Positions 1 to 64,000 of a DNA stretch of 64,000 nt are shown piece by piece; the first letter of the stretch is position 1; each line of letters opens with the position of its first letter. The translations under genes were made by a program, and so were the position numbers. The DNA is from Paramoeba atlantica (taxonomy: Eukaryota > Protista > Discosea). The stretch lies in NCBI GenBank assembly GCA_977017575.1, contig CDRNVI010000144.1, positions 374,510 to 438,509 on the forward strand. Reading direction: 5' to 3'. Under the pieces are notes generated by a model. That model was not told where the DNA came from and ran no database searches. It was given only the letters and a program-made list of their open reading frames with translations.

Positions 1-281
1 GAAAAGAAAAGAGAAGAGAAGAGAAGAAAAGAGAAGAAAAGAGAAGAAGAGAAGAGAAGAGAAGAAGAGAAGAGAAGAGAAAAAGAAAGGAAAGGAAAAG
101 AAAGGAAAGGAAAAGAAAGAAAAGAGAGAAAATGATAAAATTATTAAAAGAATAATAAAAGAAAGAAAAAAAAGAAAATAAAAAGAAAAATAAAAATAAA
201 AAATAAAAATAAAAATAAATAAAAATAAAAATAAAAATAAAAAATAAAAAATAAAAAATAAAAAATAAAAAATAAAAAAAC

Positions 282-690
282 ATGATTTGGACATGATGAA
301 GATTTTCAATTTCTGATGGAACAGTCCCTCTCAAAGTATTGTCAGAAAGATCTCTAGAAAGAGAAGAGAGAGAAGAGAGAGAGGGAGAGAGGGAGAGAAA
401 AGGGGAGAGAGAGAGAAAAGGAAGGGAGGGAGAGAGAAAAGGAGGGAAGAGAGAGAAAAGGGGAGAGAAAGAAGAAAGAAAAAGTTAAAAGTTAAAAGAA
501 AAGAAAAAAGAGAAAAGAGAAAAGAAAGAAAAAGAAAAAGAAAAAGAAAAAGAAAAAGAAAAAGAAAAAGAAAAAAGAAAAAAGAAAAAAAAGAAAAAAA
601 AGAAAAAAAAGAAAAAGAAACAAATAAAGAGAAGAAAGAACTCCAATTTCGGTTGGGATTGTCCCACTGAGATAGTTGTCCGCCAAAAGC
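282..690 (-). CDS. Leucine-rich-repeat protein, two internal exons (622-690 and 282-353); gene continues beyond the window start
   Basis: Both exons have AG/GT boundaries and the same phase (69 and 72 bp). Spliced translation LLADNYLSGTIPTEIGVLSSLYL-DLSDNTLRGTVPSEIENLHHVQI fits the LxLxxNxLxGxIPxEIGxL LRR consensus. Introns are CT-rich low-complexity sequence. Confidence 0.8.
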
Positions 691-1659
691 CTTTTTTAAC
701 AAATAGAAGAGAAAGAGAGAAGAGAGAAGAGAGAAGAGAGAGAAGAGAGAGAAGAGAGAAGAGAGAAGAGAGAGAGAGAAAGAGAAAGTGGAAGAGAAAG
801 TGGAAGAGAAAGTGGAAGAGAAAGTGGAAGAGAAAGTGGAAGAGAAAGCGGAAGAGAAAGCGGAAGAGAAAGCGGAAGAGAAAGAGAAAGAGAAAGAGGA
901 GAAGAGAGAAAGAGAGAGAAGAGAAGGAGAAAATGAGGAATGAGAGAATGAGAAAGAGAGAAGAAGAAGAAGAGAGAAAGAAAAAGGAAAGAGAAAAGAA
1001 AGAGAGAAAAAGGAAAGGGAATAAAAGAAAAAAAGTATTATTTCAAAGGTTTTTTCTTTTTAAAAAAGAAAGAATTAAAAAAAAAGATTAAAGAAAAAGA
1101 AAAAGAAAAAGAAAAAGAAAAGAGAAAAAAAAAAGAGAAAAAAAAAAGAGAAAAAAAAAAGAGAAAAAAAAAAGAGAAAAAAAAAAGAGAAAAGAAAAGA
1201 AAAGAAAAGGAAACCGACCACCCCACAGAAAGGAAAGGAAGGGAAAGGAAAGGAAGGGAAAGGAAAGGAAGGGAAAAGTAAAAAAGAGAAAAAGAGAAAA
1301 AGAGAAAGAGAGAAAGAGAGAAAGAGAGAAAGAGAGAAAGAGAGAAGGGGGGAAAGTAGCGAAAAAACAGAGAGAGAAAAAAAAAAAGAGAGAAAAGACA
1401 CTGGATCCAAAAATTTGGAACATCCAAAAGAGAAGAAAATGTACTCAGGGACAAAAAAAAGAAGAAAGAAAAAAGAAAAAGAGGGAAAATAAAGAGGGAA
1501 AAGAAAAGAGGAAAAGACAAGAGAAAAAAAAGAAGATAGAGGTTTTCGGACCCGAAATAGGGGTCCGTCATTTGGCCGCTATTTTTTTTCTCATTTTTGG
1601 TTCCTCTTTCTTGGTTTTGTTCTCTCAGTCCTTTTTTTTTCTCTCTTTTTTTTTTTTTT

Positions 1660-2005
1660 CTCTCCAAAAAAGAGAAATGGGCGTAAATCAGAGATTTATT
1701 TCAGGGTTGAAAGTCAACAAACAAGAACGAAAGTTTCAATGGTAAAAGCGAAAGCAAAGCAAAAAGCAGAAAACAAAGAAAAGAAGTGAAAGCAGGCACA
1801 GGCTGGCTGCAACGCTAAGAAGAAGAAAGAGCAACAAAGGATTCAACGCGTGTGTTGCCAAAGAGACACAAAGAAGGGAAAAAAATGAATTCGAGAGCTA
1901 AATCTAGCGCGGCAGAATGAGATAAATCCCTATATTAGGGAATTCCTTGTTCGTTTCCGTTTGGTCTCTTCTTCGGGGACCTCTTGTTCAAAAAACAAAA
2001 TCGCC

Positions 2006-2050
<45 letters not shown>
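1660..2050. promoter_or_regulatory. CpG-retaining island ending in a (CT)n microsatellite; possible promoter/5' region
   Basis: Many CpGs (aacgcgtg, tagcgcggc, ttcgtttccg) in an otherwise CpG-poor window. The pyrimidine strand bias flips from the minus to the plus strand here. Promoter function is inference. Confidence 0.3.
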
Positions 2051-2052
<2 letters not shown>

Positions 2053-3639
2053 GTGTGGGGTACAAAGAATTCAGCAAAATCTTCAAAAAATCGTGGGGTG
2101 TTTGTTTTTTTCTTATATTTCTCTAATTTTCTTCTTCTTACTTTCTTTCTTTTCTTTTCTTATTTCTTTTCTTTCTTTTTTAGATTGTGGTGAGAGACTA
2201 AATCGAGAGTTGTTTTTGACCTTTGGTTATGCTCTTTGATCCAGAACAAAAGAATCTTTGTTGATGGATCACTATTACATTGGTGAGGGATATTGGTGAA
2301 TCTTGTTGTGTGTTGCTTTTTTCATTGAACATGAGAAAAAAGAAGAACTTTTTTTGATGGTGGTTTTGCGCACACAATGTTAACATTCTTTTCTTTTGTG
2401 GCCAATTTATCATTGTGTTTGCTGTGTTTTTTTTTTTTTCTTTTCCCCTTGTTTCATTTTTGTTGTTTTTTGAGTGGGTTTTCTTTTCTCTTTCCCTCTT
2501 TCCCTCTTTCTTTTTCCTTTTCTTTTTTTCTTTCTATTGATAAACTCTTTTCAGGGGAAATGTGGAAAAGACCATTCAAGATTTCTTTTTTTCTCTTTAC
2601 TCTTTTTTATTCTTTTATTCTTTTCTTTCTACTTTTCTTTTTCTTCTTTTTCTTTTTCTCCCTTTTGATGGTGTTCTTCAAAAATTGTGAATACTAATTT
2701 TTCTTTCTTTTCTTTCTCTAACCTCTCGAGATGGTCCCTGATGAGATATTAAAATAATCTGGCTGCATGTTCAGAGACCTCTGTTTTGTTTCGTGCTCCA
2801 CTCCATTGCGGAAAGAAGAGAAAGAAGGGGGTTAAGTTTGGCAAGAAATTTGGAGAATATGGCTATTTTTTGACTTCTTTTAACCTCCTTCTTCTTGGCA
2901 ATGATGAATTAATTAATATATTAAGAGGTACCATGAATTTTGCTTGAACTCAGAAGTGGAGTCTATTCCCACCCAACAATTCACAAGGAGAGGGAGTTTG
3001 CCACTCTTGTTACATCACCACAGGTTTCTTTTTTTCCCCTCTTTATTTTGTTATTTTGTTGTTTTGGTGTTTTTGTCAAGTAGTTTAATTGTTTGTTTTT
3101 GTGTTTTTGTATTTTGTTTTTATTTTGTTTTCTTCTTCACTTACAAACCTTCTTCTTAGAGTTTTGAGTTGTAAACTTTTGGTGTTTCGTTTCTTCACTG
3201 TGTAGTGTTCAGGTTTTATTTTGGTATAAATGTGATTGTTTTGATTGTTGTTGCTATTGTTATTGCTGGATGTTATTGATTGTTTCAAAAGAGCCAAGAG
3301 AAGTGTTTTTTGAGAGCTTGTTGTTGGTTGTTGGTTGGTTGTTGGGTTGTTGGTTGGTTGTTCAGGACAATCCAAGCCAATCCAGACAAGACAACCCAAA
3401 AGAGAACCCAAGAATATGGGGGTATCCTAGAAACTAGAGTTTGTTTGCCAGAAAGAAAAGTGTTAATAGAGGTTGGTTTTCTTTTTCTTTTTTCTTTTCC
3501 CTTTATTTCTTTGTTATTTTAGTATCATGTTTTTTTCTCTTTTCCCCTTCTTTTTCTCTTTCTCTCTCTTTTTCTCTTGTTTTTGTTTTTTGTTTTTTCT
3601 TTCATTCCCTTTTTTCTCTTTTTTTCATCATGCAATATA

Positions 3640-3897
3640 CACTACGGGGAAAACGCCCCAAAGATGTTTCAAATAGCCCTTGGCGTCGACAGCCCCTATT
3701 CTTTGGACAATTTATTTGATTTCTGAAACCTGTGATTTTGCTCTCTTCTTTCCGTTTGAATTTTTTCAAACTGAACTGGATTTTTCTTTCGAAAATGGAG
3801 GAAAACGGGTTTTCCTCCCAAATCAAATAAATTGTCCAAAGAATAGGGGCTGTCGACGCCATATTTGAAACATCTTTGGGGCGTTTTCCCCGTAGTG
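3640..3897. mobile_element. CACTA-terminated MITE-like non-autonomous DNA transposon (~258 bp)
   Basis: Termini CACTACGGGGAAAACGCCCCAAAGATG...CATCTTTGGGGCGTTTTCCCCGTAGTG with ~80-bp imperfect TIRs. No coding capacity. TSD not evident (ATA/CAA). Confidence 0.7.
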
Positions 3898-3898
3898 C

Positions 3899-4287
3899 AA
3901 GAATTTTTTTTAAAGTGGACGCTTATTTTCCAGGGCCCCTTTGAATGGTCCCTCTCTTTGGTTAGTTTTTCGAAGAATGAAGTTTCGAAATCATTTTTTT
4001 TCGAAAAATCAAGTCTTGAAAATTTTTTTTCGAAGAATCAAGTCTCGAAAACATTTTTTTTCGAAGAATTATGTTTCGAAACCATTTTTTTTCGAAGAAT
4101 CATGTTTCAAAATCATTTTTTTCCAAGAATCACCTTTCGAAACATGATTCTTCGAAAAAAAATGGTTTCGAAACATAATCCTTCGAAAAAAAATGTTTTC
4201 GAGACTTCATTCTTCGAAAAACTAACCAAAGAGAGGGATCATTCAAAGGGGCCCTGGAAAATAAGTGTCCACTTTTAAAAAATTCTT
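3899..4287. mobile_element. Foldback-type MITE (~390 bp) with internal ~30-bp subrepeats
   Basis: ~90-bp TIRs (AAGTGGACGCTTATTTTCCAGGGCCCCTTTGAATGGTCCCTCTCTTTGGTTAG and its reverse complement). Interior is TTTTTTTCGAAGAATCAAGTTTCGAAA-like units, first direct and then inverted. Confidence 0.7.
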
Positions 4288-5073
4288 TTAATTTATTTAT
4301 GTATTGCCATTATTGGGTTAATGCTTTGTCATTTTTACAACAGACCCCAAAAAAAACACTCTCCCTCCCCAAAAAACAAAAATGCAAGTGGAACCACGAT
4401 TTCTTTTGGTTTTCCCTTTTTGCTGGAATTCTGGAGGTTTGCCTTAAAGAGTCTCAATTGGTTTTGATTTTGTGGTTTTCTTCTTTGTTGATTTCTTCTC
4501 ATTTTTTTCACTTCTTAAAAAAGAAAAAAGGAAAGGAAAGTATGTCATACCCAGTTGAAAGCATCCCAATCCCAGTACCAAAAAAACATTCTCTTTTTTC
4601 TTTTTGAAGGAGACATCAATGGTCTAATTTGGTTTCTTAGTTTGAGTAAAATTCATATTCTCTGGGTACAAATTTTCAAATTAGTACCCAGAGAGAATGA
4701 TAAAATACCAACAAAAATACCAATGAAATGTGAGGCAAACAACAAAGAAAAACTAAAAAAACAGCAACTTTTTGCACACTTTTAGTGAACTAAATTTTTA
4801 TTAGGGGTTATTTCCTCTTTCTTTTTTCTCACTTCATTGTAGATTGTGCCAATGCATGTTCCAAAACTTTCATCATAATCAACAGATGCAACTGAACCAC
4901 CCTGAAGTTAACAAGAAATTCCACCTTCTCCAATCTTTCCAACAATTCCATTTGCAGTAAAAGAAACAACCATCTTTTCTTTTGATTTTAGCTCTTGTAT
5001 GGTGCCCACATCACAAATACTAATTTACTCCTTTCACGTGTGATCAGAAGGAGAGATGTATTTTTGATGTGAG

Positions 5074-5720
5074 TCAATCCATATGCACATTTGTCTCTTG
5101 GGAGATGAGTTGTGAATTCAGTCCATTTTCTGTTCGTCCATCCACCACATCCCCACTTTTCAATAAATCATGATAATTCAGTTCGACATTTTCCATGTCG
5201 TTGATCAAGAAGATACACCCCTTTTGACTTCCCAGATTTGACAGACCGAGCAATAGAGAGGATACATTCATCAGAAAATTGAACCACAGAAGCCATAGTA
5301 GTAGTTGTATTTATCGATCAATCACACAAGAAGGGATTACTTTGTTTTGTTTTGGTTTGGTTGTTTTTGATTGTTTTTGATTGGTTTTTGTTTTTTGTTT
5401 TTTGAGTTTTTGTTTTGAGTTTTTTTGTGTGTGTGTGTGTGTGTGTTGGGTCAAGTCAAGGAGGGGGACGAAGAAACCTGTGTTTTTTGGAAAAAGTTGG
5501 CTCAGTTCAGTGAAGTGTCTATTGGTGCGTTGGGGCAAAGCCAAATAATAATAATCCAATTGCATTGAGGACCGCTCAAAATTGCCGCCTGAGAATCACT
5601 CAACTTGATCCTCTTCTTTTTCATCACACACGAATTTGCTCAGAATCCAGAACAACAGGATGCGCATCCCAAGTTTTACACATATTTGAGACACAGAAAG
5701 GAGATTCATCTTGCATTGAG
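5074..5720 (-). pseudogene. Decayed Ty1/copia pol fragment related to the intact copia in this window
   Basis: 5525-5715 aligns at DNA level with 27890-28065 (MNLLSVSQIC vs MNLLSVAHMC; YYLALPQRTN vs YYLALPSRTN). 5074-5271 weakly resembles the integrase C-terminal SH3-like motif. Confidence 0.7.
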
Positions 5721-5777
5721 TGTTTCTCATTTTTTGAAGACAACTCTCCACAACCAACCCCTCACTTCGAAAAAAAA

Positions 5778-5846
5778 ACCAAACCCGCCCAAACCAAACC
5801 CGCCCAAACCAAACCCGCCCAAACCAAACCCGCCCAAACCAAACCC
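5778..5846. repeat. 15-bp tandem repeat (AAACCAAACCCGCCC) x ~4.5
   Basis: Directly visible. Confidence 0.9.
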
Positions 5847-8800
5847 CAATCAATGCTTTCACTGAACAAAAAAAAAGTCAAAAAAAAAAAGGAAAATTTT
5901 GTGGGAATTGAACCACCCCTCCCCAAAACCACTCTCCTTTTTTTCCAGTCGAAGTTTTGTTTTTTGTGGTGGTGTCTTTTTGGTGATTTTGTTTTTTGTT
6001 TGTTTGTGGGATTGTTCTGTTCAAGCTCAAAGATTTTCAAAGCCTCTGAAGGAACATCCAGGATGTGTATGGAACTTTCGACTGTAGTTCTCAAGTGTTC
6101 TATCTCAATGATGAGTGTGATGTGTTGTCTTTGTGAAACGTGACCAAGACTTGGAGAAGATGCTTTATTTCTCCTCCCAAAAAAGAGCAAACAAGATGGT
6201 GACAGCAGTGAAGAGTCATCAGGAGATCGAAAATCGAGTGGATGATGATGAAGAGAAAGTGGGTGATGAGAAGAATACTGATGATGTTGATTCAGTTTCT
6301 GAGAACTCCAAGAAAAGCCTCAAAGGAACAACAGAAGAAGAGAGAGAAGAAGATTGAAATGCTCAGGAAGAGTGTGATGAGAAACTGGCAGATCATATTG
6401 ATGTTCTTGAGAGTAACACACAACCTCCCCCCCTCCCCTGCACACACCACAAAAGTCTCTATCTTTTTGTTGGTTCTTTTTCTTTTTTTCTTTTTCTTCT
6501 TTTCTTTTTCTCTTTCTCTTTTTCTTTTTTTTCTTTTTCTTTTTCTTTTCTTTTTTCTTTTTTCTTTTTTTTTCTCCTTTTTTTTCTCCTTTTTTTTCTC
6601 CCTCTTTTCTTTTTCTCTTTTTCTTTTTCTTTCTTTTTTCTCCTTTTCCTCTTTCTTTTTTCTTTTTTTTTCTCTTTTCTTTTTCTTTCTTTTCATTTTC
6701 TTTTTTTTTTTCTTTTTCTGTTAGTTAGGTAACAATTTTTGAGTTTTATGAACAAATTAAAAGTTTTTTTGATTTGTTCAAACAACTCTTTTTCTTATTA
6801 TGATACAATTCTTGCTGAGAGACTTGAGACCACACATCCAAGGTTCTTTTTTCCCTTGCTTGATCTGCTTTCAATCAGAGGTTTTTCCTTCTCTTCCTCT
6901 TGTTTCTTTCTTATCTTTCTCCTTTTTCTCCCTTTTTTACTTTCCCTTTTTCTTTTTTATCTCTTTTGTTTTTCCCCCTCTTTTCCTCCTTTCTCTTTTT
7001 CCCCTTCCTTCCTTCCCTCCTTTCTTTCCCCTTTGTTTTTTTTAAAATTCATTGACTTTCCTTTTGAATGAAGGGAGCTTCTTTATTTTGTGTTTTGTTG
7101 TTCCTGGAGTATTGTGTATTGTTTGTGGGGGGGGAATTGTTGTTTGTTGTTTTGTTGTTTGTTATTTGTTATTTGTTGGCAGTTGTTTATAGGTGGTTGT
7201 TTCTTGGGTGGATATTTGGGTTATGGTTATTTGGTTTTGTTGAATACCTGTGGTGGAGGGAGGGGTTTTGGTGTCTTGTTGTGATGATGATGTTTTTTTT
7301 TGTTTTTTGTTTTTTTTAATCAAAAAAACTAACTTTTTTTCTTTTCTTTTCTTTTAAAAGGAATAATTGCTTTCCTCTTTGTATAATATTTCCACTTTGT
7401 ACTTGGCTTTTAATAATTTATTTGTGATTAACATTCAAGATCAAGAAAGGCAAAACAAATTGAAAAGATTGTAAAGAGTGTTATAAACAAGTTAAAAAGT
7501 TCTTTTGATTTGTTCAAACAACCCTTTTCTCTTTGATGTTATAAGAGGATTAAATCTGGTGGACCCTTGAGAATTTCAATTATTTCTTCAATTATTTTAT
7601 AACTCACCCCAGTTCAATGTTGGGAACCTTTGATTTGGCATTCCTTTGTCTTCTGAGAAAGAAGAGCTTCAAGAGAAATGGGACCTGACTGAGATGGTTA
7701 AGCTGTGAGACTATCAGCTTACTAGGGTTCTTTTTTCTTTTTTCTTTATCATTAGATTTTTTTTATTTGTTTCCATTTTATTTCCCCTATTTCCTTTATC
7801 TTACTCTTCTGATCTTTTCTTTTTGCCTCCTTTTTCTCATTTTTTTTGACCAGAGAACTCATCTCTTTTGATTTTTTTTTTTGTTGAAACAATCAACTTA
7901 TTGAATAACCATAAAAAGAACTTTCATTTTTGAATGGATGAAAAAGTGTTATTTTGGTTCTTTCCCTATCAGTGGTGATCCAAGCAATGCTCAAATGACC
8001 TCAAGGAAGAAAACTTATACTCTTTGGGTATGAATTTTCAAATTAGCACCCAGAGAGTATGAAAATCCTAGGTTCATTTTGGTAACCCTGGTGACTTTGG
8101 TTTGTTATTTTTCAAATAATATCTTCTATTTTTGTCTTCTCTTCTTTGGAGGAGGATTGAAAGACTTCTTTTTCAAACCTAGGAGAGTAAGGAGAAGGGC
8201 AAGAACCATCTATTCACCTGACAGGTTCAATTCCCACATATTGAATTTTTTCATTTTTCTTCATCTTTTTGTTCCAATTTTCTTCAATCCCTTCTGTTTG
8301 AGTGTTTTTTTTTATCTTGATGATGAGTGTGATAGTGTCTTTGTGAAACATGACCAAGACTTGGGAGATGCAAAAAGGATTGAAAGGAAACAAAAAAAAC
8401 AAAAAAAACAAAGGGTAAAAAAAATTGTGAAAACCCCAAAATCTTTTTTTTGTGGCTAAAAAAAGAGTGTTGCACCTTCCCCACTAGTTTTCTGTTTTTG
8501 TTCTTGCCATCATCTCTTTTCTTTTTTCCTTACTTCTCTTTTTTTCTCCCTTCTTTTCTCCCTTTTTTTTCTTCCCTTTTTTTTCTCTCTTTTTGTTTCT
8601 TTTCCTTTCTCTTTTTCCTTTTCTCTTTTTTTCTCTTCTTTCATAGGTCACTGTGATCATGATTGGGTTAAATATGTTGCTTCAAGTTGTGGTTTCTTTT
8701 TCTTTCTTTTTTTTCTTTCTTTTTCTTTCTTTTTTTTCTTTCTTTTTTTTTCTTTCTTTTTTTTTTGTTTTCTTTCTTTTTTTCTTTTTTTCTTTTTCCT

Positions 8801-9589
8801 TTTCCTGTTTTTTTGTGCTTTCTTTTTCTTATTTCTTCTTTTCTTTGGTGGGTTACTTCTCTTTTTTGTTACCAGAGAGCCAGAGGGTTGATGGAGAATC
8901 TGAGAGTTAGGTTTTTTTTGTTTTCTTGAATGAAATTCAAAAAAAAAGATATCCCCCTCCAAAAGGGAACAAGAGTGAGGTGAGGGATTGAATAATTACT
9001 GATGTGAGTTTTTTGGACTGTTTTTTCTTGCTTGTGTTTGTTGGAACTTATGTGACCTATTCTTTTTTTTCTTCAAAAAAGGTTTTTTTTGTTATGTTTG
9101 CTTTTATTATTATTTGGTTTTCTTTTGTTGGTTGGTTGAGATGTTGTTGGGAGAGTTGTTTAAAAGTTTGGATCCTCAACTTATCTTTGAGAGAGAATTA
9201 CTGTTTGGGTTATTTTTATGGATTGTTGTTTCTTTCTTTATTCTAGGTTTTTTGGTTGTGTCACATATATTATTTAAAACTGTTTGGAATGATTTCACCC
9301 TGAAAGTGTTTGTTGGCAAAGAGTCTGTTGTGAATGTTGCTGTTGTTGTTTTGTTTGATTCTCCCCAATAGTGTACTTTGTTTGGAATATTGTTGTTGTT
9401 GTTATTTTGTTATTTTATTATTGTTGTTATTTATTGTTGTTATGATTATTTTTTTCTCAGCCTGGCTCACTCTCTTGTCAATATTATTTTTTATTTTTAT
9501 ATCCATTTCCATTTCCTTTTTCCTTTTTGTTTTTATGTGACATTTTGTTTTTTTTTTGTTGTGAAGCTTTCTTGGATGAAGCAATCCTT

Positions 9590-12500
9590 TGTAGATTTTG
9601 TTTTATTTCTGAGGTTTCAAAGAAGCACAGTTGAGAAACTGGGAAATCAACAAGTGAGAGAGTAGAGAGGAGAAAACACAGTGACAGGATGTTGACAACA
9701 ATGAACTGCAATCAGTTGAACTGAATTTAACAAGGATTCAAATAAAGGTGTTATATATATTTATAATATTTCATATTTGGATATTTAATTATTTACACCC
9801 CCCCCTTGCAAGCAGAGTTTTGAGCGCAGCTTTGTCAGTTCTGAACAAAATTCAAAGTTCTTACAGGGAAAATCCACCCATTATTGATCAGTCTGCCCAC
9901 CAATAACCTTTTTGAGGCTTCTTTGCCTTGAGGTAATCTTTCAACTCTTTTGTACCTCCCAGGTGTTCTTTCTCCCACCACTTATGTCATTTTCTTCCAG
10001 TAGGTGGTTGGATTTCCATACAATATTGTTGATAACCATCAAATTCTCTTTCTGAGATAATTCTATATCTCAGACTTCTTCATCCATCTCCTGGTGGGAG
10101 TTCTTTCTCCTTTATCAGGTTTTGTTCCTTTTCAATCTCAACCCTTTCATATTAATTCACTTCCATGAACAGGTTGTGGAAGAATCCATCTTGTTTTGAG
10201 ATTCCTTAATCGATATATTTGAGCTGAAACAACCTCAGTTATCATATGGACATCACCTTGTGTCCTTGGATTGAATTTTTGGTTAAATTTCTTCCTTTTT
10301 TCATGATTTAGAAGAAGGACTCAGTCTCCAACCGATAGAATTTGAGTTCTTTGATGAGCATTATAGTCATCAACTCTTTGTTCCTTGGAATCTCTTCATT
10401 TTTCATTTACCAGTTGAAAGATTTCTAACATTTTATCCCTCACATTAGCCACATATTCATCTGAAGTAACCAATTTTGGGTTTGATGTTCCCAGTGTAAC
10501 ATTGATTGGATATGTTGGTATTCGACCAAATTGTAACATGAAAGGTTTTTGTTTTGTTACAGAATGAACTTGGGTATTGTAAGCAAATTCCACCAATTGG
10601 AAGGAGCAAATCCCACAGTCCCTTTGATATTTCTGGACATAAAGCCCTCATCATGTTTTTAACAGGTGAATGAATTGTTCCCACTTTGCCATTTCCTTTG
10701 TGGTTATAGAGGGAGACCTTTGCATGGTGTGTTCCTCAGATTTGTGTCAATTCCACAAAGAGTTCTTTCTGGGCCCCTCCATCAGTCACTATTTCCGGTG
10801 GCATTGAATGGATTGTAACATATTTCAAGAGGCATTGTGCCATCTCTTTTGTGATGACAGCTTTCAGTGGAAATAATGAAAAGTACCCTGTGAAGGCATC
10901 CACAATTGATAAGATATGGGTATATGTATTATTGAGACAATAATGTCACCTTGTTTCCAATAATTTCTGAATGTCTTTACAAAACTCAGGTATTCTCTAA
11001 TTAAGATCAAATTTCTCATTCTTTGACAAAATTGATCCTTCATATTGCTCCAGTATTGTTCTTGGTCCTTTATGATCCATTGTTTTTCTGAATCATTCTG
11101 ATTCTCAGATCCAGTGTGGCCAGCACCAGTATCTGACAGTTTTGCTCCTTCTGGCTCCTTATTTATAAGAGGTTGTATTTCAGGCACTGTATGAACTCTG
11201 GTAGGTTCACCTGGTTGTGTACTTGACCTAAATTCATCCTCACTTCCAGAGTCAGAAATGTCATTACACTCAGTCTTGCTGGGAATTGTCTGAAGCTAAC
11301 CCATCACACTGCCCAGTGTCTTACATGAAGCTGACCCAACAGCTATCCCAGATAGTCATCCTTGAGAGAGTCCCCTGCTCCTTCCTTGAGCAGATTGGCC
11401 ACCAAGCTGACCCATGCTTTCTGTGCACTGACCCATTTTAGCCAATAACTCCTTTCCATCTCTGGTGGACTCATCTACCCTATGACAGGTTTTTGAGAGA
11501 GAACAGAGCTTCAATATTGCCATTTTTTGTTTGTTAAAATGTTGTTTTGTTTTCCACATTTTTAACTCCCAGTCTCTCCAGGACTTCTTAATTGGAGTTT
11601 GAGCATCTTCCTCTTGATAGGATACATGATGTGCTCAACTGAGTGTATCAGGAATAACCAGTGTTTTCCCAGGTTGGTGTAGAATTTGACTTGCAACTGC
11701 TGCTATTTCCAGCAGCCACCCACAGATAAGTTTGCTTCTTGTTTGCTTACTGTGGAGTTGCACAGTTTGACTGTTGACTCTGGTGCTCACTAAAAATCAC
11801 CACATCTCTTCCCATAATGAATTCCTTAAACTTGTTAATTGCCCAGTAAGCCTCATAACATTCTTGTTCAGAATTTGTATATTTTTATTGTGTTTTGGCA
11901 AAGCCAGACTTGTGAAAGCGACTATTTTGTGCTTTTTTGGTATTCCTGACCTTTTTGGTGCTGGTTTATCAAGAGGATCATCAGGGTGTTGTGTCAGTAT
12001 TGAATCATAACCATTTTTTGATGTGTCCACATGAATATAGAATGTTTTTCTGAAATTTGGCATTGGTATTCTTGCAATTGTTTCCTTCATTTCCTGAAAT
12101 TCATTATCTGCCTTCTTAACCCATTCAAATAATGGTTGTAGCAGTAATTCTCGAAGGTGGTATGTTTTTTGAGAACAATTGTGGATGAATCTCCTACACC
12201 AACTAACCAATCCTAAGAGTGATTGTAATTCCTTTTGATTGGTTGGTTGTGGAAAATGTTTTATGGCCTTGACTTTCTTGTCATTAGCCAAAATTCCATC
12301 CTTTGTTGCTGTATATCCAAGTAATGTGAAAGATCTTTCACCACTTTACTCAGGTTAATTTGCAACTTATTTTCCTTTAATCTATCCAGCACTTTCTCTA
12401 CTAGTGATTGAATATGTTTCTCAAAGGTTTTTGAGAAGATAACTATGTCATCAACATAATTAATACAGATATATATCATTGCAAGCCAGCAAGTATTGTA

Positions 12501-15015
12501 TCTATAAAATGTTGCTGTGTTGCCAGAGCATTTGTTAATCCAAATGGCATTGAATTCCATTCCCACAGCCTGAATTGTGAACAAAAGCCATTTTTCCCTT
12601 GTCCTCCTCTTGGATTGGGATTGACTAAAATGCTGCAGTCATATCCAATGTTGAAAAGAATGAGGATTCACCCAGGTATGACAACACATCATTAATTTTT
12701 TTGGTATTAGATAACTCCATTTCTTAGTCCTTTCATTTAATTCTCTGTAATCCACACAGAATCAGACTTTTTCATTTGCTTTTTTGCCACTAACATGGTG
12801 AATTTGATGATTGGATGACTCTTCTCTTGGCCATCTCTTGGATTTGATTCTCTTCAATTGTCCTTTTGACTGTCTCCTTTGTATAATAAGCTCATCTAAA
12901 AGGCTTTTGAGTTTCATCTTTAAGTTCAATTTTGAACTCTGTTGCATCTGTATGCATGATTGGAGCATTGCTAAGTATGTCCCACATTTCTTTGTATTTT
13001 TCAAAGAGTTTACAGAGTTGAATCATTTGATCAAGATTGAGATCACTAAGAGTGAGGTCAGTTTTCTTTGTGAACTCCTCATATTCCTCTGGAATCATCT
13101 TTTCATCTTCTTCCAGATTTTTCTGACCATCTCTCAACAGGATATTTGCTAAAGAACATTGATGCTATTTCTTCTGAGAATCCCCAACCTCCTTGATTGC
13201 ACATGTGTTTTGCCATTCCATGGCAGTCCTCTTGAGGCTGTAGTTCTGGAGTGACCAATTTATCTTTATACATTCTTTCATCTGACTTCTTTTGGTGAAG
13301 TTTTACTGGTCTTTTATCAAGAGGTTTTGCAATGGTTTGTTCTGCATTCTTTTCTGTAACATTAATGTGTTTTACAACATGTAGACCCTTTTTCAAGTGA
13401 GAATGAGGTATTTCCAACATTCATAATCTCAATTCAAGTAGTGTAGATATATTGTCTCACATGATCAAATCTCAGTTGTAGAGCTTTTTTTTTCTGTCTG
13501 ACCTCAACTGCTAAGATTGATCTAGGATCCAATCTTGTTTGTGTAGTTATTTTTAATTCTCCAATCTCTCTGGGATTGGGAAGGAGTGAACTTCTTCAGT
13601 TGGCATTATTGATGATTTGTCAGCTAAGGAAATGTAATTTCCTTTGTAATGGTCTCCAAAGTTTGGGAATTGCTTTATTCAGGAATGTTCTTGCCACAAC
13701 ATCTATCCTGCAAGCCCTAGAATCACAAAGTGCTTGTGTAGTAAATATCATTGACCATGCAAGGTATGTTGAACAGTTTATTATTTATTTGGTATATTTT
13801 AGGATTCAAGTCTCTTACTAGGTTGCCAATATGGATTGTGAAGCCATTTTCACTCATCTTGACCACCATCTTGTCTTGTTGCCAAGTATTTTGAGTAAAT
13901 TCCTTTTTACTCTTAAAAGAATTGACAAACCATTTGCTTTTTCTTTAAGTTCTTCAAGAGTTAATATCCCACATCCAAGGAGTTCACAAGTAAAGTATTT
14001 TCCAACTGAAATCCCCACATCCTCTCTTTCTTGGAACTCTTTTGTTCCAATTAACAAGACTCATATGTTTATATTTCCTTGCTGCAGCATCACCATATCT
14101 ATCCACAGTGCTTATCCAGGGATGAAAGAAAACAGGTTATTGGTTCACTCCTCTTCAATTTTTCTTTGGTTCTTTAATACTTATCTGTTCCCCCCCTAAC
14201 AGACACTTTATTTAGACCTTGGAAGATTGGATTTTTGAATTCTCACATTGCTTCCTTCACATAGATTTCCTGAAAGGGAGTTTCTCTTATCTTCAAGAAC
14301 AGGTGCAAATATTCTGTAGTTACCACCTGAAATTCTTGATTAGTAACTTTTTTATCAGGTACTCAAAAAAGATCAAACTTCTGCTGTTCCATAAGGACAA
14401 CTTTCTCACCAAAGAATCTATTAAGGGTACACAACAAATTCAAAGGTAATCCATCCAACTTTTGGCCTAATGAGTTTCAATTGCCCTTGCAAACTTGATT
14501 TGTTTTCTGAACTCAAGTATGTTTGGTCAAATATCTTGTTTAATACTCTTTTTTTTGATGCAAAATTGAGAAGCTTGGACTGGGTTTTGGAAATTCACAT
14601 CTTTAATTACCAATTTCCAATGTTGTTTCTAAGATTTGTAGTTTGGTTCTTTCATCTTTAAAAACTCCTTCTTTATTCACACCAACTCTTCATTTTGCAC
14701 AACCAGGAAATGAATTGCCTTCACCAATTGTTCTGCTTGGAGTTTCCTCTAAGCAATTTCTCAAAATCAAATGCTTCTTCTATTGGTTATTCAAATTGAA
14801 GCATTACCAAGATAGATTTTATTTTACTTCTAAGGTTTCAATAGTTTAAAGAAGTACAATTGAAAACTGGGAAAATCAAGAAGTGGAAAAGTGAAGAAAA
14901 GAAAATGTAGTAATAAGAATATTAATGATAATGAACTTTAATCAATTGAATTGAATTCAACAAGAATTTAAATAAAGATATTATATATATTTATAATATT
15001 TCATATTTGAATATT
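9590..15015 (-). mobile_element. Degenerate Ty3/gypsy LTR retrotransposon (element 1)
   Basis: RT motifs (YVDDIVIFSKTFEKH, 12261-12584), RT-RNH connection (KVKAIKHFPQPTNQKELQSLLGLVSWCRRFI) and integrase C-terminus (FAYNTQVHSVTKQKPFMLQFGRIP). PPT GCAAGGGGGGGG abuts TGTAAA at 9797. Related terminal repeats at ~9590-9797 and ~14810-15015. Many stops and frameshifts. Outer boundaries approximate. Confidence 0.85.
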
Positions 15016-15430
15016 TTTTTAAACTTAATTAAGATTTAAAGTTTGAATAAAAAACTCTTTTATATGATAAAATAATATTTTGAAAAGTTTTTAATTTAAA
15101 AAGTAGTGAAAAAGATATTAGTTTTAGATTTTATTTTGAAGAAGAAATATAAAAGATTAATACAAAAGAAATGATGTTAAAAGAGAAAAAATAAAAAAAA
15201 ATTTAAATTAATCTCATTAACTTTCTTATTTTTTTGTTTTTTTAAAGATGAGTATGATAGTTTAGTTGTTCTTTTCTTCAATTTCTCATTTTTGAAGTCT
15301 CAAGTTCAATTCTTTTAATTTTCCAATTTTCCAATTTTTCAATTTTCTAATTTTCCAATTTTCCAATTTTCCAATTTTCCAATTTTTCAGTTTTTTAGTT
15401 TTTTAGTTTTTTAGTTTTTTAGTTTTTTTT

Positions 15431-16075
15431 ATAAATAAATCAAATAAATTGTAAAATTGTGTAAAAAGTACAATTTTATTTGTAACTTGTTTGGAAATGA
15501 ACTTTTAAACATCAAAAACTAAATAACAATTGAGAAAAAATGAAAATAGAAAATAATACAAATAAACATTGAAAAAAGTGGTTGGAAAATAATCAAAAAC
15601 AAAGGGAAATATGTTTTTTTTTTTGTAAATAAATCAAATAAATTGTAAAATTGTGTAAAAAGTACAATTTTATTTGTAACTTGTCTGGAAATGAACTTTT
15701 AAACATCAAAAACTAAATAACAATTTTTTAAAAAATGAAAATAATACAAATATTGAATTATACATTGAAAAAAGTGATTGGGAAATAATCAAAAACAAAG
15801 GGAAATATATTTTTTTTTTTGTAAATAAATCAAATAAATTGTAAAATTGAGTAAAATATTCAATTTTATTTGTAACTTGTTTGGAAATGAACTTTTAAAC
15901 ATCAAAAACTGAATAACAATTTTCTAAAAATGAAAATAATACAAATAGACATTGAAAAAAGTGGTTGGGAAATGATTAAAAACAAAGGGAAATATGTTTT
16001 TTTTTTTGTAAATAAGTCAAATAAATTGTAAAATTGTGTAAAAAGTACAATTTTATTTGTAATTTATCTGGAAAT
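15431..16075. repeat. AT-rich tandem repeat, ~190-bp unit x ~3.3
   Basis: TAAATAAATCAAATAAATTGTAAAATTG recurs at about 15432, 15626, 15822 and 16009. Confidence 0.9.
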
Positions 16076-18787
16076 CTCTTCTCCCTCTATTAGAAAACTT
16101 ATAAAAAATATCAAAAAATGTGGATTAAATTGATTTAACAAGCAGGAAAGAGTATAAAATTCCCTAATTCCTTTGGAGAAAGCTAATTGTGTTTGATTCC
16201 CAAGGTTGAGAACATTTCTTGCTCTAACCAGTTCAGACTTATAAGTGTAACAAACTCTGATTATTGAATTGTAATGTAATATTAAGCTTTTTGGTTTTCT
16301 GAAATTGCAAGTGGAGTAATCTTTGATACTCAACATGCAATGTTTAAGGGGAAATCAATTGATGCAACTGTGAAAACAATTTATGATGTCTTCTATGAAG
16401 CTTTGGCCAATGAACAAAATATTATTCTTCCAAACTGACTTCTACAAGGCTTATGATTATGTAAACTGTGATGCTCTAATTCACATCTTGAAGAGATTGA
16501 AGGCTCCTTTCCAAGCTATCTTTGTGATTGAGAAAGTACTCCACCCCTCTAAAACTTGGTTACCCTCAATTGAAGGGAAACCTAGCTTTTCTCTAGCTAA
16601 CTTTATTACCAGTAGAACTGAAGTTCAACAAGGCTGCCCAATCTCCCCTCTTCTCTTCCTAATTATCTTTGATTTATTGCTGGTGAGCCTCAACAAGAAC
16701 CACCCTCTTGAGAAGCTCTCTGGTTTCATGGATGACCTTGGACTACTCCTGAAAAAAGTTAACACCATTAACCTCTTGACCCCCACTTTTCAGAAGTATG
16801 AAAAGACAACTGGTGCTCTCTTGAATTACTCAAAGTGCTTTGTTTTAATAACTCAAATGTATAAACCTTCTGGCCTTTGGTCTGCAATGCCCAAAACCAA
16901 CTTTAAAAGCAATGAGATAACTTATTTAGGTGTGTGAATAAGCTGTAAGATGGAATTAAAGAAGGATTGATTTAAAGTATGTGAAAAGATGCAAAGAGTA
17001 AGTAAGGCCATTAAGAATCAAGGAGGGCCCTTTGCAGTAAAAGTAAGGATAATTAACACCTACTTAATTCCCTGTATGGGTTACTTGGCCTGCTTTAAAC
17101 TTATCCCTCAATCTGTATCTGTGATAGTATGGAAACTCATTCAAGCTGCCTTGGGAGCATATGCCAATCTAAAAACCACCATTCTGACTGCTTGCCATTC
17201 TCTTATGGGTAGTAAATGTCAGGTTCACCATTTCATTCTCTTCAATTGGGCTCTTCTTATCTCTCATAAACCTTTAAGTTATGAATACAAGAATCTCTTG
17301 GCCATTGGAGCTATGAGACTTGATGCTTACTCTGCTGCTTCAAAAATCTCTAAAGAAGTGACTTTGAGAGGCCTAACCAAAACAAACTATAATTCCCTTT
17401 CTCATCAAGTACCTATTGTGCTTGAAGATATCTACCAAGAGGATGGAAAGATCAAATGTATTGTCTACAACTTAGCTTATACTTTTAAACCTCAGCTCCA
17501 ATGAAATCTTACCAAATTCTTGATTCATGGTCTCTCTATAATGGATAAGATCTCCCATTTTACTTTGAAACCTCCTACCTGTTGATTATGTAAGAAAGAA
17601 AAAGAATCTTGAACCCACCTCCTTGAAACTTGTATTTGTGCTAAAAGCTACCTTGAGAAGATGGAATGAAGCTAATTGTGGCATAATGGCTTAGTTGGTA
17701 AAATAACTATTGCTTCAATTCAGGGTTACAGGTTCAAATTCCAAAGAGGAAAATATTAAAAATATTATTTTCTCTTCTTGCTCACTTGAATGTGAAAAAT
17801 GGAATAGGTTATTCTCTGCTCTATTTGCTAAAAAGCAGAGAATAAATTCCCTGAAAAGGAGTTTAAGTGAATTAAAGGTCTTTGGACCATTTAAACCTAA
17901 AAAAGTGAAACTCTATCCTTGTTATTTTTAACCTTAAAAAATTAGTGGCTTTGGGTTAGGCTATTACCTAATAAAGTCCAGTGTTAAAAAGAAAAAAGAT
18001 GGGACAAAGCTGCATAAAGTTGAAACTTCCATCTTGAGAATCCTCTTTCTTTGTGTGTGAACTTACTGTTCAATACTGCTCAAACCTCTTCACCTCAATA
18101 GTGAGTGCTGTCTTACTTACACTGTGAATAACTGTGTGTGCTGAAGGATCTCAATTTGCTGAGTATGCTATTGATATCTTTTACAAAATCTTAAAAAAGA
18201 ACAAATTCCTTCCCAAACCTCTTTGTAAAAACCCAACCTCTGCAAAGAAAAAGAGAGAGATTGAAAAGTTCAAGTTTAAAGACTTACAAGTTTTCTATGA
18301 TGGTTCAAGTTGTACTGATCCTCACCTTGGTGGTGCTAACTATGCTATTTTCAGAGATGGAAAGGAAATTCTGATTGATGTTGAAACTATTTTCTTCAGT
18401 ACAAATAATGTTAATGAATTCAAAAGCTGTCTCTTGAGATTAAAGAGTGCAAGAGGTTTAGGTTCTCACATCTAAATTGTTGGTGATTATATGATATTAA
18501 TTAAGGCAGCTCCTAAGAATCACAATATTAGTAACCATGAACTTAACCTCCTGTTGATTGAGATTAGAGCAACTGCTGTTAGATTTGAAGATATTGAATT
18601 TATTCATATTTTTTATAAACTCAACAAACATGCTGATGCTATTGCTACTGCTGTTAGTTGGTCAGTTATGGATGGAATAGCTGCTGTTAATGATCTCAAA
18701 TGGAATTCTTGTATTAGACAAGTTGGAAAAACTGAAGAAAAATGGATTGTTGATAACTCTTTTTTATAGACTAAACTGAACAACCCC
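16076..18787 (+). pseudogene. L1-like LINE ORF2, 3' part: RT, CCHC zinc finger and RNase HI-like domain, interrupted by SINE-A
   Basis: QTDFYKAYDYVN, QQGCPISPLLFLIIFDLL and GFMDDLGLL (non-LTR RT). C*LCKKEKES*THLLETC at ~17578-17635. VFYDGSS...TNNVNEF...IVGDY...LNKHADAIA at 18290-18645. Confidence 0.85.
17674..17997 (+). mobile_element. SINE-A (tRNA-derived, ~320 bp)
   Basis: A-box TGGCTTAGTTGG, B-box GGTTCAAATTCC, A-rich tail. Decayed TSD aagatggaatgaagct/aagatgggacaaagct. Confidence 0.8.
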
Positions 18788-19111
18788 AATTGTAGCATGA
18801 TGGCTTAGTTGGTAAAACAGCTATTGCTTCAATTTGGGGTTGTAGATTCAAATTTCAAAGAAGAAAATATTAAAAATATTATTTTCTCTTCTTGCTCACT
18901 TGAATGTGAAAAACAGAACAGGTTATTCTTTACTCTATCTACTAAAAAGCAGAGAATAAAGTTCCTGAGAAGGAGTTTAAGTGAATTAAAGGTCTTTGGA
19001 CCATTTAAACCTAAAGAGGTGAAACTCTATCCTCATTATCTTTAACCTTAAAAAATTAATAGCTTTGGGTTAGACCATTACCTAATAAAGTCCAGTGTTA
19101 AAAAGAAAAAA
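18788..19111 (+). mobile_element. SINE-A copy
   Basis: Same head, body and tail. Decayed TSD taaactgaacaacccc/taaattgaataactccc. Confidence 0.8.
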
Positions 19112-19560
19112 TAAATTGAATAACTCCCTTAAGTATGATTAAAGTTATTCTATCCCTTTTTCCACACTCTTGAGGAAATTTCAAGGTTTAGTGATTACAA
19201 TTCAAGTGGTATACTTCTCCAAACCTCTCTCTTTTGATGGAACCTTGATAACACCTGTAGCCCTTTCTAAAAACCTCTATAATATATATTCTACTTCAAT
19301 CCTAAGTGACAAGTTATGTGAAAATATGTTGGATAATGAAAAGAACAGAAAAAAAAGAAAAAAAAAAAAAAAAAGATATGTAATCTTTAAAGAAGGTAAA
19401 CTTCCTCCAAGTGATGATGAAGATTAACTAACTATTCTAAGAATTAATTAATTTAAATATTATTAACCATGTCTATATTACCAATTGATAAAACCTAAAC
19501 TATCTTTTCTATCTATATGATGGTTTTTTACCTTAATAAATTAATAGCATTTTCTGATGT

Positions 19561-21720
19561 TTAGTGGAAAAAAAAAAAGAATAGAAGGCAGGAACTAGTT
19601 GCTATTCTTTTACAGATCTTGAGTTTTTCTTTATTTTGAAGCTTGTTTATATTCCAGGAGAGAACTTTCAAGTTAGGGAAACAAGAAAAACATTGAATTT
19701 GGAGTAAATTAAGAGGGTTAGATTTCAAAGAGAGGATTTGAAAATCACAAAGTCTCTCTTGGGGGAAAGGGAAGTTGAGGAAGGTGGGGGGAATAGGAAG
19801 TTGAGAAATTAGTTGGGACTTATTGACAACCATCAAAGGAGAGGGTTGAAGTTGAGCATCAAATCTCAGGGGGGGAGATTAAAGGAATCCATACTTTTTG
19901 ATATTTTGATTATTCTTTTTTTCTTTTTTTTTCTTTTTGTTCACCATCTTTCACTCTATCTTTTAGTATTTCTTTCTTTTTTTTTTAATTAACTTCCAAC
20001 TTAGAACTTTCTTTCAACTTTTTTCCTTTTTTTTCTGGTTTTTTCTTTTTTTTTTTTCCTTTTTTTCTTTAAACTTTTCCTCTTTTCCTTTTAAACAATA
20101 GAGAAGCTTTCCTAAGGGTCATTTGGGGATGATTTTAAGCTTCCATCAAGACTGGCATCCCAAGAACAAGAGGAAAAGGGAGAATCAGCAATTTTTTGGC
20201 TATTGCCAGAATGAGAACCAAATGAAAAAGTTGAAAATTTATGTTCATCTAAATTACTAAAAAAGGTAATGTTTTTCTGATTTTGTAAGCCAGTAACAAT
20301 GTTCTTTTTTTGGGTTATTTTTTTAGCTTGTGATTCAGGAACTCCATCAAGGACATCTTTGGAGAGAGGAACACTCTGGACACCAGTGAAGGAAGCAGGG
20401 GAAGGGACACCAGTGGAGGAAGAAGGGGAAGTGACATCAGTGGAAGGAGAAGGGGAGGGGACATCAGTGGAGGGAGAAGAGAAAAAAACACCTCTAGAAT
20501 TTCTCATCTTGTTATTTTTTTCCTTCCCTGCAAGAATGGTTTTGGAAATTATATTCAATTTTTTAGCTTCTAACATTTTGTTTGTATTGCCTTTCAATTT
20601 CTTTTTGCTTTGCCTCACTTTTTCTCTATCTTTATTGATTATTTCTCCTGTTTCTTCTGCTGATAATTGTCTTGGTCTTTTCTTGAATTTAGCTGTGTTT
20701 GAAGTAATAAATTGAACTGTTTCAATTAAAACTTATTGAAGCTTTTTGTTCAGTAATTCATATTTGCTATTTTCAAGGTTTGTAACTTTTTTTTTAGTTT
20801 TTTCATTCCCTGCTTCCACCTGAATTGGGTTGGAAGATCCCCCAGCCATGCTCAAGCTTTCTCACTCATACCAAAACTTATTTCCTCAATCTTTCCTCCT
20901 TTCAAAGGGATTTTCATTATAACTGACCCATCACTCTTCTCTTCTTCCTTGTTTTCTTCCTTACTATCAGTCTTTCTTCTTTTGATTATAATTATATCTC
21001 CATCACCATCCTCTTCCCTTCTTTCCTGTTCATTCACTTCCCTCTTTTTTTGTTCATTCTTACCTTGTGTTTTAGAGCCTTTGCTCATTTCTTTCTTCTC
21101 ACTCTCCATTTCAGCAATTTTATCTTTTTCCTTAAGGCACTGTTCTTTAGTTGATGTTTCTTTTTCATCAATAAATTTCATTTCTTCATACTTCTTTGCA
21201 TTTGTGATCATGATTTGGTCTTTCTCAAGACTAAAGCTTTGTTGCTCTTCTTCAAAAAGCTTGCTGATGGCATCCTCTCCTTGTTTCTGAATAATCTCTA
21301 CAGTGCAAGTAAGGCTTGCAAGATGGTTCACCCCACAGAGGGGGCACTCAATAAGGAGGTGGTATGGTTTGATTGGTGTTCAAATGGAACACTTGGCTTT
21401 AATCAAAATATTGATTTGGATGAATTCTTTGGTCTTGGCAATAAAGCAAACTAGAGAGAGGGGAATGGATTTGTAGAAGATGATGATGCAGTCCTCAGAG
21501 ACTTGTACCACTTCTTTGAGATTGAGAGAGGGAAGGTGGTTCTCTATTGAATAAATTGTAAATCCACTCATTCTCTGAAACTTGAAAAGAGAGTTTGATC
21601 TTGATCCCCCACAAATGGGCATCATGATTAACTCTCCAAATACAAGAACTCTTGAGTTGGTTGGTGATCAGGTTTTCTTTCTTTTTAATAATAGATTGAA
21701 TCATGAGGATATCCTCCTTC
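19561..21720 (-). pseudogene. L1-like LINE fragment: most of ORF1 plus the start of ORF2 (APE N-terminus)
   Basis: Paralogous to 30386-34330. Contains CPLCGVNHLASLTC, a coiled-coil-like region, S/P-rich repeats and LKVLSWNINKLQN. Confidence 0.8.
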
Positions 21721-21726
21721 TTCTAA

Positions 21727-22504
21727 AAAAAAAACCCTTAGAAATCATCTGAGGGTTCTTTTTTGCTGATATCTTCTCTTTTTCAAGTTTGCTGTGGTAG
21801 AAGACCACCCCACAGGGAGCTGAGCATATCTGCTGATAGTTCTCAACTTACTCTATCCAATTATATCTTCCAAAAGCTTTAATTTGTTTTTCAACAGAGT
21901 TGCTGGAGGAAATGCTAATTCAATACTACTATTTTTGAAAAAAGCAGTCTCAGATATGAACCAAATGATTGCTAAGCTTTGGGAGATGATTGATATTAAG
22001 AATGCCTCCTTTTCCACTCACCTTGCTACCAAACTCAACTTGTCTCTCATTAAAGGAGCCAGAGTATGCCCCCTCTCCCCAGTAGAAGCTTTTGCCTTCC
22101 CCAATGAGATTCCTACCTTCCCCAACTTCCTGAGAGCTATTGAAAGTCAAACCAACCTCAAGAGAAGTATTAGAGTGGAGGCAAGAACCAAACACTATGC
22201 CATCCTTACCCACAAGGAGGAAGATAGCTTCATGATCCAATCTATTATTGAAGAGAAAGGAAACTAAAAAAAAAAAAAAACCCTTAGAAGTTATCTGAGG
22301 GTTCTTTTTTGCTATTATCTTCCCTTTCTCAAGTTTGCTGTGGTAGAAAACCACCCCACAGGAAGTTGAGCATATCTGCTGATAGCTCTCAACTTACTCT
22401 ATCCAATTATGTCCTCCAAAAGCTCTAACTTGTCCTTCAGCAGAATTGCTGGAGGAAACACTAATTCAACACCATTATTCCTGAAAAAAACAGTTCCAGG
22501 TATG
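21727..22504 (+). repeat. Two tandem copies of the LINE ORF1 5' segment, each starting at A(n)CCCTTAG
   Basis: Starts at ~21727 and ~22266. Homologous to 23246-23757 (RVAGGNANS...KHYAIL). Confidence 0.8.
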
Positions 22505-23174
22505 TGTGAGGATAGATGTGAGGAGGGGAGCAGAATCAACAGAGAAAACAAGAGAAAAGAAAGAGAAACAGAAACTTTGAATTAAAACCTTTATAAGAAG
22601 GATCCCCAGCCAACACTAACAGAACAAGAAAACAACAACAAAGAAACAAAAAAGCAAAAAGAAGAACAACAAAAGGAATCACAACTGAGAAAAGCACAGA
22701 ATTGCTGAAACTCAACTTAAATCAGAATCCCAAGTCAACACAGCAACCAAAGAAGGAAGAAAGCAACAAAAGATGATAATAACAAAAGAAGAAAACAAAA
22801 AGCAAGCAAAGCAAGCCAAAAAATCACAAAGGAAAGCAGAAAGAAAGAGAGAGAGTAACAAGAAAGCAGAAAGAAGGCAGAAAGCAGCAAAGCAGCAAGA
22901 AAAAGGGGGCAAAATACAAACATGAAAATTGAATAAAAAGAGTACAAAAAATCTCATGATTTTAGCTAAAATTATAATAAAATGGCACATGGCTGTCTGT
23001 GAGGCTTAGAGCTCTCTGAAAGGACTAAAACTCATGATAAAAGGCATCAAGGAAGCTCAGGGAAGGCTCAAGGAGGCTCAAGGAAGCCTGGGGAAGCTCA
23101 GGGAAGATTCTAAAAACACTGAAAAGGCACTGAAAGGCACAACTTCTGTGTTGGAAGCAGGTCTCACTCCAACA
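22505..23174. mobile_element. Solo-LTR-like repeat (670 bp) inserted into LINE ORF1
   Basis: TGTGAGG...CCAACA termini with near-TSD TATG/TATA that restores LINE ccaggtatgaacc. Other copies at 39949-40573 and 60137-60806. Confidence 0.7.
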
Positions 23175-23757
23175 TATAAACCAAATGATTGCTAAGCTTT
23201 GGGAGATGATTGATATAAAGACTTTGAAAATCATACAGTAGACTTAAAAAAAAAACCCTTAGGAATCATTTGAGGGTTCTTTTTTGCTGTTATCTTCCCT
23301 TTCTCAAGTTTGCTGTGGTAGAAGACCACCCCACAGGGAGCTGAGCATATCTGCTGATAGCTCTCAACTTACTCTATCCAATTATGTTCTCCAAAAGCTC
23401 TAACCTGTCTTTCAACAGAGTTGCTGGAGGAAATGCTAATTCAACACCATTATTCCTGAAAAAAGCAGTCCCAGGTATGAACCAAACAATTGCCAAGCTT
23501 TGGGAAATGATTGATATTAAGAATGCCTCCCTGTCCACTTGCCTTGCTACCAAACTTAACCTGACTCTCATCAAAGGAGCCAGGGTATACCCCCTCTTCC
23601 CAGTAGGAGCTTTTGCCTTCCCCAATGAGATCTCTATCTTCTCCAACTTCCTGAGAGCTATTGAAAGCCAAACCAACCTCAAGGGAAGTATTAGAGTGGA
23701 GGCAAGGGTCAAACACTATGCTATCCTTGCCCACAAAGAGGAGGATGTCTTCATGAT

Positions 23758-26700
23758 TGTCAAGTGGCGGGGTTTGGTGGAAGAAGATTGCTGAGAAAAG
23801 AAAAGAAAGGTGCAAACTTCATTCCATGGCGAGAGCTGGGAACGTGAGAAAAAACAAAGTCTCTCACGCATTTATTTACAAACAGGTTTCAAGCACATAT
23901 TTAACAATGTGACACCAAGTGCAAAAACAGAGAAACACACACAAATAAAAGCACACGTAAGAGACACAAAGACACAACAAGTTTAAGGAAGGGAACAACA
24001 GATGACATCAGCACAAATAAATTCATGGGCTGAAAGATCAGAATATGGAGAATAAACTATGCAATCAAATTGGGTCTGAAATAGGGCAAAGGTATTCTTG
24101 AAGGCACAATTCAATGATTGATCAATATCTCAGTGTGTAGTTGTCAGATTCAGATGGAACTAGCGCCATTCGAAAGAGGAAGATGAGACGCTTCAGGATA
24201 GCACAACTCGTGATCATAGAATTCACAAATGATGTTCTCCATTAAGTCAAACATTCTTCAAACCAAGAATACTGATATTCTAACACTCCCTTTCATCATG
24301 AAGTTAATTCGCAGAGCAACAGGGACGAATAAGATTATTCCGGTGAGGTGTAAACACATTGGGTCCAAGGGGTTTTGTAAAAATATTGGCAAGGTTATCT
24401 TTAGTGGGCACATAATCCAACTCAATCAAGCCATCTTGCAATGCTTTTCTTGTGTAATGATCAAAGGCTTCAATTTGCTTAGTTCTTTGGTTTACACGGG
24501 GAATCTTTGCAATAGCCATCGCAGGTTCAGAATTGGATTGGAGCAAGAAAGGTCTTTTGTACGGGATGCACAACTCAGAGAGAATGTTATCAACAAATTT
24601 CAATTCACAGGATGCTTCAGCAAGGGCATGGTATTCAGATTCACAACTGGACCAACAAACTTGAGGAGATTTCTTGGAACGCCAGGATATGGGAGAACCA
24701 TTTGCAAAAATAGCAAAACCATAAGATGAGGATCTGTCTTCTGTAACATCTTGATGGCTTGAGTCAGCTTGGGCGGAAATCACAAGTTCTTTAGTCTCAG
24801 ATTTGGATTTGGGAAACACCAATTCATAATCAGGATATTTGGCAAGATAACCGAGAATTCGTAGAGCAGCTTTGTCATGATCTTTAGTGTAGGTGTTCAA
24901 GAAGCAAGAGCATTGGGAAACAGCATATGAAATATCAGGACGAGTTTTCGTCAACCAAATTAGAGAACCAACAAGACTAGCATAGGGAAAATCAGTCGGG
25001 GGTTCGTCAGGCTTAGGCATAGGCAGAACTTTACTCACAGCAGGAGTATCACTCTTTCTTATTTTGTGGCAGTCAAAACTCTCCAATAAATTGTTGAGGA
25101 AGGCACACTGATTGAGAGAAATTTCTTTGTGATTTTGTTTCACACCACAACCAAGGAACCAGGAGCATTTTCCACTAGGCTTCCACTTGAATCTTTCAAT
25201 CAGTTTGGAGTAAATCTCTTCACGGAGCTTTGGACAAGTACAAACATCCAAATTATCATCAACAACAGTTGGGAATAAACAGAAGTTTCCATCAGGTTCA
25301 ACACGAATGTAGAGATTGGGATCAGCAGTCAGACAATGGAATTGCAGCTCTTCAATAAGAAATTTTCGAAAAGTCAGATTCCAACATTGTCCAGCAATTG
25401 GCACACCATAGAGAGCTTTGTTCAATCGACAGAGATATTCGGGATGTTCAGGATCTTCGAAACCTTCGGGTTGAGTGACATAATAAACAATATCGCCATC
25501 AGGAATGTCAGCTTGGATATAGGCACTTGGGACATCTCCAGAATTCACATCGAGGTCAAACATAGCAGCAATAGCAAATGTCAAATTGAGAGATTCAGTG
25601 GTTGCAGTTCCAGCATAATTATCTTCTTGGTCAAAATTGGGATCTTTCACAAGACTATGTTTTACATGAGAACCGTTTGCACAAAATCGAGCTTTGAACT
25701 TGGATATTACACCATTTTCAGTCTTAATTCGAAATCGCCACAGGCCTTGCATAATAATGTGTTTCTTTCCATCCTTGGGGAACTTCAGGGGAGGAGGCAC
25801 CAATTCCCAAGTTTTATTTTCAATATGAGCATCATATTCTCTTTTGCAGGCTTGTTTCCATTCTTCTTTTTCATTTGAACGAGCGGCTTGCTTGTAGGAT
25901 CGGGGGGTAACTTTGTCATTAACAACTTGGTCAGCATGGAAGGCATAGTCAAGGAAATCAAGATCTTTGTAACCACGGCCAGGTTCACCAAACGTATTCC
26001 AAGGTATTTTCAGGGCACTGAACGCTTTTCCAATGGCACTATGTTGGTAGTCAGGGTCTTGGAAGCAAGCAGAGTGTCTTACTTCTTCAGCTGCATCATC
26101 AGATTCATTTGGTTCAGAGATGTTAATTTCATCATCAGGTTGAGATTGAGTAACAAGATTGAAATCAACTTCAGAATCAGTTTCAGAGTTGTATGTAGAG
26201 GAAGAGTAAGGAGATGCAGATTGGTCTGCAGGGTCATAAGGGTCAGGATCATGATCATCTGGTGGGTAATCGAACATTTCAAAATTATCAAGGTCAATCG
26301 GCAATTCAGGTTCATTTTCATCAGCAGAGTCATAATCAGTTCCTTCACTTTCTTCATCCTTCATATTTAATTCTGAAATTTGAGGGAGAATTTCAGAATC
26401 AGGGGCTGCAGCAGCTTGAGCAGGATCAACAATTGGAGAAGAAGAGGAACTAGAAGAGGAGCAAGAGGAGCAAGAGGAAGATGGAGGTGTGTAAGAACCA
26501 TTGCTCTGAGTAAAATCGGGAGGAGGCATACTGAGAAGCACCATCTCATCATCATCATCATCACTGTACACATCCGTACTGTGGGTTTTCTCATTCAAAG
26601 GAGTATGTTTTGAATGTAAGTTTACAGGAGCAGGAGTGGAATGGCCTATTTCGTTCTCCCTTTCAACATCAACAGGGTAATCATCATCAATTACAATTTT

Positions 26701-29700
26701 GGCAGAATTGTCAGGATTCTCATGTACACAATCCACGGGATTTGTGTTCGTACTCAGAATGTCGTCACAGTCTGATAATTTCGAAAAATCAATGAATTTT
26801 TCATTCAAATAAGTGTCAAAATAGTGTGGGATATTCCCTCTATCAATACGCTTCAACAGGTTCAAAACACCAAAAACATATTCATCAAATACCACACTTG
26901 AACTTTCAAAAATAGTTTTCTTTACAGGGTCATACAAAATATAACCATTAATTTTTTCTGAGGGGCCAAGATAGATCGCAGGGCGCGCTTTAGGCATCAG
27001 TTTGGTTCTGTTCTTTCGGGGAATGTGCGCAAAAGCATGACAACCAAAAGGGCGAATCAACTCAATATTGGGTTTGCGACCATACAGCTTCTGGAAGGGG
27101 GAAATCTCTTCACCTTCTTTCACAATGTAGGAGCTCACAACACTTGCAAGTTTTTCAGCATAATCCCAAAATTGTTCAGGCAATCCAGCATGGATTCAAA
27201 TCGCTTGAGCAGTGTTCCATCGAGTCTCATTTGCACGTTCAGCAACACCATTTTCAGCAGAATCATCTCTACTAGAAAATCTGATATGAATTCCTTTTTC
27301 AGTGCAATATTGTCCAATTTTCGTTGCAGGACTGACAAATTCCCAAGCACTGTCGCATTGAATGATTTTGACCTTCACATCTAATTGTCTTTGAAGCTTT
27401 GCAATCAGGTTGATCAGCACTTCGCCAGCATCACTCTTTTTCTTGAGGAATTCAGATAAATCCATCTTGGAGTAGTCTTCAACAACTGAGAGAGAGTATT
27501 TGTTCTTCTGATAAGAAAGTATATTTTTCTCGTGGTTGTCAATGTGCAACATTTCACCGAGTTTTTGTTTTGTTCTCGTACCAGGGGTATGACTCTTCCT
27601 TTTCACTTTGGCCAACTCACAAGCAGTACAAACATTTTGATCCATTCTCAATCTGTGATATTGCAGGGGCAAACCATCAACCACACGAGCATTAATAGTC
27701 CTTTTTAAACCAGAAAAATGACACAATCTATTATGCCAATATTTCCATTCTTTTTCACAGGTAGGACAGAGGGTTCTACAGATTCTTTTCTTGCGGAGAG
27801 GTTGAGATGAAGGAGCATCCTCAGGGGTTTCATTTTTTGGGTGAGTAACTTCTTCAGCAATATAAGATTGTTGATGGTTGGTTCGACTGGGTAAAGCCAA
27901 ATAATACAAGCCATTGTTCTGTGGACCACTCAAAATCGTCTGGGAATTGCTCAAATTGATCTTCTTTTTTGTCACACGAATTTGGTCAGAATCCAAAACA
28001 ACAGAAGCATCCCAAGTTTCACACATGTGAGCCACAGAGAGAAGATTCATTTCACAATTGGGGACTACAGAGATGTCTTGAAGAGGTGGCAAATCAGGAT
28101 GAATTGCCAAGTCACCTTGCATTGTAACAGGAATCAGATTGCCATTCGCTTGCTTGATGCTTATGGACATTGCGGGTGGAGTGTTTCTTGTTGTGAGATT
28201 TGGATCATTCACAATTGTGTTTGAACAAGCTGAATCAGCAAGAGCAGTTGCTCCATTTGATTGTTTTGCAACAAAAGCAGATTGAATCGAAGATTGAGAA
28301 GAAGAAACGAGAGCAGAAACGCAACAAGAGTAAACAGGAATATTGATTTTATTCATTTTTATCTTCCAAGCATTGATCTTTTGAACGAAAGCGTCGAAAT
28401 TCACCTTGGCTTGTTGTCCCACAGCACTTTGGTTTGCTGGGTTTGTGTTGCAACCTTTCACAATGTGACTGGTGGCACCACAACGAAAACAGGCTTTAGC
28501 TGGAGGGGTGGGTGGATCTTCCCATCCAGGGTAATTTCGAAACTGGTTGCACGTTTGAGGAGAAGGAATTAGAGGACTACGGCGAGGAGGGCCATTTCCT
28601 TGTCTTCCTTGGCGAGGAGGGGCAACATTTCCTAGTTGATTAGGATTGGCAGCAGGGTTATTCTTCTTCCGAAAAGCAACATAAGCAGCGGCGTTCTCCT
28701 TGGTCTTCAAGGCTTGTTTCTTCTTGTTGGCGCTGGAGTGACTACCTTTGATTTCTTTTAACTCCAAGAAAGCACTCTCCACTGTCCACTCTCCCACTCT
28801 AAGCAATCCTCGAAAGGTTTCCCAACGTTGTTGCAGCATGGAATCTCGAATGTAACCCAATTTCTTGTTCATTGGTATCGGTTTCCCTTTCAACGCTTCA
28901 ACGTGAAGAAATAACTCCTTCAGTCTCAACTCAAAACTAGAGATCATCTCATTTTCTCCGATACAACAATCCTCTAACTTACTTTTCACTTCTTTAACGT
29001 TGTGAACAATCACGGTACTCAGATTTAAGATCAATGTGTCCCAAATAATTTTTGGTGTTCTTCTCTTCAAATCGCTAAGATACTCCTTTGCTTGACCAAC
29101 ACAAGCCTTATTCAGTAAGTTTGTAAGATTCATTTGATTGTCCATATGGTCATCAAAATGTCTTTGGTTGATTTGCTGCTTGTACTCCAATTTCTCTTTG
29201 TGTCTTGCCTCCAACTCCTTTCTTTCTGCCAAGAATCTTTTCTTCTCAGCTTCTTCCATTTTTTCTGTAATCTTCTCCAGCTCCTCCTCAAACTTAATTA
29301 GAACAGGTTCACCTGTAGGAACTTTGTCAAGGAATAGATGATGAATGAGATTTTGGGTGCTGAGTCGAATGAGTGTCTCTTTTCGCCAGAGCATGAATTC
29401 AATGGTGGATTCACCTTTGAGTTCATTAATCTCGAGTGCACCCTTCCATGTCTTGTTCTTTGGTTCAAACTCTGGCCAATCTACTACTCTATAATCATCT
29501 TCCATAGTTGAGGATGTGGCGAACATAAAAGAGCGAGAGAGAAAAGCGAGAAACAGTGACAGGAGGAAACGAGCGAGAAAAACCAAGAAAACCACACAGA
29601 ATCGTGAAAACACACGATTAAAACAAACAGAAAGACAGGCAAAAGGAACAAGAGAGCAAGAACAATAAAAAGAAATCGAGTGAAGTTGTTGAACAAATGA

Positions 29701-30385
29701 GAGAATGGGTGCGAATGAGCGAAAACAAAAACAAAAACGAAAAACAAAAAAACAGAAAATAAAACAAAAATAAAACAAAAAAATAAAACAAAGAAAGGTG
29801 TAAAACACTGAAGTTCTACTAATGACAAGATCAAGCAGAGAGCCTAGACTCTTAATCTGTCAAGTGGCGGGGTTTGGTGAAAGAAGATTGCTGAGAAAAG
29901 AAAAGAAAGGTGCAAACTTCATTCCATGGCGAGAGCCGGGAATGTGAGAAAAAACAAAGTCTCTCACACGTTTATTTACGAACAGGTTTCAAGCACATAT
30001 TTAACAATGTGACACCAAGTGCAAAAACAGAGAAACACACACAAATAAAAGCACACGTAAGAGACACAAAGACACAACAAGTTTAAGGAAGGGAACAACA
30101 GATGACGTCAGCACAAATAAATTCATGGGCTGAAAGATCAGAATATAGAGAATAAACTATGCAATCAAATTGGGTCTGAAATAGGGCAAAGGTATTCTTG
30201 AAGGCACAATTCAATGATTGATCAATATCTCAGTGTGTAGTTGTCAGATTCAGATGGGACTAGCGCCATTTGAAAGAGGAAGATGAGGCGCTTCAGGATA
30301 GCACAACTCGTGATCATAGAATTCACAAATGATGTTCTCCATTAAGTCAAACATTCTTCAAACCAAGAATACTGATATTCTAACA
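23758..30385 (-). mobile_element. Complete Ty1/copia LTR retrotransposon, 6628 bp (left-arm copy)
   Basis: 528-bp TG..CA LTRs (23758-24285, 29858-30385), ATGAT TSD on both sides, PBS 29845-29857, PPT next to the 3' LTR. Confidence 0.97.
24304..29526 (-). CDS. gag-pol: Copia Gag-Pol polyprotein, 1740 codons with one in-frame TGA (27196-27198)
   Basis: Zinc knuckle CFRCGATSHIVKGC, protease LADSACS, HHCC, DDE integrase (HID/QCDS/AER), RT (KARFCANG, LNKALYG, VVDD) and RNase H (ADSS, ESEY), in copia order PR-IN-RT-RH. Start codon choice (29526 or 29505) is uncertain. Confidence 0.93.
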
Positions 30386-31498
30386 ATGATTCAATCTATT
30401 ATTGAAGAGAAAGGAAACCTGATCATCAACCAACTTGAGAGTTCTTGTATTTGGAGAATCAATCATAATGCCCATTTGTGGGGGATCAAGATCAAACTCC
30501 CTTACCAAGTCTCAGAGAATGAGTGGATTTACAATTTATTTAATGGAGAGGACCACCTTCCCTCTCTCAATTTTAAAGAAATGGTACAAGTCTCTGATGA
30601 CTGCATCATCATCTTCTATAAGTCCATTCTCCTCTCTCTAGTCCACCTTATTGCCAAGACCAAAGGATTCATCCAAATCAACACCTTGATTAAAGCCAAG
30701 TGTTCCATTTGAATGCTTACCAAACCATACCACCTCCTTGTTGAGTGCTCCTTATATGGAGTAAACCATCTTGTGAGCCTTACTTGCACTACAAAAATCA
30801 TCTGGAAACAAGGTGAAGATGCTATTAGCAAGCTTTTTGAAGATGAGCAACAAAGCTTTAGTTTCAAGAAAGACCAAATCATGATCACAAATGCAAAGAA
30901 GTATGAAAGAATGAAATTTATTTATGAAAAAGAAAAGCCAACTGAAGAATGGGTCCCTAAGAAAAAAGTTGAAATTGCTGGAATGGAGAGCAAGGAGGAA
31001 GGAATGAGCAATAGCTCTGAAATGGAAGGTAAGAATGAACAAGAAAAGAGGGAAGTGAATGAACAGGAAAGAAGGGAAGAGGATGGTGACAAAGATATAA
31101 TTATGATCAAAGGGAAAGAAGTTGATAGTGAGGAAGAAAACAAGGAGGAGGGGAAGAGGGATGGATCAATCACAGTGAAAGTCCCCTTGGAAGGAGGAAA
31201 GATCAAAGAAATGAGTTTCAGTATGGGTGAGGAAGCTTGGGCATGGCTGGGGGATCTTCCAACCAAATTTAGGTAGAAGCAGAAAATGAAAGAACTCAAA
31301 AAAACAGTTACAAACCTCAAAAACAGGAAATATAAATTACTGAATGAAAAACTTCAACAAGTTTTGATTGAAATGGTTAAATTTATTGCTTCAAACACAG
31401 CTAAATTCAAGAAAAGACCAAGACAATTATTAGCTGAAGAAACAGGGAAAATAATCAATAAAGATAGGGAAAAAGTGAGGCAAAGCAAAAAGAAATTG

Positions 31499-31816
31499 AA
31501 TTGTGGCATAATGGCTTAGTTGGTAAAACAGCTATTGCTTCAATTCAAGGTTGCAGGTTTAAATTCCAAAGAGGAAAATATTAAAAACATTATTTTCTCT
31601 TCCTGCTCACTTGAATGTGAAAAATAGAACAGATTATCCTCTGCCCTGTTTGCTAAAAAGCAGAGAATAAATTCCCTGAGAAGGAGTTTGAGTGAATTAA
31701 AGGTCTTTGGACCATTTGAACCTAAAAAGGTGAAACTCTATCCTCATTATTTTTAACCTTAAAAAATTAGTAGCTTTGGGTTAAACCATCACCTAATAAA
31801 GTCCAGTGTTAAAAAG
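31499..31816 (+). mobile_element. SINE-A copy in LINE ORF1
   Basis: TSD aaaaagaaattgaa on both sides. The empty site is visible in the paralog at ~62705. Confidence 0.85.
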
Positions 31817-31918
31817 AAAAAGAAATTGAAAGGCAACACAGATAAAATGTTGAAAGTTAAAAAATCGAACACAATTTCTAAAACCATTCTTGTGAAAAAA
31901 GAAAAAAGTGACAGAATG

Positions 31919-32778
31919 AATTGTGGCATAATGGCTTAGTTGGTAAAACAGCTATTGCTTCAATTCAGGGTTGCAGGTTCAAATTTCAAAGAGGAAAATA
32001 TTAAAAATATTATTTTTTCTTCTTGCTCACTTGAATGTGAAAAATAGAACAGGTTATTCTCTGCCCTATTTGCTAAAAAGCAGAGAATAAATTCCCTGAG
32101 AAGGAGTTTAAGTGAATTAAAGGTCTTTGAGTTGGTGCCTGTAGTTTAGTCATAAATTCAACTATGTCCAACCCTGGGAGGGTGAGTTCAAATTCCAGTT
32201 TTTCAATATTATGGAAAATTTTTCTGGTGCTGTAGAGTGATTTGATTGGAGTGAGGAGCTCTTGGAGAAGTGTGAAAATCAAAACAAATTACATCTTAGT
32301 CTTGTCTGCTAAAAAGTTGAGGATAAATTCCTTTATAAGGAGCTTTGAATTATTCTCCCTTCTGATGTGCATCCTCCAGCCTGAACTTGCAGAAGTTCTA
32401 AAGTTCAGTATAAAGACTGACTGAACTAAGCTGAAGTTTAAAACTTCATCTCTCATTAGAGGTTAAAAACAAATTAAATTTAATGTAATTCAAATAGCTT
32501 AAATTAAGAACTACTAATTGAATAAAGTTTGCCTCAAAAAGAAAAAAAAAAGAATTAAAGGTCTTTAGACCATTTGAACCTAAAGAGGTGAAACTCTATC
32601 CTCATTATTTTTAACCTTAAAAAATTAGTGGCTTTGGGTTAAGTTATCACCTAATAAAGTCTAGTGTTAAAAAGAAAAAAAAGAGGTGAAATTCTATCTT
32701 CATTATCTTTAACCTTAAAAAATTAGTGGCTTTGGGTTAGACTATCACTTAATAAAGTCCAGTGTTAAAAAGAAAAAA
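31919..32778 (+). mobile_element. SINE-A copy split by SINE-B, with a tandemly duplicated 3' end
   Basis: Head at 31919; body resumes at 32552; second 3' end at 32683-32778. Confidence 0.8.
32129..32551 (+). mobile_element. SINE-B (second family, ~420 bp) nested in SINE-A
   Basis: 15-bp TSD gaattaaaggtcttt, A-rich tail, degenerate A-box (TAGTTTAGTC) and B-box (GAGTTCAAATTCC). Confidence 0.75.
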
Positions 32779-32874
32779 AGTGGCAAAGTGAAAAACTTTA
32801 GAGGTGTTCCTCTCCCATCTTCCTCCACTGGTGTCCCTTCCTCCTCCTCCTCCACTGGTGTCCCTCCCCCTTCT

Positions 32875-33193
32875 TCTTTTTAATACTGGACTTTATTAGG
32901 TAATGGCCTAACCCAAAGCTACTAATTTTTTAAGATTAAAGATAACTAGGATAGAGTTTCACCTCTTTAGGTTCAAATGGTCTAAAGACCTTTAATTCAC
33001 TCAAACTCCTTTTCAGGGAATTTATTCTCTGCTTTTTAGCAGACAGGGCAGAGGATAATCTGTTTTGTTTTTCACATTCAAGTGAGCAGGAAAAGAAAAT
33101 AATATTTTTAATATTTTCCTCTTTGGGATTTGAACCTGCAACCCTGAATTGAAGCAATAGCTGTTTTACTAACTAAGCCATCATGCCACAATT
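32875..33193 (-). mobile_element. SINE-A copy
   Basis: Full head and tail. TSD tgtccctcccccttcttc/tgtccctctcccttcttc. Confidence 0.85.
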
Positions 33194-33420
33194 GTCCCTC
33201 TCCCTTCTTCCTCCACTGGTGTCCAAAGTGTCCTTCCCTCTGAAGATGTCTTTGATAAAGTTCCTAGATCACAAGCCAAAATAGCAATCTAGAAAAAGAA
33301 CATCACCAACCTGCAAAACTAGAAAAACACTACCTCTTTTAGTAATTCAGACAAACATGAATTTTCAACTTTTTCATTCAGTTCTCATTCTAGCAATGGT
33401 CAAAGAATTGTTGATTCCCC

Positions 33421-33742
33421 TTTTTCTTTTTAACACTGGACTTTATTAAGTAATGACCTAACCCAAAGCCACTAATTTTTTAAAGTTAAAAATAACAAGG
33501 ATAGAATTTCACTTCTTTAGGTTCAAATGGTCTAAAGACCTTTAATTCACTTAAACTCCTTCTTAGGGAATTTATTCTCTGCTTTTTAGTAAACAGGGCA
33601 AAGAATAATCTGTTTTGTTTTTCACATTCAAGTGAGCAGGAAGAGAAAATAATGTTTTAATATTTTCTTCTTTGGGATTTAAACCTACAACCCTGAATTG
33701 AAGCAATAGCTGTTTTACCAACTAAGCCATCATACTACAATT
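33421..33742 (-). mobile_element. SINE-A copy
   Basis: Full head and tail. TSD approximately aattg(c/t)tgattcccc. Confidence 0.85.
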
Positions 33743-36700
33743 AAATTGCTGATTCCCCCTTTCCCTCTTGATTTCAAGATGCTGACCTTGATGGAAGCCC
33801 AAAATTGTTTCCTGATGACCCTCAGGGAAGCTTCTCTATTGTTTAAAAGGAAAAAGAAGAAAAGTTTAAAGAAAAAAGAAAAAAAAAAAAAAAAAAAACA
33901 GAAAAAAAGAAAAAAAAGTCAAAAAAAAGTTCTAAGTCAGAAGTTAATTAAAAAAAGGAAAAGAAATACTAGAAGATAGAGCAAAAGATGGTGAACAAAA
34001 GAAAAAAAAAAGGAAAAAAGAATACTCCTTCAACTCCCCCCCCTGAGATCTGATGTCCAACTTCAACCCTCTCCTCTGATGATTGTCAACAAGTCCCAAT
34101 TAATCTCTCAACTCCCCACTTCCCCCACCCCCCTCAACTCCCCCTTCCCTGTGATTCTCAAATCCCTGCTCTGGAACCCAATCCCCCTGATTTACCCCAA
34201 ATTCAGCATTTTTCTCAGTTTCCCGACTTGAGAGTTCTCTTCTGGAATATAAATGGGCTGCAAAATGAAGAAAAACTTGAAATCTGCAAGAGAATGGCAG
34301 CTAGCTCCTGGCCCCTGTTCATCTTCCTCCAGGAAACCCATGCAACATCTGAAAATGATCTTGATCATCTTAAAAACCACTTGAGGAAGTACATTTGGTT
34401 TCGTAACTCCTTCTCCAAGAGGAAACATGGCCTTGTGATTGGAATTAGATGTGTGGAAGAATTGAAAGATCCCTCTCCTTTTTGTTTTGAGAAAAATGAA
34501 GGTGGATTGTTTGGTTTAAAAGTGTTCATCCAAAATCAGGAATTTTCAGCCCTCCCCCCAGAGCAAAAATATTCTGGCTGAGGATTTCAATTGGAACTTG
34601 AACAAAACCAATTGCCAGAAATTAATTGAACACCTCTCTGATTTGAATCTGTCTCGCCTCAACTGGTCAGAACCTACCCATTTTCAGGGCTGATGCATTG
34701 ACCACATCTTCCTTCCCTCTGAGGCTCCTGAAGACCATTTGTTTGTGAATGCAATCTCATTTGGATTCAAAGATCATGCTGTAATGATTGGAGGAGCCAG
34801 TGTAAAAGAGTGGAAAATCAACTCACAGAAGAAGAGGATTCCTGAATATCTAATTAATAACCCCAAATTTATCTCTGCTCTCTCTGAAGCTGTTGGAAAC
34901 TACTCTGTGGGTGACCCTGTGATCTGTCTTGATAAAATGAAATCTGAAGCCTGGAGATTGACTGCTCTGTGGAAGAACAAGCACAAGGAAGCTCATCTCT
35001 TCAAGAAACTTTGGAAACTGCAGACTTTAGTTAAGAAGCTAAGAACAACCTGAATCCTTAGAAAGGATAGCCCAGCCCACCCCTTCACCTCCCTAGAAAC
35101 TGAACTGAGAGAAGCAGCTGCTGAGAATTGGGATAACCCTCTGAAAGGGTGGAAATGGAGATTAAAAATTATACCTCAGATGATTAAAGTTGGTCTCTCT
35201 TGGATATCAAGCCTTGAACAACAACTTGGAGTCTTCTTTGACAACCACCCAGCTCATCCTAACAAGAAGTCCTCCCCCAAGGTGAAAGAAGTGATTGTTG
35301 ATGGCATCTTGTCTCATGACTCATCTACTGTGAGAGAAGCTATTAAAGGCTTTTGGGGTGATCTCTTGAGAACTGAACATCCTTATAATCTCAAAGCCCT
35401 TGATGAACTTCTTGACAACCACCCCTTCTGCTTCCCAGACTCTGAAAATCATACAGTAGACCTTCTGAAAGTTGAGAAGCTACTCCTTCAAGCCAACAAT
35501 ATCAGTGCAGGCCCTGATGGAATTTCCTTCTCCCTCTATCAGAAAACTTATAAGAAATATCAAGAGATGTGGGTTGAACTGATCCAACAAGCAGGAGAAA
35601 GTATGAAATTCCCTGACTCCTTTAGAGAGAGTCAATTGTGTTTGATTCCCAAGATTGAGAACATTCCTCACCCTGATCAGTTCAGATCTATAAGTGTAAC
35701 AAACTCTGATTATCAAATTGTAATGTGATATTGGGCTCTTTGGTTTTCTGAAATTGCAAGTGGAGTAATCTCTGATACTCAACATGCAATGTTCAAGGGG
35801 AAATCAATTGATGCAGCTGTGGAAACTATTTATAATGCCTTCTATGAAGCTTTGGCTGATGGACAAGATATTACTCTTCTACAAACTGACTTTTGCAAGG
35901 CTTATGATTATGTAAACTGTGATGCTCTGATTCACATTTTGAAGAGGTTGAAGGCCCCTCCCCAAGCCATTTTTGTAATTGAGAAAGTACTCCACCCCTC
36001 CAAAACTTGGTTACCCTCAATTGGAGGAAAACCTGGCTCCTCTCCTGCAGACTCTATTACCAGTAGAACTGGAGTTTGACAAAGCTGTCCAATCTCTCCC
36101 CTTCTCTTCCTAATTGTCTTTGATTTATTGCTGGTGAGCCTCAACAAGAACCACCCTCTTGAGAAGCTTTCTGGCTTCATGGATAACCTTGGACTACTCC
36201 TGAAAAAAGCTGATACCATTAACCTCTTGACCCCCACTTTCCAGAAGTATGAGAAAACAACTGGTGCTCTCTTGAATTACTCAAAGTGCTTTGTTTTGAC
36301 AACTCAAATGTACAAACCTTCTGGCCCTTGGTCTGCAATGACCAAAACCAACTTTAGAAGTGATGAGACAATGTATTTGAGTGTGCGAAAAAGCTGTAAA
36401 ATGGAATCAAAGAAGGATTGACTTAAAGTATGTGAAAAGATGTGAAGAGTAAGTAAAACCATTAAAAATCAAGGAAGACCTTTTACAGTGAAAGTAAGGA
36501 TAATTAACACTTACTTAATTCCCTGTATGGGCTACTTAGCTTGCTTTAAGCTTATCCCCCAATTTATATCTGTGATAGTATGGAAACTCATTTGAGCTGC
36601 CTTGGGAGCATATGCCAATTTGAAAACCATCATTTTGACTGCTTGCCATCCTCTTATGGGTAGTAAATGTCAGGTTCGCCACTTCATTCTTTTCAATTGA

Positions 36701-37189
36701 GCTCTTCTTATTTCTCATAAACCTTTAAGTTGTGAATACAAGAATCCCTTGACTATTGGAGCTATAAGACTTGATGCTTATTTTGTTGCCTCAAAAATCT
36801 CTAAAGAAGTGATTCTAGGAGATCCAACCAAAACAAACTATAGTTCTCTTTCTCATCAAGTACCTATTGTGCTTGAAGATATCTACCAAGAGGGTGGAAA
36901 GATCAAATGTATTGTCTACAACTTAGCTCATACTCTTAAACCTCAACTCCAATGAAACCTTACCAAATTCTTGATTCATGATCTTCCTACAATGGATAAG
37001 ATCTCTCATTTTACCTTGGAACCTCCTACCTGTTGATTATATAAGAAAAGGAAAGAATTTCGAACCCACCTCCTTGAAACTTGTATTTGTACAAAAAGTT
37101 ATCTTGAGAAGATGGGACATAGCTGCATCATAAAAAAAAAAAAAAAAATAAAAAAAAAAAATAAAAAAAAAAAAAAAAAAAAAAAAAAT

Positions 37190-38342
37190 CAGGTTGGTTC
37201 AAGGAAGCTTTATAGCTCTTCTTCACAGGAGGGAGGTCTTTTGGAGGGGTAGGTTCTGTAGGAATAACATTAGATAAATAAAACACCAACTTTTGATCTC
37301 TAGAATTATGCATAGGTAAATTTAAGCTATCTTTTTTAACACCTATAGGGGAGACCCTTGGAAGGCTTAAACAAAGCATGTGACTTGGGGGAAAATTGAT
37401 CTGTTCTCTCAAAATCCACTACCATAGACTTACCAGTATTTCTGAGGGGGGTACAGGATGAAAAGACTCCTTTAGAAAGAATGAAGTTAAATTGTACATC
37501 ATCTCTGGCAATTTGTTTTCTTATCTTAACTTCTTTAGGATTGCAGGTGTTGATCAAGTACATTTCTGTTCTTACCATATTGCCTACTTCACTTGAATTT
37601 TTTTTTTGTAAAATTTTAAATAAACAATAAACAAGCAAGATAGTTAATTTGGCAAGTGATGCATTTCACCACTGTATTAAAGGGTCTTGCTGGGGTCTAA
37701 ACAAAGACTCAAGCTTGTCATCTCTTGATGTGAGCAATAAAAAGGACAAGGTTAATAGAAATTTGGATGTAAAACAAAATAATACAATTCTAGACTATTT
37801 GTACTACTTCCTTCAAATTATGTTTCAAAAGAGAATTTGAACCAGCAAAAAGATTCTGGATCTACTTTACACCCTTAGCTTCAAAAGAAACCTTAATTTT
37901 AAGCTTTCACAATTTTGTGTTCTTATTGTTCCTCCAAATAAAAGATTTTTGAGTTTTTTGGCCAATTCATTACCTTTGTTCAAAAACTCTTTTTCTATAC
38001 TTGCAACATCTATGTTTTTGAGTGTTGAGATTACAAAATGGCTTTGTTTGATATTTACAAAAATCTTTCTTTAAAAGAAGTCATATGTTTAATTGCTTTG
38101 ATAACCTTATTGAAGTTGAGGAGCTTTGGTCTGAAATCCAGTGATTTCACTAACTTTGTTGGTCTTGACTTAGCTCCAACAACAATTTTTGGATTCAAGT
38201 GCATAATTAAACCTTGATATAGTTTAATATTCTTCCAATCAATTTTGTACAACACATCAATAAGATCTTTGAAGGCTGGAAAGCCTTCCTTGGTTTTGAG
38301 AGGTTTTTTCTTTTTTTTTGCTTTTTTGAGCAAATGATTCAC
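37190..38342 (-). pseudogene. Unidentified degenerate coding sequence
   Basis: Several 60-100 aa normal-complexity ORF pieces on the minus strand. No motif recognised. Confidence 0.35.
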
Positions 38343-38802
38343 TATTTGTTTGTCTTGATTAAGTGTTCTTAATAGAAAATCTCTTTCCTTCCTTTACATT
38401 AGATGAAAAGATTTTCATAATATTTTCTGTGGTAACCAGCCACAAAGATACACACTACAACAAAAAATAGGAAATTCAAATAAATTGTATTTTGAACCTT
38501 CTATTTTTTTTTTTTTTTTTTTTTTAAATTGATTAAAGAAAGGTATTTGTAAATAATGTAAAAGTAGATAAAGTTAAGTTACTTTAACTAATTAAGTAAA
38601 ATAGAAAAAGTGAAATTAAATAATAGAATTTTATATCTTAAACTATAGTTTTTTTTTTCTAATTTTATATTAATTAATACTACTTCAACCTATTTTATTA
38701 TCTTCTTTTATATTTTTGATAGAAATATTCTTTCTTTCAACTTAAAATAAATATTTATTTTATTAAATATTATAAAATTCTTCAATTTCTTATTGTAGAA
38801 GT

Positions 38803-39225
38803 TTTTTTTTTTCTTTTTGAGGTAGATTTTATTCAATTAGTAGTTTTTAATCTAAGCCATTTGAATTACATTAAATTATGTTTGTTTTTAATCTTTAACA
38901 AGAGGTAAAGTTTTAAACTTCAGCTTAGTTCAGTTGGTCTTTATACTAAACTTTAGAACTTTTATAAGTTCAGGCTGGAGGATACATATTAAAAGAGAAA
39001 ATAATTCAAAACTTCTTCTAAAGGAATTTATTTTTAACTTTTTAGCAAATTAGGTTAAAATGTAACTTGTTCTAATTTTCACACTTCTTCAAAAGCTTTT
39101 CACTCTAATCAAATCACTTTATAGGATTAGAAAAATTTTCTAAAATTTGAAAAACTAGAATTTGAACTCATCCCCTCTAAGATTGAACATAGTTGAATTT
39201 ATGACTAAATTATAGGCACCAACTC
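38803..39225 (-). mobile_element. SINE-B copy, strongly AT-shifted
   Basis: Colinear with 50760-51182 but with many C>T and G>A changes. Confidence 0.75.
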
Positions 39226-39399
39226 CATTGAGTAGATTACTTTTGGATTTCCTTATGGAAGTTACCAATATTTCTTTGGATGAGTTTTTTTCTATGAAAT
39301 CTGATCAATCATGAATCTTTTGGTTTTGAGATTGTGATTACTAAGCTCTAAAATCTTTTGCTTCTAAAGTTGGTTTTAAACATTGTAGACCAAAGGTTA

Positions 39400-39600
39400 G
39401 AAAGTTTATACATTTGAAAACAAAGCACTTTGAGTAATTCAAAAGAGTACTGATTGCTTTTTCATAGGAGATTGGGTAGTCTTGTCAAACTTCAATTCTA
39501 CATAATAGAGTCTGCAAGAGAGGAGCCAGGTTTTCCTCCAATTGAGGGTAACCAGGTTTTAGAGGGGTGAAGTACTTTCTCAATCACAAAAATGGTTTCA
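39400..39600 (-). pseudogene. Short LINE RT fragments
   Basis: Reverse complement of ~35975-36060 and ~36240-36310. Confidence 0.7.
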
Positions 39601-39611
39601 AAGGAAGAAAT

Positions 39612-39917
39612 TTTTCTTTTTGAGGCAAACTTTATTCAATTAGTAGTTCTTAATCTAAACCATTTGAATTACATTAAATTATGTTTGTTTTTAACCTTTA
39701 ACAAGAAGTGAAGTTTTAAACTTCAGCTTAGTTTAGTTGGTCTTTATGTTGAACTTTAGAACTTCTGCAAGTTTAGGCTGGAGGATATATATTAGAAGGG
39801 AGAATAATCCAAAACTTCTTTCAAAGGATTTTATCTTCAACTTTTTAGCAGACAAGGGTGAAATGTAATCTGGTTGGATATAGTTAAATTTATAACTAAA
39901 CTACAAGCACCAACCCT
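39612..39917 (-). mobile_element. SINE-B copy with internal deletion
   Basis: Both SINE-B ends are present; roughly 100 bp missing internally. Confidence 0.7.
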
Positions 39918-39948
39918 TATCATGATTGACTCTCTAGATGTGAGGAGG

Positions 39949-40573
39949 TGTTGGGGTGAGACCTGCTTCCAACACGGAAGTTGTGCCTTTCAGTGCCTTT
40001 TCAGTTCCTTGAGCCTCCCTGAGCCTTCCCTGAGCTTCCTTGATGCCTTTTATCATGAGTTTTGGTCCTTTCGGAGAGCCCTGAGCCTCACAGACAGCTG
40101 TGCGCCATTTTATCGTAATTTTAGCCAAAATCACGAGATTTTTAGCGCTCTTTTTATTCAGTTTTCACATTCATGTTTTTTGCCCCTTTTCTTGCTGCTT
40201 TGCCACCTTCTGCTTTCTTTCTGCTTTCTTGTCTCTCTCTCTCTCTCTCTTTGCTTTCCTTTGTGATCTTTTGGCTTGCCTTGCTTGCTTTCTGTTCTCT
40301 TCTTTTGTTGTTATCATCTTTTGTTGCTTTCTTCCTTCTTTGGTTGCTGTGTAGGCTCGAGATTCCAATTTGAGTTGAGTTTCAGCAATTCTGTGCTTTT
40401 CTCAGTTGTGATTCCTTTTGTTGTTCTTCTTTTTGCTTTTCTGTTTCTTTGTTGTTGTTTTCTTGTTCTGTTTGTGTTGGCTAGGGATCTTTCCCATAAA
40501 GGTTTTGATCCAGAGTTTCTGTTTCTCTTTCTTTTCTCTTGTTTTCTCTGTTGATCCTGCTCCCCTCCTCACA
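39949..40573. mobile_element. Solo-LTR-like repeat copy that truncates gypsy element 2
   Basis: TGTTGGGG...CCTCACA, homologous to 60137-60794. Confidence 0.7.
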
Positions 40574-43500
40574 AATTCATTTAGGATCTTCAGAAAATCA
40601 GCACGAAAATCTTCCAATTCTTCCTTTGTGACACCCTTGTCACTCCTATCTCTGGCAGCAGTGGCTCTTTTAATAAGAATTGCATTCAGAATATTGGTAT
40701 CTTCCAAAGTCATTTCATCATCATCATCTTCCACCAGTACACTCTTCAAATTCTTGAAATCATCAATGGGACTAATCTCATTAGGATCATCAATGGACTC
40801 AGGGGTGTGCTCTTGGAAAAGATTGGAATAATGTTGTCAAAATCACTTTTCTCACAATAAACAACATGAGCAATTGGCTTGGAATTGTCCAATCGGACTT
40901 CTCGAAAGCAAGGATTCGAAATGGCAACATAAGATTCTCCACCCTCCATTCTTACTAGACCCTCTTGAAGTACAAGATCTCAACAATATCTAATTTGTAT
41001 CTTTGGACATTTTTTCAGAAACTTTCAATTTCACAACTCTTCTTGAACAGGGTGGGATTTTCACAGCTTGTGGGTAAAGAAGAGCAACAGGTTGAGGATT
41101 GGGAACCACACTTGCAATGACAGTTTCCTTTTTCTTTTTCACAGAGAAGGGAACAGGAATACCACCATGAGGAATCACAAATCCACAGCTGTTCATAATA
41201 TCCAAACACATCAACTTGGTAACTCAGGTCCAAAATCACATCCAAAGTCAAATTGTTCAAGACAGAAAAATAAATGTTCCTCTTCACAGATCCCAAAACA
41301 ACTGGCAAGGCTACTCTCCCCAAACGTTGTAAAGCATCACCACCAGCAGAAAGAAATCAACTCAAATGTCTCACTTTTTCTAAGGTTAAGTGATTAAAAT
41401 GTTTCTGGTAAAAATCACTACTAATGCAGTCAACTGTCACTCCAGAATTGATTGCAAACACCACTTCTTTGTTCCCCAATTTTCCTTTCACCAATAAGGG
41501 CATATCAGTGTTAAGTTCAACCGCATCAATTTTGAGGTGGTTTTCTGCTTCTTCTCTTTGTTTTGTCACTTCCACTAGGTTGGGAGGGCCTTGAATCACC
41601 GAAACAGATTGTGTCTTAACTTGTGAGTCCTTTAATTGGAGATTTGGTTGAGCAGGTGGTGCAGCACAAGTCAGGGGAAGTTGCACTTCAGATTGGGGAA
41701 ATTGAGAGGTTTGACATCAAGATTGTTGAGAAACCAAAAGAGGAGATTGAGAAGGTTGAGAGAGTTGAGAAGATTCGAGAGAGGATTGTTGAGGAATTTG
41801 TTGAGCAGGTTGAGTAGATTGAGAGAATTGCAGAGATTCAAGAGAAGGTTGTTGAGGAACTTGTTGAACCAGTTGAGAGAGCTGAGAAAATTGAGAAAAC
41901 CCAAAAGAAGATTGTTGAGAGAATTGTACAAAATCTGTGAAAGCTAAATGAGGAGATTTTATGAGGGGGTGTCCCCTGTGCCCCCAGGCCGAAAATCCTG
42001 TTCTGTTGATTGAGTTCAAGGTTGTTGAGGTTGCTGTCCCTGTAACTGTTGCTGTTGTTGTGTTTGATCCAAAATTAGTTGTTGTTGCCTTTGAAGAATT
42101 TGAGGATTGAGTCAACTGGTTGTTTGTTGGGAATCAAGAAGAAGTTGTTGTAATTGAGCAAGAGTGTGGGATTGAGGTTGTGATGCTGGTGGTTGAGATT
42201 GAGTAAGAGCTTGCTCAAGTTGTGGTAAGGCTCCCTGAGGTTGTTGGTATTGTATTGCCTGATGAGGTGTGACAGGAGTATTGTTGGTCCCAGTTGGTTG
42301 TATAGGAAGAAATGTTGTACCAGGGGTTGGTTGGATTGCTCCCACAGTTGTGCTTGGATTCCGAAACTCAGGTGGTTGATGTGTTATGGCTTGGGGTGTT
42401 GGTAAGATACCAGCTTGTCTTGGATTTTGTTGGGTTAATGCTGTTGTCAGGGGTGTGTTTTCAAATAGAGGTCCAGCTGCACCAGATTTCAAACAACGCA
42501 TGGCCTTATGTCCCAAAGCACCACATGTGAAGCACTTCCCTTGAAAAGAACCAAACTGACCTCTATCACATCCTTGGCCCTGGCCTCAGCATCATGAGTA
42601 ACAATCTTCCACATCATGTCTAGATTTCCCACAAAAGTCACAAATCCTCCCTCTTCCTGTTGGAGGTTGAAAAGAGTTTGGTTGTCTACTTGACCAGGAT
42701 GCAGATAGAACTGTTGGAAACTGTTGCACAGGAGATTGTTGAAATTGTCCTTGGGGAAATTGTTATGCTGGAGATTGTTGAAATTGTCCTTGGGGAAATT
42801 GTTGTGCCAGAGATTGTTGAAATTGTTGCTGAGAAGATTGTTGGATTTGTTGCTGAAAAGCTTGTTGCACTTGTTGTATTTGTTGTTTTTAGAGAGTCTC
42901 AATATTTGCCTTGTACTGACAATCTGAGGTGGAATGTTGTGACAGCCCGCAAAATGAACATTGAAAAGGGATCCCCTTCTGCAAAACTGCTTGCATTGCA
43001 TTTGACTGTTTCGAAAGAGTGTTCACCACTGCATGTTGGTCAGGATCCCTGTTCCTTGAGCTTGAAGACTTGGATTCTGATTTTGCTTTCTGCCACGCTC
43101 TGTCCACATACTCCTTGTCCTTCAACCATTCCATAAATTTCATGTTGTTCCCTGAATTGTATTTTACTATTCTTGACACCTCATTAGGGCTGAAAGGGAG
43201 CTTCCCAGCATAAATCTTTTGGACATCTTTAACTGGTGATTTTGTTTTGTTGGCAAAATTGAGGAAGGCCCAATTGTAGTCTACACAGGTTTTGAAATCC
43301 TCAGGTTTCAGCTTCTGTAAATCTTGTATTGCCTGAGTTTCTGCCACCTCTAGAGGGGTTAAAGCACCAAAAATGTTTCAAAGGCTGTAGAGATCCTCAA
43401 GACTGTGGATTTCATCAAGATTTACAAATTGATTGCTGATCCATTTTGTGTTGAAAATCTTGAAGGTGAGAGAGTTGTCCCAACTATGGATATCTTGCAA

Positions 43501-43660
43501 GCACTGCAATTCCTTTGTAAACTGTACAAAATCTCTGGTGAGTGAATCTAACTTTGTAGTGAAACTCAAAACTTGTTTCAAGGTTGTGGTTTCCATCGCC
43601 ATCTTCCTCCTCTTCTTGGCTTCTTCTGTGGGTTCATTACGGTTTCACTTCTCAGTTGAC
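40574..43660 (-). pseudogene. Degenerate Ty3/gypsy-like gag-protease region (element 2); RT and downstream absent
   Basis: Three zinc knuckles (CSFCGLSQHSTSDC, CDFCGKSRHDVEDC, CFTCGALGHKAMRC). Retropepsin-like LLVKGKLGNKEVVFAINSGVTV. Pre-RT-like linker ...DFLKILNEF cut at the LTR-like repeat. Confidence 0.8.
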
Positions 43661-44879
43661 ATGATGATAATCTCCTGAAAAAAAAATATGATCCAAGATT
43701 CCAAACAAATGAAATAGTTGTGTGTAGTCACAGGAGTCACAGAAGTCACAGAACTCATGGAAGTTACAGAAGTCATAGAAGTCATAGAAGTCACAGATCC
43801 AATTCAGGCTGGACAAAAAACAAGATGTCCCAGAGTTACAAAATACAGTGTATAATTCAAGGTTGGTCCAGTCAAGCAAGGTAACTCAAGAAAGAAATCA
43901 AAACAAAGGATTTTCCACACAATAAGCCAGTAATTTCAAGGAAGATTTCCAGAAAATTTGATTCCTCAATCCAGGCAAAGGAATTGGACCACAAAGATTC
44001 AAGGGATTTTGCTGGAATGAATACTGGTTGAAGAAAACTAGACTTCTGGGATGCTCAAAAATCCGCAAAATCCAAAAAACAAAAGGAGTTCAAAAGGACT
44101 TTATCACAAACAGTTCCAATAATGAACAAATCAGAGAAATATAGGAAAGTTCAGCAATTGGAAACAGCACAGAAGGAATCAAAGGAATTAAGAAAAAATA
44201 ATCCCAGAAAATCCCAGCAAACAAATGATTATCCAACAACAATAATTCAAAAATGTCTTATGTTGTCACTCAATTCAAAAGAAAAAGGGAACAAGATGCC
44301 AGAAACTCGAAAATTGCAAAGCAGGATGGAATTGTAAGGTTTCAGGGCTGAAAAACAGTAAGAAATTCCAAAACTTCCACTCTAAAACAACAGGAAAGAG
44401 TTTAGAAGAGAGGGGTGTCTTGTCATCTCACTTGGGTAAAGAGCAAACAAGGCCACAAAAGAACTCAGTAATCCAAATACAAAAACAGGAAGTCACTCTG
44501 GCGGAAAATACAAGAGAATATCTGAAACTTGGAGCCCACAGAACAATGAGAGTCTAGAATAACCAACAAAGGGATTGTTTCTGAAGAAGGTCCAATCCAA
44601 GAGAGAACTTCAATAAATTTAGAAGTGATTTGTCACCAATACTGACTCAAACAATGTAAGGTTCGATCACAAACTCAGGAAATCAAATGAAATATTTGAG
44701 AATCCAAGAATTGGCTCAAAAATGATTCAGAAAGAATATGATCTCAGAAAGGTCTTTCCCATCCCACAAAATTCTACAAGGAAGGTTGTCCACAAATTCA
44801 ACTCAAGGATGAAGGGGAGAACACACTCAAAATCAGCAGGTCATAAAAGAAAAATCAGGAATCCTTACAATCACACAAA

Positions 44880-46620
44880 CAAAACTTTCCGAAATACCAC
44901 CAAAACAGAACTGAGATTGAGGGTAATTTCTTAAGAAATCATCAAAAGGAGTAACAATGTTTTGCAAATCGCCAAAGGAGTAAGCAGAGAACTGAAAGAC
45001 CACTAAAGGAAATGACTTCAAATTTAATTAACTTGAAAATCAGCCAAATAGGGTATTTCTGGAGTGTCACTCAAACAGGCTCAAAAGAGGGGAACAAACT
45101 TCTCAAATTTGTTGAAAATCTTTTAATGCTAATAGAATCATTGAAGAACAAAACAAGAACAATAAAGCTACTAAGCAGAGCAATTCAGAGGGCAATTCAG
45201 TCAATGTGTGGTTTTCAAAAATTCCGCAAACAGGGCACAAAACAGTGGGTAAATTTCCAAAAATTATGGGGATTGTTCAAGATGTTTCAAAGATCAACTA
45301 AGAACAAAATAAGAGGAAAAAAAACCACAGAATAGAACTGATCTAGATGGCCTTGCTCAGAATCGGCCAAAATGAAGTGTTTCCAAAATATTGCTCAAAC
45401 AACTTCAAAAAGGGAACAAAACTTCAGAAATTATCAAAAGTCTTAGGTTGCCACTAGAATTGTTGAAAAGCAAGAGAAGGGAAGAGAAAACCACTCAAAA
45501 GAATAGTTCAAAACAAGATCTAATCACTGTAGGGAAGTTTTTGAATTTCTGCAAGAACAAGCCCAGAAAGGAGGATAAATTTCCAAAAATTACAGGGATT
45601 GTTTGAAATGTCTTGGAGATTGCCAGAGGACAAAATAAAGGGAAAGAAATTACTAGAGAAAACAAGTCCAAATATAATTGTCTCAAATTGTCCAAAACAG
45701 AGATTCTTCAAAAATTTCACTGGAACAAGATCAGAATAGGGGATAACCTTCTGAAAAGCCACTTGGTAACTCTCAAACACCTCAAGAGTTGCCAACAAAC
45801 AAGAAAGGGAAAAGAAACTGTCCAAAAACAATTCCAAAACACAAAGGGCTCAAAGAGAGAAATCTTCCAAAACACAAGAACTCAAAGAGAGAAATCTTTT
45901 AGAAATTCTGCCAGAACAAGGTTGAAATGAGGAATAAATTTCTAAAAGATCATCAAAAGCTTTCAAACACTTCAAGAATTGCCTACAACAAAATAGAAGA
46001 GAAGACTGTTGAGAACACACATCTGAAACACAATTGATTCAAATAAGTCTTTTCACAAATTCCACAAGAACAAGATTAAAAGGGGAATCCAATTCAAAAC
46101 AAGGTCCAGAGAGAGAATCAAATTCTGAAAATTCGCAGGGGACTTTGAATTATTCTAGTAATCATCAAAAAGCAAGGTCGAAAAGCAAAATCAAAAGAAA
46201 ACAACTTTGAAGCTCAATTGTTTCAAATAAGAGTATTTTTCTTTTTTCAGAAATTCCACCGAAACAAGATCGAAAGAGGGAATTGAATTCTAAAAATTCG
46301 TCAAAAGCTTTGAATCACCTTGAGAATCAATAAAAGACAAACAAAGAGAAAAAACCAACAAAAAAACAGCCTTGAAACAGAATTCGCCCCAAAAGAGGAA
46401 ATTTCTGGAAATTCCAACAAAACAAGGTCAAAAATCAAGATAAATTTCCAAAAATTTGTTTGAAGCTTTAAATAACCTTGAAAATCAACAAGGAAAGAGA
46501 ATGAGGCCAAAATCGGTGCTAAAATCGATTCCAAAATACAAGTGCTTCAAATCAGGGTTTTTTTTCTCAAAAATTGACCAAAACAGAGCCAAGAAAAGAG
46601 AAACAAGTTTCCAAACCAGT
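44880..46620. repeat. Degenerate tandem array, ~160-190-bp units, about 10 copies
   Basis: Motif AAATTCY-N3-GAACAAG...GG.A.AAATT recurs at ~44890, 45228, 45544, 45714, 45903, 46058, 46251 and 46410. Confidence 0.6.
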
Positions 46621-47203
46621 TATTTGGATCTCAAATATCCTCAAGAGTTACAAAGGGATGAAATAAAACAAAAGGAGTCACAAAAGAAGAGGTTTGAAAG
46701 TCACCACCTTAAGAAAAGGAGGGAAAAATCACAAAAACTGGAACTTTCTTGCTAATAATTCAAAATCGGTCAGGGAAAATGGGCAGGATTCACCAACAAC
46801 CAAATTCAATTGTAAAACAAAAGAAAAGAAAGCAGAAAAAGCAAAAGAAAAATCAAAAGAAATGAAAAACCAATTTTCACCATAAAATCCAGGTCCAAAA
46901 ATGGCTTAAATGTGAATCAGAGCATCACAGTTTACATAGTCATAAGCCTTGCAAAAGTCAGTTTGAAGAAGAGTAATATCTTGTCCATCAGCCAAAGCTT
47001 CATAGAAAGCATCATAAATAGTTTTTACAGCTGCATCAATTGATTTCCCCTTGAACATTGCATGTTGAGTATTAAAGATTACTCCACTTGCAATTTCAGA
47101 AAACCAAAAAGCCCAATATCACATTACAATTTGATAATCAGAGTTTGTTACACTTATAGATCTGAACTGATCAGGGTGAGGAATGTTCTCAACCTTGGGA
47201 ATC

Positions 47204-47627
47204 AATTGTAGCATGATGGCTTAGTTGGTAAAACAGCTATTGCTTCAATTTAGGGTTGCAGGTTCAAATCCCAAAGAGGAAAATATTAAAAATATTAAAA
47301 ACATAATTGTGGTATGATAGCTTAGTTGGTAAAACAGCTATTGCTTCAATTCAGGGTTGCAGGTTCAAATCCCAAAGAGGAAAATATTAAAAACATTATT
47401 TTCTCTTCCTGCTCACTTGAATGTGAAAAACAAAACAGGTTATTCTCTGCTTTGTCTGCTAAAAAGCAGAGAATAAATTCTTTGAGAAGGAGTTTAAGTG
47501 AATTAAAGGTTTTTGAACCATTTGAACCTAAAGAGGTGAAACTCTATCCTCATTATTTTTAACCTTAAAAAATTAGTGGCTTTGGGTTAGGCTATCATCT
47601 AATAAAGTCTAGTGTTAAAAAGAAAAA
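47204..47627 (+). mobile_element. SINE-A with duplicated head, inserted in LINE RT; absent from the left-hand LINE
   Basis: 15-bp TSD aaccttgggaatcaa. Heads at ~47204 and ~47306. Confidence 0.85.
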
Positions 47628-48393
47628 AACCTTGGGAATCAAACACAATTAGCTTTCTCCAAAGAAGTCAGGGAATTTCATACTTTCTCCTGCTTGTTGG
47701 ATCAGTTCAACCCACATCTCTTGATATTTCTTATAAGTTTTCTGATAGAGGGAGAAGAAAATTCCATCAGGGCCTGCACTGGTATTGTTGGCTTGAAAGA
47801 GTAGCTTCTCAACTTTCAGAAGGTCTACTGTATGATTTTCAGAGTCTGGAAAGCGGAAGGGGTGGTTGTTAAGAAGTTCATCAAGGGCTTTAAGATTATA
47901 AGGACATTCAGTTCCCAAAAGATCACCCCAAAAGCCTTTAATAGCTTCTCTCATAGTAGATGAATTATGAGACAAGATGTCATCAACAATCACTTCTTTC
48001 ACCTTGGGGGAAACCAACTTTAATCATCTAAGAAATAATCTTTAATCTCCATTTCCACCCTTTCAGAGGGTTATCCCAATTCTCAGCAGCTGCTTCTCTC
48101 AGTTCAGCTTCTAAGGAGGTGAAGGGGTGGGCTAGGCTATCCTTTCTAAGGATTCAAGTTGTTCTTAGCTTCTTAACTAAAGTTTGCAGTTTTCAAAATT
48201 TCTTAAAGAAATGAGCTTCCTTGTGCTTGTTCTTCCACAGAGCAGTTAATCTCCAGGCTTCAGATTTCATTTTATTAAGACAGATCACAGGGTCACCTAC
48301 AGAGTAGTTTCCAACAGCTTCAAAAAGAGCAAAAATAAATTTGGGGTTATTAATTAGATATTCAGGAATCTTCTTCTTCTGAGAGTTGATCTT

Positions 48394-49320
48394 TCACTCT
48401 TTTACACTGGCCCCTCCAATCATTACAGTATGATCTTTGAATCCAAATGGGATTGCATTCACAAACAAATGATCTTCAGGAGCCTTAGAGAGAAAGAAGA
48501 TGTGGTCAATGTATTGACCTTGAAAATGGGTAAGTTCTAACCAGTTGAGGCAAGATAGATTCAGATCAGAGAGGTGTTCAATTAATTTCTGGCAATTGGT
48601 TTCATTTAAGTTCCAATTGAGGTCCCCAACTAGAATATTTTTGTTCTGGGGAGAAAAAAACCAGGAGGATTCTTCCATTAGGTGTTTTAGTTTCAGACCA
48701 GGGTGGTGATAAACATTGAGGGCTGAAAATTCCTGATTTTGGATGAAAACTTTTAAACCAAACAATCTACCTTCATTTTTCTCAAAACAAAAAGGAGAGG
48801 GATCTTTCAATTCTTCCACACATCTAATTCCAATCACAAGGCCATGTTTCCTCTTGGAGAAGAAGTTATGAAACCAAATGTACTTCCTCAAGTGGTTCTT
48901 GAGATGATCAAGATCATTTTCAGATGTTGCATAGGTTTCCTGGAGGAAGATGAACAAGAGCCAGGAGCTAGTTGCCATTCTCTTGCAGATCTTGAGTTTT
49001 TCTTTATTTTGCAACCCATTTATATTCCAGGAGAGAACTCTTAGGTCAGGGAACTGAGAAAAATAACAAATTTGTGGTAAATCAGGAGGATTGGATTCCA
49101 GAGCAAGGATTTGAGAATCACACAGTCTCTTTTGGGGGAAAGGGGAGTTGAGGGAGGTGGGGGGATTGAAGAGTTGAGAGATTAGTTGGGATTTGTTGAC
49201 AATTGTTAAAGGAGAGGGTTGAAGTTGAACATTAGATCTCAGGGAGAGGGGTTGAAGGAGTCCATATTTTCTGATATTTTGATTATTCTTTTTTCCTTTT
49301 TTTTTCTTTTTATTCACCAT
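48394..49320 (-). CDS. LINE ORF2 N-terminal apurinic-type endonuclease (308 aa open, then stop); pseudogene remnant
   Basis: RVLSWNINGL, FLQETY, ILVGDLNW, YIDHIFF, DHTVMI. Confidence 0.85.
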   Translation of the reverse strand: MVNKKKKKGKKNNQNIRKYGLLQPLSLRSNVQLQPSPLTIVNKSQLISQLFNPPTSLNSPFPQKRLCDSQILALESNPPDLPQICYFSQFPDLRVLSWNINGLQNKEKLKICKRMATSSWLLFIFLQETYATSENDLDHLKNHLRKYIWFHNFFSKRKHGLVIGIRCVEELKDPSPFCFEKNEGRLFGLKVFIQNQEFSALNVYHHPGLKLKHLMEESSWFFSPQNKNILVGDLNWNLNETNCQKLIEHLSDLNLSCLNWLELTHFQGQYIDHIFFLSKAPEDHLFVNAIPFGFKDHTVMIGGASVKE

Positions 49321-49568
49321 CTTTTGTTCTATCTTCTGGTATTTCTTTCCTTTTTTTTAATTAACTTCTGACTTAGAACTTTCTTTTGACTTTTTTTCTT
49401 TTTTTTCTGTTTTTTTTTTTTTTTTTTTTTTTCTTTTTTCTTTAAACTTTTCTTCTTTTTCCTTTTAAACAATAGAGAAGCTTCCCTGAGGGTCATCAGG
49501 AGACAATTTTGGGCTTCCATCAAGGTCAGCATCTTGAAATCAAGAGGGAAAGGGGGAATCAGCAATTT

Positions 49569-51812
49569 AATTGTAGTATGATGGCTTAGTTGATAAAACA
49601 GCTATTGCTTCAATTCAGGGTTGTAGGTTCAAATCCCAAAGAAGAAAATATTAAAACATTATTTTCTCTTCCTGCTCACTTGAATGTGAAAAACAAAACA
49701 GATTATTCTTTGCCCTGTTTACTAAAAAGCAGAGAATAAATTCCCTGAGAAGGAGTTTAAGTGAATTAAAGGTCTTTAGACCATTTGAACCTAAAGAAGT
49801 GAAATTCTATCCTTGTTATTTTTAACTTTAAAAAATTAGTGGCTTTGGGTTAGGTCATTACTTAATAAAGTCCAGTGTTAAAAAGAAAAAGAGGAATCAA
49901 CAATTCTTTGGCCATTGCTAGAATGAGAACTGAATGAAAAAGTTGAAAATTCATGTTTGTCTGAATTACTAAAAGAGGTAGTGTTTTTCTAGTTTTGCAG
50001 GTTGGTGATGTTCTTTTTCTAGATTGCTATTTTGGCTTGTGATCTAGGAACTTTATCAAAGACATCTTCAGAGGGAAGGACACTTTGGACACCAGTGGAG
50101 GAAGAAGGGAGAGGGACAATTGTGGCATGATGGCTTAGTTAGTAAAACAGCTATTGCTTCAATTCAGGGTTGCAGGTTCAAATCCCAAAGAGGAAAATAT
50201 TAAAAATATTATTTTCTTTTCCTGCTCACTTGAATGTGAAAAACAAAACAGATTATCCTCTGCCCTGTCTGCTAAAAAGCAGAGAATAAATTCCCTGAAA
50301 AGGAGTTTGAGTGAATTAAAGGTCTTTAGACCATTTGAACCTAAAGAGGTGAAACTCTATCCTAGTTATCTTTAATCTTAAAAAATTAGTAGCTTTGGGT
50401 TAGGCCATTACCTAATAAAGTCCAGTATTAAAAAGAAGAAGGGGGAGGGACACCAGTGGAGGAGGAGGAGGAAGGGACACCAGTGGAGGAAGATGGGAGA
50501 GGAACACCTCTAAAGTTTTTCACTTTGCCACTTTTTTTCTTTTTAACACTGGACTTTATTAAGTGATAGTCTAACCCAAAGCCACTAATTTTTTAAGGTT
50601 AAAGATAATGAAGATAGAATTTCACCTCTTTTTTTTCTTTTTAACACTAGACTTTATTAGGTGATAACTTAACCCAAAGCCACTAATTTTTTAAGGTTAA
50701 AAATAATGAGGATAGAGTTTCACCTCTTTAGGTTCAAATGGTCTAAAGACCTTTAATTCTTTTTTTTTTCTTTTTGAGGCAAACTTTATTCAATTAGTAG
50801 TTCTTAATTTAAGCTATTTGAATTACATTAAATTTAATTTGTTTTTAACCTCTAATGAGAGATGAAGTTTTAAACTTCAGCTTAGTTCAGTCAGTCTTTA
50901 TACTGAACTTTAGAACTTCTGCAAGTTCAGGCTGGAGGATGCACATCAGAAGGGAGAATAATTCAAAGCTCCTTATAAAGGAATTTATCCTCAACTTTTT
51001 AGCAGACAAGACTAAGATGTAATTTGTTTTGATTTTCACACTTCTCCAAGAGCTCCTCACTCCAATCAAATCACTCTACAGCACCAGAAAAATTTTCCAT
51101 AATATTGAAAAACTGGAATTTGAACTCACCCTCCCAGGGTTGGACATAGTTGAATTTATGACTAAACTACAGGCACCAACTCAAAGACCTTTAATTCACT
51201 TAAACTCCTTCTCAGGGAATTTATTCTCTGCTTTTTAGCAAATAGGGCAGAGAATAACCTGTTCTATTTTTCACATTCAAGTGAGCAAGAAGAAAAAATA
51301 ATATTTTTAATATTTTCCTCTTTGAAATTTGAACCTGCAACCCTGAATTGAAGCAATAGCTGTTTTACCAACTAAGCCATTATGCCACAATTCATTCTGT
51401 CACTTTTTTCTTTTTTCACAAGAATGGTTTTAGAAATTGTGTTCGATTTTTTAACTTTCAACATTTTATCTGTGTTGCCTTTCAATTTCTTTTTCTTTTT
51501 AACACTGGACTTTATTAGGTGATGGTTTAACCCAAAGCTACTAATTTTTTAAGGTTAAAAATAATGAGGATAGAGTTTCACCTTTTTAGGTTCAAATGGT
51601 CCAAAGACCTTTAATTCACTCAAACTCCTTCTCAGGGAATTTATTCTCTGCTTTTTAGCAAACAGGGCAGAGGATAATCTGTTCTATTTTTCACATTCAA
51701 GTGAGCAGGAAGAGAAAATAATGTTTTTAATATTTTCCTCTTTGGAATTTAAACCTGCAACCTTGAATTGAAGCAATAGCTGTTTTACCAACTAAGCCAT
51801 TATGCCACAATT
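49569..51812. mobile_element. Mirror SINE cluster: SINE-A at 49569-49890 (+), 50118-50436 (+), 50533-51392 (-), 51495-51812 (-); SINE-B at 50760-51182 (-)
   Basis: Reverse-complement copies of 31499-33742. Confidence 0.85.
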
Positions 51813-53453
51813 CAATTTCTTTTTGCTTTGCCTCACTTTTTCCCTATCTTTATTGATTATTTTCCCTGTTTCTTCAGCTAATAATTGTCTTGGTCTTTTC
51901 TTGAATTTAGCTGTGTTTGAAGCAATAAATTTAACCATTTCAATCAAAACTTGTTGAAGTTTTTCATTCAGTAATTTATATTTCCTGTTTTTGAGGTTTG
52001 TAACTGTTTTTTTGAGTTCTTTCATTTTCTGCTTCTACCTAAATTTGGTTGGAAGATCCCCCAGCCATGCCCAAGCTTCCTCACCCATACTGAAACTCAT
52101 TTCTTTGATCTTTCCTCCTTCCAAGGGGACTTTCACTGTGATTGATCCATCCCTCTTCCCCTCCTCCTTGTTTTCTTCCTCACTATCAACTTCTTTCCCT
52201 TTGATCATAATTATATCTTTGTCACCATCCTCTTCCCTTCTTTCCTGTTCATTCACTTCCCTCTTTTCTTGTTCATTCTTACCTTCCATTTCAGAGCTAT
52301 TGCTCATTCCTTCCTCCTTGCTCTCCATTCCAGCAATTTCAACTTTTTTCTTAGGGACCCATTCTTCAGTTGGCTTTTCTTTTTCATAAATAAATTTCAT
52401 TCTTTCATACTTCTTTGCATTTGTGATCATGATTTGGTCTTTCTTGAAACTAAAGCTTTGTTGCTCATCTTCAAAAAGCTTGCTAATAGCATCTTCACCT
52501 TGTTTCCAGATGATTTTTGTAGTGCAAGTAAGGCTCACAAGATGGTTTACTCCATATAAGGAGCACTCAACAAGGAGGTGGTATGGTTTGGTAAGCATTC
52601 AAATGGAACACTTGGCTTTAATCAAGGTGTTGATTTGGATGAATCCTTTGGTCTTGGCAATAAGGTGGACTAGAGAGAGGAGAATGGACTTATAGAAGAT
52701 GATGATGCAGTCATCAGAGACTTGTACCATTTCTTTAAAATTGAGAGAGGGAAGGTGGTCCTCTCCATTAAATAAATTGTAAATCCACTCATTCTCTGAG
52801 ACTTGGTAAGGGAGTTTGATCTTGATCCCCCACAAATGGGCATTATGATTGATTCTCCAAATACAAGAACTCTCAAGTTGGTTGATGATCAGGTTTCCTT
52901 TCTCTTCAATAATAGATTGAATCATTGTTAGAATATCAGTATTCTTGGTTTGAAGAATGTTTGACTTAATGGAGAACATCATTTGTGAATTCTATGATCA
53001 CGAGTTGTGCTATCCTGAAGCGCCTCATCTTCCTCTTTCAAATGGCGCTAGTCCCATCTGAATCTGACAACTACACACTGAGATATTGATCAATCATTGA
53101 ATTGTGCCTTCAAGAATACCTTTGCCCTATTTCAGACCCAATTTGATTGCATAGTTTATTCTCTATATTCTGATCTTTCAGCCCATGAATTTATTTGTGC
53201 TGACGTCATCTGTTGTTCCCTTCCTTAAACTTGTTGTGTCTTTGTGTCTCTTACGTGTGCTTTTATTTGTGTGTGTTTCTCTGTTTTTGCACTTGGTGTC
53301 ACATTGTTAAATATGTGCTTGAAACCTGTTCGTAAATAAACGTGTGAGAGACTTTGTTTTTTCTCACATTCCCGGCTCTCGCCATGGAATGAAGTTTGCA
53401 CCTTTCTTTTCTTTTCTCAGCAATCTTCTTTCACCAAACCCCGCCACTTGACA

Positions 53454-53466
53454 GATTAAGAGTCTA
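53454..53466 (+). promoter_or_regulatory. Primer-binding site complementary to the tRNA-Lys(CUU) anticodon arm
   Basis: GATTAAGAGTCTA directly follows the LTR CA. Its reverse complement TAGA-CTCTTAA-TC matches the conserved tRNA-Lys(CUU) loop. Confidence 0.75.
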
Positions 53467-53784
53467 GGCTCTCTGCTTGATCTTGTCATTAGTAGAACTT
53501 CAGTGTTTTACACCTTTCTTTGTTTTATTTTTTTGTTTTATTTTTGTTTTATTTTCTGTTTTTTTGTTTTTCGTTTTTGTTTTTGTTTTCGCTCATTCGC
53601 ACCCATTCTCTCATTTGTTCAACAACTTCACTCGATTTCTTTTTATTGTTCTTGCTCTCTTGTTCCTTTTGCCTGTCTTTCTGTTTGTTTTAATCGTGTG
53701 TTTTCACGATTCTGTGTGGTTTTCTTGGTTTTTCTCGCTCGTTTCCTCCTGTCGCTGTTTCTCGCTTTTCTCTCTCGCTCTTTT

Positions 53785-56700
53785 ATGTTCGCCACATCCT
53801 CAACTATGGAAGATGATTATAGAGTAGTAGATTGGCCAGAGTTTGAACCAAAGAACAAGACATGGAAGGGTGCACTCGAGATTAATGAACTCAAAGGTGA
53901 ATCCACCATTGAATTCATGCTCTGGCGAAAAGAGACACTCATTCGACTCAGCACCCAAAATCTCATTCATCATCTATTCCTTGACAAAGTTCCTACAGGT
54001 GAACCTGTTCTAATTAAGTTTGAGGAGGAGCTGGAGAAGATTACAGAAAAAATGGAAGAAGCTGAGAAGAAAAGATTCTTGGCAGAAAGAAAGGAGTTGG
54101 AGGCAAGACACAAAGAGAAATTGGAGTACAAGCAGCAAATCAACCAAAGACATTTTGATGACCATATGGACAATCAAATGAATCTTACAAACTTACTGAA
54201 TAAGGCTTGTGTTGGTCAAGCAAAGGAGTATCTTAGCGATTTGAAGAGAAGAACACCAAAAATTATTTGGGACACATTGATCTTAAATCTGAGTACCGTG
54301 ATTGTTCACAACGTTAAAGAAGTGAAAAGTAAGTTAGAGGATTGTTGTATCGGAGAAAATGAGATGATCTCTAGTTTTGAGTTGAGACTGAAGGAGTTAT
54401 TTCTTCACGTTGAAGCGTTGAAAGGGAAACCGATACCAATGAACAAGAAATTGGGTTACATTCGAGATTCCATGCTGCAACAACGTTGGGAAACCTTTCG
54501 AGGATTGCTTAGAGTGGGAGAGTGGACAGTGGAGAGTGCTTTCTTGGAGTTAAAAGAAATCAAAGGTAGTCACTCCAGCGCCAACAAGAAGAAACAAGCC
54601 TTGAAGACCAAGGAGAACGCCGCTGCTTATGTTGCTTTTCGGAAGAAGAATAACCCTGCTGCCAATCCTAATCAACTAGGAAATGTTGCCCCTCCTCGCC
54701 AAGGAAGACAAGGAAATGGCCCTCCTCGCCGTAGTCCTCTAATTCCTTCTCCTCAAACGTGCAACCAGTTTCGAAATTACCCTGGATGGGAAGATCCACC
54801 CACCCCTCCAGCTAAAGCCTGTTTTCGTTGTGGTGCCACCAGTCACATTGTGAAAGGTTGCAACACAAACCCAGCAAACCAAAGTGCTGTGGGACAACAA
54901 GCCAAGGTGAATTTCGACGCTTTCGTTCAAAAGATCAATGCTTGGAAGATAAAAATGAATAAAATCAATATTCCTGTTTACTCTTGTTGCGTTTCTGCTC
55001 TCGTTTCTTCTTCTCAATCTTCGATTCAATCTGCTTTTGTTGCAAAACAATCAAATGGAGCAACTGCTCTTGCTGATTCAGCTTGTTCAAACACAATTGT
55101 GAATGATCCAAATCTCACAACAAGAAACACTCCACCCGCAATGTCCATAAGCATCAAGCAAGCGAATGGCAATCTGATTCCTGTTACAATGCAAGGTGAC
55201 TTGGCAATTCATCCTGATTTGCCACCTCTTCAAGACATCTCTGTAGTCCCCAATTGTGAAATGAATCTTCTCTCTGTGGCTCACATGTGTGAAACTTGGG
55301 ATGCTTCTGTTGTTTTGGATTCTGACCAAATTCGTGTGACAAAAAAGAAGATCAATTTGAGCAATTCCCAGACGATTTTGAGTGGTCCACAGAACAATGG
55401 CTTGTATTATTTGGCTTTACCCAGTCGAACCAACCATCAACAATCTTATATTGCTGAAGAAGTTACTCACCCAAAAAATGAAACCCCTGAGGATGCTCCT
55501 TCATCTCAACCTCTCCGCAAGAAAAGAATCTGTAGAACCCTCTGTCCTACCTGTGAAAAAGAATGGAAATATTGGCATAATAGATTGTGTCATTTTTCTG
55601 GTTTAAAAAGGACTATTAATGCTCGTGTGGTTGATGGTTTGCCCCTGCAATATCACAGATTGAGAATGGATCAAAATGTTTGTACTGCTTGTGAGTTGGC
55701 CAAAGTGAAAAGGAAGAGTCATACCCCTGGTACGAGAACAAAACAAAAACTCGGTGAAATGTTGCACATTGACAACCACGAGAAAAATATACTTTCTTAT
55801 CAGAAGAACAAATACTCTCTCTCAGTTGTTGAAGACTACTCCAAGATGGATTTATCTGAATTCCTCAAGAAAAAGAGTGATGCTGGCGAAGTGCTGATCA
55901 ACCTGATTGCAAAGCTTCAAAGACAATTAGATGTGAAGGTCAAAATCATTCAATGCGACAGTGCTTGGGAATTTGTCAGTCCTGCAACGAAAATTGGACA
56001 ATATTGCACTGAAAAAGGAATTCATATCAGATTTTCTAGTAGAGATGATTCTGCTGAAAATGGTGTTGCTGAACGTGCAAATGAGACTCGATGGAACACT
56101 GCTCAAGCGATTTGAATCCATGCTGGATTGCCTGAACAATTTTGGGATTATGCTGAAAAACTTGCAAGTGTTGTAAGCTCCTACATTGTGAAAGAAGGTG
56201 AAGAGATTTCCCCCTTCCAGAAGCTGTATGGTCGCAAACCCAATATTGAGTTGATTCGCCCTTTTGGTTGTCATGCTTTTGCGCACATTCCCCGAAAGAA
56301 CAGAACCAAACTGATGCCTAAAGCGCGCCCTGCGATCTATCTTGGCCCCTCAGAAAAAATTAATGGTTATATTTTGTATGACCCTGTAAAGAAAACTATT
56401 TTTGAAAGTTCAAGTGTGGTATTTGATGAATATGTTTTTGGTGTTTTGAACCTGTTGAAGCGTATTGATAGAGGGAATATCCCACACTATTTTGACACTT
56501 ATTTGAATGAAAAATTCATTGATTTTTCGAAATTATCAGACTGTGACGACATTCTGAGTACGAACACAAATCCCGTGGATTGTGTACATGAGAATCCTGA
56601 CAATTCTGCCAAAATTGTAATTGATGATGATTACCCTGTTGATGTTGAAAGGGAGAACGAAATAGGCCATTCCACTCCTGCTCCTGTAAACTTACATTCA

Positions 56701-59007
56701 AAACATACTCCTTTGAATGAGAAAACCCACAGTACGGATGTGTACAGTGATGATGATGATGATGAGATGGTGCTTCTCAGTATGCCTCCTCCCGATTTTA
56801 CTCAGAGCAATGGTTCTTACACACCTCCATCTTCCTCTTGCTCCTCTTGCTCCTCTTCTAGTTCCTCTTCTTCTCCAATTGTTGATCCTGCTCAAGCTGC
56901 TGCAGCCCCTGATTCTGAAATTCTCCCTCAAATTTCAGAATTAAATATGAAGGATGAAGAAAGTGAAGGAACTGATTATGACTCTGCTGATGAAAATGAA
57001 CCTGAATTGCCGATTGACCTTGATAATTTTGAAATGTTCGATTACCCACCAGATGATCATGATCCTGACCCTTATGACCCTGCAGACCAATCTGCATCTC
57101 CTTACTCTTCCTCTACATACAACTCTGAAACTGATTCTGAAGTTGATTTCAATCTTGTTACTCAATCTCAACCTGATGATGAAATTAACATCTCTGAACC
57201 AAATGAATCTGATGATGCAGCTGAAGAAGTAAGACACTCTGCTTGCTTCCAAGACCCTGACTACCAACATAGTGCCATTGGAAAAGCGTTCAGTGCCCTG
57301 AAAATACCTTGGAATACGTTTGGTGAACCTGGCCGTGGTTACAAAGATCTTGATTTCCTTGACTATGCCTTCCATGCTGACCAAGTTGTTAATGACAAAG
57401 TTACCCCCCGATCCTACAAGCAAGCCGCTCGTTCAAATGAAAAAGAAGAATGGAAACAAGCCTGCAAAAGAGAATATGATGCTCATATTGAAAATAAAAC
57501 TTGGGAATTGGTGCCTCCTCCCCTGAAGTTCCCCAAGGATGGAAAGAAACACATTATTATGCAAGGCCTGTGGCGATTTCGAATTAAGACTGAAAATGGT
57601 GTAATATCCAAGTTCAAAGCTCGATTTTGTGCAAACGGTTCTCATGTAAAACATAGTCTTGTGAAAGATCCCAATTTTGACCAAGAAGATAATTATGCTG
57701 GAACTGCAACCACTGAATCTCTCAATTTGACATTTGCTATTGCTGCTATGTTTGACCTCGATGTGAATTCTGGAGATGTCCCAAGTGCCTATATCCAAGC
57801 TGACATTCCTGATGGCGATATTGTTTATTATGTCACTCAACCCGAAGGTTTCGAAGATCCTGAACATCCCGAATATCTCTGTCGATTGAACAAAGCTCTC
57901 TATGGTGTGCCAATTGCTGGACAATGTTGGAATCTGACTTTTCGAAAATTTCTTATTGAAGAGCTGCAATTCCATTGTCTGACTGCTGATCCCAATCTCT
58001 ACATTCGTGTTGAACCTGATGGAAACTTCTGTTTATTCCCAACTGTTGTTGATGATAATTTGGATGTTTGTACTTGTCCAAAGCTCCGTGAAGAGATTTA
58101 CTCCAAACTGATTGAAAGATTCAAGTGGAAGCCTAGTGGAAAATGCTCCTGGTTCCTTGGTTGTGGTGTGAAACAAAATCACAAAGAAATTTCTCTCAAT
58201 CAGTGTGCCTTCCTCAACAATTTATTGGAGAGTTTTGACTGCCACAAAATAAGAAAGAGTGATACTCCTGCTGTGAGTAAAGTTCTGCCTATGCCTAAGC
58301 CTGACGAACCCCCGACTGATTTTCCCTATGCTAGTCTTGTTGGTTCTCTAATTTGGTTGACGAAAACTCGTCCTGATATTTCATATGCTGTTTCCCAATG
58401 CTCTTGCTTCTTGAACACCTACACTAAAGATCATGACAAAGCTGCTCTACGAATTCTCGGTTATCTTGCCAAATATCCTGATTATGAATTGGTGTTTCCC
58501 AAATCCAAATCTGAGACTAAAGAACTTGTGATTTCCGCCCAAGCTGACTCAAGCCATCAAGATGTTACAGAAGACAGATCCTCATCTTATGGTTTTGCTA
58601 TTTTTGCAAATGGTTCTCCCATATCCTGGCGTTCCAAGAAATCTCCTCAAGTTTGTTGGTCCAGTTGTGAATCTGAATACCATGCCCTTGCTGAAGCATC
58701 CTGTGAATTGAAATTTGTTGATAACATTCTCTCTGAGTTGTGCATCCCGTACAAAAGACCTTTCTTGCTCCAATCCAATTCTGAACCTGCGATGGCTATT
58801 GCAAAGATTCCCCGTGTAAACCAAAGAACTAAGCAAATTGAAGCCTTTGATCATTACACAAGAAAAGCATTGCAAGATGGCTTGATTGAGTTGGATTATG
58901 TGCCCACTAAAGATAACCTTGCCAATATTTTTACAAAACCCCTTGGACCCAATGTGTTTACACCTCACCGGAATAATCTTATTCGTCCCTGTTGCTCTGC
59001 GAATTAA
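53785..59007 (+). CDS. gag-pol: Copia Gag-Pol polyprotein with one in-frame TGA (56113-56115)
   Basis: Same protein as the left copy. The two ORF-track entries are in one frame (AQAI*IHAGLPEQFWDYA). Confidence 0.93.
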
Positions 59008-60136
59008 CTTCATGATGAAAGGGAGTGTTAGAATATCAGTATTCTTGGTTTGAAGAATGTTTGACTTAATGGAGAACATCATTTGTGAATTCTATGATCA
59101 CGAGTTGTGCTATCCTGAAGCGTCTCATCTTCCTCTTTCGAATGGCGCTAGTTCCATCTGAATCTGACAACTACACACTGAGATATTGATCAATCATTGA
59201 ATTGTGCCTTCAAGAATACCTTTGCCCTATTTCAGACCCAATTTGATTGCATAGTTTATTCTCCATATTCTGATCTTTCAGCCCATGAATTTATTTGTGC
59301 TGATGTCATCTGTTGTTCCCTTCCTTAAACTTGTTGTGTCTTTGTGTCTCTTACGTGTGCTTTTATTTGTGTGTGTTTCTCTGTTTTTGCACTTGGTGTC
59401 ACATTGTTAAATATGTGCTTGAAACCTGTTTGTAAATAAATGCGTGAGAGACTTTGTTTTTTCTCACGTTCCCAGCTCTCGCCATGGAATGAAGTTTGCA
59501 CCTTTCTTTTCTTTTCTCAGCAATCTTCTTCCACCAAACCCCGCCACTTGACAATCATGAAGACATCCTCCTCTTTGTGGGCAAGGATAGCATAGTGTTT
59601 GACCCTTGCCTCCACTCTAATACTTCCCTTGAGGTTGGTTTGGCTTTCAATAGCTCTCAGGAAGTTGGAGAAGATAGAGATCTCATTGGGGAAGGCAAAA
59701 GCTCCTACTGGGAAGAGGGGGTATACCCTGGCTCCTTTGATGAGAGTCAGGTTAAGTTTGGTAGCAAGGCAAGTGGACAGGGAGGCATTCTTAATATCAA
59801 TCATTTCCCAAAGCTTGGCAATTGTTTGGTTCATACCTGGGACTGCTTTTTTCAGGAATAATGGTGTTGAATTAGCATTTCCTCCAGCAACTCTGTTGAA
59901 AGACAGGTTAGAGCTTTTGGAGAACATAATTGGATAGAGTAAGTTGAGAGCTATCAGCAGATATGCTCAGCTCCCTGTGGGGTGGTCTTCTACCACAGCA
60001 AACTTGAGAAAGGGAAGATAACAGCAAAAAAGAACCCTCAAATGATTCCTAAGGGTTTTTTTTTTAAGTCTACTGTATGATTTTCAAAGTCTTTATATCA
60101 ATCATCTCCCAAAGCTTAGCAATCATTTGGTTTATA

Positions 60137-60806
60137 TGTTGGAGTGAGACCTGCTTCCAACACAGAAGTTGTGCCTTTCAGTGCCTTTTCAGTGTTTTTA
60201 GAATCTTCCCTGAGCTTCCCCAGGCTTCCTTGAGCCTCCTTGAGCCTTCCCTGAGCTTCCTTGATGCCTTTTATCATGAGTTTTAGTCCTTTCAGAGAGC
60301 TCTAAGCCTCACAGACAGCCATGTGCCATTTTATTATAATTTTAGCTAAAATCATGAGATTTTTTGTACTCTTTTTATTCAATTTTCATGTTTGTATTTT
60401 GCCCCCTTTTTCTTGCTGCTTTGCTGCTTTCTGCCTTCTTTCTGCTTTCTTGTTACTCTCTCTCTTTCTTTCTGCTTTCCTTTGTGATTTTTTGGCTTGC
60501 TTTGCTTGCTTTTTGTTTTCTTCTTTTGTTATTATCATCTTTTGTTGCTTTCTTCCTTCTTTGGTTGCTGTGTTGACTTGGGATTCTGATTTAAGTTGAG
60601 TTTCAGCAATTCTGTGCTTTTCTCAGTTGTGATTCCTTTTGTTGTTCTTCTTTTTGCTTTTTTGTTTCTTTGTTGTTGTTTTCTTGTTCTGTTAGTGTTG
60701 GCTGGGGATCCTTCTTATAAAGGTTTTAATTCAAAGTTTCTGTTTCTCTTTCTTTTCTCTTGTTTTCTCTGTTGATTCTGCTCCCCTCCTCACATCTATC
60801 CTCACA
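60137..60806. mobile_element. Solo-LTR-like repeat (mirror of 22505-23174)
   Basis: TG..CA termini, near-TSD TATA/CATA. Confidence 0.7.
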
Positions 60807-61590
60807 CATACCTGGAACTGTTTTTTTCAGGAATAATGGTGTTGAATTAGTGTTTCCTCCAGCAATTCTGCTGAAGGACAAGTTAGAGCTTTTGGAGGAC
60901 ATAATTGGATAGAGTAAGTTGAGAGCTATCAGCAGATATGCTCAACTTCCTGTGGGGTGGTTTTCTACCACAGCAAACTTGAGAAAGGGAAGATAATAGC
61001 AAAAAAGAACCCTCAGATAACTTCTAAGGGTTTTTTTTTTTTTTTAGTTTCCTTTCTCTTCAATAATAGATTGGATCATGAAGCTATCTTCCTCCTTGTG
61101 GGTAAGGATGGCATAGTGTTTGGTTCTTGCCTCCACTCTAATACTTCTCTTGAGGTTGGTTTGACTTTCAATAGCTCTCAGGAAGTTGGGGAAGGTAGGA
61201 ATCTCATTGGGGAAGGCAAAAGCTTCTACTGGGGAGAGGGGGCATACTCTGGCTCCTTTAATGAGAGACAAGTTGAGTTTGGTAGCAAGGTGAGTGGAAA
61301 AGGAGGCATTCTTAATATCAATCATCTCCCAAAGCTTAGCAATCATTTGGTTCATATCTGAGACTGCTTTTTTCAAAAATAGTAGTATTGAATTAGCATT
61401 TCCTCCAGCAACTCTGTTGAAAAACAAATTAAAGCTTTTGGAAGATATAATTGGATAGAGTAAGTTGAGAACTATCAGCAGATATGCTCAGCTCCCTGTG
61501 GGGTGGTCTTCTACCACAGCAAACTTGAAAAAGAGAAGATATCAGCAAAAAAGAACCCTCAGATGATTTCTAAGGGTTTTTTTTTTAGAA

Positions 61591-63750
61591 GAAGGAGGAT
61601 ATCCTCATGATTCAATCTATTATTAAAAAGAAAGAAAACCTGATCACCAACCAACTCAAGAGTTCTTGTATTTGGAGAGTTAATCATGATGCCCATTTGT
61701 GGGGGATCAAGATCAAACTCTCTTTTCAAGTTTCAGAGAATGAGTGGATTTACAATTTATTCAATAGAGAACCACCTTCCCTCTCTCAATCTCAAAGAAG
61801 TGGTACAAGTCTCTGAGGACTGCATCATCATCTTCTACAAATCCATTCCCCTCTCTCTAGTTTGCTTTATTGCCAAGACCAAAGAATTCATCCAAATCAA
61901 TATTTTGATTAAAGCCAAGTGTTCCATTTGAACACCAATCAAACCATACCACCTCCTTATTGAGTGCCCCCTCTGTGGGGTGAACCATCTTGCAAGCCTT
62001 ACTTGCACTGTAGAGATTATTCAGAAACAAGGAGAGGATGCCATCAGCAAGCTTTTTGAAGAAGAGCAACAAAGCTTTAGTCTTGAGAAAGACCAAATCA
62101 TGATCACAAATGCAAAGAAGTATGAAGAAATGAAATTTATTGATGAAAAAGAAACATCAACTAAAGAACAGTGCCTTAAGGAAAAAGATAAAATTGCTGA
62201 AATGGAGAGTGAGAAGAAAGAAATGAGCAAAGGCTCTAAAACACAAGGTAAGAATGAACAAAAAAAGAGGGAAGTGAATGAACAGGAAAGAAGGGAAGAG
62301 GATGGTGATGGAGATATAATTATAATCAAAAGAAGAAAGACTGATAGTAAGGAAGAAAACAAGGAAGAAGAGAAGAGTGATGGGTCAGTTATAATGAAAA
62401 TCCCTTTGAAAGGAGGAAAGATTGAGGAAATAAGTTTTGGTATGAGTGAGAAAGCTTGAGCATGGCTGGGGGATCTTCCAACCCAATTCAGGTGGAAGCA
62501 GGGAATGAAAAAACTAAAAAAAAAGTTACAAACCTTGAAAATAGCAAATATGAATTACTGAACAAAAAGCTTCAATAAGTTTTAATTGAAACAGTTCAAT
62601 TTATTACTTCAAACACAGCTAAATTCAAGAAAAGACCAAGACAATTATCAGCAGAAGAAACAGGAGAAATAATCAATAAAGATAGAGAAAAAGTGAGGCA
62701 AAGCAAAAAGAAATTGAAAGGCAATACAAACAAAATGTTAGAAGCTAAAAAATTGAATATAATTTCCAAAACCATTCTTGCAGGGAAGGAAAAAAATAAC
62801 AAGATGAGAAATTCTAGAGGTGTTTTTTTCTCTTCTCCCTCCACTGATGTCCCCTCCCCTTCTCCTTCCACTGATGTCACTTCCCCTTCTTCCTCCACTG
62901 GTGTCCCTTCCCCTGCTTCCTTCACTGGTGTCCAGAGTGTTCCTCTCTCCAAAGATGTCCTTGATGGAGTTCCTGAATCACAAGCTAAAAAAATAACCCA
63001 AAAAAAGAACATTGTTACTGGCTTACAAAATCAGAAAAACATTACCTTTTTTAGTAATTTAGATGAACATAAATTTTCAACTTTTTCATTTGGTTCTCAT
63101 TCTGGCAATAGCCAAAAAATTGCTGATTCTCCCTTTTCCTCTTGTTCTTGGGATGCCAGTCTTGATGGAAGCTTAAAATCATCCCCAAATGACCCTTAGG
63201 AAAGCTTCTCTATTGTTTAAAAGGAAAAGAGGAAAAGTTTAAAGAAAAAAAGGAAAAAAAAAAAAGAAAAAACCAGAAAAAAAAGGAAAAAAGTTGAAAG
63301 AAAGTTCTAAGTTGGAAGTTAATTAAAAAAAAAAGAAAGAAATACTAAAAGATAGAGTGAAAGATGGTGAACAAAAAGAAAAAAAAAGAAAAAAAGAATA
63401 ATCAAAATATCAAAAAGTATGGATTCCTTTAATCTCCCCCCCTGAGATTTGATGCTCAACTTCAACCCTCTCCTTTGATGGTTGTCAATAAGTCCCAACT
63501 AATTTCTCAACTTCCTATTCCCCCCACCTTCCTCAACTTCCCTTTCCCCCAAGAGAGACTTTGTGATTTTCAAATCCTCTCTTTGAAATCTAACCCTCTT
63601 AATTTACTCCAAATTCAATGTTTTTCTTGTTTCCCTAACTTGAAAGTTCTCTCCTGGAATATAAACAAGCTTCAAAATAAAGAAAAACTCAAGATCTGTA
63701 AAAGAATAGCAACTAGTTCCTGCCTTCTATTCTTTTTTTTTTTCCACTAA
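61591..63750 (+). pseudogene. LINE ORF1 plus ORF2 start (mirror of 19561-21720)
   Basis: Reverse complement of the left-arm copy. Confidence 0.8.
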
Positions 63751-64000
63751 ACATCAGAAAATGCTATTAATTTATTAAGGTAAAAAACCATCATATAGAT
63801 AGAAAAGATAGTTTAGGTTTTATCAATTGGTAATATAGACATGGTTAATAATATTTAAATTAATTAATTCTTAGAATAGTTAGTTAATCTTCATCATCAC
63901 TTGGAGGAAGTTTACCTTCTTTAAAGATTACATATCTTTTTTTTTTTTTTTTTCTTTTTTTTCTGTTCTTTTCATTATCCAACATATTTTCACATAACTT

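Follow-up and report, generated by a model that had tools for sequence, protein, structure and literature searches.

The end of contig C144 of Paramoeba atlantica carries two long inverted copies of the same transposon-rich sequence, and the locus raises the question whether these are the product of a single recent duplication, the arms of an older palindrome that are kept alike, or an error of the assembly. The window, i.e., the whole stretch of DNA analysed, comprises 64,000 nucleotides (C144:374510-438509; the contig has 438,509 bp), and positions without a contig name refer to it. All C-numbered contigs belong to one assembly, and arms are named by contig number and side (left, L, or right, R; e.g., 144L and 184R). 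The sister contig C184 was compared over its full sequence, and C182, C167, C177, C149, C207, and C178 were compared via marker coordinates and a few 5-kb pieces. Genome-wide maps rest on 2-kb markers; queries of 10-17 kb scored only one to six candidates and missed known copies.

Extent, strata, and content of the palindrome

As stated in a preliminary description of this DNA, positions 19311-33399 (left arm, plus strand) and 64000-49912 (right arm, minus strand) are reverse complements in one constant register with a coordinate sum of 83311. The 14,089 paired bases contain no indel and exactly the two mismatches named there, the transitions at 27136/56175 and 29557/53754. With BLAST the match extends to 19311-34554 versus 64000-48718 (99.34% identity, 15,283 columns). 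The arm identity of 99.99% is a figure of the assembly and may be inflated by polishing with multi-mapped reads or by partial collapse of the arms. The match was also said to run off the window, which it does, except that the end of the window is the end of C144, where the assembly cuts the right arm. Position 19311 therefore reflects the end of the contig rather than a biological boundary, and the figure of 14.1 kb does not describe the true length of the arms.

Outward of this match, the left arm continues at 2032-19310 (plus strand) with 98-99% collinearity to both arms of C184 (C184 34747-55682 and its mirror). A satellite remnant of 3.4 units of 196 bp at 15423-16075 has counterpart arrays in both C184 arms. 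The mirror of 2032-19310 is missing from C144 because the contig ends, and the marker search with positions 8001-10000 revealed no second 100% copy in the assembly. By homology with C184, the arms of C144 probably measure 60 kb or more. The palindrome is therefore seen through one complete inner junction pair, with about 390 kb more of the contig attached to the left arm and nothing assembled beyond the right one.

Towards the core, the divergence between the arms rises in a staircase. The youngest stratum (19311-33399 and 49912-64000) differs by 0.014%, the middle stratum (33400-33899, plus strand) by 1.2% from its mirror at 49412-49911, with the register preserved, and the oldest stratum (33900-35940, plus strand) by 4-11% from its mirror at about 46908-49411, with indels. 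Arm homology continues inward to about 35940/46908. The ~16.5-kb spacer of the preliminary description is thus correct as the zone without perfect identity, but only about 11 kb of it (35941-46907) is unpaired. This core consists of the rest of a LINE that begins in the left arm, a SINE-B at 38803-39225, and sequence without a Pfam match. The orthologue of the oldest left stratum is the right arm of C184, and that of the right inner arm (46909-49911, minus strand), which carries the facing LINE copy and SINEs, is the left inner arm of C184. The youngest stratum of the right arm is collinear with C184 69594-60126 through the junction 49911/49912.

The arms share a copia-type LTR retrotransposon, LTR-like repeats, SINEs, and a stop within a reading frame, as previously noted, and all of these lie inside the identical stretch. 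The copia element (23758-30385, minus strand, mirror at 52926-59553; Pfam RVT_2, rve, and gag_pre-integrs) is 6.6 kb long, ends in TG..CA, and is flanked by a 5-bp target duplication; its LTRs measure 528 bp each, and the one stop splits its reading frame. Both arm-specific transitions fall within it and are synonymous. Its LTRs differ at 11 of 528 sites (2.1%), all by transitions. The left LINE copy (30386-37126, plus strand), delimited by tblastn, for which the intact LINE in the core of C184 served as query, contains an ORF1-like region at 30389-30949 and residues 1-966 of ORF2 at 34294-37126. It forms the inner left arm, extends into the core, and is interrupted by a SINE cluster (31499-33747) of three SINE-A of ~325 bp, one SINE-B, and one partial copy. 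In case of the right LINE copy only residues 1-570 of ORF2 are present, with a SINE inserted at 47304-47628; a further SINE of the right inner arm is located at 49564-49892.

No Rfam match at the gathering threshold was obtained within the window, and a Pfam search of 20 ORFs of arms and core outside the copia and LINE elements returned fragments of reverse transcriptase, RNase H, and endonuclease only, with no match in the core-specific part 40991-46900. Paired protein-coding arm genes were observed neither in the arms of the window nor in C184 1-61 kb, where copia, LINE, reverse transcriptase and RNase H fragments, and ORFs without Pfam match make up the content. The nearest host gene seen, encoding polyubiquitin (C184:177553-178230), lies beyond the mirrored part. 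As far as these arms could be read, the palindromes of C144 and C184 are therefore not of the ampliconic type with arm genes under selection, and in this gene-free setting selection on paired genes cannot explain the likeness of the arms.

Sister palindromes and transfer between arms

C184 is 98-99% similar to C144 and bears the same palindrome, with arms of 61-65 kb (1-61240 and 169026-104153) that show about 22 differences in about 48 kb (about 99.95% identity) around a spacer of about 36-43 kb. With arms above about 8-10 kb and above 99% identity, both contigs rank among large palindromes. The satellite arrays of the C184 arms are unequal in length, with 4.6 versus 6.5 kb for a 381-bp array and 4.3 versus 6.0 kb for a 577-bp array, the latter being a higher-order unit of the satellite with the 196-bp unit. 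Due to these unequal copy numbers, the two arms must have been assembled independently. The cores of C144 and C184 at first sight appear inverted relative to each other, an interpretation that was rejected, as the contigs are merely written in opposite orientation.

C182 contains an inverted pair without differences in 3.5 kb, and in C167 the outer-arm marker is present as an inverted pair. For a shared 3.5 kb in three palindromes, the arms differ from each other at 0, 5, and 0 positions and the contigs at 60-100. Overall, contigs are 1.7-2.9% apart and the arms within each contig 0-0.05%. A marker from the core (41001-43000) was found in six other contigs only (C184, C182, C177, C207, C178, and C167; 91-99% identity, nine of nine candidates scored). 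Core marker and arm marker are each present in seven contigs, counted per contig, and the C144 palindrome is one of about six or more such structures. The sister contigs may be alleles in a polyploid or different loci. In no contig is the sequence outside the arms assembled on both sides, and because the contigs break inside these palindromes, the assembly underestimates the length of the arms, the number of copies, and possibly also chromosome joins.

Informative sites of the four C144 and C184 arms were sorted according to whether they group the arms by contig, by side, or in the third pattern. In the outer arm (19311-23757) all 77 sites group the arms by contig and none by side. In the inner arm (33750-36100) 183 of 189 sites group them by side (144L with 184R versus 144R with 184L), six by contig, and none in the third pattern. 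Taken together, these patterns indicate that the palindrome predates the split of the C144 and C184 versions and that homogenisation of the outer arms has proceeded separately in the two versions since then, such that the arms of one lineage match each other better than they match their orthologues in the other. In C184 the homogenised zone reaches to ~59500, equivalent to ~23127 of the window, and in C144 it extends about 3.7 kb further in (copia excluded); C184 shows a graded zone of 1.6-12% divergence. An origin of the inner-arm similarity from independent LINE insertions was rejected, since collinearity between left-type and right-type arms is kept to either side of the SINE insertion site and outward into the arm. 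Almost all substitutions at this locus are transitions, so that divergence may deviate from a clock and gives relative ages only roughly.

Several segments have moved from arm to arm. For the 1.1 kb at 30386-31500, 92 changes are private to 184R, with 144L identical to 144R and both close to 184L; at 33400-33899, 144L is still of the right-arm type, and 16 changes are private to 184R. The SINE cluster occurs on both C144 arms and on one C184 arm but is missing from the other, and at the position of the SINE at 33420-33747, 184R is cleanly empty and contains the ~14-bp target duplication only once. The copia target site is empty in both C184 arms. Considering these empty sites, the 2.1% LTR divergence, and the fact that the nearest other copia copies in the genome are 97% identical, the two identical copies derive from one insertion copied across the arms, not from two insertions. 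The absence of copia from both C184 arms and of the SINE cluster from one of them shows that one C144 arm was overwritten from the other.

History of the arms and competing explanations

The reading that we favour, with a probability of roughly 0.7, is a real and old large palindrome in gene-poor transposon and satellite DNA, the arms of which have been rewritten repeatedly by arm-to-arm gene conversion. Of this palindrome, the window covers the core and the innermost 15 kb of either arm. The original inverted duplication would have had its inner breakpoint within a LINE, so that two LINE copies face each other across the ~11-kb core. The arms would then have been repaired from each other repeatedly, by gene conversion between inverted repeats on one chromosome, and conversion tracts stopping at different points near the core would have produced the staircase. 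In C144, right-arm sequence has replaced the left arm inward to about 33900. At least two rounds were involved, the older tract ending near 33900 and the younger at 33399, and they left a SINE cluster and a copia element of 6.6 kb on both arms. Double-strand-break repair is a plausible mechanism, and the process may still be under way. A homogenised palindrome in a retroelement-dense domain had already been among the proposals of the preliminary description, and the distances between contigs (1.7-2.9%) and between arms of one contig (0-0.05%), together with the sorting of informative sites by contig in the outer and by side in the inner arm, bear it out, with ongoing activity as a likely extension. 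The domain may, as also suggested there, be centromeric or subtelomeric.

A much less probable explanation is that each version was made or renewed by one very recent inverted re-duplication of the whole arm, through fold-back or break-induced replication primed at the facing LINEs. Hairpin-type palindrome formation starts at short inverted repeats in yeast and mammalian cell models, and the identity boundary of C144 indeed lies in or beside two facing LINE/SINE copies. The long identical stretch of C144 without internal divergent patches fits such an event as well. However, the three divergence steps of C144 and the graded zone of C184 imply a minimum of two or three events in each lineage, and C144, C184, and C182 would each require a recent event of their own. 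One very recent duplication, as offered by the preliminary description, leaves both the three steps and the different homogenisation boundaries of C144 and C184 unexplained. Repeated whole-arm re-copying by break-induced replication would be indistinguishable in its pattern from a large number of shorter conversions, and in practice this explanation merges with repeated gene conversion, the difference being one of few large versus many small events.

An assembly artefact, in which the right 14 kb arose by fold-back or by chimeric extension or both arms were collapsed or polished to one consensus, is improbable. The right arm does end exactly where the contig ends, and the outer left arm is assembled only once, which points to a collapse that is at least partial. 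Yet a fold-back read yields arms that meet without a spacer, and in C144 neither a minimal spacer nor a copy devoid of independent sequence is found: an 11-kb core is flanked on each side by 2.5 kb of old inner arm that is 4-11% diverged, collinearity of the right arm with the left arm of C184, its orthologue, runs on through 49911/49912, and the 183 by-side sites reveal two real and distinct inner arms. Furthermore, C184 assembles both arms over more than 60 kb with unequal satellite lengths and scattered single-base differences. The fold-back that had been kept as an alternative is very unlikely on account of this core, the distinct inner arms with their C184 orthologues, and the satellite inequality. 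Two independent recent insertions or segmental copies by a mobile element, e.g., a giant composite transposon with inverted ends, can practically be dismissed even though the region is a nest of transposons, given that arms which measure 60 kb or more and contain satellite arrays far exceed known transposon ends, that the core marker is confined to its own contig and six others, unlike a dispersed repeat, and that the Pfam search of ORFs found no transposase-type gene in the core.

Comparison with known palindromes and centromeres

Mammalian sex chromosomes and fungal centromeres are the best-known sites of large palindromes homogenised by gene conversion. The same homogenisation behaviour is met here in a protist and in a gene-free setting, and several diverged sister copies make its history directly readable, with old inner strata, young outer strata, and insertions moved between arms.

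The palindromes of primate and mouse sex chromosomes (human Y P1-P8, X) have arms of tens of kb with >99.9% identity and a unique spacer, their arms resemble each other within a lineage more than they resemble the orthologous arms of another lineage, an observation attributed to continuing gene conversion between the arms, and structural change concentrates at the spacer and the inner arm (PMC8327919, PMC8600007). The Paramoeba palindrome resembles them in its near-identical arms, unique spacer, and within-lineage similarity of the arms. In contrast to their arms with selected protein-coding gene families, the visible arms of C144 and C184 consist of transposons and satellites only; moreover, the C144 palindrome belongs to a multi-copy protist family and has a clear divergence staircase at its inner edge.

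Palindromes formed after breaks at short inverted repeats are known from gene-amplification models in yeast and mammals and from the rDNA palindromes of Tetrahymena and Dictyostelium. The two facing LINE copies at the symmetry centre, the loop-like core, and the near-perfect identity outward are similar. The products of such breaks are usually palindromes of whole chromosome ends or extrachromosomal, whereas the left arm of C144 continues into about 390 kb of contig and the palindrome is an old one shared by diverged copies.

Inverted-repeat centromeres of fission yeast measure 40-100 kb, and those of Candida tropicalis contain homogenised inverted repeats (PMC7292649). Like these, the Paramoeba palindromes combine a core with long inverted repeats homogenised per locus, symmetric blocks of repeats and satellites, and several related copies, a correspondence of layout only. 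They differ in that their cores are 91-99% alike between loci and that their arms are composed of retroelements and 381/577-bp satellite arrays instead of dg/dh-type repeats. In a literature search, neither palindromes of this kind nor centromeres were found described for amoebae of the Paramoeba type. Considering their size of 130-170 kb or longer, the related transposon-filled cores, the facing LINEs, the mirrored satellite arrays, and the arms homogenised per locus, it is tempting to speculate, albeit with considerable doubt, that these palindromes are regional centromeres of the fission-yeast-like inverted-repeat type. If this holds and the host is an amoebozoan, they would represent the first inverted-repeat centromere type described for that supergroup, and would add a centromere architecture from a supergroup that a recent broad survey covering 325 genomes does not include (bioRxiv 10.64898/2026.09.17.752431).

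Arm extent and inner edge in C144

Positions 19311-33399 of the window pair with 64000-49912 over 14,089 bases with two mismatches and no indels (register sum 83311), and thus base-by-base pairing bears out the preliminary description of reverse-complement arms in one constant register. Both mismatches (27136/56175 and 29557/53754) are synonymous transitions at third codon positions within the copia LTR retrotransposon (23758-30385). Self-BLAST of the window lengthened the match to 19311-34554 versus 64000-48718 (99.34%). The match does leave the window, as had been described, but the contig ends there too, since C144 (CDRNVI010000144.1, the contig holding the window) has 438,509 bases and the window extends up to 438509. 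Therefore, position 19311 merely mirrors the point where the contig stops, and the assembly sets 14.1 kb as the minimum arm length. The contig may plausibly break where reads tied to the diverged inner arm gave out, so that the assembler could go no further into the right arm, and assembly polishing may have sharpened the arm identity.

Toward the core, arm-versus-arm divergence climbs stepwise, from 0.014% (19311-33399) to 1.2% with the register kept (33400-33899) and to 4-11% with indels (33900-35940). Arm homology stops at about 35940/46908, so that the spacer, previously given as 16.5 kb, exists as an unpaired core, but one of only about 11 kb (35941-46907). The inner arms consist of two copies of one LINE facing each other. 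As mapped by tblastn with an intact LINE from the core of contig C184, the left copy (34294-37126, plus strand) covers ORF2 residues 1-966 and the right copy (48978-46909, minus strand) residues 1-570. The right copy is shortened on its 3' side, which fits an original duplication breakpoint within that LINE. The apparently intact 6.6-kb LINE of C184 (69594-76174), missing from the C144 core, has an ORF1 of 590 aa and an ORF2 of 1231 aa, the latter encoding endonuclease, RT, zinc-finger, and RNase H domains; the family may still be active.

Related palindromes in the assembly

A 2-kb arm marker occurs as an inverted pair in both C184 and C182 (97-98% identical) and once in C141. C184 (178,795 bases, compared in full) is a giant palindrome in its own right, with arm matches of 1-16828 versus 169026-152199 (99.976%), 12273-52447 versus 154849-114675 (99.955%), and 48146-61240 versus 117245-104153 (99.05%). 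Since the contig start cuts the left arm, the arms measure at least 61-65 kb. They differ at approximately 22 scattered single bases across approximately 48 kb, and the arrays of a 381-bp and a 577-bp satellite span 4.6 versus 6.5 kb and 4.3 versus 6.0 kb, respectively. Due to these unequal lengths and scattered differences, the two C184 arms must have been assembled from different reads. The arrays form mirror pairs of unequal copy number (C184:12273-16828/150294-156754 and 48146-52447/112944-118976), and both satellites are higher-order units of a monomer of approximately 190 bp. In C184, some 7 kb separate the inner array from position ~59500, further inward, where arm identity begins to fall, and C182 terminates within the 577-bp array.

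C184 34747-60131 and its mirror align collinearly with window 2032-23758 (98-99%), and both C184 arms do so with the 10 kb preceding the window. Just outside the collinear stretch that begins at 2032, positions 1-1550 hold a 1.5-kb purine-rich strand made up of G+A micro- and minisatellites (GC skew +0.58, AT skew +0.63). An outer-arm marker revealed further copies, each at 98-99%, in C141, C177, C167 (inverted pair), C149, and C182. The core marker was found in C184, C182, C177, C207, C178, and C167 at 91-99% with all candidates scored; assembly searches with long queries scored part of the candidates. Such palindromes occupy roughly six or more places in the 45.7-Mb assembly. The sister contigs may be alleles in a polyploid genome or distinct loci; the at least six different versions exceed the allele number possible in a diploid.

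C141 (85,351 bases) partially duplicates C184:82740-178538, which comprises the right arm and the right-hand part of the core, at 99.7-99.8%, and matches neither C184 arm exactly. The outer flank C184:175001-177000 has 100% identity to both C170 and C141. Redundant or allelic contigs seem to be present around these palindromes. Three smaller matches to the outer-flank query keep a constant offset between C170 and C144, which hints that C170 plus C184 could be the homologue of C144.

Separate homogenisation of the arms

Within a 3.5-kb outer-arm segment, the two arms differ at 0, 5, and 0 sites in C144, C184, and C182, respectively, and at 60-100 sites between contigs. In a four-way count of site patterns using the left and right arms of C144 (144L, 144R) and C184 (184L, 184R), 77 sites of the outer arm (19311-23757) group by contig and none by side across contigs. 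For the inner arm (33750-36100), 6 sites group by contig and 183 by side (144L with 184R, 144R with 184L); the third pattern is absent from both regions. Two distinct inner arms thus predate the separation of C144 and C184, and the outer arms were homogenised separately in each afterwards. Judging from these patterns, the palindrome is older than its sister copies. An apparent core inversion between C144 and C184 is explained by arbitrary contig orientation.

A tRNA-like SINE of approximately 325 bp (33420-33747, compared with C184:103784-104153) is carried by 144L, 144R, and 184L. 184R lacks the entire SINE cluster (31499-33747), and its empty site for this SINE is clean, the ~14-bp target duplication being present once. 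The sister arms thus provide a clean pair of filled and empty sites for this SINE family. Over the 1.1 kb of 30386-31500, 184R has 92 private changes, and 144L and 144R are identical, both 2% from 184L. Accordingly, from about 33900 outward, the C144 left arm consists of right-arm-type sequence. The copia element ends in TG..CA and is flanked by a 5-bp target duplication, and both C184 arms show an unoccupied target site. Since the two LTRs have 11 differences in 528 sites (all transitions) and no other genomic copy exceeds 97%, one fairly old insertion was copied across; two independent insertions are rejected on the same grounds. The insertion point is the exact junction of a symmetric nest of transposons (20593-31500 and its mirror), in which two inverted 1.1-kb LINE-ORF1-like segments, 86.7% alike, flank a small element whose 513-bp direct repeats (21724-22236 and 23245-23757) are 90% alike.

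Substitutions between homologous copies (window 5821-49911 versus C184, several segments) are almost exclusively transitions (83:1, 72:4, 129:7, 136:4, and 36:0 over transversions), and the long arms are still near-identical. Such an excess suggests that this repeat-rich DNA mutates by a deamination-type or RIP-like process. Owing to this bias toward transitions, ages derived from divergence are rough.

Possibly, both arms were collapsed into the outer left arm of C144, as a marker search for window 8001-10000 yielded no further copy at 100%. A single recent duplication does not account for the end points of homogenisation: in C184 the homogenised zone ends near 59500 (window ~23127), followed inward by graded divergence of 1.6-12%, and this differing end point, together with the 1.2% step in C144, indicates several events. 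A fold-back artefact is very unlikely, since it would leave no spacer between the arms and no sequence peculiar to the copy, whereas C144 has an 11-kb core, each inner arm has its own C184 orthologue, and the right arm is collinear with its orthologue without a break through 49911/49912. Most likely, this is an old palindrome whose arms have undergone repeated arm-to-arm gene conversion, with tract ends scattered near the core.

Gene content and known parallels

In ORF and Pfam searches of the visible arms (window arms, C184 arm), no host gene was recognised, and arms and core gave no indication of a coding payload. The first clear host gene outward, which lies approximately 73 kb beyond the inner boundary of the arm, encodes polyubiquitin (C184:177553-178230, minus strand; 225 aa, three ubiquitin repeats). 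Palindromes of the primate X and Y chromosomes, whose arms are kept by conversion that continued after species divergence and whose structural changes cluster in the spacer and the inner part of the arms (PMC8327919, PMC8600007), behave as proposed here, but the arms visible here are without recognisable host genes. That the palindromes are centromeres is rather unlikely, and we name them as tentative candidates. Their layout of related cores and facing repeats resembles the centromeres of fission yeast and Candida tropicalis, and the likeness extends to mirror-image satellite arrays and locus-specific homogenisation (PMC7292649).
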